From Clostridia bacterium (lineage in GTDB: Bacteria > Bacillota > Clostridia > Christensenellales > CAG-138), in the NCBI GenBank assembly GCA_017614315.1, contig JAGACA010000007.1, forward strand, positions 68,433 to 132,432: a DNA stretch of 64,000 bases. Reading direction: 5' to 3'. Of this stretch, positions 1-64,000 are shown one piece after another. The notes under the pieces were generated by a model. That model searched no databases and was not told where the DNA came from. It saw nothing but the letters and a program-made list of their open reading frames with translations. Position numbers and translations under genes: made by a program. Each line of letters starts with the position of its first letter. The stretch's first letter is position 1.

Positions 1-441
1 CTTTCCCGCCTCGATACCTTCACCGATCTCCTTGTTGTTAGCTCTGACAGCAAGCATATAATCGAACACGTCGTCGCTCGTGATAATTCTTGATCCGTTC
101 GGTACCCGATAATCATCGCCCTCATCGTCACAACCCATAGAGTAACTGCATGCATCGACATAAGAGTCAAAGAGCTCTCCAGAATTATACGGAGCGATCC
201 TCTTGAGTTCCAGCTTTTGAGCTATCAGATTAAGAAGAGTGCTTTTGCCTGAACCGTTGCCGCCGTAGAAGATGGTAACTTTCCCAAAAGCGATATTCCC
301 CAGATCCTTCTCATCAAAGATATGGCAGGGATAGATATTGTCGATATACGGGAAGCACCCGCCGTTTTCGGCAGCACGCGCGCGAATCAAGCGTTCTTCC
401 TTATCTATCGGTAATGAAAAAGAGCTCAAATATACGGGCAT
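1..441 (-). CDS. P-loop (AAA/ABC-like) ATPase, N-terminal part; gene runs off the window start
   Basis: Absent from the ORF track because it is truncated. Minus-strand ATG at 441 is preceded by GAGGAG. Translation MPVYLSSFSLPIDKEE...VTIFYGGNGSGKSTLLNLIAQKL contains a Walker A motif. AT-rich like the cargo island. Confidence 0.6.
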   Translation of the reverse strand, partial: MPVYLSSFSLPIDKEERLIRARAAENGGCFPYIDNIYPCHIFDEKDLGNIAFGKVTIFYGGNGSGKSTLLNLIAQKLELKRIAPYNSGELFDSYVDACSYSMGCDDEGDDYRVPNGSRIITSDDVFDYMLAVRANNKEIGEGIEAGK

Positions 442-625
442 CGTTTTTTCTCCTCTCAAGGAATCCTCTCGTTTAGTTGGCCCTATTCCTTGTTTCATTG
501 AGATTATACAGTATTAGCCATAGAAATGCGACACAAAAAATGGTACTCAGTATCAGCATGCAGCAATATATTATACGCTGAATAATGTATCGCCAGGCGA
601 TTTGAAACAGTATTGTTCGGAGTGG

Positions 626-667
626 AAAATAAAAACACAAAACCCGAGCGTTACGCCCGCTCGGGTT
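626..667 (-). terminator. Rho-independent terminator after integrase gene
   Basis: Perfect 10-bp stem AACCCGAGCG/CGCTCGGGTT (641-650/658-667) with a 7-nt loop. On the minus strand it is followed by TTGTGTTTTTATTTT. Confidence 0.7.
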
Positions 668-686
668 GAAAAAGGTCGAGTATGTT

Positions 687-1841
687 TCACTTTTCAGGAG
701 TGTCTTCGCTCCAATAGCCCATCGCTGCAATATGCCCGTTCAGGTTTTCTATGGCACCGTCAACCTTGAATTTCGTTAAGTGCGTGTACACCGATAATGT
801 CATCTCCACGCTGGCATGGCCGAGAAACTTCTGCGCGGATTTCACATCAACACCGGCATCATACAGCAACGTCGCATAAGTATGCCTGAGCATATGTGCG
901 GTAAACGGCTTGATGACCAGTTCCTTGTTCCTGCTTCGGGAAGCGTTTCGTCCCCCATAGTAGAGGTTCAGGTGATTCATGTATGAATGCCATGCGCTGC
1001 TGTAAGCAGAGTCGGACATGTATCCGCCGGAGGAATCCGGGCAGACGACATCCTTGGGAGCACCTTTAACTTCCATCAGCACATCATGCAGAAAACGCGG
1101 GATAGGTACTTCCCGTATTCCTGCCCTGGACTTGGGTTTTTTGATCGCCGGTTGATTCTTGATTACAGTTACAGACTTATTCACGGTAATAATATCGCGC
1201 TTTAGATCAATATCTTTCCAGTGCAGTGCGAGCATCTCTCCTTTACGCAGTCCGCAATAGAGCATTATCAAGGCAGGATATCCCATGAAGTGTGATGACC
1301 ATGTCTCATTAACCATTTTTATCTGGTCATCATCCAAAGCCTCCCTTTCTTTAGCTTCCTTCCGGGGAATAGTAACCCTTTCGAACACATTCCGTGTTAT
1401 CATTTCGGAATCCACAGCAAGATTCAGGATCCGCACAGCGGTTTGCTTTATCTGCTTCATGGTCGACGTAGAAAGTCCCTCGCGTGCTTTCTCGCCGATA
1501 AGGATCTGGAAATGAATCGCTTTCAGGTCTTTGATTTTCATAGAACCGAGAGACGGAAGCAAATGCCTTTCTATCAGACCGGTCTGCCTGTATATCCATT
1601 TTTCCGTCATTCCGGCTCCCTGGCTTTCAAGCCAGAGGTTTGCAAGCACTCCAAAGGATGTGTTTCCTGCATTATATCCGATGCCCAAGCGTATTCCGTC
1701 GGTGGCTTCGGCGATTTTCTCCTCTAGCTCCTTCTGGGTTTTTGCATAGACGGTCTTTCTGATGTATGAGCCGTCCGTCCTTTTGCCGACATTGATCTGC
1801 TTTTGATAAAGCCCGTTTTCGCGTTTCTTTTGTTTAGGCAT
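687..1841 (-). CDS. int: Tyrosine site-specific integrase
   Basis: 384 aa. C-terminal catalytic region is FTAHMLRHTYATLLYDAGVDVKSAQKFLGHASVEMTLSVYTHL (R, HxxR, H..Y pattern). N-terminal arm-binding-like segment is NGLYQKQINVGKRTDGSYIRKTVYAKTQKE. Confidence 0.9.
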   Translation of the reverse strand: MPKQKKRENGLYQKQINVGKRTDGSYIRKTVYAKTQKELEEKIAEATDGIRLGIGYNAGNTSFGVLANLWLESQGAGMTEKWIYRQTGLIERHLLPSLGSMKIKDLKAIHFQILIGEKAREGLSTSTMKQIKQTAVRILNLAVDSEMITRNVFERVTIPRKEAKEREALDDDQIKMVNETWSSHFMGYPALIMLYCGLRKGEMLALHWKDIDLKRDIITVNKSVTVIKNQPAIKKPKSRAGIREVPIPRFLHDVLMEVKGAPKDVVCPDSSGGYMSDSAYSSAWHSYMNHLNLYYGGRNASRSRNKELVIKPFTAHMLRHTYATLLYDAGVDVKSAQKFLGHASVEMTLSVYTHLTKFKVDGAIENLNGHIAAMGYWSEDTPEK

Positions 1842-2076
1842 CTGTCTTCCGCTCCTTTTCCTTGAGCCAATTAATGAAGCTTTCTTTCTTCACCCTCCGC
1901 TGACTGTTCAATAGAAGCAACGGAAAGTCATCCGCTTCGGTGATGGTGTAAGCGGATGCAACGGAAATTCTGAGAACATCCGCCACATCCTTAACCATAA
2001 GAAACTCCGGAAGCTCATCGTAGCTCCGATACTCCTTGGGTATATGTATTCTGCGTTCTCGTCTTTCATCGGCCAT
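1834..2076 (-). CDS. Xis-like helix-turn-helix protein (copy 4)
   Basis: 80 aa. HTH segment VKDVADVLRISVASAYTI, then C-terminal FINWLKEKE. The stop overlaps the int start by 8 nt. Confidence 0.6.
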   Translation of the reverse strand: MADERRERRIHIPKEYRSYDELPEFLMVKDVADVLRISVASAYTITEADDFPLLLLNSQRRVKKESFINWLKEKERKTDA

Positions 2077-2278
2077 TTTTCTCGTCCTCCTTTTCGAGCC
2101 ACTCGAAGAAACTGTCTTTTAATACCAGGTCACGCTTCATTATCTCCAACTTTGGGAAATCTTCGCGTTTGAATAGGCTCCTTGCTGCCGACTCTCCGAT
2201 CCTCAACAAGTACTTAATGTCCTGAACATTGAGAATGATCGGGAGCTTACTTGGACTGATCCTGTTTTTGCGTTTCAT
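2066..2278 (-). CDS. Xis-like helix-turn-helix protein (copy 3)
   Basis: 70 aa. HTH segment VQDIKYLLRIGESAARSLF, then FFEWLEKE. Overlaps the neighbouring genes. Confidence 0.6.
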   Translation of the reverse strand: MKRKNRISPSKLPIILNVQDIKYLLRIGESAARSLFKREDFPKLEIMKRDLVLKDSFFEWLEKEDEKNGR

Positions 2279-2465
2279 GCTTATCCTCCTTTGAATTTTG
2301 ATCTACCCAGGAAAAGAAACGGTCTTTCCTTACGCAGAACCGGTTCCCGATAATCATTTTCGGGAAATCGGGCCTTGCAAAAAGAGTATAAGCGTATTCC
2401 TTGGATATGTTGAGGATGTCGGCGACATTTGAAACATACAATACAATCTTTTTTTCGTAATTCAT
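2247..2465 (-). CDS. Xis-like helix-turn-helix protein (copy 2)
   Basis: 72 aa. HTH segment VSNVADILNISKEYAYTLF, then FFSWVDQ. Confidence 0.6.
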   Translation of the reverse strand: MNYEKKIVLYVSNVADILNISKEYAYTLFARPDFPKMIIGNRFCVRKDRFFSWVDQNSKEDKHETQKQDQSK

Positions 2466-2674
2466 TGTGCATTCTCCTCCAGAGAGCTCAGCCAGTCCAA
2501 AAGATGAGTCCGGGTTACAAACCTCCGCTTGCCGATTGTGATTGTCTGGAAAGCTTCCCCCTTGCGGAACAGTTCTCTTGAGTAGTTGATCGAGATGCCG
2601 AGAACAGCCGCTACGTCTGCAGGTGCAAGCAGCAACGGGAGTGATTCTAAAACTTCATCATACGTTTGGAACAT
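2462..2674 (-). CDS. Xis-like helix-turn-helix protein (copy 1)
   Basis: 70 aa. HTH segment APADVAAVLGISINYSRELF, then LLDWLSS. 4-nt overlap with the next gene. Confidence 0.6.
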   Translation of the reverse strand: MFQTYDEVLESLPLLLAPADVAAVLGISINYSRELFRKGEAFQTITIGKRRFVTRTHLLDWLSSLEENAQ

Positions 2675-3248
2675 TGTAACCTGCCTCCTTAAATCTCCTG
2701 CGAATCCTCTTTATTGCGTTATGGATTGATTCAGAAACTGACTGTAAGGATGTGCCCTCCTCGGCTGCTATTGCTTCGAGAGTCATCCCGTCACCATAAT
2801 ACTTATAAAGCCGCGCAGCAACAGTCTCGGATGTTTCTTCTGATATGAACTGAATTAGAAGGGCATGGCACTCGTTCTTTATCACTTCATCCTCTGTGGA
2901 AGATGCCTTGGGGAGAGCGTATTCCATTTCCAGCGTAACGCCAGGTGCTACCAGCCGGTCCCATTTTTTCCGGCTCTTGGTCTCTTTTCTCCTGAATCTG
3001 ATAAACTGTTTATCGAGCTTAACGTCATATGGGGTTTTCGAGAGCACATCTTTGTATAAACTGCGATCTTCTTCACTATACAACTTAATTCTGTACTTCT
3101 CTTTTTTCCTCTTTTCAGCTGCACGGGAGGAGTCGTCAGGAGTATAGGAGCCATTGCCAAGCTCCTGCTGATTCTTAAACTTGCTCTCAGGCAAACTCCC
3201 GGTTTCTGATGCCTTGCTTCGATCTCTTTCAATAGTTTTGAAAACCAT
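2658..3248 (-). CDS. Sigma-70 region-4-like HTH protein (Tn916 Orf7-like)
   Basis: 196 aa. C-terminus YYGDGMTLEAIAAEEGTSLQSVSESIHNAIKRIRRRF resembles sigma region 4. RBS AAAGGA lies upstream. Confidence 0.6.
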   Translation of the reverse strand: MVFKTIERDRSKASETGSLPESKFKNQQELGNGSYTPDDSSRAAEKRKKEKYRIKLYSEEDRSLYKDVLSKTPYDVKLDKQFIRFRRKETKSRKKWDRLVAPGVTLEMEYALPKASSTEDEVIKNECHALLIQFISEETSETVAARLYKYYGDGMTLEAIAAEEGTSLQSVSESIHNAIKRIRRRFKEAGYNVPNV

Positions 3249-3285
3249 ATTACTTGATCCTTTCGTTGCTTTTTATAGTTCGTGC

Positions 3286-3337
3286 AATAAAAAACCGGCA
3301 GATAGACTTATCCCGTCTGGGATAATCCATCTGCCGG
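3286..3337 (-). terminator. Strong rho-independent terminator upstream of the sigma-xis-int unit
   Basis: Hairpin at 3295-3337: outer stem CCGGCAGAT/ATCTGCCGG plus inner stem TTATCCC/GGGATAA. On the minus strand it is followed by TTTTTTATT. Confidence 0.8.
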
Positions 3338-3461
3338 AAACCTCTTGATCCTCAGCCAAGTCCGATCACTTAACAGATCCGGTCTGCTGTTGCCGATGCC
3401 CTTAACGATACACAGCCGAGTACGGCACTTTACCGGGCAGCAAAACCGCAGTATTCTTTTG

Positions 3462-3653
3462 TTAGTCCGATGCCTTTCCTGACTTTTTCTCCAAAACTTC
3501 CACGGACACCTTAGAGTCCTGGTCAACTGTGAGCTTCAGCGGATGACCGCATCTTGAGCAGGTCAGCTCTATCAAGTCACACCGCTTTGACCTGCCTATC
3601 GGTTTACCGCACTTCGGGCAGAAAGCATACAACAAAGATTCAATCGCTTCCAT
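3462..3653 (-). CDS. Small zinc-ribbon protein
   Basis: Start re-set to the ATG at 3653 (RBS GAGGTGG 7 nt upstream). 63 aa, MEAIESLLYAFCPKCG...CSRCGHPL, with two CxxC pairs. The longer track ORF (to 3815) overlaps the next gene. Confidence 0.6.
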   Translation of the reverse strand: MEAIESLLYAFCPKCGKPIGRSKRCDLIELTCSRCGHPLKLTVDQDSKVSVEVLEKKSGKASD

Positions 3654-3697
3654 ATCTGATCCACCTCGGTTCTGCCTTACGGTTTCTGCGTTCATTT

Positions 3698-3898
3698 TTA
3701 AACGGCCTTCCTTGCGAGATAAGCGGGCAACTGATTCCATGAAAGAAGAGGGAGCGTTACCATACCGTGGGTCATAAACGCTATATCCTGCGATTCGGTA
3801 TTGCAGTGTTCGCAAATCATTCTCCCATCCGTTTCCTCAAGGTAGAGTCCCTTGTTCACTGTGCCGCAAACCGGGCACTTAACGTCGTACTGTTTCAT
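3698..3898 (-). CDS. Small zinc-ribbon protein
   Basis: Start re-set to the ATG at 3898 (GGAGG 7 nt upstream). 66 aa, MKQYDVKCPVCGT...CEHCNTES, with two CxxC pairs. Confidence 0.6.
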   Translation of the reverse strand: MKQYDVKCPVCGTVNKGLYLEETDGRMICEHCNTESQDIAFMTHGMVTLPLLSWNQLPAYLARKAV

Positions 3899-3911
3899 AG
3901 TCATGCCTCCG

Positions 3912-4235
3912 TTACAAATCCAAAATTTTAATCGTGTAAATATCATCGAACAGTATTGGTTCGTCATCCAGCTTCAACCGCCTAAAAGCGGTGTTCAGGT
4001 AGGTCACAGTACCGGTTCTGACCACGTCGTGAAAGGCCTTGTAGTAGGATATCTCGACCTTCATGCCTCGCTGAAGTCTCAGCATGGTTCGTGAATTGGC
4101 ATCGGCGTCCTCCTCCGAGATCCCGTGCTTATCCACCCTTGAATGGCGTTCCTCACGGTCTCTCAGAGCTTCCTGGAGTCCTTTCATCGCGTCGAACGGC
4201 GCAAATTGCTTAGCTCTTTCCGCTCGGGTCATCAT
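3912..4235 (-). CDS. YolD-like protein (accessory to Y-family polymerase)
   Basis: 107 aa. RAERAKQFAPFDAMKGLQEALRDRE and the later ..EISYYK.. pattern are typical of YolD-like proteins. It lies immediately downstream of, and overlaps, the polymerase gene. Confidence 0.7.
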   Translation of the reverse strand: MMTRAERAKQFAPFDAMKGLQEALRDREERHSRVDKHGISEEDADANSRTMLRLQRGMKVEISYYKAFHDVVRTGTVTYLNTAFRRLKLDDEPILFDDIYTIKILDL

Positions 4236-5496
4236 AGCCTGCTCTGTGTCCTCCTATAAACGTGTTCCGTTCCCGCTGGGTGCCTTCCGGCATGAAATTG
4301 ATGCCGTTCAGCACAGCGTTCTTGCCAAATCGCTGCCTTATGTCTATCACAGCCTGCTGCGCGGTCTTTTCGCGTTCGACCGCGTCGAAGTCCGTGAACA
4401 GGTCGTAGCCTTCACAGCCCTCGTCGCATACGTCGTTGAACGCGATCCCGAGCCTTCGTATCGGAACGTTCCGGTTCGTTGTTCTCTCGTACACTTCCAC
4501 CGCAGCTTCTGTAAGGAAGGAAGCGAGAGCTGTGGTCACGGTGAGCTTTGTTCCGCCTTTTGTCGGCGGGATCTCGTCGTGAGAGTATCCGACGAATATG
4601 CTGACCTTGTTCGTTATGACCTTGCGCCGCATGAGTTCGGCAGCGCCGTTCAGAGCCATTTCGTGTATTACGGTCTTTGCTTCATCATAGCTGTAATCAC
4701 GCGGGAGTATCTGTGAGAACGATACGGACTTTGATTTGCTTTTATAGCCTTTTATGTCCGATATCAAGCACGGTTCCCGTCCCCATGCGTGATCTATCAG
4801 CAGCTCGGCATTCTTGCCGAAGATCCTGTACATAAGGTCTGTCGGAAGGTTAGTGATACCGCGCATATCGTACACGCCGTATCTTTCAAGCCGGCGGGCA
4901 GTGCCGTTTGCTACCATCCAAAAGTCTGTGATCGGGCGGTGATCCCATAGCGTCCTCCTGTAAGTCTCTTCATCCAGATATCCGATATGATCCCTGGCAT
5001 GCTTTGCGGTGATATCCAGCGCTATCTTCGCAAGATACAGATTGGTACCTATCCCGGCGGTAGAAGGGATGCGATACCGGTCCGCGATCTGATTCATCAG
5101 AAACTTGGCAAAAGAAAAAGCGTCGGTCCTGTAAGTTGCGAGGTATTCCGTGACATCGAGGAATGCCTCGTCTATGGAGTACACATGGATATCCTCTGCA
5201 GCAATGTAGTCAAGGTATAGCGAGTAGATATCGGCGGTGTACTCTATGTATAAAGCCATACGGGGCGGTGCGACTTCATACTTCACGTCCCGCGGGATAT
5301 CGGACAGCCTGCAGCGGTTCTTTATCCCGAGTGTCTTCATATGCGGGGTGATTGCAAGACAGAGCGCGTTCCTTCCGCGGGTCAGATCTGCGACTACAAG
5401 GTTTGTTTCAAAAGGATTAAGCCTGCGTTCAGCGCACTCTACCGAAGCGTAGAATGATTTCATGTCTATGCAGAAGTATGTGCGCTGCCGTTCCAT
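4210..5496 (-). CDS. Y-family (UmuC/UvrX/DinB-like) translesion DNA polymerase
   Basis: 428 aa. N-terminus YFCIDMKSFYASVECAERRLNP..NLVVAD and SIDEAFLDVT are Y-family catalytic motifs. Confidence 0.9.
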   Translation of the reverse strand: MERQRTYFCIDMKSFYASVECAERRLNPFETNLVVADLTRGRNALCLAITPHMKTLGIKNRCRLSDIPRDVKYEVAPPRMALYIEYTADIYSLYLDYIAAEDIHVYSIDEAFLDVTEYLATYRTDAFSFAKFLMNQIADRYRIPSTAGIGTNLYLAKIALDITAKHARDHIGYLDEETYRRTLWDHRPITDFWMVANGTARRLERYGVYDMRGITNLPTDLMYRIFGKNAELLIDHAWGREPCLISDIKGYKSKSKSVSFSQILPRDYSYDEAKTVIHEMALNGAAELMRRKVITNKVSIFVGYSHDEIPPTKGGTKLTVTTALASFLTEAAVEVYERTTNRNVPIRRLGIAFNDVCDEGCEGYDLFTDFDAVEREKTAQQAVIDIRQRFGKNAVLNGINFMPEGTQRERNTFIGGHRAGYDDPSGKS

Positions 5497-5498
5497 GA

Positions 5499-6092
5499 TT
5501 ATTGCTCAATATCCTTCAGTACCTTTACCGCGATTCCCTGTATCTCGCAGTTGTCAACATAGATGTCTTCCATCGAGGAGTTCTCCGGGTGCAGACGGAT
5601 ACGGCCTTTTTCCGGATAGAACCGTTTCAAAGTAGCTTCGTCGTCCACCAGGGCAACGACCATCTGACCTTCATTTGCAGAGTTCTGTCTGCGGACGATC
5701 ACAAGGTCTCCGTCGTCGATACCGGCTTCGATCATACTGTCACCGTTGGCTCGAAGTATGAAGAAGTCTCCCTTTCCGATGAGCGAGAGAGGCAAAGGAA
5801 GGTACTCTTCAATGTTCTCTTCCGCAAACTTCGGAATACCGCAGGCTACGGAGCCCAGCAGGGGTACTCGAGCGATCGGAGACTTTGACTTCGTAGTGAC
5901 CATCGTGCGCCATCCGGAATAATCAAGTATCCCGTCTTTACGCATCTGTGCTATATAGCGCTGTACAGTGGCCTTCGATGATCCGACGCCGTCGGCAACC
6001 TCCTGCATCGTAGGAGATATACCTGCGTTGTCGGTGAAGTTGCTTATGAACCTCTCGATCGAAGCCATCAGTTCCTTGTCCTTGCTTCTCAT
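5499..6092 (-). CDS. lexA: LexA-like S24 autopeptidase repressor
   Basis: Start re-set to the ATG at 6092 (GGAGGTG upstream). N-terminal winged HTH (MQEVADGVGSSKATVQRYIAQM). Cleavage-site-like VACG. S24 Ser/Lys dyad motifs GDSM and TLKRF. Confidence 0.85.
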   Translation of the reverse strand: MRSKDKELMASIERFISNFTDNAGISPTMQEVADGVGSSKATVQRYIAQMRKDGILDYSGWRTMVTTKSKSPIARVPLLGSVACGIPKFAEENIEEYLPLPLSLIGKGDFFILRANGDSMIEAGIDDGDLVIVRRQNSANEGQMVVALVDDEATLKRFYPEKGRIRLHPENSSMEDIYVDNCEIQGIAVKVLKDIEQ

Positions 6093-6110
6093 GTCAACAC
6101 CTCCAATATA

Positions 6111-6122
6111 AGACACGTGTCT
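6111..6122. promoter_or_regulatory. 12-bp perfect palindrome AGACACGTGTCT in the lexA-like 5' UTR (candidate operator)
   Basis: Perfect dyad located between the predicted -10 and the RBS of the repressor gene. Confidence 0.4.
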
Positions 6123-6135
6123 CATTTGCGTGGTT

Positions 6136-6185
6136 ATTATACACAGCTGCAAAACCGGAGTCAATAGTATTTCGAACAAATTTTC
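6136..6185 (-). promoter_or_regulatory. Promoter of lexA-like operon with overlapping Cheo-box-like site
   Basis: On the minus strand: TTGACT (6159-6164), 17 nt spacer, TATAAT (6136-6141). GAAAATTTGTTC (6174-6185) differs at one position from GAAC-N4-GTTC. Confidence 0.6.
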
Positions 6186-6276
6186 TTTATAGCACGATAG
6201 AGTCGATTTCTGGCGACAATACAATGGTTCTGTTGTTCCAATTACCGACTTTTCTCTTCCATTTTCGCAGGCGATA

Positions 6277-6285
6277 TGTTATAAT
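6277..6285 (+). promoter_or_regulatory. Extended -10 (TGTTATAAT) upstream of WYL regulator 1
   Basis: TGnTATAAT match 39 nt upstream of the ATG at 6324. The -35 is weak. Confidence 0.45.
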
Positions 6286-6323
6286 AACAATTGGCGTAAT
6301 CTATCCGACGGGAAGGAGCAAGT

Positions 6324-7301
6324 ATGGCGACCTCGAACTATCAGAAGATCAAGATGCTCAAGCTCATGGAGATGCTGCGCACTGACGCCGATGAAACGCA
6401 TCCCCTGACTACGGATGAGATATGCCTCCGACTGGAAGAGATGGAGATCTCCTGTGACCGCAGGACGGTCACAAAGGATATCGAACTCCTCAACCAGTAT
6501 GGGTATGAGGTGCTGAGTCGTATGGTCGGGCATAAGAAGGGGTACTTCCTTGCCGACAGAAGCTTCTCCCTGTCCGAACTCAAGATTCTGATCGACGCCG
6601 TCCAGGCCGCCTCATTTATTACCGAAAAGAAGTCGGAAGAGCTTATCGGAAAGATCGCAGGTCTCGGCAGCAGCTACCGAGCCGATCTGCTCAAAAACAG
6701 CCTCGTCAGATTCAATACGTCCAAGCATACGAACGAACAGGTCTATTATGCCGTTCTGAACATCGAAACCGCACTCCTCGAAAGGAAGAAGGTTTCGTTT
6801 TTCTATTATGATCTTGATGAGAACGGCGAACGAGTGTACCGAAAGAACAAGCGCCGCTATATTGTCGATCCCGTTTCGCTCGTTATGCACGAGGACAACT
6901 ACTACCTGCTTGCATACAGCGAGAAGTACCACGGCCGCACGACCTACCGCATCGACCGTATGGAGACCGTGGATATCGAGGACTCTTCTATTTGTACTGA
7001 AGCGCAGGACATGCAGAGCTCCGTCGACGAGCATGTGAAGCAAGCTTTCCGCATGTACGGCGGCCGTATTGCGAAGGTCACTCTCCAGTTCGATCGTTCG
7101 CTCATCGGCTGCATCTACGATAAGTTCGGCGAGGATACGAAGATTACCTCCCAGGGAAACGACCTATTCCGTACGACCGTCAATGTTCAGGTCGCTCCGA
7201 CCTTCTTCGGCTGGGTGTTCCAGTTCATGGGCAAGATGGAGATCGTAGGGCCGAAGAGCGTTAAAGAAAAGTATTTGTCGCTTCTCAATGCCAAGTTATG
7301 A
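6324..7301 (+). CDS. WYL-domain transcriptional regulator (HTH-WYL-WCX type), copy 1
   Basis: 325 aa. N-terminal HTH (LTTDEICLRLEEMEISCDRRTVTKDIELL). Collinear paralogue of 25969-26988, sharing the blocks ELKILIDxVQAASFIT, EDNYYL, QAFRM, DKFGE and TFFGW. Confidence 0.8.
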   Translation: MATSNYQKIKMLKLMEMLRTDADETHPLTTDEICLRLEEMEISCDRRTVTKDIELLNQYGYEVLSRMVGHKKGYFLADRSFSLSELKILIDAVQAASFITEKKSEELIGKIAGLGSSYRADLLKNSLVRFNTSKHTNEQVYYAVLNIETALLERKKVSFFYYDLDENGERVYRKNKRRYIVDPVSLVMHEDNYYLLAYSEKYHGRTTYRIDRMETVDIEDSSICTEAQDMQSSVDEHVKQAFRMYGGRIAKVTLQFDRSLIGCIYDKFGEDTKITSQGNDLFRTTVNVQVAPTFFGWVFQFMGKMEIVGPKSVKEKYLSLLNAKL

Positions 7302-7351
7302 ATTGAGTAACATGCAAGAAATATAGTAATATTGAAAGAAGAGAGTGTGTC

Positions 7352-8488
7352 ATGAGTGAAGTAAAAAAGCTTCGTGTCTTTGAGGCATTTGCAGGTATTG
7401 GGGCCCAGGCCTCAGCTTTAGAGCGGCTTGGGATCAATTATGAAATTGTAGGAATTAGCGACTGGTTTATTGACGCAATTGAATGTTATGCAGCTATTCA
7501 CTGTGAGAATGTCGAAGTGGATGTTCCCCAGGATATTAAACTCGTCGAAGAATACCTTAATCAGTTTACGTTTAGTGCTACGTCTATTAGGCCAACTAAC
7601 TTAAAGATTCTATCTGAAGATCAAAAACGCGATTTATACAGGGCAAATAAAAAAGCAAATAACTACGGGTCCATAACTGAATTAAAGGGCGCGGATATGC
7701 CATTAACAGATTTGCTTGTTTACAGTTTTCCTTGTCAGGACCTTTCAACAGGTGGACTAGGGAAAGGCATGAAAAAAGGCTCCGGTACACACTCCGGACT
7801 GCTTTGGGAGATTGAAAGGATTTTAAAAGAGCTTTCAGCTCTTAATAGATTACCGGAATATCTATTGCTTGAGAACGTGAAGACTATTAAAGCAGATAAG
7901 AACAAAGAAGATCTTGAACAATGGTTGGGGTTTTTGAACTCAATAGGGTACTCAAACAGTAATTGCATGATTCTAAATGCATTGGATTTTGGAGTGCCCC
8001 AGGATCGCGAAAGAGCATTTATTGTCAGCCATTTAGGAGAGGTCCTAAATGTTAAAGAGAAAATCGAATCCAAAAAGAAAGAGCGACAGTACAATATTCA
8101 CGATTTCATAATGGATGATTATCAAAACCCAACTTACAAGCGGGAAGCAAACATCGCGCAACTAAATAAAACTCCCTCGAGAGATGTAATGTGGGAGATT
8201 AACGGAAAAGAGATAAACGACAACACAATAATCAGAACCATAACGTGCAATATGGATCGGACACATACTGCAGCTTTGTTCGAATACACCGGCCCAAAGG
8301 GGAAGACTTACCGAAGACTAACGCTTCGTGAAGCCTTCCTGTTAATGGGGTTCACTGCTGATGAATACGAAAAAGCAGCATCTCTTGGATATAGTTACCG
8401 TAAGCTTAATAAGTTAATCGGCAACTCTATTGTTGTGAACGTGCTGGAAGCTGTATTTGATTCAATGTTCGGTGATAAGTATAAATAA
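7352..8488 (+). CDS. dcm: DNA (cytosine-5) methyltransferase
   Basis: 378 aa. Motif I FAGIGAQ, motif IV PCQDLS, motif VI ENV, motif VIII QDRERAF, motif X GNSIVV. Confidence 0.95.
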   Translation: MSEVKKLRVFEAFAGIGAQASALERLGINYEIVGISDWFIDAIECYAAIHCENVEVDVPQDIKLVEEYLNQFTFSATSIRPTNLKILSEDQKRDLYRANKKANNYGSITELKGADMPLTDLLVYSFPCQDLSTGGLGKGMKKGSGTHSGLLWEIERILKELSALNRLPEYLLLENVKTIKADKNKEDLEQWLGFLNSIGYSNSNCMILNALDFGVPQDRERAFIVSHLGEVLNVKEKIESKKKERQYNIHDFIMDDYQNPTYKREANIAQLNKTPSRDVMWEINGKEINDNTIIRTITCNMDRTHTAALFEYTGPKGKTYRRLTLREAFLLMGFTADEYEKAASLGYSYRKLNKLIGNSIVVNVLEAVFDSMFGDKYK

Positions 8489-8569
8489 CTTTCAGACGAA
8501 AGATGTAACGAACCTAGGCAGAGTGATAAACAAAAAAGCAGGTTTGCACCGCTTGGAAAGGTAACAAAA

Positions 8570-10033
8570 ATGGGTGAATTAGTTGAAAAACATTTCCCGG
8601 CAAAAGCGTTGCTTACGGGGCTAAGGGCTATCGGGTATAACTTTTCAACTGCTGTTGCGGATATTATAGACAACAGCGTCTCGGCCCAAGCGAATACCGT
8701 TAGAATCTATTCTGATCCTCTTGCAACTATTCCGTATTTCTGCATTCTTGATAACGGAAACGGAATGAGTTTTGCTGAACTTAACAACGCAATGCTTCCA
8801 GGATCAGATAGAACGGGCAAAGAGGACTGCGAGCTTGAGCTCGGCAGGTTTGGTCTTGGCTTAAAATCTGCTTCTCTTTCTCAGTGTCGAGAGTTTATCG
8901 TAGCTAGTAAGAAATATGGCAAAATCAATGCAATGTCATTTGACTTAGACGAGATAGAAAACAGCAACAAGCTCGTCCTATCAGTGCTGGATAAAAATGA
9001 GATCGCCGAACTGCCATATATTGCTGAACTGCGCGAGTACTATAGCGGAACATTAGTAGTTTGGGAAAAGTTTGATAAAATTGAATCCAGCTCTAAGAGT
9101 TTCGAAGATAGCTTTAGGAGCGCTGTTGCCGAAGCAAAAAAACACGTAGAATTCGTATTTCATAGGTTCTACGATGATCTTGAAATCTACTTCAATAACA
9201 AACGAATCGAGCGAAGAGATCCGTTTTTGCTTGGTTCATTCGGACGTCAGCAAACGGGCAGAACAACAAGGATCAGTATTGGAGAATCTATTATTACGGT
9301 AACACCATACACTTTGCCGTTTGCAAACACGCTGACATCCGAGGAAAAAGCACTGCTAGGCAATCCGAAGAGCATATATGACGAGCAAGGGTTTTACATC
9401 TATCGGAACAAAAGGCTTATCTCTTGGGGCAATTGGATGAGGATGGGCATACGCAGTGAGCTGAATAAGCTGGCCAGGATTCAGGTTGATATTCCATCGT
9501 CCTTAGATGAAGTATGGACTTTAGATGTTAAAAAGTCCTCTGCAAAAATTCCTGATATCATAAAGAACCAGATAAAAGCTGCCGTTGAGGATTCGGTAAT
9601 TAGAAGCAGAAGGACAACGCGTTTCCCGGGCGTAAAGGAACAGATGCCCGAAGTCCAAGTTTGGGACCGTGTTAATTTGCACGAAGGCCAGATTAAATAT
9701 CAGATAAACAGAGAAATGCCCGCTATAGTTGCACTCTCCAATGCCATAGGCGAGAGCGAGAAAGAATTGTTGGAAATAGTGCTGTCGCAAATTGAAAGCT
9801 ATCTTCCTAAGTATCGTATTAATAACGATAATATGGATGCATTAACCATTGTTAATTCTGGAGAAGACGTCGAAGACGAGCGACTGATAAGCGAGATAGA
9901 AACCATCATTGCCTTCTTTGATAGCGAAACGAGAAAGAGTGTCTTCGAAAACATTTTCATGGCAGAAAACTATCAGAGACTATTACCCAGGAAAGAAGAA
10001 ATTAAGAGGAGGATTTTTGGAAATGACAACTGA
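8570..10033 (+). CDS. MutL/MORC-like GHKL (HATPase_c_3-type) ATPase
   Basis: 487 aa. Bergerat-fold motifs VADIIDNSVSA (N box), ILDNGNGMS (G1) and GRFGLGLKSAS (G2). Confidence 0.85.
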   Translation: MGELVEKHFPAKALLTGLRAIGYNFSTAVADIIDNSVSAQANTVRIYSDPLATIPYFCILDNGNGMSFAELNNAMLPGSDRTGKEDCELELGRFGLGLKSASLSQCREFIVASKKYGKINAMSFDLDEIENSNKLVLSVLDKNEIAELPYIAELREYYSGTLVVWEKFDKIESSSKSFEDSFRSAVAEAKKHVEFVFHRFYDDLEIYFNNKRIERRDPFLLGSFGRQQTGRTTRISIGESIITVTPYTLPFANTLTSEEKALLGNPKSIYDEQGFYIYRNKRLISWGNWMRMGIRSELNKLARIQVDIPSSLDEVWTLDVKKSSAKIPDIIKNQIKAAVEDSVIRSRRTTRFPGVKEQMPEVQVWDRVNLHEGQIKYQINREMPAIVALSNAIGESEKELLEIVLSQIESYLPKYRINNDNMDALTIVNSGEDVEDERLISEIETIIAFFDSETRKSVFENIFMAENYQRLLPRKEEIKRRIFGNDN

Positions 10034-12809
10034 GAAATATCAAGTAGCAGTTAATACGCTTTATACTGTACTATACGGTGCGATTCAGGGTAAACGGATT
10101 CCGCACAACGATGTCGTTCAGACTGCGAAGGCTCTTTTTCCGATAGTGCTTCCTAATTTGGTTGCAACGGAAGAACACAATCCTATTGTAAAAGCGGTTG
10201 TCAGCCGTTACGAGAGCGAAGTCGGAATTATAACATACGATCCTGAGTTCATTGATATTGACCGAGAAGCAAAGTATTGGCTATACAAGGAAAAAGAGCG
10301 TATTCAACATCCGTTTTTTGACAGATACAAGCTCTATCTGTCAAACAACGGATTTGAACCTAAGGTGATAACAAATATTGAAACTACTTGTGAACAGATT
10401 CTGGCAAGATGCGCAAACCCAAAGACTACAGCTTTGTCAGAAAAGAAAAAAGGCCTAGTTGTTGGAGATGTTCAATCGGGAAAAACAGCCAACTATCTTG
10501 GCTTAATTAATATGGCGTATGACTACGGGTACCGCATAGTTGTTCTTTTAGCGGGAACAACCAATTCTCTTCGCGAACAGACACAAAAACGTACAGACAG
10601 CGGAGTGATTGGCGCAAGAAGTGAAACTATCGGCAATACAATTGAATTTATAGGTGTTGGTCTAAATACCAACGAACACTTTGCTGTGCCGTTCACAAAT
10701 CAGATTAATGATTTCAAAAAATTTGTTCAAAAGAATTATAATGTTGCAATTGCAGACATAAATAAACCGGTCGTATTGGTCGTTAAGAAGGTTAAGAGCG
10801 TTCTGGAAAGTGTAGCCGAAAGACTTCAATATGAATTGAGCGATAAAGGTTTGGATTGCAAAAGCATTTTGATTATTGATGACGAGGCAGATAATGCTTC
10901 TATCTCGACAGCAAAAGATCCGGACAAGCCTACGGCTATTAATCGATGCATTCGTGATATTTTCAACAAATTCCCGATTGCATCGTATGTTGGGTATACA
11001 GCAACGCCGTTTGCTAATATTTTTATCAATCCCAAAGACGACGAAAGCTATTTGGACTTATTCCCGAGCGATTTTATAGCTCAGCTTCATGCACCGAGCA
11101 CATACTTTGGCGGAAGGCTTGTCTTTCCGGCTGACGGAACCCGTTCTAGGTATGTAAGATTAATTTCTGAGAGCGAAGATAATTTTCTTCCGGTTGTTCA
11201 CGATAAATATGTGCAATACCCTGCCATGGCAAAAAGCTTGGTTGAGGCTATAAATTCGTTTGTTATCTGCAATGTTATAAGAACACTTCGCGGCCAGGGA
11301 CTAAAGCATCGTAGCATGATGATTAATATCACAAGGTATAACGATACACAGGCTCTTATTTGGGAGAGAGTAAATGAGTATCTTGAAAAACTCAAAAATG
11401 CTATTGAGCAGTTAAGTGATATGCCGGTTGCCGAATTCATCAAGAACCGTTACTGCAATGCTCTTTACGAACTATACACTAAAGATGAGTTTTTTAAAAT
11501 CATTCGTGAAGGAAATAGCGAAGAAGCAGAAGGGCCAATCCCTTGGGAACAGATTCAGAGCGGGTTGTATGATGAAATCAAAAAAATCATTGTGGTTGTA
11601 ATCAACTCAAGAAATGGACAAATGAATAACCTTGACCCTTCAGGGAGTAAAAAACGCTTTGACTATGATGACAAAAAGGATGAAGGAGCCAGGGTTATTG
11701 CGATCGGAGGCATGGTGCTTTCTAGAGGCCTTACTCTTGAGGGGCTGATGATTAGCTACTATAGCAGACATGCCGGGGCATACGATACGCTTCTCCAGAT
11801 GTGCCGTTGGTTCGGATATAGGCCAAGGTATATGGACTTATGCCGTATTTATCTGTCTCAAATCAGCATAGACCAGTTTGATGCAGTTTTATCCGCCACG
11901 GAGGATTTAAAAACGCAATTTGGAGAAATGAAGTTGCGCGATAAGAAGCCTAGTGACTTCGGCATTATGATCAAAGAATGCCCTGACACTCTTGAAACAA
12001 CGTTGCTCATAACAAGCAGAAACAAAATGCGCGGAACGGAGACTTTTGTCCGCAGTCTCAATTACAGCGGTGTCTATGCTGATACATCGAAATTGGATAA
12101 AGATCCTGCTGTGAATAAGCATAACATTGAGGCTTTCCGAAGATTCTGCAAAAATGTCGAATTCAAGTGGGTGAGCAAGGATGGTAATCCAAACTCACAT
12201 CGGTACTACATGGCACAAAAAGTGTCTCAGCATTACATTGCCCAACTGTTTAAAGATATACGTATACCAATAGAAAATAAAAAATTTAATACTGCAGGAC
12301 TTGCGGAGTATACAGAGGATAGTGACAAGTACCCCTGGTGGGACGTCGTAATTGCAAATGGAAGTCAAAAAGATGGAAAGCAGTTTATGGACGTTTATCC
12401 GGTCGTTCGTAGTTTTCATACTAGAAGCGAGACAGATTTTATTCGAATCGGTGGATCAAACAACCGAGTCCTCGATCCTGGACAGTTAAATGCAGGGCTA
12501 TGGTACAAAGAAGGAGAAGCACTATCAGCAAAGGAATACTTAAAGCACCGCAGAACGCCTATTCTTGTAGTGTTTCCCATAGCACTTAATGAAGTAAGTC
12601 AAGAAGACACGGAAGATGAAACGATTTATAAAGCAAAGGCAAAGGCTGCTTTCGAAGGGGAAGTGCTACTTGCGTTCTCATATGCCTTTCCCGATACAGA
12701 AACAAAAGTTATGGTGACATATAGAGCAAATGCTGTGATGATAGATCAGATGATAAAAGGAATTGAAACTGACGATGAAGACGAAGGAGTTGAAGACACA
12801 GATGATTGA
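10023..12809 (+). CDS. Z1-domain P-loop NTPase (helicase-like)
   Basis: Start re-set to the ATG at 10023 (AGAGGAGGA upstream; overlaps the upstream stop). Walker A GDVQSGKTANY and Walker B ILIIDDEADNAS. Size and position match Z1 proteins of Dcm-linked operons. Confidence 0.75.
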   Translation: MTTEKYQVAVNTLYTVLYGAIQGKRIPHNDVVQTAKALFPIVLPNLVATEEHNPIVKAVVSRYESEVGIITYDPEFIDIDREAKYWLYKEKERIQHPFFDRYKLYLSNNGFEPKVITNIETTCEQILARCANPKTTALSEKKKGLVVGDVQSGKTANYLGLINMAYDYGYRIVVLLAGTTNSLREQTQKRTDSGVIGARSETIGNTIEFIGVGLNTNEHFAVPFTNQINDFKKFVQKNYNVAIADINKPVVLVVKKVKSVLESVAERLQYELSDKGLDCKSILIIDDEADNASISTAKDPDKPTAINRCIRDIFNKFPIASYVGYTATPFANIFINPKDDESYLDLFPSDFIAQLHAPSTYFGGRLVFPADGTRSRYVRLISESEDNFLPVVHDKYVQYPAMAKSLVEAINSFVICNVIRTLRGQGLKHRSMMINITRYNDTQALIWERVNEYLEKLKNAIEQLSDMPVAEFIKNRYCNALYELYTKDEFFKIIREGNSEEAEGPIPWEQIQSGLYDEIKKIIVVVINSRNGQMNNLDPSGSKKRFDYDDKKDEGARVIAIGGMVLSRGLTLEGLMISYYSRHAGAYDTLLQMCRWFGYRPRYMDLCRIYLSQISIDQFDAVLSATEDLKTQFGEMKLRDKKPSDFGIMIKECPDTLETTLLITSRNKMRGTETFVRSLNYSGVYADTSKLDKDPAVNKHNIEAFRRFCKNVEFKWVSKDGNPNSHRYYMAQKVSQHYIAQLFKDIRIPIENKKFNTAGLAEYTEDSDKYPWWDVVIANGSQKDGKQFMDVYPVVRSFHTRSETDFIRIGGSNNRVLDPGQLNAGLWYKEGEALSAKEYLKHRRTPILVVFPIALNEVSQEDTEDETIYKAKAKAAFEGEVLLAFSYAFPDTETKVMVTYRANAVMIDQMIKGIETDDEDEGVEDTDD

Positions 12810-13734
12810 TTTTAGCGAGATATATAACAAGTTTTGCGATCAGCAGCATGGTAATCAAAAGAAAGTCCCGGTGGATTCGTGTATAGAAGTTTTCTTTGGA
12901 TTTAGTTTCGAAGGGAATCTTCGTCTTTCTTTCATGTCGAAAGGCGACTGCCCTATGATGGAGTCCACATCAATACTCCATGTGGTCCAGGGAAGAGAGG
13001 GTAAAGACTCCTATTGGACTTCTTTCGATCTTCTTAACGGGGAACTAAAAGAAGCATACTTCAGCTTTTGCGAAAACATGATTGACTCTATTGTTGAAAT
13101 CCGCGACGAGTCCTTGGCACTAAATATGCTGAGGAGACGATTTATCACATGGAAAAAGCTTTTCCAAAAGGTCTCCGGTGGAGATATTTCAAAGGAAAAG
13201 CTTATGGGTATTTTCGGTGAGCTTGCAGTGCTAAAGGAGATTATTTCTAAAAAGTATGGCGTTGACACGGCGATACAAGCATGGGGCGGACCCAAAATGC
13301 AAAGTAAAGACTTCACCGTGGGAGATACATGGTATGAGGTAAAAACTATAGGAGCAAATGCAGACAGTATTCGCATCTCTTCACTCGCTCAACTATCTTC
13401 CCCAAATAACGGACATTTAGTTGTGGTCCGTGCTGAGGCCGTATCTCCTGAGGCAGGAGGGACAAGCTTAGCGATCATTGATTTAGTTAAAGAGATCTTG
13501 CTATTGGTATCCAGTGAGAGTATAGAAAATGATTTCATAAGAAAAATCCAGGGCATGGGGATCGATGTATACGGAAAGGAGATTAACTCAAGGTTCGATA
13601 TAAAGTCGATTAAATCATACTCGGTTGCAGAAGAATTCCCTAGAATCACAGTAGATAATGTTCCGTTTCCGGAAATTACGGATGTGAACTATGTGTTAAG
13701 TGTGGCATCCATTTACAGATTTATAGAGGAGTAA
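12802..13734 (+). CDS. PD-(D/E)XK motif protein
   Basis: Start re-set to the ATG at 12802 (GAAGGAG upstream; 8-nt overlap with the Z1 stop). Candidate nuclease core IFGELAVLKE ... KDFTVGDTWYEVKT. Confidence 0.6.
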   Translation: MIDFSEIYNKFCDQQHGNQKKVPVDSCIEVFFGFSFEGNLRLSFMSKGDCPMMESTSILHVVQGREGKDSYWTSFDLLNGELKEAYFSFCENMIDSIVEIRDESLALNMLRRRFITWKKLFQKVSGGDISKEKLMGIFGELAVLKEIISKKYGVDTAIQAWGGPKMQSKDFTVGDTWYEVKTIGANADSIRISSLAQLSSPNNGHLVVVRAEAVSPEAGGTSLAIIDLVKEILLLVSSESIENDFIRKIQGMGIDVYGKEINSRFDIKSIKSYSVAEEFPRITVDNVPFPEITDVNYVLSVASIYRFIEE

Positions 13735-13737
13735 AGA

Positions 13738-15828
13738 ATGGACATCCTTGAGTTTCGCGAAAGTTATATAAATGAGGATATCAATGCAGAGGCAGTAAAC
13801 ACTATGCGGTATCCGGTTGAGGTGTTTATTGACAATGCAGCAGATATCCTTAAAAACGATTACTCTCTCATTACTGACATGAGTCAGTGCTTCTTTTCCT
13901 TTAGTAAAGGAACAAGGGCATATAAGAATATGCATATTGATGCTGCATATTTAGATCTTGCGTCAAATGCTCTTGACTTGCTCTGCGCAGATTATAATGA
14001 GGGAGAGATCACGAATATAACCAATGAGATTCTTGGAAATAAATCTCAGCTTCTGCTGAATTTCTTTGAGAATTCATTAAAGGGGTTCTTTGTATCTGCT
14101 GAACAGGCTGATCCTGCAGTACAGCTTGCACGAGATATTCGAAACAATTATAAAGACATTCATACAATACATCTGTTTGTAGTTAGCACTAACAGGCTAA
14201 GTAAAAGCGTTAAAAATCTTGACTTTCCAGATTATACCTTTAAAGAGCACACATTTAAGGTGACGCTTGATGTTCTTGATATTGAAGGAATATATAGATC
14301 TAAACTGGCCGGATTTGAAAAAGAAAAGATTGTAATTAATTGTAACGAATTTGGCATCCGAGGGATCCCATGTATTAAGGCAGATATTGGAACCGACCAA
14401 TATGAGTCTTATTTGGCCATTGTACCGGGCTCTTTCCTCTCAGAGATCTATAAAAAGTATAGCTCTGCGCTTCTTGAATCAAACGTCCGCTCGTTCCTTA
14501 AGTTTAACGGGGCAGTCAACAAGGGCATTCGTGGGACAATACTAAATGAAAAATCAAGGTTCTTTACATACAATAACGGGATATCGACTACTGCAAGAGG
14601 TGTAACCATTGTTTCGGACCCGATATGCGGCAACATGATAACGGCGTTTGACGATCTTCAAATAATAAACGGGGGCCAGACAACCGCAACATTGGCGGCG
14701 ACCAACATAAAGAATAATGCAGACTTAGAGGGCATATATGTTCAGATGAAACTTACCGTCCTAAAAGATTCTGATCCTGAATTAATAAGGAATATCGCTA
14801 AGTATGCGAACAGTCAGAATAAGGTAAAAACCGCAGATTTGAACTCTAGTCATCCGTTCTATGTGCGAATGGAAGACTTCTCCAGAAAGATTTATGCGCC
14901 TCTGGCAAGCGGAAGTTTGGTTCAGCAGCTCTGGTTCTTTGAACGTACCCGTGGGCAATATGAGCAGCCGCTTATGCAAATGACGAAAGCACAGGCGAAC
15001 AACTATAAACTCACAAGGCCTAAGAATATGCGTTTTACGCTGACAGATTTGGCTAAATACATTAATGCAGCAAACATGCTGCCTCATTACGTATCTTGGG
15101 GCGGAGAGGTCAATGCTGCCCATTTCCATAACGACATGGAAAAACAATGGAATAAGAGTAACGAGGTCTTTAATGAGCTTTTCTATAAAGAGTTAATAGG
15201 AAAAAAGATCCTGTTTTCCAGAATCGAAACGGTGATTTCCAGTCAACAGTGGTACCAGGAAAATAGGGCATACCGTCCCCAAATTGTTGCGTATACGTTT
15301 TCAAAACTCGTGTTGTCTGCAAAAACAATACACAAAGAGATAAACTATAGACAGATATGGGACCTTCAGAAAGTTCCAACAGAATTTGACGAGGACATCG
15401 CAAAAATAGGCAAGATTGTATTCGACAAAATTAACGATCCTTACCGGTCAACAGCAAATGTTGAAACATACTGTAAAAAAACTGAATGCTGGGATATCGT
15501 ATCCAAGGTTCCGTATTCAATAACGGATGACCTAAGAGAGATCTTAATTTCTCCGAGTGAGAAAACCGCTGAAAAAATGGCGGCAAAAAAGGAACAAGCT
15601 TTTGATAATGGACTCATGAACGAAATAGAGATATTCAACAAAGGAGAGGAGGGCTGGTCGTCTCTGATTGACAGAGGGCAGGCACAGTATGTACTTAACA
15701 GCGCCGATGTATTTGCCTTAACGGATGCTATTAAATACTGTAAGATGCAGTATACGCAGTTGACCAACAAACAGATTAAGGCAATAATGGATGCGGTCAA
15801 AAAACTAAAAGAAAACGGCATAGAATAG
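13738..15828 (+). CDS. AIPR (abortive-infection phage-resistance) family protein
   Basis: 696 aa. Has the IINGGQTTATL motif characteristic of AIPR proteins. AGAGGAG RBS. Starts 3 nt after the upstream stop. Confidence 0.75.
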   Translation: MDILEFRESYINEDINAEAVNTMRYPVEVFIDNAADILKNDYSLITDMSQCFFSFSKGTRAYKNMHIDAAYLDLASNALDLLCADYNEGEITNITNEILGNKSQLLLNFFENSLKGFFVSAEQADPAVQLARDIRNNYKDIHTIHLFVVSTNRLSKSVKNLDFPDYTFKEHTFKVTLDVLDIEGIYRSKLAGFEKEKIVINCNEFGIRGIPCIKADIGTDQYESYLAIVPGSFLSEIYKKYSSALLESNVRSFLKFNGAVNKGIRGTILNEKSRFFTYNNGISTTARGVTIVSDPICGNMITAFDDLQIINGGQTTATLAATNIKNNADLEGIYVQMKLTVLKDSDPELIRNIAKYANSQNKVKTADLNSSHPFYVRMEDFSRKIYAPLASGSLVQQLWFFERTRGQYEQPLMQMTKAQANNYKLTRPKNMRFTLTDLAKYINAANMLPHYVSWGGEVNAAHFHNDMEKQWNKSNEVFNELFYKELIGKKILFSRIETVISSQQWYQENRAYRPQIVAYTFSKLVLSAKTIHKEINYRQIWDLQKVPTEFDEDIAKIGKIVFDKINDPYRSTANVETYCKKTECWDIVSKVPYSITDDLREILISPSEKTAEKMAAKKEQAFDNGLMNEIEIFNKGEEGWSSLIDRGQAQYVLNSADVFALTDAIKYCKMQYTQLTNKQIKAIMDAVKKLKENGIE

Positions 15829-15841
15829 AGGAACAGTCATT

Positions 15842-16258
15842 GTGGACAACCGTTCAAAAGAAGCAAGAAGCAGAAATATGGCACATATTCCCAGCAAAGG
15901 TACAAAACCCGAGGAATATGTGCGGAAGTACCTTTTTAGCAAGGGATTCAGATACAGAAAAAACGTAGCTGCTTTGCCGGGTAAACCTGATATCTTACTG
16001 CCAAAATACAAAGCGGCGGTATTCATCAACGGCTGTTTTTGGCATTGTCACGAGGGATGCAGTTGGTTCGTTCCTCCAAAGACAAATACCGATTTCTGGA
16101 ACGCGAAGTTTAAATATAACATCGAGCGTGACAGAAAAAACTACGCAAGACTTGAAGAGATGGGATGGCGTGTCCTAATAATCTGGGAATGCGAGATTAG
16201 ACACGGGGACCCTGTTGATGCTGTTGAAAAGCTAATTAATGAGATAAAAGGAGAATGA
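15842..16258 (+). CDS. vsr: Very-short-patch repair endonuclease
   Basis: 138 aa with a GTG start. RSRNMAHI, LPGKPDI, NGCFWHCH and GWRVLIIWECE align with E. coli Vsr motifs. Confidence 0.9.
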   Translation: MDNRSKEARSRNMAHIPSKGTKPEEYVRKYLFSKGFRYRKNVAALPGKPDILLPKYKAAVFINGCFWHCHEGCSWFVPPKTNTDFWNAKFKYNIERDRKNYARLEEMGWRVLIIWECEIRHGDPVDAVEKLINEIKGE

Positions 16259-16259
16259 A

Positions 16260-17570
16260 ATGAAAATTGGGCAGATATATAGAGCGTCAAACAGAACAGA
16301 AAAGCAGGATCCGTCCTTGCTAGAAGTTGATGGCTTCCCGAACTTTTACTATCACACCTATCTTGCGAATAACGCAAAGATACAGTTTCAGCGCGGTGTG
16401 CATTCAATCGGAAAAGTGATTACAAAAGACGGGAATGAACGTATTCCCGCGATTATTGTTTCAAGTAGCCCTCATAGATATGGCAGCGAATCCACACCGT
16501 GGGAAGATATTTACGATCCGGACTTTGGCAGGGTGAGATACTATGGCGATAATAAATCGAACGACAAGCGCCCAGAAGAGAAACAGGGAAACAAGGCATT
16601 GCTGAAAGCCTTTAGAATCCAATCTTCTCCTGATCCAATTTTACGAAAGAAAGAGGCGGTACCGATTCTTTTCTTTGAAAGGACTGCGGTTCAGACTGAG
16701 AATGGCAAAGCAAAAAAGGGATACTTAAAGTTCCACGGATACGGTATTATCGAAGCCGTAGAGTTAATAACACAGTACGATGTTAAAACGCAAGACGGTT
16801 ATTTTTCAAACTACGTGTTTGATATGTGCGTCTTTTCGTTGACCGGTGATAACGAAGAATTCCCTTGGCTGTGGATTAATGCGAGAAGGGATCCGAATCT
16901 TTCAGATGAAGACACGTTAAAGTATGCACCATCCGCGTGGAAAAGTTGGGTGAACAATGGTGAGTACAGTAAAGTAAGGAGGCATGTCTTCTCTTCTGCA
17001 ATTGCGAAACCAAAGGATCAACAACCGGATTCCGGAAGCAAAGAAGAGGAAATCCTTAAAACGGTTTATGAGTATTTTAGTGATAGGGACAGGCACTGCT
17101 TTGAACTCCTTGCAATGAAAGTTACACAGGAAGTATTCCGAATGTCCGGCGCAAATTTTATGCCAGGCTGGGTAACGCAGCAATCAGGTGACGGAGGAAT
17201 AGATTTTGTTGCTAGAAGCGATATCGGGCAAGGACTGGCAAAAATCAAAACAATCATAATCGGACAGGCAAAATGCGAGAGCATTACCACACCGACAAAC
17301 GGCATTGGCATCGCGCGTACCGTCTCCCGTCTTAAGCGGGGATGGATAGGTGTATATGTAACTACATCTTATTTTTCAGTGGCAGTTCAAAAAGAAGTGC
17401 TTGACGATCAAAGCCCAATAATGCTTGTTAATGGGCTTCAAGTGGTTAAAGCAATTCAATCGATTATCTACAGAGAAGGAATAACTGTCCAGGATTTACT
17501 CAATAACATAGAAAAAGAGTATCCGACTACATGTAAAAACAGAAGGCCGGAAGAGATATTGTTTGAATAA
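16260..17570 (+). CDS. Two-domain restriction protein: N-terminal SRA(YDG)-like reader candidate plus C-terminal Mrr-cat PD-(D/E)XK nuclease
   Basis: 436 aa. The start lies 1 nt after the vsr stop (ATGAAATG). C-terminus has GDGGIDFVARSD...IIGQAKC...GVYVTTSYFS (Mrr catalytic core). In the N-terminus, the order GVHSIG, AIIVSSS, RYYGDNK, QGNKALL, VPILFFER, YLKFHGYGIIEAV parallels SRA-domain blocks. This N-terminal call is by eye only. Confidence 0.6.
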   Translation: MKIGQIYRASNRTEKQDPSLLEVDGFPNFYYHTYLANNAKIQFQRGVHSIGKVITKDGNERIPAIIVSSSPHRYGSESTPWEDIYDPDFGRVRYYGDNKSNDKRPEEKQGNKALLKAFRIQSSPDPILRKKEAVPILFFERTAVQTENGKAKKGYLKFHGYGIIEAVELITQYDVKTQDGYFSNYVFDMCVFSLTGDNEEFPWLWINARRDPNLSDEDTLKYAPSAWKSWVNNGEYSKVRRHVFSSAIAKPKDQQPDSGSKEEEILKTVYEYFSDRDRHCFELLAMKVTQEVFRMSGANFMPGWVTQQSGDGGIDFVARSDIGQGLAKIKTIIIGQAKCESITTPTNGIGIARTVSRLKRGWIGVYVTTSYFSVAVQKEVLDDQSPIMLVNGLQVVKAIQSIIYREGITVQDLLNNIEKEYPTTCKNRRPEEILFE

Positions 17571-17585
17571 ATCTATGCAAGCATC

Positions 17586-17786
17586 TCATCGTCTCGATGG
17601 TTTCACATTATCATCCGGGCTGATACTGCCTTCGATTGTGCCGTGCTCTTTCTCGAAGTCCTTGATCGCGTTGCGCACAAGCACAAGGATATGGCTGTTC
17701 ACGGAACGACCTTCATAGTCCGCGATATAGGCGATCTTCTTTAGCATCTCATCCTCAATACGAATAGACACACTCTTAACGGCCAT
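17586..17786 (-). CDS. Ribbon-helix-helix (CopG/Arc-like) DNA-binding protein
   Basis: First ATG at 17786 (AAAGGAGA upstream). MAVKSVSIRIEDEMLKKIAYIADYEGRSVNSHILVLVRNAI fits the RHH beta-alpha-alpha pattern. Confidence 0.7.
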   Translation of the reverse strand: MAVKSVSIRIEDEMLKKIAYIADYEGRSVNSHILVLVRNAIKDFEKEHGTIEGSISPDDNVKPSRR

Positions 17787-17840
17787 GATCAAATCTCCTT
17801 TTAAATGGCTGTATGGTGTGTTTATTTTATGTCTGCCGCG

Positions 17841-17877
17841 TGTTATAATGTCTGAAATAGATATACAGTATATCTAT
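17841..17877 (+). promoter_or_regulatory. Extended -10 promoter plus 21-bp perfect palindrome operator
   Basis: TGTTATAAT at 17841-17849. ATAGATATACAGTATATCTAT at 17857-17877 is a perfect dyad. It lies between the divergent RHH and SLOG genes. Confidence 0.6.
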
Positions 17878-17896
17878 AACAATTCGGAGAGATGAT

Positions 17897-18316
17897 ATGA
17901 TCGTAACATTCTGCGGGCACAGGGAAGTGCAGGAGCCGGAAAAGGTTCGGAAGTGGCTCCTTGAAACGGTTGAAAGGCTAATCATGGAAGGAGCAGACTG
18001 TTTCTATCTCGGTGGATACGGCCAGTTCGATACCATAGCTGCGGACGTCATTCGGGAGCTAAAGCAAAAATACAAGCACATCAAATCAGTGCTTGTATTG
18101 CCGTACATCGATAGGGAATATGATTCGAGCGGATACGATGAATCGATCTATCCTCCGCTTGAAATTGTTCCGAGGCGATATGCCATCTCAAAACGAAATG
18201 AGTACATGGTCGATAATGCCGACATCGTTATTGCGTATGTCATTTTCAGCTTCGGAGGAGCATATTCATCCTTATGCTACTCTGAAAGGAAAAGGAAGCG
18301 CATTATTCGTTATTAG
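17897..18316 (+). CDS. SLOG/DUF1273-like protein
   Basis: 139 aa. MIVTFCGHRE...FYLGGYGQFDTIAADV...ISKRNEYMVDNADIVIAYV matches the DUF1273 (SLOG superfamily) pattern common on Firmicutes mobile elements. Confidence 0.6.
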   Translation: MIVTFCGHREVQEPEKVRKWLLETVERLIMEGADCFYLGGYGQFDTIAADVIRELKQKYKHIKSVLVLPYIDREYDSSGYDESIYPPLEIVPRRYAISKRNEYMVDNADIVIAYVIFSFGGAYSSLCYSERKRKRIIRY

Positions 18317-18995
18317 TCTCAGTACGATCCTTCTTTTGCTTACGAGCCGCTTTCTTCAAATAATGGTTTTCCCATGTGTACTTATCCATCAAGAATGGAT
18401 ATTTGCCACCGATGATCTCATCTTCTGAAAGCTCATAATACACCTTTTGATTATTCAAGACATCATAAAGCCACCATTTTGCACAGGGGCAAGGGAACAT
18501 TATGAATATGTTCTTGAACCTATTTGTATTGATGTAATCTATTCTTATTTCCTCGAAAAGTTCAGCTCTTCTTGAATCAAGGATTGAGGAAAGATAAGAG
18601 CCGGAATAATCGGAAAGCCAATTGGTCAATTCGAGCGGAAACAGAATGCATAGATGCACATTCGGGACACAATACGCCTTTTTCGCTTTTTCTTCGAGTC
18701 TATGTTTTATATAGATAATCGCATCGCGTTCAACATCATCCGAGTTATAAGTGCCTTCTTTTAGCCTTTGAATGAAACTGTCAAGCTTCTTCTTGTCTGA
18801 TGCAATTGTGAATTCGATAGGAATGCTATCGCAAAAGTAATCGGGCTCCTTCTTATTAGGATCACCTTGATTCCATTCTTTGCCTTCCAGAAAATACGAA
18901 AGAAGCCTTTGAATGAAAGGCTCGTTTATCTCTTTGTTAAAAAACCCATGCGGAAAATACGCTATTTTCGATGATGGTGTCTTAGGTTTACACAT
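18303..18995 (-). CDS. Hypothetical protein (230 aa), last gene of the 4-gene operon
   Basis: Long ORF with no motif I recognise and no obvious RBS at the annotated ATG. Its 3' end overlaps the convergent SLOG gene by 14 nt. Confidence 0.45.
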   Translation of the reverse strand: MCKPKTPSSKIAYFPHGFFNKEINEPFIQRLLSYFLEGKEWNQGDPNKKEPDYFCDSIPIEFTIASDKKKLDSFIQRLKEGTYNSDDVERDAIIYIKHRLEEKAKKAYCVPNVHLCILFPLELTNWLSDYSGSYLSSILDSRRAELFEEIRIDYINTNRFKNIFIMFPCPCAKWWLYDVLNNQKVYYELSEDEIIGGKYPFLMDKYTWENHYLKKAARKQKKDRTETNNE

Positions 18996-19028
18996 AATTG
19001 ACTAATTGATTTTGCTCGTTTAGTATGG

Positions 19029-19508
19029 TTAGTTGTTCCTGATACCGATTTCCCATTTGCTAATGGGGTGATCTGCTTTTATGCGGTCCTGGGAAGAAAT
19101 ACGTTTATCTTCTTCAAGTAACTTGTTAAGCGTGCGAGAATACCAGCCGTTCTTTGTCCGCTTGCAATCCTTCAACCAATCACAAGGACCGTTGTAAACT
19201 TCAAATACAGAACCATCTTGTTTCCGCAGAAAAAGGACCAATAGATGTTCGGGAATATCGTTAATATCGACAGAGTTCCCTTGAGTTATTTTTATTTGAA
19301 CTTTCTTTCCGTCTTTTACGCCATCATAAGTCTTGGTGTTGTTGGGGGCAAGATCAACGCCATAGTAATAATTGGCTAGTGCCTCGCCTATGCTTCCAAG
19401 CAAATGACCATCCAGCGTAAATTTTCTTCCGGGGAAGCGTTCTTCGAAGTCGCGTACAATTTCCAGTAATTCGGATACCTTTTGTATTATGTAATCATAA
19501 TTTCCCAT
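19029..19508 (-). CDS. Hypothetical protein (159 aa) with possible restriction-endonuclease-like D..E..QxK core
   Basis: FTLDGHLLGSIGEALANYYYG ... DGKKVQIKITQG resembles small PD-(D/E)XK-like domains. Weak call, by eye only. Confidence 0.45.
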   Translation of the reverse strand: MGNYDYIIQKVSELLEIVRDFEERFPGRKFTLDGHLLGSIGEALANYYYGVDLAPNNTKTYDGVKDGKKVQIKITQGNSVDINDIPEHLLVLFLRKQDGSVFEVYNGPCDWLKDCKRTKNGWYSRTLNKLLEEDKRISSQDRIKADHPISKWEIGIRNN

Positions 19509-19543
19509 ATTCGAACAGATTCCTTCTCATACGTTTATAATTC

Positions 19544-20491
19544 TCATCTGGTAGTAATAGAGTTTGCTATCTCGATAATATTTGCAAAATCCGTCAGCTC
19601 TTTTATTGCATCAAAACATTGAGCCAGTTCGTCTTTGTCAACAAATTCAAAGCCTTTCATAATGCTCAGCTTCGGAACATGAATGCGGATTATTGCGGAT
19701 TTTGTGGCCTTCACAACAGTTGCATTCGAGATCTTATGCTGTCTTGCCCATTCCGCAATTACCTTTGCACGATCGATTTTGTCCGAGGCCTTCGGGAATG
19801 TCAGATCCACATATCCTTCCTGGATCTTATGATTGATATAAACATACCCGAGATCCGTGCGGAAGTCAGTCCACCATCCGTTCTTGTCCTCCTTTGTGCT
19901 GAGATCCAATGAAGGATAGTATTCCTTCTGATAACGGATGTACTGCCTCAGGAAGGCATTGGCCTTTTCGTCGATATTGATAACAGGAGGCTTCTTTGCT
20001 TTGGATATTGCTTCTTCTATCTGTCTGGCACGGAATGCACTCAGCGGATCGGCTTTGATGTCAAAATACGCTTTACATTCCTCATAAGTCAAAAGGTGCT
20101 CATAAAGCTTTGCTTCATCATTGTTCTTGTAGTACTTCTCGGGACAGAATATGAAAACCCTGAAATCTTTGTATTCGCCAGCCTTTACTCCTTTTTTTCC
20201 GCGCTTAATGTATCTGCCGTGCTGCTCGGGCATTGCCAGCGCATCGATCTTATCTTCGATCAGCAGCCCGTATTTGTTTCCCTCGATCTCGATAACAACG
20301 GTAATATCGGACTCGCCAAGATTACTGTCGGTTTTTGACAGTTCTGCGCAAACGATCTGAAAGGGCTTTCCCTTCAAATCTGTTTTTTCGACCAATAAAT
20401 TGCAAAACCCGGGATCGGTCAATACTGATTCCGCAAACAGGAGATCCATATCCCTTTCGGTTATAGTGTTGTTGAACTTTAGCGAGATCAT
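19544..20491 (-). CDS. PD-(D/E)XK nuclease superfamily protein
   Basis: Start re-set to the ATG at 20491 (GGAGAG 8 nt upstream). ERDMDLLFAE ... DITVVIEIEGNKYGLLIEDKIDALAMPEQHGRY follows the E..D..(I/L)E(D/N)K..A....Q..RY pattern of this family. Confidence 0.7.
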   Translation of the reverse strand: MISLKFNNTITERDMDLLFAESVLTDPGFCNLLVEKTDLKGKPFQIVCAELSKTDSNLGESDITVVIEIEGNKYGLLIEDKIDALAMPEQHGRYIKRGKKGVKAGEYKDFRVFIFCPEKYYKNNDEAKLYEHLLTYEECKAYFDIKADPLSAFRARQIEEAISKAKKPPVINIDEKANAFLRQYIRYQKEYYPSLDLSTKEDKNGWWTDFRTDLGYVYINHKIQEGYVDLTFPKASDKIDRAKVIAEWARQHKISNATVVKATKSAIIRIHVPKLSIMKGFEFVDKDELAQCFDAIKELTDFANIIEIANSITTR

Positions 20492-20516
20492 TATTTCACT
20501 CTCCATCGTATTGTTT

Positions 20517-20801
20517 CTATACTTCAAATCTTTCAATGACAGTGTCTTTCACATAGATCGGCTTAAGTTCCTTTAACCGACCGAAGTGCTCCGTTGCGGC
20601 GTGCGCGGTAAGGGCACCTTCGTCCCGCCACTTTTCAACAAGAAGGAGCTCGTCGCTGCCGTCAAAGGGGATGTAATAATCGTACTTGATATTCCCATCT
20701 TCTGCGCGGGAGGCCTTGTCGATGCCCTCGGCGATTATCCTTTCAAGGAAATCCTCGCGCATATCCGGCTTGCACCTGTAAGTAACGTTCAATACTATCA
20801 T
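20517..20801 (-). CDS. ABM (antibiotic-biosynthesis-monooxygenase-like) small ferredoxin-fold protein
   Basis: 94 aa. MIVLNVTYRCKPDMREDFLE...LLLVEKWRDEGALTAHAATEHF is the typical ABM-domain pattern. Strong RBS GGGAGGA. Confidence 0.7.
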   Translation of the reverse strand: MIVLNVTYRCKPDMREDFLERIIAEGIDKASRAEDGNIKYDYYIPFDGSDELLLVEKWRDEGALTAHAATEHFGRLKELKPIYVKDTVIERFEV

Positions 20802-20848
20802 ATTATCCTCCCGAGTTTCTGACTGTTGGAATGGCTTGGCTAATGGTC

Positions 20849-20877
20849 ATTATAGCATAAGAGTTGGATCCTTTGAA
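20849..20877 (-). promoter_or_regulatory. Promoter of the ABM-nuclease-159aa-230aa operon
   Basis: On the minus strand: TTCAAA (20872-20877), 17 nt spacer, TATAAT (20849-20854), preceded by TGC (extended -10 TGCTATAAT). Confidence 0.55.
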
Positions 20878-20930
20878 GTTCATTTAAGGATGACATTGCC
20901 GATATCTATTACCTCGAAACTGCGTCTCTG

Positions 20931-23900
20931 TTACTTCGCACTCGTGGCGAGTTCTGCGGTAATCGAGAACTCTTTCTTGCAAAGCACAGAGAAGGAATCG
21001 CTTATCTCTCCATCAACGATAAAGTTGTCGAGGATGATTATCTCCGGTTCTGCGTCGAATACATTGCCGACATAATAGATGCGATACGAATTAGGATTGT
21101 CCATTGCGGTTCTGTATTCGTTATCGCTGAGCTGGAAACGTATTCCCTCAAATACTGACGTCTTAGATGCTTTGACCTCGATCAGGAACCTGTTGCCGTC
21201 TTTATCAAATACTTCAAAGTCGTATCCGAGACCAGCCTTGCCTTCCGGACATACCTTTGCTTTCTTGGCGTTCTCCGAAAGCCAATTAACCCTTTCATAT
21301 TCACCTGACTTTTTAAGCTCATCGTAAACGAGTTGCTCACCCTTCAATCCGGTTCGCTCATTCTCTTTGGAGCTTTCCTTTTTTATGAACCCGACCTTGC
21401 GGCCTCCAGAACTGGACGACGCTGAGAGCGGGGCCGCTGTTATAGGAACACCGGTGAGCATCCTAATTGTCTGATTTTGCGGTTCCTCTATTGGCGCCTC
21501 TTCCTTCACATGACTCTTCAGCAATTCTGAATAACGCTTGTTTAACTCACCGAATTCGCCATAATAAACCAAGCTCACATTTTCCTGCTCTGTAAGGAAT
21601 TCTTCCAATGCAGACTTGTCTTCCAACTTAGATTCCCATGCATCCAGATTCGCATTGTACAGAGAGACAAGGTTTACCGGCTCCGCTTCAAAGTTTATCC
21701 CAAGAGCTTTTTCTATTGCTTCATCCATGTCGAAATAGACTGTGTTCTCTACGGGTATGCGTATACTCCTAAAACCAGTAAGTGCCTTAACGAGGGTTTT
21801 CTTATCCTGCAAGGATCCTTTCTCTAATCTCCTAAAGCAAGAAACCTTATACTGATCTTCAAGTCTTGCCTTTCTTCGATCCACTTCTTCCTCGTAATAG
21901 GGACACAGATTAATCCTCTCAGACGGGATCTCCGCGTTATAATCGCTGACATCTACCCCGAGCGTCTTGAATAGACGAATAATGCTGCGTGCATTTGCAA
22001 TGCTGGAGAAGTCATCAAAATCCAACGCATCAGCGACAGATTTTTCTGCCGAGCAATCTCTGCCAGTTATTGTTGAAACGATCCGGACAAACTCTTCCTG
22101 AAGATCCTCGCTGAAATCCAGCGCTTCTTTAGCTCTAACGATTATTGATCTGCTTTCGATATCTTGAAGCAGTAGTTCCTCTCTGTCTTTGTTGTTGCCG
22201 AGGTTGAATAGCTCACGGAATTTCGACAATGACGAGGAAATATCAAGATTAGAGCAGAGAATATTCGCAATTGCCGATGCCAATGCCAAATTATGCCCCA
22301 TATTCCTTGAGACCGAGAAATCCTCCGGCACTTTTAAATATACATCGTGGTTTTCCCCTGTTATAAACTCATAGTCGTATAGTTCATAGACGCTTCCATC
22401 AAAACTCGATCTGAGCTCGGAACAGATCGTTATCGAAATATTGCTGATTTTTCTTGCCTCATCCTTGACATCAGAATCAGCTTTTATATCCGCCAACCTA
22501 TATGCAAATGCGAGCGGTACGAACCTCCTATACTCAAGGCTGAATTGGTCGTTTTCGGGATGTACTACCGGTGTTCCATATAGTTCTTCGTGAACTTCAA
22601 GTCGCTTCACACCAAGGTATTTTTCTACGACTTTTGCGCTTCTTCTGCTTGGAACACTCAACACATTGCACGATTCCAAAATACGCCTGCTAACGTTCTT
22701 TTCCGGCAAGTATCGTGCTTCACTCACAGGATAATAGCCATCGTCACATAAGACTTTACCTTCAGCAAAGAACCGGCCTCTCTCTTTGCACTGATCAATT
22801 TCAGAGTAAGTTTCATTGCTTGTAACAAACGCCTCGTACATTCTTGCAGCAATGCGCTCTGAATTCTCTTTATCAGGAAGCAGCATCAATACAGAATAAA
22901 TTGTATCAAGTGGCAATTCGGGGAATCCCCCTTCTCCGTATCCTTTTTTTACCCCCATGCTTTGCAATACCGAAGAGTACTTCTTTTTTTGATCACGCGG
23001 GTTCCCCTTAACGTTCTTTATGTAATCTGACACATTTGGGCTGACCAATATAGGGGAAAGGTCGCAGTCGCTTTCTAAATCAAGCATACAATTGCCCGGC
23101 AAGTATCGTTGACCGTTTGCTTCAATCCACGGAGTTGTGATAAAGCAATCATACAAATATGAGTAAGGCTCCGTAAGTTCTGGAAGCGTAACAGGCTCTC
23201 TCTTCCTGTCCCAAAGAATCTGAACTGCGTCCTTAACCGCAACCACGTCTTTTTTTGTAGATAGGATTTCTCTAAGCTTTGAATCGCTTAGAATCCACTC
23301 TATTATTGTTTCTGTTGAGCACTCATTAAGAATAATTGTCAGCTCATCGATTTCGTATCTATAAATCGCTATGCTGGTGAGTCGATACAACAAGTCATCT
23401 AAAGACTTAAACCTGTCCTTTCCGACAGGGAGGGGAAAATGTAGCTTTTCAAGCACCCTCTTTATGTACTCTTCTCTAAATCGATTATGCCGCCAATGCT
23501 TGTTAATGTAGATTCGAGGAAGCGCGGCAACACCAAATATGCCAAGGAAACGAATTATACTTTTGGCATCGATTCCCGTCGGTAAAATGTCCTTTATGTC
23601 AGATATAAGCAGTTCGGGATGCTTTTCAAACAACCTTTCACAAAGGTCATTACCATACTCTTTACCATAGTAGAGCTTGCTGGAAATAACGAACTCACCC
23701 TTCTTCGTCAGAAACGGAAAAGTTGTCCTGATCTTTTTATCGATAAAACTTCCTTGATTATTCCAAAACCATGCGATCATTCGCTTCCACTTAGTTTTTG
23801 CTTGTGAGGGCTTACTCGTTTTGATAATAGTATCAAAGCTCGTGCGTATGTGTTCAGTTATTCTTTCAAGGTTGAACTTCTTGATATTAAAGCGACTTAA

Positions 23901-25601
23901 GTCCTCGACATCATCAAATGTGTTTACATTGTCTCGATTGATATACTTAATCAAGAAATCTCGCATATAAGGATGAATAATCTCGAAATTGATGAAGCCC
24001 GGAAGTGTTTCAATTTCCATGTCTTCTTCGAGAAGAAAAGCGGGATTATCAGGGTTATATGGGATGGTCTTCCCTGCCGTATTGACAAAAAAGCCCGGGC
24101 AAATCGCTTTATTATAATAAATGCTCCACCTATACTGGTTATAGAACGCAAAAGCAAGTTTAACTCTGTTTCGAACTATTTCCTTGCCATTATCCGTTGT
24201 AAAGTCCGTTCCGTCTTGACGGGCCAGCTGCTTAGAAAGTATCTTGCTAATATACTCATAGTCATAAATCCTCCAATCATCATCTGCTACACTTTTTATG
24301 AAGTTTTCTCTATCGCTGCCTTCTTCAACATGCAAAAGGCACTGCTCGAACCCTTTCCCTCTTAAGCATTTTGCAAGCCCGTTGTTGTACCACTTGGTAT
24401 CATCAGTAAAGGATATGTATTTTCCATTTACATTTGGGAAAATCGATGCGTCCCTTGCGGCCTCAACAATGTAGGTGTCAAAATTCTTGATATCTGTAGC
24501 AAGAGTCCTTTGTGCAATAAGCAGATCGATGATATCGTAATTGCTGGTCTTTTGCCGTCCAACAGCCGTGGCAGTTTCGACTAACAGTTTTGCTGCAGCA
24601 CGCAGAATTGTTTCGTTAGTTTTTGATTTTATCAAATGATTTCGGCTCTGATCAAGCAAAAAGCTCGCATGTATTAAGAACTTCGGATAAGGGAAATCAA
24701 CGTTTGTCCGAAAATAACTATATACATGCTGTTCAGTTTGTGCTATTCCTTCGCTGCAATATGCAACAACAACATTGTAGCTTTTTTGTTTGGATTCGTC
24801 ATTATCATCTGCAACATAACCCTCGCAACGGTTTAGTGTCCAAGTCCTATCACTAATAATTGAGCCATTGACTGATTTCCTTAACTGAACCCTGTCCCCC
24901 TCGGTCGTCTTAGAATACCGGATCCTCATCTCCGGCATATCAATATCGACCTGCTCGGTTCTGTTCAGGAATAGGAGCAAGTTTTCATCAAGAGCCTCTA
25001 TCTGTTTCTTGATGTCCTCTGCAATGTCAGTATTATCCTTTACTTTGATCGAAACTGTAGTTGTGAAATCGCCTTGTGCACTGCAATCTTCAAGCCACTC
25101 CGGGAAAGCAAGCGTAGCGGAACAGACATTAGAAGGCAGTGTCCTTCCTACGCTTTCGAAAGTTGAAACGAGCTTTCTCTGAGAGTGTTCATCGGAGAAA
25201 CGCACATGAAGATCGCCGCTGTTTATGGTAACATAATCAGCCCAACTTAGAATGGATCTAAAGCCGGTGCCTTTGTTTCCTATCAAGTCCTTTTTCCTGT
25301 CTCGCTTTGAACTGGTGTTCGAGTACATAAGAGACTCGATACCTTCCTCAGAGAACGGTTCACCATAATTCGATATAGACAAAACGTTATTCTCGAATGA
25401 AATCAGAATATGCTTTGGCAGATTATCAATCGCTTCATCATCTGCATTTTGGATCAGTTCTAAAAGCTGTCTGCCGTTGTATGCCTCGATATCCGCTTTC
25501 TCTCTGGCAAAGTCGGATTTGATTTGTGAAGTTGATATACGGTAAATTTCTTGCCTTTTCTTAATCTCTATATCGATGTATTCCTTCATCGGATTGTTCA
25601 T
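20931..25601 (-). CDS. 1,556-aa NO VEIN/sacsin-like GHKL ATPase fused to a C-terminal DUF3883 restriction-endonuclease-like domain
   Basis: N-terminus has YNGRQLLELIQNADDEA, SNYGEPF, LIGNKGTGFRSILSWAD and FLIHASFLLDQSRNHL (sacsin-type Bergerat fold). C-terminus has GLKGEQLVYDELKK..GLGYDFEVFD..NRFLIEVKASKT..YRIYYV (DUF3883 pattern). About 1,000 aa in between carry no motif I recognise. Confidence 0.75.
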   Translation of the reverse strand: MNNPMKEYIDIEIKKRQEIYRISTSQIKSDFAREKADIEAYNGRQLLELIQNADDEAIDNLPKHILISFENNVLSISNYGEPFSEEGIESLMYSNTSSKRDRKKDLIGNKGTGFRSILSWADYVTINSGDLHVRFSDEHSQRKLVSTFESVGRTLPSNVCSATLAFPEWLEDCSAQGDFTTTVSIKVKDNTDIAEDIKKQIEALDENLLLFLNRTEQVDIDMPEMRIRYSKTTEGDRVQLRKSVNGSIISDRTWTLNRCEGYVADDNDESKQKSYNVVVAYCSEGIAQTEQHVYSYFRTNVDFPYPKFLIHASFLLDQSRNHLIKSKTNETILRAAAKLLVETATAVGRQKTSNYDIIDLLIAQRTLATDIKNFDTYIVEAARDASIFPNVNGKYISFTDDTKWYNNGLAKCLRGKGFEQCLLHVEEGSDRENFIKSVADDDWRIYDYEYISKILSKQLARQDGTDFTTDNGKEIVRNRVKLAFAFYNQYRWSIYYNKAICPGFFVNTAGKTIPYNPDNPAFLLEEDMEIETLPGFINFEIIHPYMRDFLIKYINRDNVNTFDDVEDLSRFNIKKFNLERITEHIRTSFDTIIKTSKPSQAKTKWKRMIAWFWNNQGSFIDKKIRTTFPFLTKKGEFVISSKLYYGKEYGNDLCERLFEKHPELLISDIKDILPTGIDAKSIIRFLGIFGVAALPRIYINKHWRHNRFREEYIKRVLEKLHFPLPVGKDRFKSLDDLLYRLTSIAIYRYEIDELTIILNECSTETIIEWILSDSKLREILSTKKDVVAVKDAVQILWDRKREPVTLPELTEPYSYLYDCFITTPWIEANGQRYLPGNCMLDLESDCDLSPILVSPNVSDYIKNVKGNPRDQKKKYSSVLQSMGVKKGYGEGGFPELPLDTIYSVLMLLPDKENSERIAARMYEAFVTSNETYSEIDQCKERGRFFAEGKVLCDDGYYPVSEARYLPEKNVSRRILESCNVLSVPSRRSAKVVEKYLGVKRLEVHEELYGTPVVHPENDQFSLEYRRFVPLAFAYRLADIKADSDVKDEARKISNISITICSELRSSFDGSVYELYDYEFITGENHDVYLKVPEDFSVSRNMGHNLALASAIANILCSNLDISSSLSKFRELFNLGNNKDREELLLQDIESRSIIVRAKEALDFSEDLQEEFVRIVSTITGRDCSAEKSVADALDFDDFSSIANARSIIRLFKTLGVDVSDYNAEIPSERINLCPYYEEEVDRRKARLEDQYKVSCFRRLEKGSLQDKKTLVKALTGFRSIRIPVENTVYFDMDEAIEKALGINFEAEPVNLVSLYNANLDAWESKLEDKSALEEFLTEQENVSLVYYGEFGELNKRYSELLKSHVKEEAPIEEPQNQTIRMLTGVPITAAPLSASSSSGGRKVGFIKKESSKENERTGLKGEQLVYDELKKSGEYERVNWLSENAKKAKVCPEGKAGLGYDFEVFDKDGNRFLIEVKASKTSVFEGIRFQLSDNEYRTAMDNPNSYRIYYVGNVFDAEPEIIILDNFIVDGEISDSFSVLCKKEFSITAELATSAK

Positions 25602-25660
25602 TGGTAATTACCCCCATCTATCAGAAGAGTTATCCGTCTGCTATAAATCACATCGGTTTA

Positions 25661-25948
25661 CTACGCTGCCTGCTGCATCTCATTCTTCTTGATCGTGAAC
25701 TTTAGGCTGCGCCTCTCATCGTCAACGATCACTTCATAGAGGATGTAATTCTCTCGCCTGCTCACTTCTTCAAAAGGACACGCGAGCACCCGGCCAAGGA
25801 GCGCTGTTAGATCGTCGAAGTCACGGGCGATGTTAAGCGTATAGAAAATGTATTCTATCCTGTTTTCGCAGTCCGGCTGCAGAGGAAGGCATCGCAAAGA
25901 TACGTTTTCTCCGTTTTCGTTAAGATAAATAATGTTGTTCTTAATCAT
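25661..25948 (-). CDS. Hypothetical 95-aa protein between WYL regulator 2 and the giant gene
   Basis: ORF with RBS AAAGGTG. No recognisable motif. Tightly spaced with both neighbours (20 nt and 59 nt). Confidence 0.5.
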   Translation of the reverse strand: MIKNNIIYLNENGENVSLRCLPLQPDCENRIEYIFYTLNIARDFDDLTALLGRVLACPFEEVSRRENYILYEVIVDDERRSLKFTIKKNEMQQAA

Positions 25949-25968
25949 ATGCTCACCTTTCTGCAGAC

Positions 25969-26988
25969 TCAGTTCTGCTCTTCTTCCTTTCCTTTGTTCA
26001 CGATCATTTCGAGATGATCCAGATACATCTTTCTAACTCTTTCGGGTTCGGTTATCGTAATGTCCGTACCGAACTGTGCCAACCAGCCGAAGAATGTCTT
26101 GCTGACCTGAACGTCGACTGTTGCTGTGCAGGTATTCTCATCGATCGTTTTCATGCGTAGGCTTTCGCCGAATTTATCTACGATCGGAGCAATTAGGTAT
26201 TTGCTGAATTGAAGCTTTACCTTTGCCTGCTCGCCATTGTGCATTCTGAACGCCTGTGAAGTGTATTTCGCTACGTTTTTCTGCTTTGCCAGCGCTTCTT
26301 TTGATATCTCGGAATCCTCTATCACATCAACAAAGTCCATTCGGTCTAACCGGTAATTTGATGTGTGTCCGGGGTACTTTGCATTGAAAGCCATGAGGTA
26401 GTAGTTGTCCTCGCTCAGGACAAGAGCGACTGGTTCTACCTGATACCTCCTCCGCGTTCCATCCTCCCGCGTGCGGAAAACCCGCTGCATATTAACGTCA
26501 AGGTCGAAATATGAAAACGCGATCTGTTTTCTCTTCTGTATGGCGCTTTCTATGTGATCGATGTTGTAGAGTATGGATTCGTTCGAATGCTTGCGGGTGT
26601 TGAATTCAGAGCGATACCTTTTTAACAATTGTTTTCGATGCGAGCCTCCGAGAGCAGCGATCTTGTCAACAATCTGATTGGTCTTTTTCGGCGTAATGAA
26701 ACTGGCCGCCTGCACCGAGTCTATCAGTATCTTCAATTCCGGTATTGAGAATTCGGTCTCGGGGATATAGTAGAACTTTTCATGATCCTGCATGAAACTA
26801 CACACCTCATAACCGGACTCATTTAGGAGTGCAACATCGCGGCTGATCGTTCTGGAGGAACATGGGACGCCTTGATCTCCGAGCCTGCGACAAAGCTCAT
26901 TGCGAGAAATAGGATGCTCTTCATCCGTTTCTTTCAGCAACAGCTCGTATAGCTTCAGCAAAATCAGTTTTGTCCCGTTTTCTGACAT
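25969..26988 (-). CDS. WYL-domain transcriptional regulator, copy 2
   Basis: Start re-set to the ATG at 26988 (GAGGGAGGAAG upstream). The track start at 27018 would lie upstream of the predicted TSS. Full-length collinear paralogue of 6324-7301. Confidence 0.8.
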   Translation of the reverse strand: MSENGTKLILLKLYELLLKETDEEHPISRNELCRRLGDQGVPCSSRTISRDVALLNESGYEVCSFMQDHEKFYYIPETEFSIPELKILIDSVQAASFITPKKTNQIVDKIAALGGSHRKQLLKRYRSEFNTRKHSNESILYNIDHIESAIQKRKQIAFSYFDLDVNMQRVFRTREDGTRRRYQVEPVALVLSEDNYYLMAFNAKYPGHTSNYRLDRMDFVDVIEDSEISKEALAKQKNVAKYTSQAFRMHNGEQAKVKLQFSKYLIAPIVDKFGESLRMKTIDENTCTATVDVQVSKTFFGWLAQFGTDITITEPERVRKMYLDHLEMIVNKGKEEEQN

Positions 26989-27022
26989 TAATCTTCCTCC
27001 CTCGATATTAATCGTCATCTGA

Positions 27023-27051
27023 ATTGTACTATGAAAGCAATGTCATTGCAA
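27023..27051 (-). promoter_or_regulatory. Promoter of WYL regulator 2 with embedded 13-bp palindrome
   Basis: On the minus strand: TTGCAA (27046-27051), 17 nt spacer, TACAAT (27023-27028). The perfect dyad GCAATGACATTGC (27037-27049) overlaps the -35 and the spacer. Confidence 0.55.
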
Positions 27052-27144
27052 GAGTTGACGTGGACAGATTTGTCACTCTAATAGCACGATTGTGAAGTTC
27101 TGCAATTGATTATTCACATGTATTCGCATTTTTATTTGGGACAT

Positions 27145-27188
27145 ATCAAAAAAGCGGCTCCGCCACTCTTAAGATGAGTATTGGAGCC
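27145..27188 (-). terminator. Possible terminator after the sortase gene
   Basis: Imperfect hairpin GGCTCC...GGAGCC (27156-27188), followed on the minus strand by GCTTTTTTGAT. Confidence 0.4.
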
Positions 27189-27210
27189 AAAAGAAAAAAT
27201 CGTGAAACGT

Positions 27211-27927
27211 TTAATCTGCTATTACGGCTATCAAAACATACTTCTGCGGAGCATGCCCCGTATAGTAGAACGGATAGCAAGTAGTCAGCATTAGGTGCTG
27301 TCCGGAGATAAATGGTACTCGCAGTTCCTCATCGGGATTAAGTATCCTTATTGATTCCACGGTATAATTGAGTATTGTTCCATCTGCAAGCGTGACGGTG
27401 ATAGTATCGCCGAAATCAATGTCCTTGAGCACCTGAAGGTGATTCCTGTTCCTATGCCCATAGATGACGCAGACTCCTTCTTCTCCGGGATATGCAGAGG
27501 TTTCGAGCCAGCCCGGCGTCTTATCAAGCGTCTCGTTGTCTACTCCAACTGAAACGGGGACATTTACACCAAGTATGGTGAGAGTGAAAGTCTGACCGTA
27601 CACAGGAGAAGTATGCGGAGCAGATGTCGGTTTCGGAGTTGTTCTGATATCGGGCGGATTGGTAACGACCGGACAGGGAACTGAGGACGTTGGGTCAGGC
27701 GAACCCGTTTCCCATGGGTCGAATGTATTGATAGGGGTTTCGGTATGAGCCGGGTCCGTAACAGTGGTCGTCTCAAGTGGCATGTCGGTTGAGATTGTTT
27801 CCGTAGGATCAGGAGCCGAATGATTGACTGGCTTGTTATCCCTCCCGGCAAGATAAGCAATTGAGAAGATGAGCGCGATCAGCGCAATGAGTGCTATTAA
27901 AAGCACAATGAATTTCTTGTTTTTCAT
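27211..27927 (-). CDS. Sortase-family transpeptidase
   Basis: Start re-set to the ATG at 27927 (MKNKKFIVLLIALIALIALIF signal anchor). Catalytic-type motifs VIYGHRN and LMLTTCYPF. Confidence 0.8.
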   Translation of the reverse strand: MKNKKFIVLLIALIALIALIFSIAYLAGRDNKPVNHSAPDPTETISTDMPLETTTVTDPAHTETPINTFDPWETGSPDPTSSVPCPVVTNPPDIRTTPKPTSAPHTSPVYGQTFTLTILGVNVPVSVGVDNETLDKTPGWLETSAYPGEEGVCVIYGHRNRNHLQVLKDIDFGDTITVTLADGTILNYTVESIRILNPDEELRVPFISGQHLMLTTCYPFYYTGHAPQKYVLIAVIAD

Positions 27928-27985
27928 ATATATCCTTTCGATAATAGAATAAGTGCCCACCGGGATCGCCGATGGGCGCCTAGTG

Positions 27986-29890
27986 TTATGAATACGGTCT
28001 TGCGAACATGAAAAGGGGATAAGTGTCGGACGTCCAGAGACTTCGGATGACGACCCTTCCTTTGGAGCTTGATGCCTCAATTACCATGCCGAGACCGATG
28101 TAGATCCCCGTGTGGTGGATCTCGTTCCAGCGTCCGCATCCGGAGCATTCGGTATTCTGCCAGTAGACGAGATCTCCGGGCTGAAGCTCGCTCTGCTCCA
28201 CTGTCAGACCGCGGCTGTAGCTGTAGTATGCCTGATCTGCGGCACAGCCCCAGAAGCGGTCTCCAAGATCGGTATCGACCTGGTTTATCGCCCAGCAGAC
28301 TAAGCCTGAGCAGTCAAACTTGTCATCGCCCCTTGCACCGCGTACATACGGCGCCCCGAGCTTTGAAATAGCCGCTCTTGCTACATCTCCGCCTATTCCG
28401 GAGGGAAGGACAGCAAGGATATCGTCGACGTTGGCTCCACCGCTTACGTTTATGCCCAAGAGCCTTGCATAGTAGGAACAGTATTCGGGTCTCATCATTT
28501 CATAGAGGATCTCACGCTGATAGTCGGAGAACCCGAAGTGCTCGGCAGCTTCCTTGTAGTTCATGGAATGCTGGTGGACGTACACGGTCAGAACCCACAT
28601 TTCTTCATCCTCATCGTATTTCCCGTCTGTTGAGAGCTCATACCAGTTCATCTCATAGAAGATCTGCCTGATATAGTCTATCGAGATATCGGTGAGTTCG
28701 ATAACATTCATGGCTTCATCCGGATCAGTGCTGCAGTAGACGGCGAAGACGGCAATGACGTCATTCCAATTGTTTTCCGGGGCGTCTCCGTCTCCGTCGC
28801 CTACATAGCTGACCATAAGCGCGTCATACTCTCCGATATCAACTGCGCAAGCATCATTCTCCATGCGTTGATGATATTCCGAACTGATCTCCGCTACGAT
28901 CTCGCTCATTGGTTTGCACCCGGTCATATCCTCGTGAGCGAAGATACCGAAAGCGGAGCACACAAGAAGAGCGACGACGCAGATGACGGCAATAACAATG
29001 ACCGATACCCAGCCGCCTTCTATAATGAGGGCGAACAGTTCCTTTACGGCCTCGACGATGGCCTTCGCAGCTGCAGCTATCGCTTTTGCAACGACCTGCA
29101 CGATCCTGACGGTGGCCTGAGCTGCCGCCCTGGCCGCCTCGGCTGCGCGCTCCGCTGCAACCTTAGCCGCTTCAGCAGCTTTTTCGGCTGCCTTAGCCGT
29201 TTCCTTTGCGGCAGTGGAAGCGGCTTTAGTCGAAACTTTTGCCGACTGCTCAGCCGTTTTCACTGTACGGGTTGCGCCCTTCGCCGTTCTTTCCGGAGCT
29301 TTCCTTACGGTTGCAGAAGTGTTTTTCGAAGCAAGCTTGGGTGTAGCATGCGTGTGACTTGCCTTGACAGGAGTCCTTACTTCGGAATAAGCAGGCTTTG
29401 TATGAACCTGTTCACTTGAATTGACAGTTCTGCTTTCAGTGCTCCTGCTGCTCTTTTGCTTCCGGGCATCTGAACGGAGCTCGTTCCTTCGATGTTTTTG
29501 CTTCCGTGAGGAGCTCCGCTCTTTTTGAGACTTATGCTTTTTCTTGGAGCTGTTTTCGCCTTTCTGCTCATACTCCTTTTCCAGCTTCTCTTCGAGCTTT
29601 TTCTCAGCCTTGTCGATCCGCTTCTCGATTTGTTCGCGGGTTTTCTGTTCAATCTTTCTTCCGGCTTTTCGAACGGTCTTCTGCGTCGCTTCAACGCCGT
29701 CGTGTGCGATTTCCGAGAGCTCCGCTTCCGCATACTCGGCGGGAGAATCGTACTGATCGTTGTCGATATCCGCTTTGGACTTAGCCCGTGTATAGGCCTT
29801 TTTTGCGCTTTGGCCTATATCACGGGCTTTATCCATAACCTTCGGAGTGTTGTTGCGAGGCTTGGTTTTAACGTCTTTCACCGTAATCAC
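27986..29890 (-). CDS. Conjugation-associated cell-wall hydrolase (NlpC/P60 C-terminal domain)
   Basis: 634 aa. Lys/Ala-rich N-terminus, a TM segment, and a C-terminal FDCSGLVCWAINQ ... HHTGIYIG (Cys/His of NlpC/P60). Confidence 0.8.
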   Translation of the reverse strand: MITVKDVKTKPRNNTPKVMDKARDIGQSAKKAYTRAKSKADIDNDQYDSPAEYAEAELSEIAHDGVEATQKTVRKAGRKIEQKTREQIEKRIDKAEKKLEEKLEKEYEQKGENSSKKKHKSQKERSSSRKQKHRRNELRSDARKQKSSRSTESRTVNSSEQVHTKPAYSEVRTPVKASHTHATPKLASKNTSATVRKAPERTAKGATRTVKTAEQSAKVSTKAASTAAKETAKAAEKAAEAAKVAAERAAEAARAAAQATVRIVQVVAKAIAAAAKAIVEAVKELFALIIEGGWVSVIVIAVICVVALLVCSAFGIFAHEDMTGCKPMSEIVAEISSEYHQRMENDACAVDIGEYDALMVSYVGDGDGDAPENNWNDVIAVFAVYCSTDPDEAMNVIELTDISIDYIRQIFYEMNWYELSTDGKYDEDEEMWVLTVYVHQHSMNYKEAAEHFGFSDYQREILYEMMRPEYCSYYARLLGINVSGGANVDDILAVLPSGIGGDVARAAISKLGAPYVRGARGDDKFDCSGLVCWAINQVDTDLGDRFWGCAADQAYYSYSRGLTVEQSELQPGDLVYWQNTECSGCGRWNEIHHTGIYIGLGMVIEASSSKGRVVIRSLWTSDTYPLFMFARPYS

Positions 29891-29893
29891 TCC

Positions 29894-32260
29894 TTACGCC
29901 GTCAGCATCTCGCGCGGTTTCGTCGTCATCAGCTTATAGAGCTCGCTGTCATGCGGGAACTTGTCTTCAAATGGGACTATGCTGCCTGCGCATAGAAGAA
30001 GACCCTTACCCGCTTCGGCATTGCTTACGTAGGAGAGCTGCGTATCGGAAATGCCAAGAAGGTCAGAAAGCTCCTGCCTGTCGGTAGCAGCCTGGTTGAG
30101 CAGGGTTATGAACTCACTATTCGCGAGCATCGTTCTTGCGTTATCGGATTTGAGAAGCTCCTCGACGTTCTGAGAAATGCCCGTATAGCAGGCACCGCAC
30201 TTGCGTGCACGCTTCCACTGTTCGAGAAGGAAGTTGGAACTGTACTCGCTGGAGAAGAGCAGATAGATCTCGTCGATGAAGACGAAGGTCATTCGTCCCT
30301 GTTTCCTGTTGCGGAGTATGCGGTTATAGATGGAGTCGAGAACGACGAGCATACCGACGGAACGCAGATGAGGTCCCAGATCGTGAATGTCATAGCAGAT
30401 GTACGGGTTATCCGTTGCGACGTTTGTCTGATACGCGAAGGTGTTGAGCGAACCGTCCGCGAACAGCTCGACCGCAAGGGCAAGTTCCTTGGCTTCGGGT
30501 TCAGGCTGCGCGAGCAGTATCTTGTGGAAGTCCTTTAGCGTGGGAGGAGTACCTGTGAAGTTGCTCTTCAGGTATTCGCGGTACGCAATTGTCGTACACC
30601 TGTCAATGATGGTCTTTTCCTTCGTCCCGATATGACCTGCTCCCATGAGCTGCTCGCAAAGCGAGAACATGAATTCCGCTTTGAGTTTCAGCGGGTTATC
30701 CGAATCGGAGTAATTGGCGTCCATATCCATGGCGTTGATATGCGTCTTGGAATCCGCAGCTATGCGGATGACCTCTCCGCCGAGTGCGCGGATAAGCTGT
30801 CCGTATTCGCTTTCAGGATCCATAACGATAACGTCCGCAAGTCCCATGAGTATGAGCCAAATGATCTCTTTCTTGGCAAAGAAGGATTTACCCGAGCCGG
30901 AAGTACCGAGATAGAAACCGTTGCCATTCAGGAGAGCCTCGCGGTTCACGAATATCAGATTGCGGCTTATAGCATTCTGACCGCAATAGAAGCCGTCATC
31001 ATGGCTGATCTCCTGGGCGGAGAAGGGCATGAGGACAGCAGTGCTCTCAGTCGTGAGCGTCCTTATCGCGTTGATCTTGCGAAGGCCGTATGGGAGAACG
31101 GTGATCAGTCCCTGAAGCTGCTGAAAGGTCAGTTTCTCAAAGTCGCAGAGATGCTTCCTTCCAACTGCCAGAAAAGCTTCGGTATCCGCATCGAGCTGTT
31201 CAAGGGTATCTGCCATATGCACGGCGGTAACTGTCACGAACATCATACGCTGGTCCCGGTTTAACAGATCGTTCAGATACTCGGTCGATTCCTTTCTTTG
31301 CTGTTCGAGAGGGTAAGGAATAACCGCAGTGAAGTTGTTATTCCTGCTCTGCTTCTGATTCCACTTCGTGATATCGCTCTCAGTGCCGAGGAGCTTTCTT
31401 TCAACTTCCTTGACGGCCTCTTCTGTCGGAACGGGTATGATGTCTATGGAGAACATCATATTGCGCTGCATCTCGCAAATTTCCCGAACCATACTATCCC
31501 GGAGGAAGGATGGATACTCCTTAAGGAAGAGCACTCTCGCGTATCTGTCCCCGATCCTGATATAGTCGCGTTCGATGCTCATGGACGATGGAGCGATAGC
31601 ATCGATGAAGGAATGTCCCTTCCTTGCCGAAAGGTCGAAGTCGAAACAATAATCCTCCTCTTCGCCTGAGCGGAAGAAGTCGTGGAAGATGCGCAGGCGC
31701 TCATATGCGTCGAGCTCGGTCATCCTCGATGACAGCGCTGCAAACCTTGATGCGATCTCTGCTGCTACGCGGTTAAAGAATACACGAGCCTCCTCGATAT
31801 TGCGTTTTACGACCGAGATGGTAACGTACTTCTCCTGGAGGATCGCACTTCCCTGAGTAGCGGCTTCCTTAAGCCGGTTATTGAAATCGATACGGAACCG
31901 GTCGTTCGCGTCGCCCGTTAGCTTCATGAGATGAGCGGAGAAATTACGGTACGAGACGGTGCGGTTGTTGTTTGTGATCTTTGTGACAGCGCCGACTTCG
32001 AGGGAGTTGAGCAGATCTCCGTACTTGAGAAACATGTTAAGCTGCGCTGCTTCAGATGCGACAGAGTAGTTGATATCCGTGAATTTGAAGGTCCGGGAGT
32101 ACTTGTTGCCGACAAGAAAAGTCCCGTCTTTCCAGATCCTCTTTATCGGTATCGTATCCTGTACTCTTCGCGGGACCCGGAAGTTGTCCCTGTCCTGGCG
32201 CAATATGTTCTTCAGCGTTTTAATCACATTCCAGCACCTCCCCGATATGAGTTCCCTCAA
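29894..32260 (-). CDS. virB4: VirB4-type T4SS ATPase
   Basis: 788 aa. Walker A GTSGSGKSFFAKKE and Walker B FVFIDEIY. The true start is possibly the GTG at 32227 (GGAGG upstream), overlapping the PrgI stop. Confidence 0.9.
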   Translation of the reverse strand: MRELISGRCWNVIKTLKNILRQDRDNFRVPRRVQDTIPIKRIWKDGTFLVGNKYSRTFKFTDINYSVASEAAQLNMFLKYGDLLNSLEVGAVTKITNNNRTVSYRNFSAHLMKLTGDANDRFRIDFNNRLKEAATQGSAILQEKYVTISVVKRNIEEARVFFNRVAAEIASRFAALSSRMTELDAYERLRIFHDFFRSGEEEDYCFDFDLSARKGHSFIDAIAPSSMSIERDYIRIGDRYARVLFLKEYPSFLRDSMVREICEMQRNMMFSIDIIPVPTEEAVKEVERKLLGTESDITKWNQKQSRNNNFTAVIPYPLEQQRKESTEYLNDLLNRDQRMMFVTVTAVHMADTLEQLDADTEAFLAVGRKHLCDFEKLTFQQLQGLITVLPYGLRKINAIRTLTTESTAVLMPFSAQEISHDDGFYCGQNAISRNLIFVNREALLNGNGFYLGTSGSGKSFFAKKEIIWLILMGLADVIVMDPESEYGQLIRALGGEVIRIAADSKTHINAMDMDANYSDSDNPLKLKAEFMFSLCEQLMGAGHIGTKEKTIIDRCTTIAYREYLKSNFTGTPPTLKDFHKILLAQPEPEAKELALAVELFADGSLNTFAYQTNVATDNPYICYDIHDLGPHLRSVGMLVVLDSIYNRILRNRKQGRMTFVFIDEIYLLFSSEYSSNFLLEQWKRARKCGACYTGISQNVEELLKSDNARTMLANSEFITLLNQAATDRQELSDLLGISDTQLSYVSNAEAGKGLLLCAGSIVPFEDKFPHDSELYKLMTTKPREMLTA

Positions 32261-32570
32261 GCGCCTTTGCGTATGTATTTTCAGGCATGTATATGAGCTC
32301 CTTTGGCGTCATCATCTGCTTAAGATACGCAACAGCAAACTGCTCTGCCGTCATGCCATGGTACTTGACGTAACCGAGCGCGGCGAACGGGAACGCAGCA
32401 AGCACGCAAACCCAGCTCACGGTCTCAGCACCCAAGGGCTTTCTGAGGGTGAAATACACGCCGACAGCAACTGTTACGGCTGCGACAGAAAAAATGAACT
32501 GCCTTGCCGACAGTCCCATGATGATGGACTCCTGATAGTCCCTGATCTCTTTATTGATTTTTATCTCCAA
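32220..32570 (-). CDS. PrgI/TcpE-like small membrane protein
   Basis: 116 aa, two TM helices, positioned directly upstream of VirB4 as in Firmicutes T4SS loci. Confidence 0.6.
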   Translation of the reverse strand: MEIKINKEIRDYQESIIMGLSARQFIFSVAAVTVAVGVYFTLRKPLGAETVSWVCVLAAFPFAALGYVKYHGMTAEQFAVAYLKQMMTPKELIYMPENTYAKALEGTHIGEVLECD

Positions 32571-32650
32571 ATATTAGTCTCCTTTCCAATCGACATCCTC
32601 AACACCTTCCCATACATGATGTATAATCAGTGCAAAGGAAGGTGATAGAG

Positions 32651-32953
32651 ATGAAGTACATTTTTATAGCTGGTTTGATAGGATGGCTCATCGGCATGAG
32701 AATAAAGAATGTCAAGCTTGCAATTCTCGGCATTCCCACACTCTACGGGCTTGTGATCGGTCTTTTTTTCTCCCGCTGGACGGAGCAGAATCACGCTCTC
32801 GCATACGGGATAGCATACGTGCTGTACTCCCTCGTCGTGCTTGTCTGGCTGATCGGCCTTATCCGACTTCTTTTGGACAAAGCATATGAGAGCAGGCTGG
32901 AACGCGAAGAGGAACTTCGCGTTGTTGAAGCCCTGAAGCAAATGCAGCCATAA
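32651..32953 (+). CDS. Small 3-TM membrane protein on the opposite strand inside the T4SS operon
   Basis: Start at the ATG at 32651 (GGAAGGTGA upstream). MKYIFIAGLIGWLIG... contains three hydrophobic helices. A TATAAT lies about 25 nt upstream. Confidence 0.5.
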   Translation: MKYIFIAGLIGWLIGMRIKNVKLAILGIPTLYGLVIGLFFSRWTEQNHALAYGIAYVLYSLVVLVWLIGLIRLLLDKAYESRLEREEELRVVEALKQMQP

Positions 32954-33104
32954 AAGCAGTTGAATGTTCAGGCAAATAGCGCTATAATAATCGATGGAGC
33001 TGAGCGAGAGTCATTCTCCCTGGGTGTTTCCAGCGTGGGTGATTTTAGGACCTCAGCTTCTTTTTTTTGAATCCGAATTAAGGAGCGCTAAGACGGCGCT
33101 CCTT

Positions 33105-33944
33105 TTACATGCCAATCATCTCATGAATCAACCTGTCGCTCATCCTAACGGCACCGACAAGTACGAGCATATTGATTATCAATTCAAGCAGATATGACCA
33201 TACCGCCGATACCGCAGACGCGCCTTCATCGACAGCCGGTGCGGATTCCGCGAATACCGAATAGATGATACACGCCAGGATAATGATTGCGCCTTGCAGG
33301 CACACTCCTGCGTAGCTCTTCAGGAACTGCCTTCCGACCTGCGCCGTGCCTTCTCCCGCGAAAGAGCTCATAGGTATCGGCGCGATAGCCGTGTACATAT
33401 AGAGCTTGAAGAAGCGGGAGTATACCGTAAGGAGCAGGACGCAGCTGAGTACTGCAATGAGCAGAGCTCCTATCAGCGATACGAGCCACAGCGGAATGCT
33501 TTCAAAGAAACCGCAGGATTCGATCTTCATGATGACCGAATCGGGGAGACCGACCTCGCCGGTGATGATAGATCCGGCTGACTCGGAGACCTGGACCATT
33601 ATGCCCTGCACGATCTTAAAGATCGCGTTCATCAGTTCCATACTGTACGTCACGACCATCTTGGCGATCGCGAATCTCAGGAAGAGCTTGAGAGCCTGTT
33701 CCGGCCTCTTGATCTCGGAGAAGTTCGTAGTCGTTCTTGCGACTCCTATCACGAAGAACAGAACGAGAAGGCCATATGCTATTCCCTTGATGCCCTCATG
33801 AATGTTCAGCATTATCTCCCAGATGGTTCCGCCCTTGAAGTCGGCGGGAGAGGTGGTAAGCAAGTCCCATATCAGCCGCAGGAAATAGCTCCATGTGCCG
33901 AGCGCCTTTTGCAGTATCTCGACGATCCAGTTACTTGATCCCAT
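33105..33944 (-). CDS. VirB6/TrbL-like polytopic membrane protein
   Basis: 279 aa, multiple TM helices, position between Maff2 and PrgI/VirB4. Confidence 0.65.
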   Translation of the reverse strand: MGSSNWIVEILQKALGTWSYFLRLIWDLLTTSPADFKGGTIWEIMLNIHEGIKGIAYGLLVLFFVIGVARTTTNFSEIKRPEQALKLFLRFAIAKMVVTYSMELMNAIFKIVQGIMVQVSESAGSIITGEVGLPDSVIMKIESCGFFESIPLWLVSLIGALLIAVLSCVLLLTVYSRFFKLYMYTAIAPIPMSSFAGEGTAQVGRQFLKSYAGVCLQGAIIILACIIYSVFAESAPAVDEGASAVSAVWSYLLELIINMLVLVGAVRMSDRLIHEMIGM

Positions 33945-34006
33945 GTGCCGTCACCTCCTTATCAGGGATCGCGGCGGCAGTTACGCCGCCGCTGATACTT
34001 GTCCCA

Positions 34007-34312
34007 TCAGCCGGTGATGAGGGTAAGTATCTCCTTGGTAAAGGTGATGACTATGCCGCCCGCGATGGTCAGCATACCGTTCGCACGGGCGGAAGGATCG
34101 TGTGACTTGAATGAAATGCCGAGCTGCAGCACGCCGAAGCCGAGAAGGATGATACCGACGGCACGGATGAGCCCGAAGATAAAGTCGCTCAGGTTGTTTA
34201 CCACCTGTATGGGATCATCACCATCCGCAAGCGCGGCAGTCGCCAGAGAGAGTACGAGCACCACCGCGCAGAAGATCGCGTAGATCCTTTTAGTTTTCTT
34301 GTTCAAATGCAT
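34007..34312 (-). CDS. Maff2-family small membrane protein (pilin-like)
   Basis: 101 aa. Signal/TM region, then DPIQVVNNLSDFIFGLIRAVGIILLGFGVLQLG, typical of Maff2 proteins of Clostridia ICEs. Confidence 0.65.
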   Translation of the reverse strand: MHLNKKTKRIYAIFCAVVLVLSLATAALADGDDPIQVVNNLSDFIFGLIRAVGIILLGFGVLQLGISFKSHDPSARANGMLTIAGGIVITFTKEILTLITG

Positions 34313-36053
34313 TATTGATTTGTTCCTCCTGTAGAATAGGTTTTTGTTCTTTCACGCCGATGCTTATCTCCCCGTTGAATTCTTCTTCGGTGAGCATTGC
34401 CAGGGCATGGTCGTATTTGGGATAGCCTCCCGAAGCGATCATGGGATATGCGGGATGACGCTCCAGGGGGTACTTCTCATCCTTAACGGGATGAAAGCCG
34501 CGAATAAAAACAAGTGCGTAGCGGTTATCCAGCATACGCACTTCGTCGGGCGTCAGCAGCTCGCGTCCCGTAAGTTGCTGATTGGTCGAGTATGATCCCG
34601 ACTTGCCCTTGGTTTGGCCGTGGGTCTTTGTCCAGATGGTCTCCTTGCCGAGGTTCTTTGATATGTACTCATGAGTGCTCTGCTCATTTCCTCCGAGATA
34701 CACGAGCGAATCGCAGTTGCCGGTGATGGTCTCCCAAGCCCCGTCCTTATACAGCCCCTTCAACTGAGCGAGGTTCTGAACGATTATCGTTGCCGACATG
34801 TTCCTTGAACGCATGGTCGCGAGGGATTTATCAAACTCTTCGGGAAGAGATACGTTAGCAAACTCATCGAGGACGAACCTGACATGAACGGGCAGCGCGC
34901 CTTGATACTTGTGGTCGGCTATGTAGTAGAGCTCCTGTATGATCTGTGTATAGAGCATACCGACAAGGTATGAGAGGGAGGTATCGTTATCGGGAATGAC
35001 CGCGAATATAGCGGTCTTCTTTTCTCCCAGACTGCCGAAGTCCATATTATCGGTATTGGTGATCCTCTGCAGCTGCTTCATATTGAAAGCGGCAAGCCTT
35101 ACGGCGAGCGATATGTTTATGCTCTTTGCCGTCTTGCCCGCAGCCTGCTTATACACCGCGTACTGCTTTGCCGCTATATGTCCGGGGCTGTTGTAGCTCA
35201 ATTGCTGAAACAAAAGATCCAACGGGGATATGTGCGCCGAATCCTCTTCTCGCACGTCGGCGTATGAGATCATCTTCATTATCATACCGAAGTTCTGCTC
35301 CTCGGGAGGAGCCTCGTACATCAGATAAAACATCAACGCTTCCAGCAAGGCAGTTTCAGCTTTCTCCCAGAAGGGGTCGGAGTTGCCCGCCGTCTTCGGC
35401 GTGGTGTTTCGTATGAGATTCGTTATTAGCTTCAACACGTCCTTGTCATCCCTCAGATACCGAAACGGATTGTATCCGTCAGAGGCATTGAAATCGACAA
35501 GGTTGAACACGTGCACGTCATACCCGTGCTCCTTGAGAAAGTAGCCGGTATTGGCAAGTATCTCGCCCTTCGGGTCGGTGATAACGTAGCTGCAGTTCGC
35601 TTCCAGAATATTCGGGAGAGCAACGAACCTCGTTTTACCCGCGCCGGAGCCGCCGAGAACGAACACGTTAAGGTTTCGCCTGTGCTTATGCGTGTCCATC
35701 CCCAAGCGTATCTCCTTTGAGAGCGGGAAGTTCGTTTTCTGCTTCAGCTCCTTGTTGAGTTCCTGCGGAGTGCCCCATTTGGCCGAGCCGTGCTCCTCGC
35801 CGTCACGGGTATTACCGCGGCTTCCGAGATAGAGGAGTATGCCGAATGCGTACAGCCCGATGAAGACCAGTATGCATTTCAAGCTGTTTTCGCACCAAAC
35901 GATGTGAAGCGGAGACTTTATCGCCTCTGTCAGCCGCTTCATTACGTCGACTATGTTTCCCCCAAGACACGGGGCCGTGAGCAGCGCGAGCCATACAACC
36001 GGTATGAGCAGAGCGACGGCATAGATCCATCGCTCCTGCTTTTTATCGTTCAT
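34290..36053 (-). CDS. virD4: VirD4/TraG-type coupling protein
   Basis: 587 aa. Two N-terminal TM helices, Walker A VLGGSGAGKTRF and Walker B FVLDEFAN. Confidence 0.9.
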   Translation of the reverse strand: MNDKKQERWIYAVALLIPVVWLALLTAPCLGGNIVDVMKRLTEAIKSPLHIVWCENSLKCILVFIGLYAFGILLYLGSRGNTRDGEEHGSAKWGTPQELNKELKQKTNFPLSKEIRLGMDTHKHRRNLNVFVLGGSGAGKTRFVALPNILEANCSYVITDPKGEILANTGYFLKEHGYDVHVFNLVDFNASDGYNPFRYLRDDKDVLKLITNLIRNTTPKTAGNSDPFWEKAETALLEALMFYLMYEAPPEEQNFGMIMKMISYADVREEDSAHISPLDLLFQQLSYNSPGHIAAKQYAVYKQAAGKTAKSINISLAVRLAAFNMKQLQRITNTDNMDFGSLGEKKTAIFAVIPDNDTSLSYLVGMLYTQIIQELYYIADHKYQGALPVHVRFVLDEFANVSLPEEFDKSLATMRSRNMSATIIVQNLAQLKGLYKDGAWETITGNCDSLVYLGGNEQSTHEYISKNLGKETIWTKTHGQTKGKSGSYSTNQQLTGRELLTPDEVRMLDNRYALVFIRGFHPVKDEKYPLERHPAYPMIASGGYPKYDHALAMLTEEEFNGEISIGVKEQKPILQEEQINNAFEQEN

Positions 36054-36216
36054 ATCCGAGCTTCTGCACGGGTCGCAGTGCCTGAAGCTGCGCTATGAGC
36101 GCATCCAGCTTTTCAGCCAGTATCTCGTCCACCGCGGACGAGTAACGCATGTTGATGAGTGCGTTCTGTACGGTCGTTTTCTCATCCTGCGTCATTTTGA
36201 GCTTGTATTCTGCCAT
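36043..36216 (-). CDS. Small hypothetical protein (57 aa)
   Basis: Start re-set to the ATG at 36216 (AAAGGAGA upstream). Helical, no recognisable motif. Confidence 0.4.
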   Translation of the reverse strand: MAEYKLKMTQDEKTTVQNALINMRYSSAVDEILAEKLDALIAQLQALRPVQKLGYER

Positions 36217-36257
36217 GAGCTTATCTCCTTTCATAGATTGTTAATGCAGAATTCACA

Positions 36258-36926
36258 TCAGCGCTCTTTCGCTTTGGGCTTGGACTTCTGCCTGCTTTTG
36301 CTCTTTTCGCGTGGACGGTCCTTCTGCTTTTTGCGCTCGCGTTCCAGCTTTCGCTTGTTCTCCTCGAGCTTCTTCTCTACAGAAGGCTTACTGCTGCTCT
36401 TTGGGACGTCCCTGCGGGTAGAGCTGTCCCTGCATTCGTCGGAGTCTGCTTTCGACGGAGTATCGTTTTTTTTTGAATCATCGGAGGTCTTACCAAAGTT
36501 CATATCCAGTTTCTCCTTTTCCCGATCGTTAAGGATCTCTGCGTGGGCGCCGGAACCGGGCTCGACGTTACCGAATCCGATCCTGTTCAGAATATGGTTT
36601 GCAAAATTAAGTTGCCTCGAACCAAGCACGATATCCACTTTCCCGTCCTTGCTCTTGGTGTTGAGGAACGGCGCGTAGGTGATTTTTTTGCGTGCCTGTT
36701 TACTGAAACTGTCGTACTGCTCCTTTGTAAGGGACAGTACATGCAGTTCGTCACCGCTTGTAAGGAGCTTGGGCAGGCTCGTTTTGCCGACATGCTTCTT
36801 TTCCTTGTTTCTCCATGCGATCAGCAGAGCGGCAAGGTTTTTTGCTCCGTCGCCTAATAGACGGATGACTACTTCCACGCCGTTCAGTGTCATTTTCACG
36901 ACTTCTTCAGCCGCGTCTCCATTCAT
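36258..36926 (-). CDS. PcfB-family conjugation protein
   Basis: 222 aa. N-terminus VVKMTLNGVEVVIRLLGDGAKNLAALL...HVLSLTKEQYDSF matches the PcfB/DUF3801 pattern. Lys-rich tail. Confidence 0.65.
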   Translation of the reverse strand: MNGDAAEEVVKMTLNGVEVVIRLLGDGAKNLAALLIAWRNKEKKHVGKTSLPKLLTSGDELHVLSLTKEQYDSFSKQARKKITYAPFLNTKSKDGKVDIVLGSRQLNFANHILNRIGFGNVEPGSGAHAEILNDREKEKLDMNFGKTSDDSKKNDTPSKADSDECRDSSTRRDVPKSSSKPSVEKKLEENKRKLERERKKQKDRPREKSKSRQKSKPKAKER

Positions 36927-36946
36927 ATAGTTCTTTCTCCTTTCGA

Positions 36947-38338
36947 TTAGTATAGTTCACGGTTGTTTGTTCGCTCGTACCGGTCATGTGTTTGCTCTTC
37001 AGGCTCCCTGAGCTCTTCGGCAATATGAGGAATATCTCTCCTCACGTTCCTGATGATCGTCAATTCGGAACGGAGCTCCCGAAGCTGACGGTTCACTTCG
37101 GCTATGCGTTTATACACCTCGGATTGTTCACGGAAGAGTTCTTCGCGGTCTATACCGTCAAGCAGTTCTTCAGCTGCAAGGTATTTGCGGTATTCTTCTT
37201 CGACGCCTGTCACTCCTTCGGCATACAGTTGCGCAGCTTCGGAATAGTAGGCCGAATCGGATAACGCGTCATATAGCTTCTTTCTGCGCTTCTTCTGACT
37301 GTTCCAAATGATACGGCTCTTGGTCAGTCTCTCGATCTCGGCATTGATCGCCTTTTCCCGGTCGTCGAGCTGGCTTTCGTTGTCGATACCGTATTTGCGG
37401 AGGAATTCTTCGTCACGCTTGTATTGCTCGAACCTCAGGACGTCCTTCGTGCTGACGCGGTAGTTTGTTTCTTTCCCGCTGCGGATGATGCCCAGAACAT
37501 ACATCCATGAGGTCACAAGCGCCATGAACCCGTGCTGCTTACCGTGCGCTTTGTAAGGAACGAACTCTCTCCGCCGGATCACTACATCGGGAGCTCCGAC
37601 AAGCATGCCGTTCATGATGATCTCCTCGATCTGCTCTTCGGTAAGGGATATGCCTTCCTGCTTCGCGCGGAAACCGTATTTTGCTCCGGGCGGAACGAAG
37701 GTCGGGTACTTGCTGTCGTGACGGATCTTGTAGCCCTTCTGCTGCATGAGCGCATAGAAGTTGCCCAAGTCATAAGCGTCATGGAGGCATTCGTTGAGGT
37801 TGATCTCAAACAGCTCACGGTTTGTGTATGCGCCTGACTTCTGAAGCAGATGCTCGATATACGACATGGCTTTGCCGCTTGTCTCGTAGATGACGGAGAG
37901 ACCGTATTCCTTACAGAGACTGTCGGATACAGCACGGATCCCCTTGTAATAATCCGTCATCGTAGCGGTGTACTTCATGCCGTTTATCTTGTTCACGGAA
38001 TTGAAAATGATATGATTGTGGACGTGGTCCTTATCGGTATGAGTGCCCATAACGACCTCGTATCCGTCAAGAAACTCGGCTATGAATCTGCGCCCTATCT
38101 CATGCGCAAGTTCAGGCGACAGCTCGCCGATGGGGAAGCTCTGGATCAGGTGGTATGCCTGTACGCCGTCCCTTTTCCCATAACGGTCTTTGGTTGCAAG
38201 CCATTCGCGTGCCGCCGTTTTTGTATCGCAGAGAACTGATGCAACATACTTGAGTTCGGCTGTCTTCTCCGGATTGATGACGTATTTGACGAGCTTGTCG
38301 ATACGCATTTTCTTGGGGAGTATGAATGTTACAGCCAT
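36947..38338 (-). CDS. Relaxase/mobilization nuclease
   Basis: 463 aa. AYHLIQSF and the histidine triad GTHTDKDHVHNHIIFNSV. Confidence 0.9.
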   Translation of the reverse strand: MAVTFILPKKMRIDKLVKYVINPEKTAELKYVASVLCDTKTAAREWLATKDRYGKRDGVQAYHLIQSFPIGELSPELAHEIGRRFIAEFLDGYEVVMGTHTDKDHVHNHIIFNSVNKINGMKYTATMTDYYKGIRAVSDSLCKEYGLSVIYETSGKAMSYIEHLLQKSGAYTNRELFEINLNECLHDAYDLGNFYALMQQKGYKIRHDSKYPTFVPPGAKYGFRAKQEGISLTEEQIEEIIMNGMLVGAPDVVIRRREFVPYKAHGKQHGFMALVTSWMYVLGIIRSGKETNYRVSTKDVLRFEQYKRDEEFLRKYGIDNESQLDDREKAINAEIERLTKSRIIWNSQKKRRKKLYDALSDSAYYSEAAQLYAEGVTGVEEEYRKYLAAEELLDGIDREELFREQSEVYKRIAEVNRQLRELRSELTIIRNVRRDIPHIAEELREPEEQTHDRYERTNNRELY

Positions 38339-38649
38339 TTCTTTGACATTCCTTTCACGATGAGTTTTACATCCTTCAGCAGTTTCTTCGCTTCATCGAA
38401 CTGCTCCGGAGTAATCCCGCCGTTGGCGTTTGCCCAGTGCGCGATCTGATTGATATTGATGCCGATGTGATCGACCGACTGCCTGAACTCCAGGAAGTCG
38501 ACCTTAGGACGTTCCCTGATCTCAACGCCCATTATGAGGTTCCGTATCAAAGCCGAATAGCATAAACCGGTCTGTTTACAGAGCTCGTCGAGCCTTTTTC
38601 TTTCCTGCTCGTTTACCATGACCAAAAGCTGCAACGGACGGTTTCTCAT
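38329..38649 (-). CDS. mobC: MobC-like relaxosome accessory protein
   Basis: 106 aa. RHH-like N-terminus, then IGININQIAHWANANGG. 10-nt overlap with the relaxase start. Confidence 0.75.
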   Translation of the reverse strand: MRNRPLQLLVMVNEQERKRLDELCKQTGLCYSALIRNLIMGVEIRERPKVDFLEFRQSVDHIGININQIAHWANANGGITPEQFDEAKKLLKDVKLIVKGMSKKWL

Positions 38650-38798
38650 TTGATCACCCCGCTATGCGGCATAAGGTTTCAGGGCGAGAGTCCCTGACAA
38701 GCCGGGATTGCATATGCAAATCCCATGCTTGCAAGCAAGGACAATCGCCCTGCTGATTGTCCCATCGGGGGGTTGGTCGGAGAAACGGCCTCCGGCGT
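38650..38798. other. Candidate oriT
   Basis: Non-coding gap just upstream of mobC containing four inverted repeats: 38680-38696 (CAGGG..CCCTG), 38704-38724 (GGGATTGCAT/ATGCAAATCCC), 38727-38736 (GCTTGCAAGC) and 38740-38761 (GACAATC..GATTGTC). Confidence 0.5.
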
Positions 38799-39158
38799 TC
38801 AGTCCTCGTCATCCGATTCGGACTGCAGGAAATCACCGATGCGTTCGATACCGTCAAGAGTCGTGATAACGATACCGAGTCTCCTTGCGAGTTCGATCTC
38901 TCTTGTCATCACCTCCGAATTGGTCTTGCCGCAAACGACCACGACACGGCAACGCCTCAGCATATCGGACGCCATTGTGATACAGTCGTTGTGTTCTGCG
39001 GGCACGTTATTGTTCACGAACTGCGGGAAGAGCAGGTGCGGGGCTACGGGAAGGTAGCCGAGCTCGTAAAGCTTCCGGCAATAGCCGCGGACCTTCTTGT
39101 TGTTGTTTCCGGTCTCACCGATGGTGGGTGCGCATACATATGCAAAGGGTCTGTTCAT
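38799..39158 (-). CDS. Nucleoside 2-deoxyribosyltransferase-like (DUF4406-type) protein
   Basis: 119 aa. AYVCAPTIGETGNN...GYLPVAPHLLF...CRVVVVCG..SEVMTREIELA pattern. Call made by eye. Confidence 0.4.
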   Translation of the reverse strand: MNRPFAYVCAPTIGETGNNNKKVRGYCRKLYELGYLPVAPHLLFPQFVNNNVPAEHNDCITMASDMLRRCRVVVVCGKTNSEVMTREIELARRLGIVITTLDGIERIGDFLQSESDDED

Positions 39159-39232
39159 ATTCTTTTTCCTTTCGATTTTGTTTTAATGTAGTAGGGACCG
39201 GTCGCCCGGTCCCTTTGATAGTTGTTGTTCGG

Positions 39233-39976
39233 TTATCGTTCTTCGCCGGAGGGAATGGGATGTTCTTCGACGCCGTCCGGCATCCGGTATTCGTATGAGC
39301 TCCCGTCCTTTGAGGGGACGAAACCCAGTTCATCAAGACTGACTCCGTAGATGTCTGCTGAAAGCCTGTAGGCTTCGATAGAGCCGTCCGCGGGGACGTA
39401 GGTGTCGATCATGTTTCCGCCCTTGAATACGGCGCGTCCGACGTTACTGCCGATATCTTCGTCGGCCCATCCGTACCGGACCGTCACATCGGGGAAACGC
39501 TCGGAGATCTTCGAAATGATCTTGGGCACGCTGCACCATGCGGTGAAGAAGGCCAGCATCTGCCTGTCGGTATCGATCCTGTCACAGTCATACGCGTTCC
39601 ACTTGGTTCCCCAATTGTCATAGGACCACTCGTACCAGGTCTTCGCTCCGTACTTTTTGAGGTTATCGTAGTACTTCTTGCCGAGATCCCAGGATTCGGG
39701 ATCGTTCAGCTTTGCTTTGCATTTTGCCTCGGCATTTGCGATCGACTGGGGATCGAGTCCTTCGGTAATGTGGACGAACGAAACATAGGCCGCGTATCCG
39801 CGTTCTCCCGAAGATCCCGCTTCGATATTCAGCTCCTTCGGCATGGGGATCAGCGTGTTGAAATCAACATGCCCGAGCGGTTCGTCCTTGTTGTCTCCGC
39901 GAAGGAATTCGGCGATCTCCATGAAACGCTCCGGAGAACATTCGAAAACAAGCTCATTCGTAATATGATTGGGCAT
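39233..39976 (-). CDS. DUF1281-like protein
   Basis: Start re-set to the ATG at 39976 (GAGGTG upstream). The track N-terminal extension overlaps the primase gene. MPNHITNELVFEC... is the N-terminus typical of this family. Confidence 0.4.
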   Translation of the reverse strand: MPNHITNELVFECSPERFMEIAEFLRGDNKDEPLGHVDFNTLIPMPKELNIEAGSSGERGYAAYVSFVHITEGLDPQSIANAEAKCKAKLNDPESWDLGKKYYDNLKKYGAKTWYEWSYDNWGTKWNAYDCDRIDTDRQMLAFFTAWCSVPKIISKISERFPDVTVRYGWADEDIGSNVGRAVFKGGNMIDTYVPADGSIEAYRLSADIYGVSLDELGFVPSKDGSSYEYRMPDGVEEHPIPSGEER

Positions 39977-39980
39977 ATAA

Positions 39981-40982
39981 TCACCTCTCGTTTTCGGGTT
40001 CCGCCTTCTTGCGTTCCCTGAACTGCTGCTGACGGTAAAGAAGCTCTTCGTTATAGTCCTTACCGATCGCAGCGGGATGATCGTAGATATAGTACTTATC
40101 TCCGAGCTCATCGCCGAATCGCTGCTCGAGCATGCCCTTGATGTTCTCCGTCGCAGTGCGTCCCTGCGCATCGTTGTCGAGCGCAAGATTTACAAAGCAG
40201 ACGTCGGGATGCGTATCCAGGAAGTGCATGAGCGCGTTGGGGCAAAGACCGCCGAGGGAGATGCGGTGCGTCGAGTAGTGTTTCTTCCCGTAGTTTGCCA
40301 TGGTTGCATGCGAGAGTGCGTCGATCGCGCTTTCAAACACGTACACGGATTTGCTGTTCCCGTCGGGGATCATGAATGCGTAGGTCTTGTCACTGCCGGG
40401 AGCGTCATGCTTGCCGTCTCCGGTAACGGAACGGGTACAGGCATACCTTGCGACGCCGTCTTCGTCCTTGCCGACGAACACGACTGCGGGAGGGCACTGT
40501 TTGGCTTCATATTCGCCGTTCTCATTCTGCTGCCAGAACATATTGGTCTGGTAGATCGTGCCTTCGTCGATGCACTTCTTGACCTTGCGGGCGTCGATAC
40601 CTCTGCCTTTAAGATATTTGAATGCGGCGTTGTTGTCGGGAGCGGGCTCGGGGAGCTTAAGCTCCTTAGCGGCAGTAATCTCGACAGGCTTCGCCTCGGG
40701 ATACCTGGCTTCGTTTTCGCCTAGCTCCTCGGGTTCGCCGACAAGCTCACGCATAGCCTCGAGGAAAGGCCTTTTCTCATATTCCATGAGGAAGGAGAGC
40801 GTTTTGCCGCCCTTGTTCTGGCTGAACCAGATCCACTGATTCCCGCGGATGTAGAGACTGTCATGCTCGGCGAGCTTGAACTGCCGGCCTTCGCGCTTCA
40901 GTTCATACCCGTGCGACTGTAAATATGCGACCAGGTCGGTTTTGTTCGCCCGGTCGATCTGTTCGGGTGTGTATCTTCTCAT
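39981..40982 (-). CDS. DUF3991/Toprim-domain primase-like protein
   Basis: 333 aa. N-terminus DLVAYLQSHGYELKREGRQFKLAEHDSLYI and a C-terminal Toprim-like segment VYVFESAIDALS...NLALDNDAQG. Confidence 0.7.
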   Translation of the reverse strand: MRRYTPEQIDRANKTDLVAYLQSHGYELKREGRQFKLAEHDSLYIRGNQWIWFSQNKGGKTLSFLMEYEKRPFLEAMRELVGEPEELGENEARYPEAKPVEITAAKELKLPEPAPDNNAAFKYLKGRGIDARKVKKCIDEGTIYQTNMFWQQNENGEYEAKQCPPAVVFVGKDEDGVARYACTRSVTGDGKHDAPGSDKTYAFMIPDGNSKSVYVFESAIDALSHATMANYGKKHYSTHRISLGGLCPNALMHFLDTHPDVCFVNLALDNDAQGRTATENIKGMLEQRFGDELGDKYYIYDHPAAIGKDYNEELLYRQQQFRERKKAEPENER

Positions 40983-40996
40983 CTTATTCCTTTCTT

Positions 40997-41356
40997 TTAT
41001 CTTTCTTCTTCGTGAGAGGGGAGCGGAGCGTCTTTTGAATAACGTTTCATGAATTCCGGAAGCGTTACGCAGCTGTCGACTCCGTAATTGATCTCATCGC
41101 CGTCCATATAGATGCGGCCCTCTTCACCGAGGTCGAACGGTCTGAGTGTCAGGACGCTCCCCCAGTGATTGACTATTATCCGTCTGGCGAGTTCGCAGGC
41201 TATGCCCTGACACTCGTCGTCGTGCCTGATCTCGTATTTATAGACTCCGACGGGTATGGTCTCGGGATCGATCCTGAGGCAAGTGAAAAGAGCGGGTTCG
41301 TCGAAGATCGTGATCTCCTCAAACCGCTCCGTCATCGCGTCAACATATTTGCTCAT
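40997..41356 (-). CDS. Small leading-region protein (LPD28-like?)
   Basis: 119 aa. EITIFDEPALFTCLRIDPETIPVGVYKYEIRHDD pattern as seen on Firmicutes ICEs. Weak family call. Confidence 0.4.
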   Translation of the reverse strand: MSKYVDAMTERFEEITIFDEPALFTCLRIDPETIPVGVYKYEIRHDDECQGIACELARRIIVNHWGSVLTLRPFDLGEEGRIYMDGDEINYGVDSCVTLPEFMKRYSKDAPLPSHEEER

Positions 41357-41359
41357 CTG

Positions 41360-41776
41360 TTACCGCTCCTCAAAGCAGGGAGGGCGTTCCTGCGTCTTGT
41401 GGGAAATATCTATCTCCCGCATCTGAAGGGCGACCATGTGCCCGCCTGCCATTATGAACTTCTCGGGATAGAGGAAGTGCTCCTTATACTTATCCATGAG
41501 GTCCTTGCTCAGTCCGTCGAAATCATCTTCGCTGAGACCTACGACAAGGAAGGTGCCCGCGACCACATCGTAAATGGCGCCGTCCTCGTCGGTCAAAGCA
41601 CGGTTCAGGGGGAGACCGTCGAGCTTGCCTTCCTCGTTGCAGATTATTGCGACTTCATCGTCAAATGGATAAAGAGCCTCGATCCAGCCTCCGACTTCGT
41701 GCTGAAGGCTTTCAAGACCGGGATCTATCTCCTTTTCATACGGTTCTTTCATTGGTTCTACTACAAGTACGTTCAA
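41360..41776 (-). CDS. DUF3846-domain protein
   Basis: 138 aa. LVVEPMKEPYEKEIDPGLESLQHEVGGWIEALYPFDDEVAIICNEEGKL. Confidence 0.55.
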   Translation of the reverse strand: MNVLVVEPMKEPYEKEIDPGLESLQHEVGGWIEALYPFDDEVAIICNEEGKLDGLPLNRALTDEDGAIYDVVAGTFLVVGLSEDDFDGLSKDLMDKYKEHFLYPEKFIMAGGHMVALQMREIDISHKTQERPPCFEER

Positions 41777-42492
41777 CGTGCATCATCTCCTTTATACTGT
41801 TTTTCGGGTCTCTTATCCGGCATTACCGGAGTAACGGGTTCGACTTTGGCTTTCGATTCGGCCATTTTCTCGGCAAATTCGCAGATATGGTACATGTTCT
41901 TTCCGATCTCAACGTGATAATCGTCGATATACCTGCAGGTGCGGTTGATGGTTCTACCGTCAGGGTATGTTATTCGGACGGTACCGCCGTCGGGCATCCG
42001 GAACAGCTCGTTATAGCCGGGATCGATGAAGCGGATACCGCGTTCGGCCTGCTTCATGTGATAATTGAGCCAGTCGGCGACATAGGCGTATATGTAGACG
42101 TTGTAGTCTCCGCGGTTTGAATTGAGGCGCATGAGGTAGGCGTGATCGCCGACGTCAAAACGGTACGCTGTCGAATCCTTTGTCTCCGGGATCGCCGCGG
42201 TCGGATGCCGGAAGCAGAACCTTGCGAGGTTTGCTCGAGTGGAGAGCAGCTTACCGTTTTCCGCCCCGTTCCGGAGCTCGTCGATGATCCCGTTGAACTC
42301 CGCTTTGAAGGCGTCGGTCTTCAGCTCCTTGCAGTGATCTTCCCATGTCGAAAAGAACTCGTCTCCGTCCGGACCGAAGTCAGCTCTGAAGTGTCCTATG
42401 CAGCCGGTCTGCGAGGCGATCTGCGAGGACTGCGTGAAGGTGTAGAGCTGCTCAGGCCTTGTGGCTTCCAGTATTTCAATACTCATAGACAC
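41773..42492 (-). CDS. Hypothetical leading-region protein (239 aa)
   Basis: ORF overlaps the downstream start by 4 nt. No motif recognised. Confidence 0.45.
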   Translation of the reverse strand: MSMSIEILEATRPEQLYTFTQSSQIASQTGCIGHFRADFGPDGDEFFSTWEDHCKELKTDAFKAEFNGIIDELRNGAENGKLLSTRANLARFCFRHPTAAIPETKDSTAYRFDVGDHAYLMRLNSNRGDYNVYIYAYVADWLNYHMKQAERGIRFIDPGYNELFRMPDGGTVRITYPDGRTINRTCRYIDDYHVEIGKNMYHICEFAEKMAESKAKVEPVTPVMPDKRPEKQYKGDDAR

Positions 42493-42910
42493 CTATCTCC
42501 CGGTCTTCGCATTTACCCCATGGAGCCCGCCTTTTTTCTGGCAGCGGCAAACAGTCTTCAAGCATCTCAGTTAAAAATGCTCCGGGAGAATCGAATTTGA
42601 AGAATGCTTCCTGATCGATCCATTTCTTTTTCACAGGCTCAAAGTAATGATGCCATATAGTGAATTCCTTATCGACGTACCAGATTTCTCCTCCGAGCGT
42701 ATAGCGCTCTATGTAAACGAGAAAAGGGTAAACGGCTTGTTCGTCAAAGTCTCTCATACCCTTGAACGAAACCGTGTATTCGCCTTCGTGCCTGCAGTCG
42801 ATCTCCACATGATTCATGCATTCGCCGGGGAACATCATTGATATCAGTTTGCCGATAGGGAATTCTTTCTTCAGCGTGATCGATCCTTGTGTAATTACAG
42901 GATTATTCAT
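42476..42910 (-). CDS. Hypothetical protein (144 aa)
   Basis: Start re-set to the ATG at 42910 (AAAGGAAA upstream). The track start at 42925 is a TTG that abuts the upstream terminator (42922-42964). Confidence 0.45.
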   Translation of the reverse strand: MNNPVITQGSITLKKEFPIGKLISMMFPGECMNHVEIDCRHEGEYTVSFKGMRDFDEQAVYPFLVYIERYTLGGEIWYVDKEFTIWHHYFEPVKKKWIDQEAFFKFDSPGAFLTEMLEDCLPLPEKRRAPWGKCEDREIGVYEY

Positions 42911-42921
42911 AAAGTTTCCTT

Positions 42922-42964
42922 TCAAAACGCGGGGCGGGAGAAGGAGGTTTAAGACCCGCCCCGC
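42922..42964 (-). terminator. Rho-independent terminator after the adhesin/mini-ORF
   Basis: Perfect 10-bp GC stem GCGGGGCGGG/CCCGCCCCGC (42929-42938/42955-42964), followed on the minus strand by GTTTTGA. Confidence 0.7.
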
Positions 42965-42972
42965 ATACCGAA

Positions 42973-43068
42973 TTATTTGTCCTTATTCCTCTTGCGGATC
43001 TGGAGGACAACAAATCCGCAGATTATGAACAGGACAAGGGCTATGGCTATGATAGTCTTGACCGGCAT
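42973..43068 (-). CDS. 31-aa single-TM peptide directly after the adhesin gene
   Basis: Not in the ORF track. The ATG at 43068 lies 1 nt after the adhesin stop, with GGAGG 6 nt upstream. Sequence MPVKTIIAIALVLFIICGFVVLQIRKRNKDK. Confidence 0.45.
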   Translation of the reverse strand: MPVKTIIAIALVLFIICGFVVLQIRKRNKDK

Positions 43069-43069
43069 A

Positions 43070-46000
43070 TTACGCCTCCGAAGACTCCTGCTTCTTCTTG
43101 CGGCTTGCGATCACGATGTATGCGACAGCGCCGCCGACAGCGAGGGTAATGCCGCCGACAAGAGCCGGGAATTCCCACCAGTCGGAGTCCATACCGAGCT
43201 TGATGTACTTGCTGTTCTTAATGATCAGCTCGATGGGGTTCGTGAAGGAGGTCTCCTCGGTAATTTCGGCCTTCTGTGCTGCGATCGGGAAGTAACCGTC
43301 GGGGGTCACGACCTCTTCGATCCATACGTAGCCGAGGGGCAGACCGTAGATCACGAGGTCGCCCATCCCATTGACCATGAGGTCGGTGTAAGCGCCGGTG
43401 CCGTCAGCGTTGTAGAAGTAGCTGCCGTCGTCCATGAGGTCGAAGGTGAGGGTGTCGAAGCCCAGACCGTTCCTGACCTTGAGACGGAAGCCCGCCCCGG
43501 AGAGGGGATTTCCGGTCTCCTGATCGATCTTGTGGATGATGAGGCCGGTAGGCGTGTTCTCGACGGTGTAATGAGCGGGGTTCCTTGTCCCGTTCTGATC
43601 GGTGATGCTTACGGAAACGATACCGTCGGAGAGATAACCCGTGGGAACGTTCTCAACGAGGCTGTACTCACCTGCGGGCAGATACCTGATCTCGGCATGA
43701 CCGTTGGCGTCGGTGAAGAAGGTCTCCTCGCCGTTCTCGTCGGGCACACGGTATCCGTTAGCGGTCATGCGGGTCCTGACGATCTCGCCGTTGGAGTCGA
43801 GAAGAGTAAACTCGATACCCGCAAAGGGCTGACCGGTGTAGGTGTTGACCTTATCGATGATGAGGTCGGTAGGCTCATCGGTGATGCTGAGATCGCCGCT
43901 GACGTTGCCGTTCTCATCGACGTCGAAGCTGTAGGTGCGGTTGGAGAGCGCGTAGCCTACGGGAGCAACGGTCTCGATCATGGTGTAGTGCCCTACGGGG
44001 ATCGCCTCAAGACGGATGATACCGCCGTTCCCGGTGGTGACGGTAGCGTACAGCTCGCCGTTAGCGGAGTAGATCTCGAAGGTAGCGCCTTCGAGGAACT
44101 CACCGGTGGCGACGTCCGACTTGCGGATGATGATCTCGTTCTTGCCGTTCGTGCGTTCGATAACGACCGTGTTCTTATCTTCGGTCGTGATAGTCACGTC
44201 AATGACTTCATCGGAGATGACGTAGCCGTCGGGAGCCTTGATCTCACGGATGTGGTAGGTCCCTATGGGCAGGTCGATGGAGACCGCATAGCCGTGGTCG
44301 TCGGTGGTCATCTGGCAATACACGAAGCCTTCATCGTCGTAAACCTCGAATACCGCTCCGGGAAGGCCGATGTGAGTATCGTTCTCATCCAGCTTCCAGA
44401 TCGCGATGTTCGTCTTGAACATGTCGTTGACGATGGGGTTCGAGAAGTAGTAGATGTTATCGATGTATTCCTTATCGCCGGTAAGGTCGACGGGATACGA
44501 TTCGGTAGAGAGGTAGATCGTGGGATCGGGAACGGCGAGCTCGCGGAGATAGTAGTGGCCTGCGGGCAGATCGGTCTTGGTAGAAGCGACGCCGCGATCG
44601 TTGGTGATGAGGATCTCCACGAGTGTATCGATCGGCAGAATACCGATGTTCTCAGCCGTGTAGAGACCGAACACGAAGCCGTTGCCGCCTATGGGCTCGA
44701 AGGACATGCTCTTCCTGTTGAAGAACTCGGTCATCTTCTTGAGCTTCATGGAAGCGTGCTTGCGGGCGTTGTCGAACGTAAGAGTCTCGACTACGACGGG
44801 AGTATCCCCATCCTCGTAGCTTACGGTCACGGTATGGAAGGTCTCATCGCGGACGTAACCTTCGGGCGCGGTGACTTCCACTACCGTGTAAGTGCCGAAA
44901 TCGAGATAATCGGATTCAGCAACGCCGTACTCGTCGGTGGTGATCGTTGCAACAGGGTTCATCTCCGAATCGAAGATTTGGAACACTGCGCCTTCCAGAC
45001 TGCCTGCGGTATAAACGGGAGCGTTAACGGTTCCCCATTCAGTGTCGGAGGTGATGACGGAGGTCATCGCCTCGCCTGTCTTCTCTATGCGGATGCGGCC
45101 CCTTGCGCTCTGGTTTTCGATCTCTATCTCAACAGCGTCATTGAGCGGGATCTCGACGGTATAGACCGTGTTGTCGATCCAGTAGGGCTCGATGGTGGAA
45201 AGCTCCTTAACGTACACGACGCCAACGGGAAGGTCGGAAGCAGAAGCTACGCCGTTGGAACGGGTGGTGACTTCCTTGATGAGGTTTTCACAGGCGAAGT
45301 CAGAGTAGATGCCGAACTTGACGCCGCCGAGAAGCGCGCCGTCGTCGCCCTTCTTGACGATACGGAGGCTGCCGAACGCTTCGGTGTTGACCGAGACGGA
45401 AGCCGTCGCAACGACCTGAGTCGTGGTGGCGCACATGAAGACGTTCTGGAGGTTATCGCCGTTCGGAACGTAGGCGGCCATGTTGGAGATACAGCGGGAG
45501 TCGCTGCCCTCGGCTGCAAGCACGAAGGAGGAGCCGTTGAGGGACTGCGAAGCGGTGATCGTCAGCGTATCGTTGCCGGTACCTGTGTAACCGGAAACGC
45601 TGACGCCGGAAGGCAGTTCGGAGGTATTGAGCGTATAACCGCCGTTGATGTTGGTGAGCGTTACGCGGGTCTGGCCCGTGTAAGACGAGCCGCTCTTGGT
45701 GAGCTGAAGCTCGGAGGGGGTAAAGGTGATGTTGTGGGTGATGGTGTCCCTGTTCCTGGCGTGCTCAAGAAGCTCGTCCGCCCAGGTGAGAACATGCTCG
45801 TAACCGGACTTGGCGCGGATCCAGTCGGGATGCGCCTGACGGTTCGTGAAGCTGAAGGAGCCGGGCTCGCCCTGCTCGGAGAGCCAGAAGCGGATCGCGT
45901 TGGCGGTCGCCTGACGCGCCTCGTCCTCGGTAAAACCATCGGGAAGGTTGCAGGGATAGCCGTACATGAATATCGACTGCAGGCCTTCGAGGGTCATTGT

Positions 46001-46309
46001 GCCGAAGAGCGAAGAGGGGGAGGTCTCGGTGTAGCCGTTGCCGTGGGGGTTGCCCTCGGAATGCTCGACGCAATAGACTATTTCGCCGGTCTCGACGATC
46101 CAGTGCTTGGGAGTATTGAGATCCTTCCATGTACCGTTGGAGTAATACTCCAGGTAATCGAATGCGCCGTTGTATTCCGACTGGATGGTGACAGTGCCCT
46201 CAGCGTAGGGATGAACGGTGCCGGTAGCGGCAAAGGCACTCATGGGGATGAGGCCGATGCACATGATGGCTGCAAGAAGCAGCGCGAAAATGCGGTTGGT
46301 TTTTGACAT
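43070..46309 (-). CDS. Surface adhesin with candidate N-terminal thioester domain and repeated Cna-B/SpaA-type domains
   Basis: Start re-set to the ATG at 46309 (AAGGAGA upstream; signal peptide MSKTNRIFALLLAAIMCIGLIPMSAFA). IVYCVEHSEG plus RQATANAIRFW resemble the Cys/Gln thioester motifs. Many G.xF.(I/V)Y..G...T(D/N)..G repeats. C-terminal TM helix plus SRKKKQ tail. Confidence 0.75.
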   Translation of the reverse strand: MSKTNRIFALLLAAIMCIGLIPMSAFAATGTVHPYAEGTVTIQSEYNGAFDYLEYYSNGTWKDLNTPKHWIVETGEIVYCVEHSEGNPHGNGYTETSPSSLFGTMTLEGLQSIFMYGYPCNLPDGFTEDEARQATANAIRFWLSEQGEPGSFSFTNRQAHPDWIRAKSGYEHVLTWADELLEHARNRDTITHNITFTPSELQLTKSGSSYTGQTRVTLTNINGGYTLNTSELPSGVSVSGYTGTGNDTLTITASQSLNGSSFVLAAEGSDSRCISNMAAYVPNGDNLQNVFMCATTTQVVATASVSVNTEAFGSLRIVKKGDDGALLGGVKFGIYSDFACENLIKEVTTRSNGVASASDLPVGVVYVKELSTIEPYWIDNTVYTVEIPLNDAVEIEIENQSARGRIRIEKTGEAMTSVITSDTEWGTVNAPVYTAGSLEGAVFQIFDSEMNPVATITTDEYGVAESDYLDFGTYTVVEVTAPEGYVRDETFHTVTVSYEDGDTPVVVETLTFDNARKHASMKLKKMTEFFNRKSMSFEPIGGNGFVFGLYTAENIGILPIDTLVEILITNDRGVASTKTDLPAGHYYLRELAVPDPTIYLSTESYPVDLTGDKEYIDNIYYFSNPIVNDMFKTNIAIWKLDENDTHIGLPGAVFEVYDDEGFVYCQMTTDDHGYAVSIDLPIGTYHIREIKAPDGYVISDEVIDVTITTEDKNTVVIERTNGKNEIIIRKSDVATGEFLEGATFEIYSANGELYATVTTGNGGIIRLEAIPVGHYTMIETVAPVGYALSNRTYSFDVDENGNVSGDLSITDEPTDLIIDKVNTYTGQPFAGIEFTLLDSNGEIVRTRMTANGYRVPDENGEETFFTDANGHAEIRYLPAGEYSLVENVPTGYLSDGIVSVSITDQNGTRNPAHYTVENTPTGLIIHKIDQETGNPLSGAGFRLKVRNGLGFDTLTFDLMDDGSYFYNADGTGAYTDLMVNGMGDLVIYGLPLGYVWIEEVVTPDGYFPIAAQKAEITEETSFTNPIELIIKNSKYIKLGMDSDWWEFPALVGGITLAVGGAVAYIVIASRKKKQESSEA

Positions 46310-46338
46310 ATAGTTCTCCTTGTGTAGTTTTGTGATTT

Positions 46339-46399
46339 GGTTAATTGGGTTTCTATAATTCACCCTGTATGCTGGAAGGTGAATTATATGGGTTAATTG
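46339..46399. promoter_or_regulatory. Dyad-symmetric control region upstream of the adhesin gene
   Basis: Perfect 10-bp inverted repeat ATAATTCACC (46355-46364) / GGTGAATTAT (46378-46387), flanked by GGTTAATTG direct repeats. A minus-strand TATAAT (46383-46388) lies inside the right arm. Confidence 0.45.
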
Positions 46400-46608
46400 C
46401 GAAGGCCGCAGTGATCGCTGCAGCTTGGCTGATCTTCGTCAGCATGCCATACTCCGATCCTGCGGTCTTTAGCTTTGTTCATTTGGTGATTCTTTTGCCG
46501 GTGTTTACGGTATCTGTTCCGGTTATGCGGTACATCCTTGTAAAACCCCGGTTTTTCTCTCATGAGCCGATCGATGTACTGAAGGTGAGCAGTGGGGAGA
46601 AGGCTCAT
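46393..46608 (-). CDS. Possible 71-aa basic protein, ATGA-coupled to the upstream gene
   Basis: The ATG at 46608 overlaps the TGA stop of 46605-47072. Sequence MSLLPTAHLQYIDRLMREKPGFYKDVPHNRNRYRKHRQKNH.... No family recognised. Confidence 0.3.
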   Translation of the reverse strand: MSLLPTAHLQYIDRLMREKPGFYKDVPHNRNRYRKHRQKNHQMNKAKDRRIGVWHADEDQPSCSDHCGLRN

Positions 46609-47072
46609 TCCGTCAACCCCACGAAGTCTTCGTATTCCTCCAGAACACATTCGGGATCCAGTTCGATTTCAGTCTGGAGCAGGTACTCAAGCTCATCGGC
46701 AATCGCCTCGGCAAACTTCAGCCAGATGCCATTCCTGCCAAGACCTGCAAGGGCCCTTACAGGGAAGGGCATGGTCTCGTTCAGAGAAGCGACGCGTTCA
46801 GCGAGCAGATCGTACATGGCATCCTCGTCATGCGACCTCGCAGCCTCAAAGTACTTATTGAGGATGTCGGTTTCGGCGTCGCGCAGATACATGGCGCATT
46901 CCAGCGCAAGAACGCAGTAATGCGCGTTGTTTTTCGGCTTGAAGTCTCCGTCGACATAGCCGGTGACGCGGAGGTAATCCTGCGCGGTCCATGTGTTCAG
47001 TTTTGACGTCCTGCGGCTCTGAAGAAGCGCAGTGGCGTTCCGGGTGGTTTCTTTTTCGTTGTTGTTGATCAA
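46605..47072 (-). CDS. Hypothetical protein (155 aa)
   Basis: ORF immediately downstream of parB (1-nt gap). No motif recognised. Confidence 0.45.
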   Translation of the reverse strand: MINNNEKETTRNATALLQSRRTSKLNTWTAQDYLRVTGYVDGDFKPKNNAHYCVLALECAMYLRDAETDILNKYFEAARSHDEDAMYDLLAERVASLNETMPFPVRALAGLGRNGIWLKFAEAIADELEYLLQTEIELDPECVLEEYEDFVGLTE

Positions 47073-47073
47073 G

Positions 47074-48015
47074 TTATCGTTCCTCCTGATAAGTTTTTAT
47101 GTTTTCACGTTTTTGACGGTACTCTTCCAGTAAGCGGATTATCGTTTCCTCGATAACTTTCCCGGGAGTACCTTCGGGGAAGTACTTCGCAACGGTAGAA
47201 TGCCTGAATGTGATAGTCGTGTACATCGGCTTATCGACGGTCATTATGTCTACTATCCGCTCATCGGTCAGCTTGCCTTCTGCAGCCTTCTTGTGAAGCT
47301 GAATAGCCTGTGCCAGCGAGGGAGAGATCACTTCGCTTGCCATTATCTCGAATACGATCTCCTGATCTGCTGGATCGAGATACGAGATCTCAACGGCGGG
47401 ATTGAAAGCCAGACCGCCGCTGTCGACATAATCCAATAAGGCGGGGATAAGGCTGTTCAGGCGGATGAAGCGTTGTACTTGAGTTCCACTATCACCGGCA
47501 GTTTCGCCAATAGACTCACGGGTTCGCAACTTCGGACCAACTTGGTCCGAAGTTAGGTCGCGTCTTTCTCCTTGCCGTTTTAGAGCTTCCATTTTCATTT
47601 GATATGCCTTGGCTTTTTCACTTGGCAACAGCCGATCCCTCTGGCAAATATTGCTGTCTACCATGAGGATAACAGCGGTATCGTCATCCATTTCGCGGAT
47701 CGTAGCGGGTATCTTCTTTATGCCTGCTCTGCGGCAGGCTTCAACGCGGTTGTGTCCTGCAATGATTTCATATCCGTCTCCCGTCTTGAGCGGGCGGACC
47801 AGTATCGGACTCGTTACGCCGCTTTCCAATACGCTTTCGACCATCTGCTGCATCTTTTCTTCGGGATAAATCCGAAAAGGATGATCCTTGAAGGGAACAA
47901 GGCTTTCGATGTCGAGCGCAGCCAACCCCGGAATATCACCGCCTCCGTCTGTCGGTTTAAAGAGATCATCGTATGGCTTGAACGTCACGCCCGACGCGCT
48001 CGAGGGTTTTGTCAT
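47074..48015 (-). CDS. parB: ParB/Spo0J-family protein
   Basis: 313 aa. ParB box ILVRPLKTGDGYEIIAGHNRVEACRRAG. Confidence 0.85.
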   Translation of the reverse strand: MTKPSSASGVTFKPYDDLFKPTDGGGDIPGLAALDIESLVPFKDHPFRIYPEEKMQQMVESVLESGVTSPILVRPLKTGDGYEIIAGHNRVEACRRAGIKKIPATIREMDDDTAVILMVDSNICQRDRLLPSEKAKAYQMKMEALKRQGERRDLTSDQVGPKLRTRESIGETAGDSGTQVQRFIRLNSLIPALLDYVDSGGLAFNPAVEISYLDPADQEIVFEIMASEVISPSLAQAIQLHKKAAEGKLTDERIVDIMTVDKPMYTTITFRHSTVAKYFPEGTPGKVIEETIIRLLEEYRQKRENIKTYQEER

Positions 48016-48790
48016 GATCGATCACCTCCCTCGTGAAAGCTTCATATGCTATTCCTACAGGGTTCTTAGGGTCATAGCCGAATACGCTCCTGCCGTTCAC
48101 ATTGCTTTCCGTCATCTTTATGGACTTGGGTATCTCGGTGTCGAAGACTTTGATCATTCCGCCATACGCTTCACGGAGCTTTTGTACAAGCTCTTTCGTG
48201 AAATTCGGACGCTTGTCCATCATGGTGACGAGGACGCCTTCTATATTTAGAGAAGGGTTTATCTTCTTCCTGACCTTTGAAACGGTGGAGAGGAGCATCT
48301 GCAGGCCGGCGTTTGAAAAGAACTCCGGCTGCGTGGGGATGAGTACGCTGTCCGCTGCAGTGAGCGCGTTCAGTGTGAGTACGTTCAGGCTAGGCGCACA
48401 GTCAATGAGTATGTAGTCATAATCGGGCTTTACCGCGTCAACGAACTGACGCAGCATGCTTTCGCGGTTCATCTCATTGACCAATGCCAGCTCAAAACGT
48501 GAGAGCTGTATGCTCGAAGGCATCAGGTCGACGCCCTCGGCTGCGGTGAGTATTCCCTCGAACGGGTCGATCGGCTCTTCGTTCATTGCTTTTGCGAGGA
48601 CGTTCGAGACAGTGTATTCCATATCGTCCGGGGACTTGAAACCGAGCGCCATTGTGAGGTTGGCCTGAGGATCGAAATCGATCGCCAGCACTGCATATCC
48701 CTGCCGCACAAGTCCGGCGCTCAGGTTTACGGCGGTGGAGGTTTTCCCAACACCGCCTTTTTGGTTCGCTATTGCGATTACTTTGGTCAT
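47966..48790 (-). CDS. parA: ParA/Soj-family ATPase
   Basis: Start re-set to the ATG at 48790 (GGAG upstream). Deviant Walker A IANQKGGVGKTSTAVNL. Confidence 0.9.
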   Translation of the reverse strand: MTKVIAIANQKGGVGKTSTAVNLSAGLVRQGYAVLAIDFDPQANLTMALGFKSPDDMEYTVSNVLAKAMNEEPIDPFEGILTAAEGVDLMPSSIQLSRFELALVNEMNRESMLRQFVDAVKPDYDYILIDCAPSLNVLTLNALTAADSVLIPTQPEFFSNAGLQMLLSTVSKVRKKINPSLNIEGVLVTMMDKRPNFTKELVQKLREAYGGMIKVFDTEIPKSIKMTESNVNGRSVFGYDPKNPVGIAYEAFTREVIDHDKTLERVGRDVQAIR

Positions 48791-48933
48791 GGTGTCAGTC
48801 TCCATATTAGTAGTAGAGGTTATACCTCGTCGGGCCGTCGTTCTCACGCATATCCTGTTTCAGATCCCCGCATGCTTGTGCCGGGCCGTCCAATGCTGTG
48901 AAGCGTTCAAGACGGAAGTATCATTATGTTGTT

Positions 48934-49019
48934 GCCCGATTTGGCTATTCAGTTTTCAAAGAACTCAGAGAGCCTTGAAGATTGCCCTCTACTAACTAGC
49001 TTGAAAATCGGGCTTTTTT
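48934..49019 (+). terminator. Plus-strand terminator-like structure with no plus-strand ORF upstream (possible small RNA 3' end)
   Basis: The 9-bp stem GCCCGATTT (48934-48942) / AAATCGGGC (49005-49013) encloses about 62 nt and is followed by TTTTTT. Confidence 0.3.
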
Positions 49020-49063
49020 CAGGGCAGCCAAGAAAATATATTTTTTGCTAAGGAAACGAGTGC

Positions 49064-49097
49064 ACAAAAAAAGCCGGTTTTCGTTGAGAAAACCGAC
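49064..49097 (-). terminator. Possible minus-strand terminator between the tRNA locus and parA
   Basis: Stem CGGTTTT/AAAACCG (49075-49081/49089-49095), followed on the minus strand by CTTTTTTTG. AT-rich stem, so weak. Confidence 0.35.
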
Positions 49098-49217
49098 TGG
49101 AAGAGTTTGAGGGAAGGGAAACAGCTTTGTGATGAACAGATCAAGATGACGGGTATAATCGGAGAGTGAAACCCAAAACAGTATATGTGGGTTTCGAAAA
49201 GCGCCGAGCTAAGGGGT

Positions 49218-49238
49218 AATTGTAGTAAAATTGTAGTA
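49218..49238. repeat. Tandem 10-bp direct repeat AATTGTAGTA x2
   Basis: Copies at 49218-49227 and 49229-49238, identical, with a 1-nt spacer. Confidence 0.8.
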
Positions 49239-49242
49239 CAGG

Positions 49243-49259
49243 GTCGCCACTTTGGCGAC
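49243..49259. repeat. Perfect 7-bp inverted repeat GTCGCCA-CTT-TGGCGAC
   Basis: Read directly from the sequence, adjacent to the iterons. Confidence 0.8.
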
Positions 49260-49348
49260 ATTGGAACATCATAACCGCGTTCCAATAGCGCCGCCAGAGT
49301 GATTCCAATAGCGCCGGTTTGGAGCACATGTGGATTCCAATGACGACG
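49258..49348. repeat. Iteron-like TTCCAAT(A/G)(G/A)CG(C/A)CG repeats (3 direct plus 1 inverted half-site)
   Basis: TTCCAATAGCGCCG at 49280-49293 and 49304-49317. TTCCAATGACGACG at 49335-49348. Inverted ATTGGAA at about 49260. Confidence 0.75.
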
Positions 49349-49363
49349 GTGGCTGGCGATATC

Positions 49364-49410
49364 AGAATAAAGTAAAAGCCCCGAAACCTTAATGATTTCG
49401 GGGCTTTTTT
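49364..49410. terminator. Bidirectional terminator immediately 3' of tRNA-Arg
   Basis: 9-bp stem GCCCCGAAA/TTTCGGGGC (49378-49386/49396-49404). T-runs on both strands (TTTTTT on plus; TTTTACTTTATT on minus). Confidence 0.75.
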
Positions 49411-49486
49411 GGCACACTTGTCGGGATTCGAACCCGAGACCTTCCGCTTAGGAGGCGGACGCTCTATCCTGCTGAGCTACAAGTGC
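49410..49486 (-). tRNA. tRNA-Arg (anticodon CCU), CCA encoded
   Basis: Minus strand: GCACTTG TA GCTC AGCAGGATA GAGC G TCCGC CTCCTAA GCGGA AGGTC TCGGG TTCGAAT CCCGA CAAGTGT G CCA. All four stems pair (G1:U72 wobble). Confidence 0.9.
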
Positions 49487-49535
49487 GTATATGGGTTCTA
49501 TACACACCAGATGATGACGATATTAAATTTTCGGG

Positions 49536-49583
49536 CCTTCCGCTTAGGAGGCGAACGCTCTATCCTGCTGAGCTACGGAGAGA
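49536..49583 (-). pseudogene. Truncated 5' portion (acceptor strand to variable loop) of a second tRNA-Arg(CCU)
   Basis: Minus strand: CTCTCCG TA GCTC AGCAGGATA GAGC G TTCGC CTCCTAA GCGGA AGG. It is 39/40 identical to the intact gene from the D-arm to the variable loop, but has a different acceptor strand. No T-arm or 3' acceptor follows. Confidence 0.8.
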
Positions 49584-49610
49584 CGATCCCTTTTTCAAGG
49601 GCCGACCAAT

Positions 49611-49639
49611 ATAATACCAAACGGCGCTGAAAAAGTCAA
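49611..49639 (-). promoter_or_regulatory. Near-consensus sigma-A promoter upstream of the tRNA fragment
   Basis: On the minus strand: TTGACT (49634-49639), 17 nt spacer, TATTAT (49611-49616), about 28 nt upstream of the fragment 5' end. Confidence 0.6.
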
Positions 49640-49665
49640 CAGCTAAAAATAATATCTTTGACCGT

Positions 49666-50463
49666 TCAGTCTTCATCCTTAACGTACCTCACGTACTCGT
49701 AATCGCTGTGCTCGGCGGCGGTTTTTTTAAGCCAGCCGTACACCTCGTCCCTGAGCCTCGTCTTCGCTTCGGGGGCGGGGAGGGAGGCGTCGGGGAAGAA
49801 CGGCTCGCTCACGTAAACTACGCGCCTCGGCGATCTCATAAGCCTCATCAGCCCTCTTCGGCGGGTATAGGTCGTGCAGACGGCGATCGCGGGGACGCCG
49901 TCCTTCACGGGATAGCGGAACGAGCCTGCCTTGAAATCGCGCACGAAGGTGCAGTACGGCCAGATGTGCGCCTCGGGGAATATCATCACGGGGGCGCCCT
50001 CACCTATGCGGTATCCGATCGCATCGACGAACGGCGGTACCGCGTCGCGCTCGGTGGGCACGGGTATCGCGCCGAGCATCTGCACGACGGAGCGGAGCCC
50101 CTTTATCGAGACCGTATCGGGGCTGACGAGTACATGCGCCTTCCTCGGCCAGGTGAGCACCGGCGCGAGGAACGCGTCCGTCCAGCCCGTGTGGTTGGCG
50201 TATATGAAGAAGCCGGTTTTGCACTCCCTGACGAGCTTCCGCATCGCCTTTCGGTTCTTTACGGAATAGCCCGAGAACGCGAATAGTATGAGCCATACGA
50301 TCGGCCAGGCGATCAGGTAATAGGCGGCGAAAGCGGCCGCCTTCCACAGGGCGCCCTTCCTCACAAAGGGGAAATCCTTCGTGACGCTGCAGGCCTTTAT
50401 GCCGTTGCCGGCAAAATCGTCGTTCAGCTCGTCGCGGTAATAGATCACGTCACCTTGCTTCAC
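49666..50463 (-). CDS. Lysophospholipid (1-acyl-sn-glycerol-3-phosphate-type) acyltransferase
   Basis: 265 aa. H(X)4D motif ANHTGWTD and a downstream IFPEAH block. Confidence 0.7.
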   Translation of the reverse strand: MKQGDVIYYRDELNDDFAGNGIKACSVTKDFPFVRKGALWKAAAFAAYYLIAWPIVWLILFAFSGYSVKNRKAMRKLVRECKTGFFIYANHTGWTDAFLAPVLTWPRKAHVLVSPDTVSIKGLRSVVQMLGAIPVPTERDAVPPFVDAIGYRIGEGAPVMIFPEAHIWPYCTFVRDFKAGSFRYPVKDGVPAIAVCTTYTRRRGLMRLMRSPRRVVYVSEPFFPDASLPAPEAKTRLRDEVYGWLKKTAAEHSDYEYVRYVKDED

Positions 50464-51595
50464 GCTTTGCCTCCATGTTCCCGACGATCATCTTTTCCAT
50501 CTCGTCCATGCAGTGATCGAAATTGAACTGCTCGGAGTATCCGCGATAGCTCATCGAACAGCTCGCCTTCTCGCGCGGGTGTTCTATCCACCAGTCGATC
50601 TTTTCGGCAAGATCCTTAGGATCGCCGCACTTGAACAGGTTCCTGTCGCTCTGCGCGAAATACCTTGTCGCGGAGCGCTTTGAATCGCTTATGACCGGGA
50701 CGAGCCCGCAGGAGATCGCCTCGAGGCACGCGATGGCCTCTATCTCGATCTCGGCGGGATGCACATATAAATCGGCGTAATTCAATACTTCCGTCATCTC
50801 CTCGCGCGTGAAGAACCGGAATATCGGCGCGTTGGGAAGCTTCTTGGATCTCCTTTTGAGCTTGTCCTCGAGTGGGCCGCATCCGGCGAAGATAAGCTGG
50901 AGCTTATCGCGGTAGCGGGAAAGGTTCGCCGCGTCGATCAGCACGCTGTGGGACTTTTCGCGGCTGTACCTGCCCGTAAAGAGTATCACGAAGCGATCCT
51001 TGAGCTCCTCGGGCTTTTCGGCCTCGCGCGGGTAAAACGCGCGGTTCACGCCGTTCGAAATGACGCGGTGAACGGTCTTGTGCCCGATCTCGCTTTCGAA
51101 TACCTGCCTTATGAATTCGGTGGGGTAGTGGATGCAGTCGGCGTAGCGGTAAACATGCCTGTAAAAAATGCGGTACATGAGCTTGTTCACGCCGCGCGAG
51201 TTCATTAAGAATATGTGGTTGGTGAAGTTCTCCGCCTGACAGTGGAACCCGGCGGTGAAGGGTATGCCCGCTTCGCGGATAAGCTTAACGGCCTGCGACG
51301 TCAGAAAAAAAGGCGTGATGGTGTGCACGGCGTCCGCGCCGTCGAGAGCCTTCGCAAGCGTCGCCCTGTCGCGCTTTGCCATCAGCACGCCGTTCTTTTT
51401 GAGATACCCGTTCAAAGGCCCAAGGTTCAGCGTGGGAACGACATAATAATCCTTTTCGCCCCTTCTGAACTCGTCGGGACAGACCACACGCACCGTGTGA
51501 CCCTTCGCGCGCATGCTCCTTATGAGGTTCATCGCAGCTATCGTCGTGCCGTTGTTTTCCTTCCCGAGCACATCACAAATAACCGTGAGAGTCAT
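50450..51595 (-). CDS. GT4-family glycosyltransferase
   Basis: 381 aa. GT-B pattern with C-terminal ADLYVHPAEIEIEAIACLEAISCGLVPV (E-x7-E region). Confidence 0.7.
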   Translation of the reverse strand: MTLTVICDVLGKENNGTTIAAMNLIRSMRAKGHTVRVVCPDEFRRGEKDYYVVPTLNLGPLNGYLKKNGVLMAKRDRATLAKALDGADAVHTITPFFLTSQAVKLIREAGIPFTAGFHCQAENFTNHIFLMNSRGVNKLMYRIFYRHVYRYADCIHYPTEFIRQVFESEIGHKTVHRVISNGVNRAFYPREAEKPEELKDRFVILFTGRYSREKSHSVLIDAANLSRYRDKLQLIFAGCGPLEDKLKRRSKKLPNAPIFRFFTREEMTEVLNYADLYVHPAEIEIEAIACLEAISCGLVPVISDSKRSATRYFAQSDRNLFKCGDPKDLAEKIDWWIEHPREKASCSMSYRGYSEQFNFDHCMDEMEKMIVGNMEAKREAR

Positions 51596-51679
51596 AGCCC
51601 CTCCTTGCGACCGGTCGGACGGCGTCGGAAAAGAAAAAATAATGCCGGTATCAATGCCCTTGCCGTCCCGTATTATGCG

Positions 51680-51729
51680 GAAAAAAGAAAAAAATTACTC
51701 CGCGTCTTTATTATACAGCAGACGCGGAG
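51680..51729 (-). terminator. Rho-independent terminator after cadA
   Basis: Perfect 10-bp stem CTCCGCGTCT/AGACGCGGAG (51698-51707/51720-51729), followed on the minus strand by TAATTTTTTTCTTTTTT. Confidence 0.75.
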
Positions 51730-51771
51730 CAAAGTCAACAGCTTGTTTATAAAATTATTTCATCTAATCTT

Positions 51772-53652
51772 TTATATTATGTCAGACCGATCGACGCGCA
51801 TGGCTCGGACGGCGTTCAGTATCGCGATCACGGCTACGCCCACGTCGGCGAATACCGCGATCCACATATTGGCTATGCCGAGAGCGCCGAGCACGAGCAC
51901 CGCGAGCTTGACCGCGAGGGCGAAAATGATGTTCTCGCGGACGATGCGCATGGTCTTTTTCGCGATGCGGACGGCGAGGGATACCTTCATCGGGTCGTCG
52001 TCGGTCAGCACCACGTCCGCCGCCTCGATCGCCGCGTCGGAGCCGAGCGCGCCCATAGCGATACCGACGTCCGCGCGGGTGAGCACGGGAGCGTCGTTTA
52101 TGCCGTCGCCCACGAAGGCGAGAGTGCGCTTTTTATCATCCCCGAGCATGCTCTCTGTGACGGCGACCTTGTCCTCGGGAAGCAGCTCGGAACGTATCTC
52201 GTCGACGCCGAGGGACGAGCCCACCTCGTTCCCGACGCGCGCAGAGTCGCCCGTGAGCATCACGGTGCGTATGCCCGCGGCCTTCAGCACGGATACGGCC
52301 TCCTTCGCGTCGCTCTTGACCTCGTCGGATATCAGTATGTGTCCGGCGTATTTATTGCCGACTGCGACGTGCACGCAGGAGGAGCGCATGTCGTGTGAGC
52401 AGCCCTCGCCGCAGACAGGGGAGATGCCGAGGCTCTCCATCAGCCTTTCGCTGCCCGCCGCGACCTCGCGGCCGTCGATGACCGCCTTTATGCCGAGACC
52501 GGGAAGCTCGTTGAGCGAGCTTATGCGGGAGGGGTCGATATGCTTTCCGTGCGCGCGGACTATGGACTGCGCGATCGGGTGATTGGAATAACTCTCCGCG
52601 ACCGCCGCCACGTCAAGGAGCTCGGCGGCGCTCACGCCGTTCGTATGTATGTCCGACACGCCGAAGCTGCCCTTCGTGAGCGTGCCGGTCTTGTCGAACA
52701 CGACCGTTCCGACCCTCGACAGCGCCTCGATGAAGCTCGCACCCTTTATAAGTATGCCCTTTGACGACGCGCCGCCCATGCCGGAGAAGAACGAGAGCGG
52801 CACGCTGATAACGAGCGCGCAGGGACAGGACACGACGAGGAATATGAGCGCGCGGTGTATCCATACTTCCCACTCGCCGTTAAAAAGAAGCGGCGGGATC
52901 AACGCGAGGAGCAGCGCCGAGATGACCACCGCGGGGGTATAATACCTCGCGAATTTGGTGATGAAGTTCTCGGACTTCGCCTTGCGTTCCGCGGAGCGCT
53001 CGACGAGCTCGAGTATCTTGCTTACGGCGCTCTCCTTATACGTGCCGGTCGTGCGCATGCGGAACACGGAGCCCACGTTGATGGAGCCGCTGAAAACGTT
53101 CTCGCCGACGCCGAGATCGCGCGGGAGGCTCTCGCCCGTCAGCGCGGCGGTATCGACGGAAGCAGCGCCGCTTAAGATCACGCCGTCGAGAGGCACGCGC
53201 TCGCCGGCGCGGACGACGATCTCCTCGCCCGCGGCGACCTCGTCGGGGGACACGGAGATCTCTTCGCCGCCGCGGACGACGTTCGCGTGATCGGGACGAA
53301 TGTCCATCAGGGCCGCGATCGACCTGCGGCTCCTGCCGACGGCGACGCTCTGGAAGAGCTCGCCCACCTGGTAAAGCAGCATTACAGCCGCCGCCTCGGG
53401 ATACTCCTTCACCGCAAAGGCTCCAGCGGTCGCGATCACCATCAGGAAGCACTCGTCGAACACCTGCCCGTGGATCATGTTCCGCGCCGCCTTGAATATA
53501 ACGTCATAGCCCACGACAAGGTAGGGTGCGAGGAAGAGCATAAGCTCCGCCCACCACGGGAGCGGGAGAAAATGCGTGACGGCAAAAGCCGCCGCGAACA
53601 GGGCGGCGGATACGATCACGCGTATCAGCGTTTTTTTCTGACGGCGGGTCAT
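51772..53652 (-). CDS. cadA: Heavy-metal (Zn/Cd-type) P1B ATPase
   Basis: 626 aa. CPC in SCPCALVISVP, DKTGTLT, GDGINDAP, and ADVGVAVIAILNAVR in the last TM helix. Confidence 0.85.
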   Translation of the reverse strand: MTRRQKKTLIRVIVSAALFAAAFAVTHFLPLPWWAELMLFLAPYLVVGYDVIFKAARNMIHGQVFDECFLMVIATAGAFAVKEYPEAAAVMLLYQVGELFQSVAVGRSRRSIAALMDIRPDHANVVRGGEEISVSPDEVAAGEEIVVRAGERVPLDGVILSGAASVDTAALTGESLPRDLGVGENVFSGSINVGSVFRMRTTGTYKESAVSKILELVERSAERKAKSENFITKFARYYTPAVVISALLLALIPPLLFNGEWEVWIHRALIFLVVSCPCALVISVPLSFFSGMGGASSKGILIKGASFIEALSRVGTVVFDKTGTLTKGSFGVSDIHTNGVSAAELLDVAAVAESYSNHPIAQSIVRAHGKHIDPSRISSLNELPGLGIKAVIDGREVAAGSERLMESLGISPVCGEGCSHDMRSSCVHVAVGNKYAGHILISDEVKSDAKEAVSVLKAAGIRTVMLTGDSARVGNEVGSSLGVDEIRSELLPEDKVAVTESMLGDDKKRTLAFVGDGINDAPVLTRADVGIAMGALGSDAAIEAADVVLTDDDPMKVSLAVRIAKKTMRIVRENIIFALAVKLAVLVLGALGIANMWIAVFADVGVAVIAILNAVRAMRVDRSDII

Positions 53653-53653
53653 G

Positions 53654-53875
53654 TTACATGATTATGCGGCAGTCGGGCTCGATCTTCCGCACGGTCTTCA
53701 CGACCTTTTTCATCAGCGCGTCGAAGTCGACGCCGTCGTCGGCCTCGACGGTCATCTTCTGCGTCATGAAAGATACGCTCGCGTCCTTGACACCGTCGAG
53801 CTTCTTTATGCCCAATTCCATCTTCGCCGCGCAGTTGGCGCAGTCGAGATCCTCAAGATCGAATGTCTTTCTCAT
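53654..53875 (-). CDS. Stand-alone heavy-metal-associated (HMA) domain protein
   Basis: 73 aa. LDCANCAAKME CxxC metal-binding motif. Ends 1 nt before the cadA start. Confidence 0.8.
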   Translation of the reverse strand: MRKTFDLEDLDCANCAAKMELGIKKLDGVKDASVSFMTQKMTVEADDGVDFDALMKKVVKTVRKIEPDCRIIM

Positions 53876-54216
53876 TTTTTCTCCTCCATAAGGTGATCGA
53901 AGCCCTGTTCAATTATCGTCCTCACGTGATCGTCGGCGAGGAAGTACACGTTAGTGCGTCCGTCCCTCCTGCATCCGACGAGCTTCGCGTCCTTAAGTAT
54001 CTTAAGCTGATGGGATATGGCCGACTGCTCCATTTTCAGGAGCTCCGCTATCGCGCAGACGCAAAGCTCCGACTCGAACAGCGAGTACAGTATCTTTATG
54101 CGCGTCGTGTCGCCGAAAAGCTTGAAAAGATCGCCCAGATCGCATAGGAGCTCGTCCTTTGGGAGCAGCTCGGTCACGGCCTTTATCGCCGCGGAATGAT
54201 CGTGCTTGCGGGGCAT
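53872..54216 (-). CDS. ArsR/SmtB-family metalloregulator (CadC-like)
   Basis: Start re-set to the ATG at 54216 (AAAGGAGA upstream). ELCVCAIAELLKMEQSAISHQLKILKDAKLV is the ArsR HTH. Confidence 0.85.
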   Translation of the reverse strand: MPRKHDHSAAIKAVTELLPKDELLCDLGDLFKLFGDTTRIKILYSLFESELCVCAIAELLKMEQSAISHQLKILKDAKLVGCRRDGRTNVYFLADDHVRTIIEQGFDHLMEEKK

Positions 54217-54230
54217 ACATGAATCTCCTT

Positions 54231-54269
54231 TCATATGAATCATCATTCATATGATAATACATTCATATG
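54231..54269. promoter_or_regulatory. ArsR/CadC-type operator
   Basis: Perfect inverted repeat TCATATGAAT-CATC-ATTCATATGA (54231-54254), plus a third half-site ATTCATATG (54261-54269). Confidence 0.65.
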
Positions 54270-54295
54270 TGTTTGTCAATACACCGAAAGTATTT

Positions 54296-54327
54296 TTTAC
54301 AAAAAAAGGCCGTCCATCCGGACGGCC
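54296..54327 (-). terminator. Rho-independent terminator after ftsZ
   Basis: Stem GGCCGTCC/GGACGGCC (54308-54315/54320-54327) with a 4-nt loop, followed on the minus strand by TTTTTTTTGT. Confidence 0.8.
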
Positions 54328-54340
54328 GTGCGTGTTATGT

Positions 54341-55750
54341 TCAGTGTTTCTTGTTCCTGTTCCTCAGGAAGGACGGGACCTCGAGGCCTCCGCGAGGATT
54401 GTATCCGTTCTCGTCCTCCTCTTCGGCGGGACGGCGGGAAGCGTTCTGATCCCTGTTGTCGGAGTAAAAGTTGGGCTCGCGCTCATCACTGCGGGTGCCG
54501 CGGACGGAGCCGGAGTCGCCCTGACGATAGCCGTACTCCTCGGCGGAGGGGCGGGTGTAGCCCTTGTTGGGATCGAAGTTCCTCGGACGGGAATAACCGG
54601 GAGCGGGCTCGGCAGGCTGCTGATAGCGCTGCTCGGCGGGCGCCCTGTACTCGGGCTTGGGCTCCTCGACGGGAGCGGGCGCATCGGCGGGCTTGGGCTC
54701 TTCGACGGGAGCGGGCTCTTCCTTAACGGGCGGGAAGGGCTTCCTCTCGCCGGGGTTCATGGCGGGGGACTGACCGGAAAGGTCGTATTCGCCCCAGCCG
54801 AAGCCGGTCGCGATCACGGTGGCGCGGACGGTATCGCCCATGTCCTCTTCGTTACTCATGGCGACGATGATGGTGGCGTCGGGATCGACGACCTCCTGAA
54901 CAGGCATGCAGCCCTCGTTGAACTCGTTAAGGGTGAAGCGGTTGCCGCCCACGATGTGGATCAGCACGCCCTTCGCGCCGTCGATGGTGGTCTCGAGCAG
55001 CGGGCTCTCGACCGCCTGCTTGACGGCCTCGATACAGCCCTTGTCGCCCTTCGCGACGCCGATACCCATATGAGCCATGCCGCTGTTCGACATGACGGTC
55101 CTGATGTCCTCGAAGTCGCAGTTGATGATGGAGGGCTTGGTGATGACGTCCGAAATGCCCTGTACGCCCTGACGGAGGATATCGTCGGCGACCTTGAACG
55201 CGTCGTTTGCGGGCATATCGCCTGCGACCTTCAGAACGCGGTCGTTGGGAATAACGATGAGGGCGTCGACCACGCCGCGGAGCTTATCGATGCCTTCCAT
55301 CGCCTTGCGCATGCGGGAACGACCCTCGAAGAAGAAGGGCTTGGTCACAACGCCGAAGGTGAGGATGCCCATTTCCTTCGCCGCCCTTGCGACGATGGGA
55401 GCAGCGCCGGTACCGGTGCCGCCGCCCATACCGGCGGTGATGAAAACGAGATCCGCGCCGCGCATGACGGAGGAGATCTCCTCAAGATTCTCCTCAGCCG
55501 CGGCCTCGCCCTTTTCGGGCTGCGCGCCCGCGCCGAGGCCCTTGGTGACCTTCTCGCCGATCTGGAGCTTCACGTCCGCGCGGGAGGTGGAGAGCGCCTG
55601 CAGGTCGGTATTGATGGAGATGAACTCAACGTTCTCGAGGCCGGCCTCGACCATGCGGTTGACGGCGTTTCCGCCGGCGCCGCCGACGCCGATGACCTTA
55701 AGCTGAGCGACGTTGCCCGATTCGTTATCCAATTCGAAATCCAATGCCAT
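54341..55750 (-). CDS. ftsZ: Cell division GTPase FtsZ
   Basis: 469 aa. [13 protein letters not shown] and [12 protein letters not shown] tubulin signature. Pro/Glu-rich linker and conserved C-terminal peptide EVPSFLRN. Confidence 0.97.
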
Positions 55751-55811
55751 TTTATGATCCTCCGTGGGTATTATTCGTTTGATTCGTTAAGTCTTTTATG
55801 CGGAACGCTTA

Positions 55812-56981
55812 TCAGCTGCGCCAGTCGAATACGCTCCTTAAATATTTTTCCGTGCGCTTCACGGCCGAAAGCCTGCCGAGCCTGAACAGGGCGAAATCGG
55901 CGAGGCCGAAGGCGGAAACGTAGCCCATGGAGCCGTTGCGACTGACCTTGGGCAGAGTCACGGAAACGTTGCGGCCGAGTCTCGACTCGATGAACTCGGC
56001 GGCGCCGCGCATGGAAGCGAGCCCGCTGCCGACCAGCCAGACGGGAACGTTCCTGTCGGCCATGCCGTCGAGCTTGTCCGCGAGCATGTCGCAGAGCTCC
56101 TCCGCGCGGGACTCGATAATGAGCTGTATGAACGAATGCTCGACGTCGAAAATGCCCTCGCCCGGGACCCTTACACGTTCGCTGGTATCGCCGTAATCGA
56201 GCGAGAATACGTAGCGCCTCTTAAGATCCTCGGCGATGTCCCTCGGGACGCGCAGACCGAAGCATAGATCGTTCGTGAAATGCCTTCCGCCGACGGGTAT
56301 GGAGTCGGATGAAATTATCGCGTTGCCGGAAAGCAGGTCGATATCCGTAAAGCTCCCGCCGCAGTCGACGAGGAACACGGAGCTTGCGCGCACGTCGCCG
56401 GGAACGGTGAAGCACGCCGCCGCGAGCGCGGTGGAGACGAAGGACTCGATGCCGATGCCGAGCTTGTTCAATACCGCGCCGACAACGCGCTTGTACTCAT
56501 CGTCGACGAAGCAGTGCGAAACGTTTGCGGAGAGCACTCCGCAGGGAAGCCCCACGGGCGAGCCCGTGATGGGCGTCTTGTCGGCAAAATAAGACACCGC
56601 CGTCGAATGGATGAGCGAATAGCCCTCGGGAGTCTGATCCTTGAGGGAGCTTTCGATAAGATAATCGACGTCGGCGGATTCGATCCTGCCGTTTCTGGTC
56701 TCGATACGGACCGCGCCGTGGGTGCCCACGACAGCCATAAAGGGGGAGGGGACGCCGACGGTCAGCTCCTTGATGCTGACGCCGGCGGCCTTCTCGGCTT
56801 CTTCAACGGCGCCCCTGACGGCGTCGTAAAGCTCCCTCTTGCGGGGAAGCTCGCCGAGGCGGAACCCGTTATATTCCCTGACGCCGGTGCCGCGGATTAT
56901 CATCGCGCCGTCGGTGTCAGGGGCGACTGTCATACAGACCGCCTTGGAGGAGCCTATATCGAGTATTGAACAAGTACGCAT
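55812..56981 (-). CDS. ftsA: FtsA-like actin-fold cell division protein
   Basis: 389 aa. ILDIGSSK phosphate-1-like motif and VDCGGSFTDI. Position directly upstream of ftsZ. Confidence 0.8.
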   Translation of the reverse strand: MRTCSILDIGSSKAVCMTVAPDTDGAMIIRGTGVREYNGFRLGELPRKRELYDAVRGAVEEAEKAAGVSIKELTVGVPSPFMAVVGTHGAVRIETRNGRIESADVDYLIESSLKDQTPEGYSLIHSTAVSYFADKTPITGSPVGLPCGVLSANVSHCFVDDEYKRVVGAVLNKLGIGIESFVSTALAAACFTVPGDVRASSVFLVDCGGSFTDIDLLSGNAIISSDSIPVGGRHFTNDLCFGLRVPRDIAEDLKRRYVFSLDYGDTSERVRVPGEGIFDVEHSFIQLIIESRAEELCDMLADKLDGMADRNVPVWLVGSGLASMRGAAEFIESRLGRNVSVTLPKVSRNGSMGYVSAFGLADFALFRLGRLSAVKRTEKYLRSVFDWRS

Positions 56982-57046
56982 TTATATTTCCACGCTTTGC
57001 CCGATAAAAAAGGGCATAGCTTCCCTTGTTATATTAATACCGAATA

Positions 57047-57076
57047 ATTATAACACAGGGGAACTGCCCTACGCAA
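57047..57076 (-). promoter_or_regulatory. Candidate promoter upstream of ftsA
   Basis: On the minus strand: TTGCGT (57071-57076), 18 nt spacer, extended -10 TGTTATAAT (57047-57055). Confidence 0.4.
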
Positions 57077-57112
57077 GACAAAATAACAAAAAATTTCTAT
57101 ATAATATGCGGA

Positions 57113-57967
57113 TCAGCCGTCCGAAGGCCCGCCCTCCGCGTCCTCGGTCGCCTGCTCGGTGGGCGCCGGCGTCACGACAGGCGCGGGGGTGGGGTAGGAA
57201 ACGTCGGTGGAGCCGGTCGAATTGACATAGATTATCGCCCTTTGCGCCATCAGGGGATCGACCTTCGGCAGAGCCCTGAACATCCTTTCGATCTTCGAGG
57301 GTATGTTCACGGAATCGCCAAGCATGACGGTCACGCCGTTCGAGGTGACTATCTTGACGCTCGAGGAATTGGATATGTCGACGTATTTTAAGGAGCTCAC
57401 GCGGCTGCCCACGCTCTCGATTATCCGCATCACGGTGTAGGGACGGAGCCTGCCCGCGTCCGCGTCGATCTTAGTGCCGACGGTAAAGCCCATCGAGCCG
57501 AGCCCGTATATGGGCAAAAGTCCCGCGACGCTCTCCTCGGAGCGGCCTATATCGAGCACCCAGCCCGATTCGTCGATCACGCAGTACGAGCCGCCGCCCA
57601 GAAGTATCGCGGCGTATTCCTTACGCTCCTTCACCCTTATTACGAGTTGGGACGGGTACTTTCTGGAGACGGCTTCGCAGTAAAGATACGGATCTTTATT
57701 GACGCCCTTCTTCGCTGCGGCAAGGTCGTACGCGAATATGTTCCTGCCGGTGTAAAGCCCCGAAAGGTTGATTATCGCGTCGGCGGAATAGGTCTCGTTC
57801 CCGTAGACGGCGATGCTCCTGACCTTCGTCAGGAAATAGCCGCCGATCAAAATGAGCGCGAGCCCCAGTATCGCGAGCACGGCGATAAAAGCCGCGTTCG
57901 GCTTCGGCTTTTTTGCGGCCTCGGTTATAGGCGTGACGTTATTCGTCTGCTCTTTCGGGCTCTGCAT
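57113..57967 (-). CDS. ftsQ: FtsQ/DivIB-type cell division protein
   Basis: 284 aa. Single TM helix, then a POTRA-like VRSIAVYGNETYS segment. Position between ftsW and ftsA. Confidence 0.75.
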   Translation of the reverse strand: MQSPKEQTNNVTPITEAAKKPKPNAAFIAVLAILGLALILIGGYFLTKVRSIAVYGNETYSADAIINLSGLYTGRNIFAYDLAAAKKGVNKDPYLYCEAVSRKYPSQLVIRVKERKEYAAILLGGGSYCVIDESGWVLDIGRSEESVAGLLPIYGLGSMGFTVGTKIDADAGRLRPYTVMRIIESVGSRVSSLKYVDISNSSSVKIVTSNGVTVMLGDSVNIPSKIERMFRALPKVDPLMAQRAIIYVNSTGSTDVSYPTPAPVVTPAPTEQATEDAEGGPSDG

Positions 57968-59096
57968 CTTCGGGATCGACCTCTGTATAGCGTGAAATGT
58001 TCAATAGTATGCCCATCGCCGCCATGAAGACCATGAGCGACGTGCCTCCGTAGCTAACGAACGGAAGTGTCTGCCCCGTGGACGGGATCGCCCTTGTTAC
58101 GACGCCGACGTTTATAAGCACCTGCACGGCGAGCACGGAGGTTATTCCGCCCGCGAGCAGGCGGCCGAACCTGTCGTGGCAGCGCATGGCGATGAGTATG
58201 CCGCGGTATATCGCAAAGAAATACGCGGCGAGGAGCAGGAAGCATCCGACGAAGCCGAGCTCCTCTCCGATTATCGCGAATATGTAGTCGTTCTCCCTTT
58301 CGGGAAGGAACAAAAGCTTCTGCTTGGAGTAATTCAGCCCCTGTCCGAAGAAACCGCCGTTGCCGAGCGCTATGCAGGACTGCAGCGTCTGGTAATTCGA
58401 GCCGGTGGGATCGGCAGTGGGATTAAGATACGACGTCAGCCTTGCAAGACGGTAGCCCTCGAGTATGATGACCAGAAGTCCTGCCAGAACGCCGACGACG
58501 ACCAGAAAAAACCTGTGCGAGAGCCTCGAGCCGCCGAGATACATCATTATGTAAGTGATGAGGCAGAGGATTATGACCAGCGAGAAATTGGGCTGGAAAA
58601 TGATCAGCACCGCCATGGGCAGAAGCGCGACAAGGCAGGGGACGATGCCCAGGATAAAGCTCTGCATGTACACGCGCTTCGAGCACATCAGCGCCGAAAG
58701 GACTATGACGAGAGCGAATTTCGAGAACTCCGACGGCTGGAACTGGAACCCCGCGATGTTTATCCACCGCTTCGCGCCGTTCAGCTCGACGCCCCATATG
58801 AGAGTCGCCGCAAGTATGATGAGAACGGCCGCATATCCGTACGGGGCGAGCTTTTTCCAAAGTGAGAATTTGAAGAACGAAAGCCCGAGCATCATCGCAA
58901 GGCCCGCGCCGAAGAATACGAGCTGTCTTTTAAGGAAATAGGTCCCCGAGCCGTATTTTACCTGGGCGTAGTAATAGCTTGCGGAGAAGAGCATCACGAG
59001 GCCGAAGACGCAGATGATAAGGATCACCGCGAAAAGCGGGAAATCGAAGTGATGCCTGTTTGCCGCTGTTCTGTTTGCCGTCTGGACGCTTTCCAT
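57939..59096 (-). CDS. ftsW: FtsW/RodA/SpoVE-family (SEDS) protein
   Basis: 385 aa, polytopic. Motifs INIAGFQFQPSEFSKF and LPERENDYIFAIIGEELG. Confidence 0.85.
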   Translation of the reverse strand: MESVQTANRTAANRHHFDFPLFAVILIICVFGLVMLFSASYYYAQVKYGSGTYFLKRQLVFFGAGLAMMLGLSFFKFSLWKKLAPYGYAAVLIILAATLIWGVELNGAKRWINIAGFQFQPSEFSKFALVIVLSALMCSKRVYMQSFILGIVPCLVALLPMAVLIIFQPNFSLVIILCLITYIMMYLGGSRLSHRFFLVVVGVLAGLLVIILEGYRLARLTSYLNPTADPTGSNYQTLQSCIALGNGGFFGQGLNYSKQKLLFLPERENDYIFAIIGEELGFVGCFLLLAAYFFAIYRGILIAMRCHDRFGRLLAGGITSVLAVQVLINVGVVTRAIPSTGQTLPFVSYGGTSLMVFMAAMGILLNISRYTEVDPEDAEPERADE

Positions 59097-60466
59097 CAGA
59101 TGCCGTTGACTATCTCCTTGAATATCCTGCCGCGTTCCTCGTAATCGGTGAACATCCCCCAGCTCGCGCAGGCGGGGGAGAGCAGCACCGCGTCGCCCTC
59201 GCTCGCGAGACTCTTCGCGGTCACTATCATCTCTTTGAAATCATCGCCGACGGCGACGATCTCGGTAAAGCCCTCGTCGATGGCCGCGCGCATAATGGCC
59301 TCGGTGTTGGAGCCGTTGACCACGGCCGCCTTCACGACGCCCTTTGCCGCACGGAAAACGGGGCGGTAATCGCTCTTTTTGTCGTAATTGCCGGCGCCGA
59401 GGAGCAGTATCGTCGGCTGCTTCATGGCCTCGATCGCCTTTATGGTGGATTCGGGATTCGTGCCCTTCGAGTCGTTATAGAACGTCACGCCGTCGACCGT
59501 GCGGGTGAACTCGATGCGGTGCTCGACGCCCTTGAACTCGCGCAGGATCTTCCTCACGACCTCGATGTGCACGCCCATCCCGAGGGACAGACATACCGCG
59601 CAGAGAGCGTTCTCGAGGTTGTGATTGCCGATTATGCCCAGCTCCGACGCGGGGATGACCGGCGCCTCGATGGATCCGCGGCGATAGACGATCATGCCGT
59701 CCCTGACGAAAGCGCCGTTCGCGACCTCGTTAAGGCGGGAGAAGGTGAGTATCTTCGCCTTGGTCTTTGCGGACATGACGATGGGATCGTCTGCGTTTAG
59801 CACGGCGATATCGTCCGCGGTCTGGTTCTCAAACATACGCATCTTGGCGGCGATGTATGCCTCCATGGAGCCGAAGCGGTTTATGTGATCCTCGGTTATG
59901 TTAAGGAGCCCCGCCGCGTTCGGGCGGAATTCCTTTATGCTCTCGAGCTGTAAGGACGCGGTTTCCGCGACGACGGTGTCGCCCGCCCTCGTTTCAAGCG
60001 CGTGCTCGGTAATGGGTATGCCGATATTGCCGAGAACGAAGGTGCTCGTGCCGTCGTTCCTCCTTATGCAGTCCGCCTTGAATATCTCGCCGGTGAGCGC
60101 GGTCGTGGTGGTCTTGCCGTTGGTGCCGCCGATGCACACGAAGCGGGCTCCGCGGTCAGAATACCTGAAGCCGAGCTCGATCTCGCCGATGACCTCGATC
60201 CCCATGGATATCGCGGTCTTTACGAAGGGCTTGAAAATGGGTATGACGGGGGAGAGCACCATAAGGTCGACGCCCTCCAAAAGCGCCTCCGGGGGTACTC
60301 CCAGCCTGTTTTCGTATTCTATGCCGTCAAGCGACTCCTCGAGCCCCTCGATCTCGCTTTTGAGATCGTTGATTATTATGCGGTAGCCCTGCTTATAGAG
60401 CAGCTTTGCGGAGGAAACGCCGCTTTTGGCCATGCCGACGATCAATGCCGTTTTCTTTTTGCACAT
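59096..60466 (-). CDS. murD: UDP-N-acetylmuramoylalanine--D-glutamate ligase
   Basis: 456 aa. N-terminal VGMAKSGVSSAKLL Rossmann segment and GGTNGKTTTT P-loop. Position in the dcw cluster. Confidence 0.9.
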   Translation of the reverse strand: MCKKKTALIVGMAKSGVSSAKLLYKQGYRIIINDLKSEIEGLEESLDGIEYENRLGVPPEALLEGVDLMVLSPVIPIFKPFVKTAISMGIEVIGEIELGFRYSDRGARFVCIGGTNGKTTTTALTGEIFKADCIRRNDGTSTFVLGNIGIPITEHALETRAGDTVVAETASLQLESIKEFRPNAAGLLNITEDHINRFGSMEAYIAAKMRMFENQTADDIAVLNADDPIVMSAKTKAKILTFSRLNEVANGAFVRDGMIVYRRGSIEAPVIPASELGIIGNHNLENALCAVCLSLGMGVHIEVVRKILREFKGVEHRIEFTRTVDGVTFYNDSKGTNPESTIKAIEAMKQPTILLLGAGNYDKKSDYRPVFRAAKGVVKAAVVNGSNTEAIMRAAIDEGFTEIVAVGDDFKEMIVTAKSLASEGDAVLLSPACASWGMFTDYEERGRIFKEIVNGI

Positions 60467-60517
60467 GTCACACCTCGGTATACGAACGCCCGAAAGGAGC
60501 GGTTATCTCTAAAAAAA

Positions 60518-60681
60518 GCCATTCGGCACGGCAGGGAGCTTGCAAAAGGAGAACAGCTTTTGCAAGCTTCCGTTGGAAGTCTTACGGCCTTCCGAAAGTC
60601 CTGCAAGCTTCTTGTCCGTCGCTCTTAAAACGTACCAAGTGCCAACATGAAACACGTTTTTCGAGCGCATTGCCGAATGGC
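60518..60681 (-). other. Structured intergenic element between mraY and murD
   Basis: 11-bp terminal inverted repeat GCCATTCGGCA (60518-60528) / TGCCGAATGGC (60671-60681). Internal perfect 11-bp hairpin at 60538-60567. Three copies of GCAAGCTT. On the minus strand the outer stem is followed by TTTTTTT. Confidence 0.5.
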
Positions 60682-60693
60682 GGATTAACTTTT

Positions 60694-61719
60694 TTACATG
60701 AACAGCGAAAGCGCGGCGAGGCACGCAAGCGCGGTCACGATCATGTACCCCGTGACGATCTTCGTCTCGGGATAGCCTTTCATCTCAAAGTGATGGTGCA
60801 GAGGCGCCATTTTGAATATCCTCTTGCCGTGGCGGAGCTTATAGGAGCCCACCTGCAGAACGACGCTGACGGCGGACGCGACGATGCATACGCCCATCAG
60901 GAGGAACAGGAACAGGTGCCGGGAGTAGAGCACCATCGCGGAGATGGCACCTCCGAGCGCCATGGAGCCCGTGTCGCCCATGAATACCTTGGCGGGATAG
61001 CTGTTCTTCGAAAGGAAGCCCAGAAGTCCGCCCGCGACCGCAAAGGCGAATACCGCCATGTCGGTCATGCCCTCGGCCTCGGCGACGAATATGGGCTCGT
61101 TTGCGAAGCCCTGCGCGAACGCCCTGCCGAGATAGAGGAATATGATCCCCATCGAGACGGAATAGACGAGCGTCACGCCCGAGGCGAGGCCGTCGAGGCC
61201 GTCGGTCAGGTTCGTCGCGTTGACTATCGCGATGACGGCGAACATGACGAGGGGTATGTACCAGAACCCGAGATCGATCTTGACGTCGAACGACGCGAAC
61301 CAAAGCTCGGAGCCGATATACTTATAAGCGAACACCGCCACCGCGGCGGCGAGGAGCACCTGCGCGATGATCTTCTGATAGGCGCGGAGGCCGAGGTTCC
61401 TCTTGTGCTTTACCTTTATGAAATCGTCGAGGAAGCCGACGAGCCCGAAGCCGAACATCATTATGAGCGAGGGCACGGAGTACCACAGCGCCGCGTCGTA
61501 TTTCGAGAACGCGAGCGTGCCGATGATTATCGCGGCGACGAACATGATCCCGCCCATCGAGGGCGTGCCCTCCTTGGAGGAGTGCGCGTGGGGCCCTTCT
61601 TCGCGCTCCACCTGCCCGTATTTCATGCGGCGGAGCATGGGGATGAAGAACGGCGCGATCAGCATAACTGCCGCGCAGGACGCGATAAAGGCAAGGATCG
61701 GTCTTAAGTAGTCGTGCAT
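60694..61719 (-). CDS. mraY: Phospho-N-acetylmuramoyl-pentapeptide transferase
   Basis: 341 aa, polytopic. NATNLTDGLDGLA, FMGDTGSMALGG and APLHHHFE motifs. Confidence 0.95.
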   Translation of the reverse strand: MHDYLRPILAFIASCAAVMLIAPFFIPMLRRMKYGQVEREEGPHAHSSKEGTPSMGGIMFVAAIIIGTLAFSKYDAALWYSVPSLIMMFGFGLVGFLDDFIKVKHKRNLGLRAYQKIIAQVLLAAAVAVFAYKYIGSELWFASFDVKIDLGFWYIPLVMFAVIAIVNATNLTDGLDGLASGVTLVYSVSMGIIFLYLGRAFAQGFANEPIFVAEAEGMTDMAVFAFAVAGGLLGFLSKNSYPAKVFMGDTGSMALGGAISAMVLYSRHLFLFLLMGVCIVASAVSVVLQVGSYKLRHGKRIFKMAPLHHHFEMKGYPETKIVTGYMIVTALACLAALSLFM

Positions 61720-61749
61720 AAGGTTTCCTCTTTTAGGTAAAAAGGACGT

Positions 61750-63201
61750 TTATTCTTCCCGCATCTCGTCCAGGAGCTCCGCGACGACGACCTTCTCGTC
61801 GAAGGGATACTTCACGCCCATTATCTCCTGGTAGGTCTCATGCCCCTTTCCCGCGAGGACGACGACGTCGTCTTCACCGGCATGGGTGAGAGCGTAGCGG
61901 ATCGCCTCGCGGCGGTTCTCGATCACGACGTATTCGACGGCGGTCTTGTTGACTCCGTCAAGGACGCTTTCGATGATCGACATCGGATCCTCGGTACGGG
62001 GATTATCCGAGGTCACGACGCAAAAGTCGGAGTAGCGGCCCGCGGCCTCGCCCATGATAGGACGCTTTGCGTGGTCGCGGTCGCCGCCGCAGCCGAACAC
62101 TGAGATGACTCTGCCCTTAGCGAATTCTCTTACGGATGTCAGGAGGTTAATCATGCCGTCTGGTGTGTGAGCAAAGTCGAGAATAACGGAGAAGGGGAAG
62201 CCCTCGGTATCGAGGGATTCCATACGGCCGGACACGCCGGCGACGGAAGAAAGCCCCTCGGCTATCTTTTCAAGCGGGAAGCCGAGCTTGAGCGCCATCC
62301 CGGCGGCGAGCATCGCGTTGAACACGTTGAACAGTCCGGGGATGGGAACGGAAACGTGCGTGACTCCTGCGGGAGTCGTCATATCGAATTCGACGTCGCG
62401 GACGTTGATCTCGATATTGTTTGCGTATATATCCGCCGGCTCGCGCACGCCGTAGGTGACGCGGGGGATGGTAAGCCCCTCGAGCAGCCTTTCGGAATAC
62501 GGATCGTCGGCGTTTACCACGGCGTATGCGGAACGCTCGAAGAGCTTCTTCTTCGCCGCAAGGTAGTTGTCGAACGTCTTGTGATAGTCAAGATGATCCT
62601 GAGTGAGGTTCGTGAACCCGCCGATCTCGAAATCGATGCCGCGTACGCGCTCCTGATCGAGGGAGTGGGAGCTTACCTCCATGACGACCAGATCCACGTG
62701 CTCGTCGAGCATCATGCGCATTATCTCCTGAAGCTCGGTGGATTCGGGAGTAGTGCGCTGGGTGGAGATCACCCTGTCGCCTATTATGTTGCGGATGGTG
62801 CCTATGAGCCCTACCTTGAGCCCGCATTTCTCCGCGATGGATTTGAGCATATACGTCGTCGTGGTCTTGCCGTTGGTGCCGGTGACGCCGATCACGCGAA
62901 GCTTCTTCGCGGGATAGCCGTAAAGCTTCATGGCAAGCTCTGCCATGGCGCGGCGGGAATCGGCGGCGATTATCTGCGGAACGGGGAGGGGTAGCTCGCG
63001 CTCGACCAAAAGCACGCTCGCACCGTGCTTGACGGCGCTCTCGGCGAAGTCGTGACCGTCCATGAACGTGCCGACGACGCAGGCGAACATCTCGCCCTCC
63101 TTGACACGGCGCGAATCGTATTCTATACGGGCGATATCTATATCGCCTTTTGAATTGACGAGCTTAAGCTCCGTATTTTCGATCAGCTTTGAAAGAAGCA
63201 T
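61750..63201 (-). CDS. murE: UDP-MurNAc-L-Ala-D-Glu--2,6-diaminopimelate ligase
   Basis: 483 aa. GVTGTNGKTTT P-loop and the DNPRTEDP motif associated with DAP-adding MurE. Confidence 0.9.
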   Translation of the reverse strand: MLLSKLIENTELKLVNSKGDIDIARIEYDSRRVKEGEMFACVVGTFMDGHDFAESAVKHGASVLLVERELPLPVPQIIAADSRRAMAELAMKLYGYPAKKLRVIGVTGTNGKTTTTYMLKSIAEKCGLKVGLIGTIRNIIGDRVISTQRTTPESTELQEIMRMMLDEHVDLVVMEVSSHSLDQERVRGIDFEIGGFTNLTQDHLDYHKTFDNYLAAKKKLFERSAYAVVNADDPYSERLLEGLTIPRVTYGVREPADIYANNIEINVRDVEFDMTTPAGVTHVSVPIPGLFNVFNAMLAAGMALKLGFPLEKIAEGLSSVAGVSGRMESLDTEGFPFSVILDFAHTPDGMINLLTSVREFAKGRVISVFGCGGDRDHAKRPIMGEAAGRYSDFCVVTSDNPRTEDPMSIIESVLDGVNKTAVEYVVIENRREAIRYALTHAGEDDVVVLAGKGHETYQEIMGVKYPFDEKVVVAELLDEMREE

Positions 63202-63215
63202 AAAAACCTCTCCTT

Positions 63216-64000
63216 CTAATCATCGAGGTTCATCCTGAACCACAGGCCGACGGCGGTGCCGACCTCGACCTTCGTTCCGGCGGGTATCGACTGCGCATAG
63301 ACGTATCCCGCGGGATCCGTCGTATCGGTCGTCATTATAAGTCCCAGCGATTTCAAAAGGTCGTAAGCCTTAAGGGGCGTATACCCCCTAAGGTTCGGGA
63401 CCGTAACGTACTTTTTCGTTTCGGTGTACTGCTCCTCCGGCTCGTCAAGACCGGTATAGAGGAGCACCTGATATCCCTTTACCACGGTCTCGCCCGCGGC
63501 GGGTATCTGCGCGATGACCTGGTCGCTGCTCTGGCACACGGCGTAAAGGCCGACCTCGGCGAGCTTCGCTTTCGCTTCCTCGGCGGAAAGTCCCGTCACG
63601 TCGGGCACTTCGACCGTCGGCTGATGGAGCGTCGGCGCTATGCCGGAGTAATGGAGGATGTTCTCGAGGACTTCCTTTACGTACGGCGCGGCGACGGTCG
63701 AACCGAATATCGACGCCACCTGCGGCTCGTCTACCAGTATGAGGCAGACGTACTTGGGGTTTTCGGCAGGAGCAAAGCCGATGAAGGAGCAGATGTATTT
63801 GCCCTGATCGACCCTGCCGTACTCGTCGTATTTCTGCGCGGTTCCGGTCTTGCCGCCGACGGCATAGCCCTCGATGCGGGCGTTCCTGCCGGTACCGTTG
63901 TCGACGACGCTCTGGAGGATCTTGCGGACCATGGCGGAGGTCTCGCCCGAGATCACCTGGCGGAGCGGGGAGGTGTTCGCCTGGAAAACGATGTTGCCGT
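63216..64000 (-). CDS. Class B penicillin-binding protein (FtsI/SpoVD-like), C-terminal part with two PASTA domains; continues beyond the window end
   Basis: KTGTAQ transpeptidase motif, then two PASTA-like repeats (VEVPDVTGLSAEEAKAKL.. and VTVPNLRGYTPLKAYDLL..). The reading frame stays open upstream of the first Met to position 64000. Confidence 0.85.
   Translation of the reverse strand, partial: GNIVFQANTSPLRQVISGETSAMVRKILQSVVDNGTGRNARIEGYAVGGKTGTAQKYDEYGRVDQGKYICSFIGFAPAENPKYVCLILVDEPQVASIFGSTVAAPYVKEVLENILHYSGIAPTLHQPTVEVPDVTGLSAEEAKAKLAEVGLYAVCQSSDQVIAQIPAAGETVVKGYQVLLYTGLDEPEEQYTETKKYVTVPNLRGYTPLKAYDLLKSLGLIMTTDTTDPAGYVYAQSIPAGTKVEVGTAVGLWFRMNLDD

What the first reader, a model, noticed from the sequence alone, without database searches (positions are those of the whole stretch)
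6324..27051. Cargo island bracketed by two inward-facing paralogous WYL regulators
Seen: the 325-aa (6324-7301, plus) and 339-aa (25969-26988, minus) proteins are collinear paralogues. Shared blocks are ELKILID(A/S)VQAASFIT, EDNYYL, QAFRM, DKFGE and TFFGW. Each is the first gene of a long operon reading into the island. Everything between them is nuclease, ATPase or methylase-type cargo. Known: WYL-domain factors such as BrxR and CapW repress adjacent defence operons and are recurrent markers of defence islands. Inference: this is a modular arrangement of two independently regulated defence cassettes inserted back-to-back in the ICE accessory slot. The paralogy may also provide homology for cassette exchange.
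Basis: partly seen in the sequence, partly recalled or inferred. Interest (0 to 1): 0.6.

Follow-up and report, generated by a model that had tools for sequence, protein, structure and literature searches.

The report
Two WYL-regulated defence operons in ICE
A mobile element of a gut or rumen Clostridia bacterium carries two anti-phage gene clusters facing each other, each headed by its own sensor-regulator gene; this is a clear but largely expected example of a layout already known to be widespread.

Summary
The 325-aa and 339-aa proteins are 48% identical HTH-WYL-WCX proteins. They face inward and bracket a low-GC island inside an integrative conjugative element. Each heads its own operon. 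The left operon is an Mza-like system plus Vsr plus an AspBHI-like methyl-dependent nuclease. The right operon is Tiamat (TmtA) plus uncharacterised genes.

Three parts of the interpretation need correcting.

1. They are not close paralogues. More than 118 database proteins are closer to each than they are to each other. Relatives that are 63-92% identical head unrelated cargo: Ssp, Dnd-like, type I-C CRISPR-Cas, type I R-M, an SbcCD-like system and others.
2. They are not BrxR/CapW-family members. There is no sequence match, the RWHVR motif is absent, and both AlphaFold models match the activator DriD best, including its three-helix bundle.
3. Their DNA shares at most 18 identical bases, in inverted orientation. 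That is not enough for cassette exchange.

New here is a family-wide 20-bp palindromic operator exactly 7 bp upstream of near-consensus -35 boxes. The two clades differ at one half-site position. The regulators also have backbone-like GC3 while the effectors do not.

Multiple independent defence-associated WYL regulators per genome have already been published. Verdict: a new member of a known kind, of moderate interest.

The parts
5499..6092 (-). LexA-like HTH + S24 peptidase gene (197 aa). It is ICE backbone and is divergent from WYL1. Its promoter-like site is TTGACT-17-TATAAT at 6164..6136.
   Evidence: Pfam Peptidase_S24 at 1e-33. The 197-aa gene call is confirmed in public contigs. Promoter scan. 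RBS and ATG read.
6200..6219 (.). Candidate WYL1 operator GAGTCGATTTCTGGCGACAA, of the family type GAGTCRC-N6-GYGACTC. It lies between the divergent LexA-like and WYL1 promoters, 37 nt upstream of the WYL1 -35 box. A right-arm-like half-site CCGACTT sits at 6245-6251, 5 nt before the -35 box.
   Evidence: Pattern search. Family motif derived. Sequence read. The same split arrangement occurs in the 84%-identical locus L057.
6257..6285 (+). WYL1 promoter: -35 TTCCAT (6257-6262), 17-nt spacer, extended -10 TGtTATAAT (6277-6285).
   Evidence: Read from sequence. Conserved in L006 and L007, whose DNA homology to the window starts at 6251.
6324..7301 (+). WYL1: a wHTH - three-helix bundle - WYL - WCX regulator of 325 aa, first gene of the left operon. 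GC3 is 70.6%, like the ICE backbone.
7352..8488 (+). C5 cytosine DNA methyltransferase (Dcm type).
   Evidence: Pfam DNA_methylase at 4e-55. PADLOC MTase_II.
8570..10033 (+). MzaB-like MORC/HATPase_c_3 ATPase.
   Evidence: PADLOC MzaB at 1.5e-59. Pfam HATPase_c_3.
10023..12809 (+). MzaC-like Z1-domain ATPase (928 aa). Its start overlaps the end of the MzaB-like gene.
   Evidence: PADLOC MzaC at 7e-101. Pfam Z1. 928-aa gene call.
12802..13734 (+). MzaD-like DUF4420 PD-(D/E)XK protein.
   Evidence: Pfam DUF4420 at 3e-47. PADLOC MzaD at 5e-12.
13738..15828 (+). MzaE-like AIPR abortive-infection protein.
   Evidence: Pfam AIPR at 1e-82 and AIPR_N. PADLOC MzaE at 8e-61.
15842..16258 (+). Vsr very-short-patch repair endonuclease.
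   Evidence: Pfam Vsr at 3e-29. PADLOC Vsr.
16260..17570 (+). AspBHI-like methyl-directed restriction endonuclease, last gene of the left operon.
   Evidence: Pfam RE_AspBHI_N + Mrr_cat. PADLOC mREase_II at 9e-154.
17586..18316 (.). Central divergent pair: Arc-like ribbon-helix-helix gene (17586-17786, minus strand) and YpsA/SLOG gene (17897-18316, plus strand). Both have backbone-like GC3. The pair separates the two operons.
   Evidence: Pfam Arc and YpsA. GC3. Gene calls.
18303..20801 (-). Tail of the right operon: ABM-fold protein (20517-20801), PD-(D/E)XK_4 protein (19544-20491), DUF6998 (19029-19508) and a 230-aa protein with no family (18303-18995). None has a PADLOC match.
   Evidence: No terminator-like structure between TmtA and ABM. 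Promoter-like site at 20877..20849.
20931..25601 (-). TmtA, the Tiamat defence protein (1556 aa): sacsin-like ATPase at the N-terminus, NOV_C at the C-terminus.
   Evidence: PADLOC TmtA PDLC03964 at 1.3e-266 over the full length. Pfam NOV_C; the SACS match is below the curated cut-off.
25661..25948 (-). 95-aa ORF with no family, between WYL2 and TmtA.
   Evidence: Called as a gene in public contigs.
25969..26988 (-). WYL2: a wHTH - three-helix bundle - WYL - WCX regulator of 339 aa, first gene of the right operon.
27023..27078 (-). WYL2 control region: 20-bp operator GAGTGAC-AAATCT-GTCCACG (27078-27059), 7-nt gap, -35 TTGCAA (27051-27046), 17-nt spacer, -10 TACAAT (27028-27023).
   Evidence: Sequence. 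The palindrome is conserved with compensating arm changes and the same 7-nt gap in 6 of 6 clade loci. Promoter scan.
27148..27188 (-). Intrinsic terminator after the sortase gene: a hairpin followed by a U6 run. It insulates WYL2 from the conjugation operon.
   Evidence: Inverted repeat. Fold energy -18.5 kcal/mol, z = -2.96.
27211..27927 (-). Sortase gene, the last conjugation-module gene before the cargo slot.
   Evidence: Pfam Sortase. Related ICEs recovered with this protein.

Best explanation
This is a defence-cargo hotspot of an integrative conjugative element in a Clostridia MAG. It lies between the conjugation module (ending in NlpC/P60 and sortase) and the LexA-like/UmuC-like/integrase module. 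It holds two convergent operons.

Each operon begins with a self-contained control head. The head consists of a 20-bp palindromic operator, a sigma-A-type promoter, and a gene for a homodimeric wHTH-3HB-WYL-WCX regulator.

The left head drives a methylation-linked, Mza-like system (Dcm, MORC-like ATPase, Z1, DUF4420, AIPR), plus Vsr and an AspBHI-like methyl-dependent nuclease. The right head drives Tiamat (TmtA) and four uncharacterised genes.

The two regulators belong to one very large Clostridia-centred family but come from different clades. They recognise operators that differ at one half-site position: GAGTC(A/G)C versus GAGTGAC. The operons are therefore probably controlled independently while sensing a common cue.

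By analogy with DriD, CapW and BrxR, that cue is probably single-stranded DNA or related nucleic-acid fragments bound by the WYL domain after DNA damage or phage attack. This step is inferred.

I favour ligand-released autorepression (about 0.55), because the target promoters are near-consensus and would not need an activator. DriD-style activation remains a live alternative.

The regulator-plus-promoter heads are portable or resident units onto which different defence cargo has been joined. The evidence is that DNA homology to other loci stops at the 3' end of the regulator gene, and that the regulators have ICE-like GC3 while the effectors do not.
For: - Homology and architecture of the two proteins.
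- Defence identities.
- ICE context. Integrase, relaxase, Toprim, ParA/ParB and tRNA-Arg. T4SS genes.
- Own promoters. There is a terminator after the sortase gene. There is no structure between WYL1 and Dcm or between TmtA and ABM.
- Different clades. More than 120 closer relatives for each protein. In the NJ tree the common ancestor of the two is the root.
- Same regulator with different cargo:
  - 92% relative heads an Ssp-like system.
  - 72% relative heads SNF2/SACS genes.
  - 65% relative heads a Dnd-like system.
  - 65% relative heads type I-C CRISPR-Cas.
  - 86% relative heads an SbcCD-like system.
  - 76% and 70% relatives head other cargo.
  - 63% relative heads an MTase/SNF2/DndD-like set.
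  - 40 signature cargo proteins fall into 25 clusters.
- Homology limits are 6251-7243 and 27079-26039 only.
- Operator. 32 of 65 upstream regions carry GTCRN-N6-NYGAC, against a shuffle mean of 0.36 and maximum of 3. In 21 of them the core ends 9 nt before -35, so the 20-bp site ends 7 nt before it. The WYL2 clade shows this in 6 of 6 loci, with compensatory arm changes.
- Fold. DriD at E = 6e-15 and 5e-14, against BrxR/CapW at about 1e-6, for both models.
- GC3. WYL1 70.6 against cargo 38-44. WYL2 56.2 against TmtA 44.8. Backbone mostly 55-66, with sortase at 48.5. The same trend appears over 62 loci.
- The hotspot in related ICEs holds WYL + type I R-M + CBASS-like genes, Kiwa, a NACHT STAND protein, DUF4365, DUF6119, Cas6 and RHS.
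- Literature. Independent defence-associated WYL regulators sense ssDNA without cross-talk, and Mza is a frequent partner (PMC13622015). CapW releases DNA when it binds ssDNA (PMC11662680).
Against: - No experiment shows binding, ligand sensing or the sign of regulation.
- The operator is centred near -52.5 and does not overlap -35 or -10. The operators of the characterised repressors do: BrxR of Acinetobacter covers -51 to -27, and the E. fergusonii BrxR site lies downstream of -10 (PMC9122589, PMC9122601).
- For WYL1 the full palindrome is displaced to 37 nt upstream of the -35 box, with only a half-site next to the promoter. Control of the left operon is therefore less clear than control of the right.
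- Higher GC3 in the regulators could partly reflect gene-specific codon usage rather than a different origin.
- The AlphaFold models have modest pTM (0.44-0.47).
- An internal promoter-like site before the ABM gene means the tail of the right operon may be a separate unit.
Confidence: 0.75

Rival explanations
1. The regulators work like DriD. When the WYL domain binds ssDNA, the dimer binds the upstream palindrome and activates the operon by contacting RNA polymerase. The defence genes would then be switched on, not derepressed.
For: Both models match DriD and PafBC (activators) far better than BrxR/CapW, and they include the three-helix bundle typical of homodimeric WYL activators (PMC10853764). 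The WYL2-clade site YGAC-N6-GTCR resembles the DriD box CGAC-N7-GTCG (PMC10853764). The site sits upstream of -35 with rigid 7-bp spacing, as expected for a factor that contacts polymerase. The RWHVR motif of the repressor group is absent (PMC11662680).
Against: DriD sites overlap the -35 position of promoters that lack a -35 box (PMC13004042). The promoters here have near-consensus -35 boxes (TTGACA, TTGAAA, TTGTAA) and extended -10 boxes, so they should be strong without help. All defence-associated WYL factors tested so far are repressors (PMC9122601, PMC9122588, PMC13622015).
Confidence: 0.3
2. One reading: the two genes are close paralogues of the BrxR/CapW family, and their similarity serves as a recombination substrate for exchanging cassettes within the island.
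For: They share 48% identity and the same domain order. Each heads a defence operon, as BrxR does.
Against: Each has more than 118 closer relatives elsewhere, and the two fall on opposite sides of the tree root. The longest identical DNA stretch is 18 nt, and the copies are inverted. There is no sequence match to BrxR or CapW, the RWHVR motif is absent, and DriD is the better fold match.
Confidence: 0.04
3. The WYL proteins are not operon regulators. They only autoregulate, or they act as accessory modulators of the effector proteins, as WYL1 does for Cas13d. The cargo would be expressed constitutively from other promoters.
For: No operator copies are found inside the island. A promoter-like site lies before ABM. 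Some family members have no co-directional gene downstream.
Against: The proteins have N-terminal wHTH domains, and conserved palindromes sit at fixed positions relative to the promoter. Intergenic gaps are short (20-82 nt) with no terminators between the regulator and the cargo. Across the family the regulator recurs as the first gene of defence operons.
Confidence: 0.07

Closest known systems
Defence-associated WYL regulators (daWYL), with several independent ones per genome (PMC13622015; BrxR family survey PMC9122601)
   Same: A WYL transcription factor sits immediately upstream of a defence system. There are several such pairs in one genome, each controlling its own system. The element is an ICE, as with SXT/BREX. 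Mza is a reported frequent partner.
   Different: Here the two pairs are adjacent and convergent in one ICE hotspot. The regulators belong to a Clostridia-centred cluster that is not the BrxR/CapW/WYL-DE cluster. Tiamat as the partner was not among the pairings I read.
BrxR (E. fergusonii, Acinetobacter) and CapW repressors
   Same: wHTH-WYL-WCX domain order, a homodimer-type palindromic site near their own promoter, and position as first gene of or adjacent to a defence operon.
   Different: No detectable sequence similarity, about 35-50 residues longer with a three-helix bundle, YYL in place of the RWHVR motif, and an operator upstream of -35 rather than overlapping or downstream of the core promoter.
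DriD (Caulobacter), the homodimeric ssDNA-activated WYL activator
   Same: It is the best structural match for both proteins, and similar in length (326 aa). It has the same five-part architecture. Its palindromic site has GAC/GTC cores and an A/T-rich spacer.
   Different: Only 15-19% identity. DriD controls DNA-damage genes, not defence operons. The DriD box overlaps the -35 position of promoters that have no -35 box; here the site is 7 bp upstream of a good -35 box.
Mza (PADLOC MzaB-E) and the 'type II' methyltransferase/DUF4420/AIPR system of Miller et al. 2022 (PMC9523054)
   Same: MORC-like ATPase, Z1, DUF4420 and AIPR in the same order, together with a cytosine methyltransferase and a putative transcriptional regulator.
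   Different: There is no sigma-factor MzaA. Vsr and an AspBHI-like methyl-dependent nuclease are appended in the same operon.
Tiamat (TmtA)
   Same: Full-length match to a PADLOC TmtA model at 1e-266.
   Different: It is preceded by a WYL regulator and a 95-aa ORF, and followed by ABM, PD-(D/E)XK, DUF6998 and 230-aa genes of unknown role.
Defence hotspots of ICEs (e.g. SXT/R391 hotspot 5)
   Same: A fixed slot in a conjugative element whose content varies between relatives and consists of anti-phage systems.
   Different: The ICE family is different (Clostridia, sortase/NlpC-P60 type T4SS). The slot is bounded by inward-facing regulator heads.

Membership tests
BrxR/CapW group of WYL repressors | wHTH - WYL - WCX domain order | tested here: met
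   Pfam HTH_11, WYL and WCX are found in that order in both proteins. WYL is above threshold. HTH_11 is below its cut-off in both, and WCX clears its cut-off only in the 339-aa protein.
BrxR/CapW group of WYL repressors | Detectable sequence relationship to BrxR or CapW | tested here: not met
   phmmer with both proteins, and a 58-sequence profile, against all PDB chains (which include 7QFZ, 7T8K, 7TB5/6 and 9C5G) gave no WYL-protein hit.
BrxR/CapW group of WYL repressors | Conserved RWHVR motif in the WYL domain (PMC11662680) | tested here: not met
   The corresponding strand reads EDNYYLLA in one protein and EDNYYLMA in the other, and is invariant D-Y-Y across the family.
BrxR/CapW group of WYL repressors | Closest structural relatives are BrxR or CapW | tested here: not met
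   Foldseek gives DriD at 6e-15 and 5e-14, PafBC at about 1e-11, and BrxR/CapW at about 1e-6, for both models.
BrxR/CapW group of WYL repressors | Operator overlapping or downstream of the core promoter, with repression relieved by ligand | tested here: inconclusive
   The palindrome spans about -62 to -43, ending 7 bp before the -35 box. Repression itself cannot be tested with these tools.
DriD-like homodimeric WYL regulators | wHTH - linker - three-helix bundle - WYL - WCX | tested here: met
   The AlphaFold models place helices at 83-95, 101-114 and 117-125 (WYL1) and at 82-94, 100-112 and 116-124 (WYL2), between the wHTH and WYL domains. The best matches are full-length DriD chains. pTM is only 0.44-0.47.
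DriD-like homodimeric WYL regulators | Pseudo-palindromic site of CGAC-N7-GTCG type | tested here: inconclusive
   The WYL2 clade has YGAC-N6-GTCR (for example GAACGACAAAACTGTCGTTC in L051). The WYL1 side of the family has the related GTCRC-N6-GYGAC. These are similar to the DriD box but not identical.
DriD-like homodimeric WYL regulators | Site overlaps the -35 position of promoters lacking a -35 box (PMC13004042) | tested here: not met
   The site ends 7 bp upstream of near-consensus -35 hexamers.
DriD-like homodimeric WYL regulators | ssDNA binding triggers DNA binding and activation | not testable with these tools
   Needs biochemistry and reporter assays.
Defence-associated WYL (daWYL, PMC13622015) | WYL protein encoded immediately adjacent to a recognised defence system | tested here: met
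   WYL1 lies 51 nt upstream of the Dcm/Mza-like genes. WYL2 lies upstream of TmtA with one 95-aa ORF between them.
Mza system | MzaB, MzaC, MzaD and MzaE homologues in one operon | tested here: met
   PADLOC E-values are 1.5e-59, 6.6e-101, 5.2e-12 and 7.8e-61.
Mza system | MzaA (described as a sigma factor in PMC9523054) | tested here: not met
   No such gene is present in the operon. A Dcm methyltransferase and a WYL regulator precede the MzaB-like gene. This fits the 'type II' layout of PMC9523054 better.
Tiamat | TmtA homologue | tested here: met
   PDLC03964 at 1.3e-266, residues 5-1542 of 1556.
Integrative conjugative element | Integrase + relaxase + coupling protein + VirB4-type ATPase on one compositionally distinct segment | tested here: met
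   The element ends were not located: no direct repeat links the tRNA-Arg region and the left edge of the window.

The most novel reading that the evidence does not exclude
The inward-facing WYL genes may be resident 'landing pads' of the ICE, not cargo. Each would be a fixed operator-promoter-regulator head native to the element, with backbone-like GC3. Foreign low-GC defence modules would be repeatedly swapped in downstream, by recombination at the 3' end of the regulator gene. Any newly captured system would then come under ssDNA-responsive control at once. The regulators would also form an uncharacterised DriD-like clade whose operator at -52.5 acts by a mechanism different from BrxR/CapW, either activation or trapping of polymerase.
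Probability: 0.25. Interest if true: 0.6.

Novelty: new member of a known kind. Interest (0 to 1): 0.35.

Why it matters
The locus adds a clean Gram-positive ICE example to the emerging rule that defence systems travel with their own WYL sensor-regulators.

Two results could be reused:
- A sequence-defined operator and promoter grammar for a very large, uncharacterised, DriD-like clade of defence-associated WYL regulators in gut and rumen Clostridia.
- Evidence that regulator heads and effector cargo have separate histories.

The operator grammar makes regulons predictable. The family can also serve as a guilt-by-association probe for unknown cargo, such as the ABM/PD-(D/E)XK/DUF6998/230-aa genes here and the unannotated proteins in L057, L116 and L124.

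The locus does not change the overall picture of how defence islands are regulated.

Tried and rejected
- Exact-protein look-ups with WYL2, the sortase and the LexA-like protein returned only copies of this same ICE from one study. They gave no slot variants, so the slot comparison rests on more distant ICEs.
- Sequence searches of the PDB with single proteins and with a profile found no WYL structure. Only the fold search was informative.
- A generic inverted-repeat scan of the two upstream regions found nothing in the WYL1 region and only the terminator in the WYL2 region. A generic 7-6-7 palindrome scan across loci was noisy. The motif emerged only from reading aligned upstream regions and then testing a specific pattern.
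- The DriD-type pattern YGAC-N6-GTCR was absent from the 65 WYL1-side upstream regions. It is specific to the WYL2 clade.
- A search for more operator copies inside the window found none beyond chance.
- I looked for direct repeats linking the tRNA-Arg region to the left edge of the window, to define the ICE ends. None of 12 nt or more was found.
- No repeats marked the island borders or the junction between the cassettes. The only repeats found were the diverged WYL genes themselves.
- The literature search for Tiamat/TmtA returned nothing useful.
- I did not map the ssDNA-contact residues of DriD or CapW onto the models, because no residue-level structural alignment was available.

Full report
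**Observation**

They align collinearly at 48% identity over 307 residues, E = 2e-103, and all five quoted motif blocks are present. Both hit Pfam WYL above threshold. Both also hit HTH_11 and WCX, in that order; of those four matches only the WCX match of the 339-aa protein clears Pfam's curated cut-off. The genes face inward and bracket a segment of about 41% GC, set in flanks of about 50% GC. The flanks in turn sit in host DNA of about 59% GC.

**What the island contains**

The left gene string is on the plus strand and its genes are tightly spaced or overlapping. In order, it runs:
- WYL1.
- A C5 cytosine methyltransferase.
- A MORC-like HATPase_c_3 ATPase.
- A Z1-domain ATPase.
- A DUF4420 PD-(D/E)XK protein.
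- An AIPR protein.
- Vsr.
- An AspBHI-like methyl-directed endonuclease.

PADLOC scores four of these as MzaB, MzaC, MzaD and MzaE (1.5e-59, 6.6e-101, 5.2e-12, 7.8e-61). It scores the last two genes as Vsr and mREase_II (9e-154). [quoted passage not shown]

The right gene string is on the minus strand. In order, it runs:
- WYL2.
- A 95-aa ORF with no family.
- A 1556-aa protein that matches the Tiamat TmtA model over its full length (1.3e-266).
- An ABM-fold protein.
- A PD-(D/E)XK_4 protein.
- DUF6998.
- A 230-aa protein with no family.

Between the two strings lies a divergent pair: an Arc-like repressor gene and a YpsA/SLOG gene. So 'nuclease, ATPase or methylase cargo' is a fair description, but not a complete one.

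**Context**

The window is identical to part of a 219-kb scaffold of a Clostridia MAG. The island sits in an integrative conjugative element:
- To the left are a tyrosine integrase, a sigma-r4-like protein, a UmuC-like polymerase and a LexA-like S24 protein.
- To the right are a sortase, NlpC/P60, a VirB4-like ATPase, PrgI, TrbL, TrbC, a coupling protein, DUF3801, a relaxase, a Toprim protein, a SpaA/thioester adhesin and ParB/ParA.
- A tRNA-Arg gene lies at the GC shift.

I did not find the element ends.

**Are the two regulators operon heads?**

- WYL2 is insulated from the sortase operon by a hairpin followed by a U6 run (-18.5 kcal/mol, z = -2.96). It has its own promoter, TTGCAA-17-TACAAT.
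- WYL1 has the promoter TTCCAT-17-TGtTATAAT, divergent from the LexA-like promoter.
- No terminator-like structure separates WYL1 from the methyltransferase gene, or TmtA from the ABM gene.
- A promoter-like site before ABM leaves open that the tail of the right string is a separate unit.

**Are they close paralogues?**

No. Each protein has at least 120 database relatives at 53-93% (WYL1) or 53-100% (WYL2) identity. Thousands more pass E <= 1e-20. In a neighbour-joining tree of 239 full-length members, the common ancestor of the two is the root. Each ranks only 183rd or 209th of 238 among the other's relatives.

At the DNA level the two genes share only patches of 70-75% identity and at most 18 identical bases (the EDNYYL codons). 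They are also inverted relative to each other, so recombination between them would invert the island and produce chimeric regulators. It would not exchange cassettes.

**The regulator heads are portable**

Close relatives head unrelated cargo.

| Relative | Identity | Cargo headed |
|---|---|---|
| of WYL1 | 92% | Ssp-like phosphorothioation system |
| of WYL1 | 72% | SNF2/HEPN + sacsin-like ATPase set |
| of WYL1 | 65% | Dnd-like system, itself next to a LexA-like/UmuC-like pair |
| of WYL1 | 65% | Type I-C CRISPR-Cas |
| of WYL2 | 86% | Metallophosphatase + SbcC-like set |
| of WYL2 | 77% | Unannotated small genes plus a Sel1-repeat protein |
| of WYL2 | 76% | Three unknown genes in a chromosomal site |
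| of WYL2 | 70% | HNH + DUF2130 |
| of WYL2 | 63% | N6/N4 methyltransferases + SNF2 + DndD-like |

A metagenome scan recovered 80 further loci. From these, 40 'signature' downstream proteins fall into 25 similarity clusters. The clusters include type I methyltransferases, Cas3, SspC, PbeA, HerA-like and dynamin-like proteins, PDC-M09A, a HINT-DNase toxin and several proteins with no annotation.

DNA similarity between the window and these loci is confined to the promoter plus the regulator ORF. The limits are 6251-7243 against the Ssp locus and 27079-26039 against the SbcCD-like locus. Similarity collapses within the last 60-70 nt of the ORF.

Composition points the same way:

| Genes | GC3 (%) |
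|---|---|
| WYL1 | 70.6 |
| WYL1 cargo | 38-44 |
| WYL2 | 56.2 |
| 95-aa ORF | 60.4 |
| TmtA | 44.8 |
| ICE backbone | mostly 55-66 (sortase 48.5) |

Over 62 loci the regulator gene's GC equals that of its upstream flank (median difference +0.26). It exceeds the GC of the downstream 4 kb by a median of 2.6 points. It is more than 5 points higher in 21 loci and more than 5 points lower in one.

My inference is that the regulator heads and the effector modules have separate histories. The heads may be resident features of the slot. This is suggestive, not proven, because codon usage specific to small regulator genes could contribute.

**The slot is a defence hotspot**

I recovered related ICEs using the sortase protein. 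They have conserved VirB4, NlpC/P60 and sortase genes followed by variable content:
- A WYL gene (54% identical to WYL2), followed by type I R-M with YgjP, then SMODS/SLATT.
- A NACHT-pentapeptide STAND protein.
- KwaA/KwaB-like Kiwa genes.
- DUF4365.
- DUF6119.
- Cas6.
- An RHS protein.

**What kind of WYL regulator is this?**

Neither protein, nor a 58-member profile, matches any solved WYL protein by sequence. I built AlphaFold models of both proteins (pLDDT 78.5 and 79.7; pTM 0.44 and 0.47). They show a wHTH, three helices, a WYL beta domain and a WCX domain.

Foldseek ranks the matches in the same order for both models. DriD comes first (6e-15 and 5e-14, full length). PafBC comes next. 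BrxR and CapW appear only at about 1e-6.

DriD is the prototype of homodimeric WYL activators that have a three-helix bundle (PMC10853764). The RWHVR motif that marks CapW/BrxR-type repressors (PMC11662680) is replaced here by an invariant D-x-Y-Y-L. I therefore do not file these proteins as BrxR/CapW members. They fit the broader 'defence-associated WYL' class. Within that class, BrxR/CapW-like proteins make up only 12.5%, and several larger clusters remain uncharacterised (PMC13622015).

**Operator**

In the WYL2 clade, 6 of 6 loci carry a 20-bp palindrome immediately upstream of the promoter:
- GAGTGACAATTCTGTCACTC
- GAACGACAAAACTGTCGTTC
- GCATGACAATCCTGTCGCTC
- in the window, GAGTGACAAATCTGTCCACG at 27078-27059

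Changes in one arm are compensated in the other, and the gap to the -35 hexamer is always 7 nt.

On the WYL1 side of the family, 32 of 65 distinct upstream regions contain GTCRN-N6-NYGAC (the 20-bp forms are GAGTCRC-N6-GYGACTC and GTGTCRC-N6-GYGACAG). Shuffled controls give a mean of 0.36 and a maximum of 3. In 21 of these regions the 16-nt core ends exactly 9 nt before the -35 hexamer, so the 20-bp site ends 7 nt before it. The promoters are TTGACA, TTGAAA or TTGTAA, then 17 nt, then (TG)nTATAAT.

The site is thus centred near -52.5. The two clades differ mainly at half-site position 5: GAGTC(A/G)C against GAGTGAC.

In the window, the WYL1 palindrome GAGTCGATTTCTGGCGACAA (6200-6219) is of the family type. 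However, it lies 37 nt upstream of the -35 box, between the divergent LexA-like and WYL1 promoters. Only a half-site (CCGACTT, 6245-6251) sits next to the promoter. The 84%-identical locus L057 has the same split layout. No further copies occur in the island beyond chance.

**Mechanism**

Shown by sequence and comparison:
- There are two self-contained heads (operator, promoter, regulator), each followed by defence genes.
- The two operators are different.

Inferred from DriD, CapW and BrxR:
- The dimer binds the palindrome through its wHTH domains.
- The WYL domain binds ssDNA-type ligands produced by DNA damage or by restricted phage infection (PMC11662680, PMC13622015).

The sign of regulation is unresolved. 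Near-consensus promoters argue for repression, and I favour this at about 0.55. The DriD-like fold and the rigid upstream spacing argue for activation, or for a mechanism that contacts polymerase. DriD sites, however, overlap the -35 position of promoters that lack a -35 box (PMC13004042), and that is not the case here.

The characterised repressors bind elsewhere. Acinetobacter BrxR covers -51 to -27, and the E. fergusonii BrxR site lies downstream of -10 (PMC9122589, PMC9122601). The arrangement here matches neither prototype.

**Novelty**

All of the following are already published (PMC9122601, PMC13622015):
- WYL regulators heading defence systems.
- Defence hotspots in ICEs.
- Several independent daWYL regulators per genome without cross-talk.
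- Mza as a frequent daWYL partner.

This locus is a new member of that kind. The modest additions are:
- The DriD-like nature of this very large Clostridia-centred cluster.
- Its operator and promoter grammar.
- The compositional and breakpoint evidence that regulator heads and cargo assort separately.

Interest is moderate to low (0.35).

Noticed in passing
window 7352-8488, 15842-16258 and 16260-17570: One operon combines a C5 cytosine methyltransferase, Vsr and an AspBHI-like nuclease, a type that cuts 5-methylcytosine DNA. The methyltransferase target must avoid the nuclease's specificity, or else the nuclease serves to attack phages carrying other m5C patterns.
   Followed up: no
window 17586-18316; L127 8945-9286; L085 7207-7566: A divergent Arc-like / YpsA-SLOG gene pair sits exactly between the two operons and has backbone-like GC3 (59 and 53). 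SLOG homologues also lie next to WYL genes in two unrelated metagenome loci. In the L085-type human-gut group the SLOG gene is the convergent neighbour and there is no co-directional cargo.
   Followed up: partly
window 18303-20801: The ABM-fold, PD-(D/E)XK_4, DUF6998 and 230-aa genes downstream of TmtA have no PADLOC match. None recurs in any other fetched locus. GC3 is mixed (61, 51, 42, 42). A promoter-like TTCAAA-17-TGnTATAAT lies at 20877..20849. This could be an uncharacterised defence module or a set of Tiamat accessories.
   Followed up: partly
window 25661-25948: A 95-aa ORF with no family match lies between WYL2 and TmtA. Its GC3 is backbone-like (60.4). It is not found after WYL2-clade regulators elsewhere.
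   Followed up: partly
L137 15652-18992 (just left of the window; window 1-560 holds the end of the first gene): Immediately beyond the integrase, the scaffold encodes an AAA_15/AAA_21 ATPase followed by a 413-aa protein with a faint WYL hit and a 302-aa protein with a weak WCX hit. This may be a third WYL-type locus next to the ICE.
   Followed up: no
window 6220-6256; L057; L085, L088, L092, L098, L099, L103, L109, L114: In two subgroups the otherwise rigid 7-bp spacing between operator and -35 box is broken by an insertion. WYL1 and L057 carry about 30 extra nt. A human-gut subgroup carries a GC-rich hairpin of about 40 nt (CAGGCCCTCTGGGGGGC...).
   Followed up: no
L077, L094, L100, L110, L112, L115, L118 at about -36 from the start codon: A second conserved inverted repeat (TATACCTTTTTGAAGGAATA or TATGCCTATTTGCAGGAATA) lies in the 5' leader, between the -10 box and the ribosome-binding site, in one subgroup of the family. 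It could be a second operator or a leader RNA structure.
   Followed up: no
L054 3294-7760 and window 4210-7301: A LexA-like S24 protein plus a Y-family (UmuC-like) polymerase sit directly beside a WYL-headed defence operon, both in the window and in an unrelated contig. SOS-type and WYL-type modules may be recurrent neighbours.
   Followed up: no
window 49410-49486: A tRNA-Arg(CCT) gene lies right after ParA/ParB, where GC rises from about 51% to about 59%. This is probably the ICE's integration site, but no matching direct repeat was found in window 1-800.
   Followed up: partly
window 10309-10353: A near-perfect 19-nt inverted repeat (95% complementary, 7-nt loop) lies inside the Z1-ATPase coding sequence.
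   Followed up: no
L057 7021-12369; L116 1019-2482; L124 3840-5636; L110 7948-9243: Large proteins directly downstream of family regulators have no Pfam match; the one checked against PADLOC (the 1389-aa L057 protein) has no match there either. They are candidates for unknown defence genes by association.
   Followed up: partly

Follow-up and report, generated by a model that had tools for sequence, protein, structure and literature searches.

The MspJI family of restriction endonucleases has more than 1,000 detectable homologues. MspJI itself, from Mycobacterium sp. JLS (4F0P, 4F0Q, 4R28), acts on both 5mC and 5hmC, is blocked by glucosyl-5hmC, and cleaves hemimethylated sites. The enzyme is toxic in dcm+ E. 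coli, and a second site or an activator is needed for efficient cutting. m5C motifs outside CNNR escape MspJI, and SgeI, which is 49% identical to it, retains the mCNNR N9/13 specificity. The prototype locus encodes M.MspJIP, V.MspJIP (vsr), MspJI, and Mjls0821, annotated as a putative helicase, and the MspJI gene was first annotated as a conventional R-M nuclease blocked by methylation. A previous report described the methylase-vsr-nuclease order at this locus together with the self-targeting paradox, and called the linkage of writer and reader unusual and deserving of further investigation (Zheng 2010). About half of the MspJI relatives were found to be linked to a methylase in that report. 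No activity of M.MspJI was seen in E. coli, and a scenario of evolutionary decay was proposed (Zheng 2010; 2014). It has also been reported that LpnPI has an active m5C methylase in its vicinity, specific for GGNCC, and the compatibility of the two was discussed (Zheng 2010). Under a compatibility rule published in 2014, methylases whose sites miss the base required by the reader coexist with that reader. According to a review of 2025, the action of this family in vivo is unexplored.

Writers and readers of 5mC are also found together in E. coli K-12, in which Dcm and Vsr share the cell with the 5mC-dependent nucleases McrA, McrBC, and Mrr. There, the Dcm site lacks the context needed by the readers, which are encoded at unlinked loci. 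Restriction-like operons that combine MORC/paraMORC, SF2 (Z1) helicase, nuclease, Dcm, and Vsr genes have been described (Iyer 2008). Related arrangements are the Mza system of PADLOC and a 'type II' system of Z1, DUF4420, methylase, AIPR, and MORC genes (Miller 2022). None of these descriptions includes a reader of the MspJI type. Validated Mza carries a sigma-factor-like MzaA (PMC9523054), and the literature that we found on the Mza mechanism consists of surveys.

In this study, we analysed a 64-kb stretch of DNA, the window, in which all features given below lie on the + strand unless stated otherwise. The original prediction was that a vsr gene ends 1 nt before a 436-aa ORF encoding a 5mC reader joined to an Mrr-type nuclease, in the same operon as a 5mC writer. 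The vsr gene runs from 15842 to 16258, and the ORF from its ATG at 16260 to 17570, as had been described. Profile searches with the 436-aa ORF gave PADLOC mREase_II over aa 1-435 (E 8.6e-154), and the homology to MspJI (4F0P) was collinear over practically the full length (E 2.9e-85, aa 21-434 of 436). The identity to MspJI was 38% over 409 aligned positions and 33% in the N-domain. The matches to AspBHI (E 1e-15) and LpnPI (E 7e-3) were far weaker. In the Pfam scan, RE_AspBHI_N (PF18062) was matched at aa 40-234 (E 9e-25) and Mrr_cat (PF04471) at aa 288-397 (E 4e-8), the latter bearing out the claim of an Mrr-type catalytic C-terminus, here a PD-QxK nuclease. These were the only two domains, and SAD_SRA was not matched in the ORF at E <= 0.01. 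An AlphaFold2 monomer model (pLDDT 86) was then compared with known structures by Foldseek, which ranked MspJI first (E 2.7e-46, TM 0.66), followed by AspBHI, LpnPI, the UHRF1 SRA domain, and TagI. For the N-domain, the matches were the LpnPI N-domain (3e-8), mouse UHRF1 SRA (3FDE, 2.7e-3, probability 0.99), and TagI (6e-3). The protein is therefore an uncharacterised, full-length relative of MspJI, in which an SRA-like reader is joined to an Mrr-cat PD-QxK nuclease, and its gene (16260..17570) is predicted to encode a 5mC/5hmC-dependent restriction endonuclease of that family. By REBASE naming such a nuclease is Type IIM, frequently and loosely called 'type IV'. The enzyme itself is ordinary, since the family is already known and is labelled by annotation pipelines such as PADLOC.

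The proposal that the N-terminal part forms an SRA-like 5mC reader was upheld by PF18062 and by the Foldseek matches listed above. This putative DNA-recognition domain (aa 1 to ~240) is encoded at 16260..16979. In the model, it resembles SRA at the level of the fold and would act in an SRA-like manner, without membership in SRA/YDG by sequence. UHRF1, SUVH5, TagI, and ScoA3IV share with the modelled domain a crescent beta-arch, in which 5mC is flipped between aromatics and an Asp (3FDE, 6GHS). Unlike the SRA domains of UHRF1 and TagI, it has no Pfam SRA match and reaches 12-14% identity in structural alignments, and unlike the SRA-HNH enzymes TagI and ScoA3IV, the nuclease here is PD-QxK rather than HNH and is C-terminal. 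The two-domain plan is also that of SgeI, FspEI, LpnPI, AspBHI (4OC8), RlaI, SgrTI, and PsuGI, and by this likeness in sequence the enzyme of the window would be modification-dependent as well. In those enzymes, the specific base or bases beside 5mC set which methylases are tolerated, and the CmC, CmCDG, and YSmCNS contexts of characterised relatives are set by loops unlike that of the window protein.

The motif blocks that had been quoted were all located in the protein. In the N-terminal part, they are GVHSIG (46-51), AIIVSSS (64-70), RYYGDNK (93-99), QGNKALL (109-115), VPILFFER (134-141), and YLKFHGYGIIEAV (155-167), and in the C-terminal part GDGGIDFVA (310-318), IIGQAKC (333-339), and VTTSYF (367-372). 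The choice of blocks was sound, as AIIVSSS holds Ser70, and RYYGDNK holds Tyr94, Asp97, and Lys99, which are pocket equivalents. We mapped the putative 5mC-binding pocket (16467..16556) onto the published MspJI-DNA structure. The equivalents are Ser70 (MspJI S90), Trp81 (W101), Asp83 (D103), Tyr94 (Y114), Tyr95 (F115), Asp97 (D117), and Lys99 (K119), so that S90, W101, D103, Y114, and D117 all have their counterparts in the ORF. Among 77 relatives, W81, D83, Y94, and D97 were invariant, and with S70 included, the pocket set was invariant or nearly so. The catalytic motif, Asp315-X20-Gln336-Ala337-Lys338 (17202..17273), aligned with MspJI D334/Q355/A356/K357 (PMC4231741) and is the PD-QxK variant of PD-(D/E)XK. 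Its D, Q, and K were invariant in the 77 relatives, and the C-terminal domain has the D-X20-(Q/E)AK arrangement of the family.

The major-groove specificity loop, loop-78, was mapped by alignment to MspJI at 16680..16718 and ends at Lys153. Lys153 aligns with Lys173 of MspJI, which determines the purine in mCNNR, and a Lys was kept at this position in 72/77 relatives. With 13 residues, the loop is as long as in MspJI, compared with 9 residues in 73/77 relatives. The difference reflects four inserted residues, QTEN (aa 145-148, nt 16692-16703), which were in none of the 77 other relatives examined, and the nuclease of the sister cassette L001 also lacks it. Relative to MspJI, the protein has His instead of Trp92 and Gln instead of Glu65. 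The +3-purine Lys of the mCNNR subtype is thus in place, and the unique QTEN leaves the exact context uncertain; given this insertion and the Gln at Glu65, the context preference of the enzyme may differ from mCNNR. The MspJI family is already used as a reagent in epigenomics, and a loop-78 variant could offer a useful new context preference. The window enzyme has in common with MspJI the SRA-like N-domain, the D-X20-QAK Mrr-cat C-domain, the pocket residues, the Lys173 equivalent, and the loop-78 length, and the two loci agree in that the nuclease gene adjoins vsr with a C5-methylase near.

The vsr gene starts with GTG and encodes a very-short-patch T:G mismatch endonuclease of 138 aa. Its product scored 144.9 bits against TIGR00632, for which the cutoff is 97.85, and matched Pfam Vsr with E 3e-29. 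Alignment with E. coli Vsr (1CW0) gave E 2e-33 and placed GKPD, GCFWHCHEGC, and WEC in register. Above the curated cutoff, the product thus also carries the Asp and the Cys/His residues of the family. We take the Asp of GKPD to be catalytic, and CFWH, the following C, and WEC presumably provide the metal ligands. At the junction with the nuclease gene (16250..16262), the order is GGAG at 16250-16253, TGA at 16256-16258, a 1-nt spacer, and ATG at 16260-16262. Direct reading of ATGAAATG at 16255-16262, which spans the junction, gave A16259 as the single spacer base. The GGAG Shine-Dalgarno lies inside the 3' end of vsr, 6 nt ahead of the nuclease ATG. This spacing suggests that translation of the nuclease gene is coupled to that of vsr, and the layout is typical.

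Upstream of vsr, a Dcm-type C5-cytosine methyltransferase of the M.MpeI-like subfamily, the predicted 5mC writer, is encoded at 7352..8488 (PF00145, E 4e-55). Its FAGIG, PCQ, ENV, QDRER, and GNS motifs are all present, and the gene is intact. The nearest solved relative was the CpG methylase M.MpeI (4DKJ, E 1.5e-45). The SGANSR signature of M.MpeI loop-2 is not conserved, and its equivalent, placed by eye, is CNMDRTH. We also tried to derive the target from M.MpeI residues and abandoned this, as F302/E305 and G322-A323-N324-S325-R326 were not conserved or not reliably alignable; these residues speak neither for nor against CG as the site of this Dcm.

The methylase gene is followed by genes for a GHKL/MORC-type ATPase (8570-10033; HATPase_c_3, PADLOC MzaB 1.5e-59), a DEAD-Z1 helicase-like protein (~10023-12809; Pfam Z1, MzaC 6.6e-101), a DUF4420 PD-(D/E)XK protein (12763-13734; Pfam DUF4420, MzaD 5e-12), and an AIPR protein (13738-15828; Pfam AIPR and AIPR_N, MzaE 7.8e-61). 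One gene string thus contains MzaB, MzaC, MzaD, and MzaE matches, which agrees with Mza and with the system of Miller (2022), while the Dcm and Vsr associations agree with those of Iyer (2008). Where validated Mza has MzaA, this cassette has the methylase. No sigma-factor-like MzaA was found among the operon genes by Pfam annotation, and Dcm and a WYL regulator stand at the head. A weak Sigma70_r4 ORF was seen at 2658-3248 on the opposite strand. The HTH-WYL-WCX transcriptional regulator lies directly 5' of the methylase (6324..7301; WYL E 2e-12, PADLOC WYL E 3e-24), with weaker WCX and HTH_11 matches, and is collinear with L001. It is a candidate regulator of the operon.

Between Dcm and vsr lie five closely spaced or overlapping genes on the same strand. 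From this spacing, it is plausible that Dcm, MORC, Z1, DUF4420, AIPR, vsr, and the nuclease form one operon of seven genes, and the statement that a 5mC writer is in the same operon as the reader is plausible to the same extent. In a consensus-match scan of 6.5-18.5 kb, no internal terminator stood out. That scan found fewer promoter-like sites than shuffled sequence and terminator-like matches that were mostly intragenic, and is therefore uninformative as to a single transcript.

The near-identical sister cassette L001 allowed the extent of the cassette and the selection on its genes to be examined. Homology to L001 stops 4 nt past the nuclease stop codon, which sets the right cassette boundary at 17574; as the comparison is limited by the 10-kb flank at the start of homology, the right boundary alone is real. 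At a dS of 0.5-0.8, the Dcm gene had a dN/dS of 0.036, vsr one of 0.085, and the MspJI-like nuclease gene one of 0.068; the values for all genes were 0.035-0.085, which indicates purifying selection. The GC content of the island is 40-45% compared with 52-60% in the flank, and an integrase, WYL regulators, and a Tiamat TmtA homologue lie near the cassette. These features mark the cassette as mobile and place it within a defence island. M.MspJI is believed to lack activity, whereas the methylase of this locus appears functional from its sequence and is under purifying selection. A further difference from the MspJI locus is that methylase and vsr here belong to a string of seven genes that also includes MORC, Z1, DUF4420, and AIPR. 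In contrast to E. coli K-12, the reader apparently shares a transcript with the writer and travels with it in one mobile cassette.

We next examined how often these genes occur together, using 80 metagenome loci picked by a relative of the AIPR protein and, as a second sample, 80 MspJI relatives with a neighbourhood of 10 kb (residue conservation was scored over 77 relatives). In the AIPR-anchored loci, the B-C-D-E core was present in nearly all 80, Dcm in 61/80, and vsr in 33/80, and the gene order M-B-C-D-E-V was recurrent. An MspJI-like gene was present in just 1 of the 62 loci having at least 1.5 kb downstream; it is therefore a rare 3' add-on to the upstream system, in one small lineage. 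The order AIPR then MspJI also occurs in the distant phyla of L017 (Porticoccaceae) and L020 (Bdellovibrionaceae). Among the MspJI relatives, 37/80 had Dcm within 10 kb, and these linked methylases fell into at least 13 sequence clusters, so the linkage is beyond chance. A vsr gene lay immediately 5' of the MspJI-like gene in 6/80 relatives, the gap being -23 to +26 nt in the other five. We considered vsr and the MspJI-like gene as a conserved two-gene module and rejected this because of that low count. In addition, L003, L004, and L017, in which AIPR is followed directly by the MspJI-like gene, either lack vsr or have it at another position, and vsr is common without such a gene. These results indicate that vsr is not a specific partner of the nuclease; it normally goes with the upstream Dcm-MORC-Z1-DUF4420-AIPR system, as its final or an accessory gene.

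As writer and reader coexist in one gene string, we asked how self-cleavage would be avoided. We consider it probable (about 0.8) that an MspJI-type reader has been added 3' to a vsr-bearing system, giving a two-armed cassette in which self-cleavage is avoided by site context. Most likely, the site of the methylase would lie outside the sequence context of the reader, having a pyrimidine or another wrong context at the purine position, so that self would be spared, in line with the published compatibility rule. In the first arm, the methylase-protected, ATP-dependent system would attack unmethylated DNA. In the second arm, the MspJI-like enzyme would attack DNA that escapes because its 5mC or 5hmC lies in different contexts, such as phages whose methylases act broadly, genomes with substituted C, or rival methylase genes entering the cell. 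By analogy with the family, the reader would flip 5mC or 5hmC, and not glucosyl-5hmC, into its pocket. It would probably act as a tetramer stimulated by a second site. In an mCNNR-like context, both strands would probably be cut, ~12/16 nt to the 3' side of the modified base. The Vsr protein would repair T:G mismatches that arise when 5mC in the host's own DNA deaminates, and the retention of vsr suggests that the host genome really carries 5mC.

The layered coverage of unmodified and hypermodified invaders that had been proposed for the cassette is plausible in these terms. The domain call of the original prediction was right, whereas its novelty was overrated, as the characterised MspJI family had been missed and the paradox had been published in 2010. 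Two of the escapes that it offered are unlikely by homology: a requirement for hemimethylation, as MspJI cleaves hemimethylated sites, and a requirement for glucosyl-hmC, which blocks MspJI. What remains of value is biological, namely the 5mC writer-reader linkage and the two arms directed at unmodified and at 5mC/5hmC DNA. For context exclusion, this locus would be a cleaner test case than the MspJI prototype, because writer, repair enzyme, and reader are intact, under purifying selection, and apparently on one transcript in a compact mobile cassette. Context exclusion would face demands of its own. CG methylation would leave half of the sites as mCGNR, which are cuttable, and with at least 13 methylase clusters set against a near-invariant Lys, exclusion would have to work separately for each pair of writer and reader, a demanding requirement.

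The near-invariance of the reader Lys (72/77) across pairings with very different methylases would also fit an enzyme that is able to cut self sites and is held off until infection. The means could be WYL repression, inhibition by a partner, or dependence on site density or a second site, and the outcome would be self-destruction resembling abortive infection plus attack on the invader. A WYL regulator heads the cassette, the products of the operon include an AIPR (abortive-infection) protein, and MspJI requires a second site or activator for efficient cutting. We nevertheless regard control by regulation rather than context as unlikely, since the nuclease apparently shares a transcript with the methylase, which the protective arm would need constitutively, no inhibitor gene is evident, and MspJI alone is toxic in dcm+ E. 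coli, so that leaky expression would be costly.

The reader could, as a further alternative, be wired into the Dcm-MORC-Z1-DUF4420-AIPR system, either cutting DNA that the system has marked or being restrained by its components until infection. Its targets could be, for example, foreign, over-methylated, or out-of-context methylated DNA. If true, this would amount to a writer-reader immune circuit on one transcript and would explain how a near-invariant reader occurs with at least 13 unrelated Dcm families, and we consider it very improbable.

It is quite improbable, too, that one partner is dead, with a methylase that is inactive, as is thought for M.MspJI, or a nuclease that is a decaying remnant. 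The inactivity of M.MspJI in E. coli and the published decay scenario give this explanation its precedent. At this locus, Dcm, Vsr, and the nuclease each keep their catalytic motifs complete, dN/dS is low for all three despite the dS of 0.5-0.8, and the retention of vsr would be sensible only with 5mC in the host genome. The explanation by a dead methylase was rejected here on motif integrity and dN/dS.

A mark-and-cut scheme, in which MORC/Z1/AIPR directs the methylase onto foreign DNA and the MspJI-like effector reads the mark and cuts, seems hardly credible. It would account for the position of the MspJI-like gene as the last in the same gene string and for the recurrence of the AIPR-then-MspJI order in Porticoccaceae and Bdellovibrionaceae. 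The core works without the gene, as shown by its presence in just 1/62 AIPR-anchored systems, 43/80 MspJI relatives have no nearby Dcm, and the presence of vsr points to lasting methylation of the host's own DNA. A conventional methylase-vsr-nuclease type II system, in which the 436-aa protein cuts the unmethylated Dcm site and is blocked by methylation, has a negligible chance of being correct: the gene order looks classical and MspJI was first read in this way, but full-length MspJI homology with all 5mC-pocket residues conserved places the protein among enzymes whose characterised members are modification-dependent rather than readers of an unmodified cognate site, the upstream operon already has predicted nuclease and motor parts of its own (DUF4420 and Z1), and the 43/80 relatives without detectable Dcm within 10 kb would be lethal for a methylation-blocked enzyme.

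Finally, k-mer depletion in the 64-kb window was considered as a proxy for whichever site is methylated or restricted. Four tetramers, GGCC, CTAG, CCGG, and ACGT, were under-represented. The proxy was rejected as uninformative because the window mixes island and flank GC and because these tetramers are commonly avoided. CpG was not depleted in the window, with an observed/expected ratio of 1.26.

The vsr gene (15842-16258, + strand) begins with GTG and ends with TGA at 16256-16258. The ATG (16260) of a 436-codon MspJI-like ORF (16260-17570, + strand) lies one base past this stop. The junction at 16255-16262 reads ATGAAATG, and a GGAG ribosome-binding site lies within the 3' end of vsr, 6 nt before the nuclease ATG. 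Direct reading of the sequence confirmed the coordinates and features that the original prediction had given for both genes, and its nine peptide blocks were all found in the translated 436-aa ORF, in the order and at the positions stated. The vsr product scored 144.9 bits against TIGR00632 (cutoff 97.85) and matched E. coli Vsr (1CW0) with E 2e-33. The catalytic Asp and the metal ligands were aligned. By sequence comparison, vsr encodes a genuine Vsr.

We then determined the identity of the 436-aa protein. Pfam assigned aa 40-234 to RE_AspBHI_N (E 9e-25) and aa 288-397 to Mrr_cat (E 4e-8), and the PADLOC model "type II methyl-directed restriction enzyme" matched the protein end to end (E 8.6e-154). 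Among solved structures, the top match was MspJI (4F0P, 4F0Q, 4R28; E 2.9e-85, residues 21-434), followed by weaker matches to AspBHI (1e-15) and then the LpnPI N-domain (7e-3). The protein and MspJI share 38% identity across 409 aligned positions (N-domain 33%, C-domain 44%). The N-terminal domain had been predicted to be an SRA-like base-flipping reader, to be checked by structure search. When an AlphaFold2 model (pLDDT 86) was searched against the PDB, MspJI ranked first (E 2.7e-46, TM 0.66), then AspBHI and the LpnPI recognition domain, and next the mouse UHRF1 SRA with hemimethylated DNA (3FDE, probability 0.99) and the SRA-HNH enzyme TagI. Because of these matches, the domain is identified as an SRA-like base-flipping reader, as predicted; a Pfam scan found no sequence-level membership in the eukaryotic SRA family.

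Functional residues were taken from the MspJI-DNA co-crystal paper (PMC4231741) and transferred via alignment to MspJI. The 5mC pocket of MspJI (Ser90, Trp101, Asp103, Tyr114, Phe115, Asp117, and Lys119) corresponds to Ser70, Trp81, Asp83, Tyr94, Tyr95, Asp97, and Lys99 in the 436-aa protein. Lys173 in loop-78, the major-groove specificity loop, favours a purine at +3 and corresponds to Lys153, and the catalytic residues Asp334, Gln355, Ala356, and Lys357 correspond to Asp315, Gln336, Ala337, and Lys338. W81, D83, Y94, D97, D315, Q336, and K338 were invariant in 77 relatives from different species, and K153 was retained in 72 of them. Trp92 and Glu65 of MspJI are replaced by His72 and Gln44. 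Homology shows that the protein has the full equipment with which MspJI flips and holds 5mC, reads the +3 purine, and cuts DNA. The 436-aa protein joins the well-characterised MspJI family as a new member, itself uncharacterised, and we place the probability of family identity and modification dependence at about 0.9. The domain interpretation first proposed for the ORF was therefore supported by Pfam, PADLOC, solved-structure and model matches, and residue mapping.

The window protein was alone among 78 sequences in having a 13-residue loop-78, the length found in MspJI itself. A 9-residue loop is found in 73 of the 77 relatives, including the 91% identical protein of the sister cassette, L001. 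The extra residues, QTEN (aa 145-148, 12 nt at 16692-16703), were absent from all 77 relatives. This insertion might change the sequence context read by the nuclease.

Upstream of vsr on the + strand lie genes for an HTH-WYL(-WCX) regulator (6324-7301), Dcm (7352-8488), a GHKL/MORC ATPase (8570-10033; PADLOC MzaB), a Z1 helicase-like protein (about 10023-12809; MzaC), a DUF4420 PD-(D/E)XK protein (12763-13734; MzaD), and AIPR (13738-15828; MzaE). From the WYL regulator to the MspJI-like gene, the genes share one strand with small gaps or overlaps. The mechanical ORF starts at TTG 9909 (Z1) and TTG 12763 (DUF4420) are probably too far upstream. The alternative starts ATG 10023 (Z1, MTTEKYQ...; the start of our tblastn query) and ATG 12802 (DUF4420) overlap the preceding stops by 11 and 8 nt, as is typical of coupled genes. 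Iyer et al. 2008 predicted a restriction-like role for systems of this kind, built from MORC/paraMORC, an SF2 helicase, a nuclease, Dcm, and Vsr, and Miller et al. 2022 took them up again. CglI/NgoAVII offers a biochemical precedent for the Z1 motor.

To define the neighbourhood of MspJI relatives, 80 species-level genome loci picked for such a relative were examined by iterative profile searches with the window proteins against ORFs within 10 kb. Dcm was found at 37 loci, in agreement with the "about half" of Zheng et al. 2010, GHKL ATPase at 21, vsr at 19, Z1 and DUF4420 at 13 each, and AIPR at 7. In only 6 of the 80 was vsr directly upstream of the relative on the same strand, and clustering at 40% identity split the linked Dcm genes into at least 13 groups. 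Dcm-MORC-Z1-DUF4420-AIPR-(vsr)-MspJI was seen in full in the four closest Clostridia/Eubacteriales genomes, the same order without vsr in a Porticoccaceae genome (L017), and DUF4420-AIPR-MspJI on a Bdellovibrionaceae contig (L020). In two close relatives, L003 (12000-15099) and L004 (11302-13278), a further GHKL ATPase gene lies 3' of the MspJI-like gene on the same strand, in L003 with a second Dcm gene ahead of it, so the reader is placed between two methylase/GHKL-type systems. In Shewanella, Colwellia, Cocleimonas, and relatives (L025, L029, L031, L033, L034, and L039), the MspJI relative adjoins a Dcm of one cluster and a GHKL ATPase of about 1000 aa where complete; profile searches within 10 kb found no Z1, DUF4420, AIPR, or vsr. 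This pairing may represent another type of methylase-plus-MORC system that recruits the same reader.

A reverse test was performed with 80 metagenome loci picked for an AIPR relative. The MzaB-MzaE-like core was nearly universal, Dcm was present in 61 and vsr in 33, and Dcm, this core, and vsr, in that order, formed a standard layout. Of the 62 loci that had 1.5 kb or more of downstream sequence, only one (L082) carried an MspJI-like gene. These results indicate that vsr belongs to the upstream Dcm-MORC-Z1-DUF4420-AIPR system and that the MspJI-like gene is only rarely appended to the 3' end of MORC/Z1/AIPR cassettes.

The window was compared with the sister cassette L001, from a metagenome-assembled sheep-omasum Clostridia genome. 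Homology extends over 6267-17574 (L001:19-11303) and ends 4 nt past the nuclease stop codon. The seven genes from Dcm to the nuclease showed dN/dS of 0.035-0.085 and are under purifying selection. The dS values were 0.07-0.13 for MORC, Z1, and DUF4420 and 0.39-0.77 for Dcm, AIPR, vsr, and the nuclease. DNA identity reached 96-99% between about 8.5 and 14.5 kb, fell to about 88% from 14.5 to 17.5 kb and in the methylase gene, and was only about 70% in the WYL regulator gene. This mosaic pattern points to internal recombination. The writer, the repair enzyme, and the reader are all under selection in one mobile unit, and the specificity-loop insertion sets the window nuclease apart from the L001 copy. 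Together with the placement of vsr and of the MspJI-like gene, these are modest additions to published work.

The methylase-vsr-nuclease arrangement and its self-targeting paradox were already published with the discovery of the MspJI family. At the MspJI locus, a C5 methylase (M.MspJIP) and vsr (V.MspJIP) accompany MspJI and a putative helicase; about half of the family members adjoin predicted 5mC methylases, and further study of this linkage was urged (Zheng et al. 2010, PMC2938202). MspJI acts on 5mC, 5hmC, and hemimethylated sites, is blocked by glucosyl-5hmC, and is toxic in dcm+ E. coli. SgeI, 49% identical to MspJI, has the same mCNNR N9/13 specificity (Loenen and Raleigh 2014). The window nuclease would cut DNA carrying 5mC or 5hmC, at a set distance to the 3' side of the modified base, forming a second, modification-dependent arm beside the methylation-protected MORC/Z1/DUF4420/AIPR arm, and vsr would repair deamination damage where the host methylates its own DNA.

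Self-cleavage would most likely be avoided by a cognate methylase site outside the reader's context. As a rule, a reader tolerates methylases whose sites lack its extra required base (Loenen and Raleigh 2014), LpnPI presumably leaves the GGNCC sites of its neighbouring methylase uncut (Zheng et al. 2010), and CTCGAC exemplifies a methylated strand outside the CNNR pattern of MspJI (Anton 2021). However, the nearest solved relative of the methylase is the CpG methylase M.MpeI, although its recognition loops were not conserved in the window Dcm on sequence comparison. An almost invariant reader paired with many unrelated methylases, and the unique loop insertion, also argue against simple context exclusion. 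We consider it only slightly favoured as the full explanation. A dead methylase, the explanation offered for MspJI since M.MspJI was inactive in E. coli (Zheng et al. 2010), does not fit the window locus, given the Dcm motifs and dN/dS.

Over about 6-27 kb, the defence island had for the most part a GC content of 40-46%, compared to 50-62% in the remaining window; the cassette itself lies in DNA of 40-45% GC, surrounded by DNA of 52-60% GC. Near the left end lies a gene for a tyrosine integrase (687-1841, - strand), with UmuC/UmuD-like genes (4210-6224, - strand) beside it, upstream of the cassette. The region has the appearance of an integrative mobile element that carries a defence island. 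Downstream of the cassette, a 1556-aa TmtA homologue (20931-25601, - strand; PADLOC E 1.7e-266) combines a sacsin/GHKL-like N-terminus with a NOV_C (DUF3883) C-terminus; we take TmtA to be the protein of the Tiamat defence system. A second HTH-WYL-WCX regulator gene (25969-27018, - strand) adjoins it on the same strand, so two defence systems are present on the island, each beside a WYL regulator. Between them lie an Arc/RHH repressor-like ORF convergent on the nuclease gene (17586-17792, - strand), a YpsA/SLOG-family ORF (17897-18316, + strand), an ORF with no family match (18303-18995, - strand), DUF6998 (19029-19508, - strand), and an ORF weakly matching PDDEXK_4 nucleases (19544-20536, - strand); no PADLOC model matched these small genes (17586-20536). 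In the high-GC part, two ORFs of more than 1000 aa each (42977-46306, + strand; 43070-46363, - strand) overlap on opposite strands. Probably no more than one is a real gene, the other being a probable artefact of high GC.
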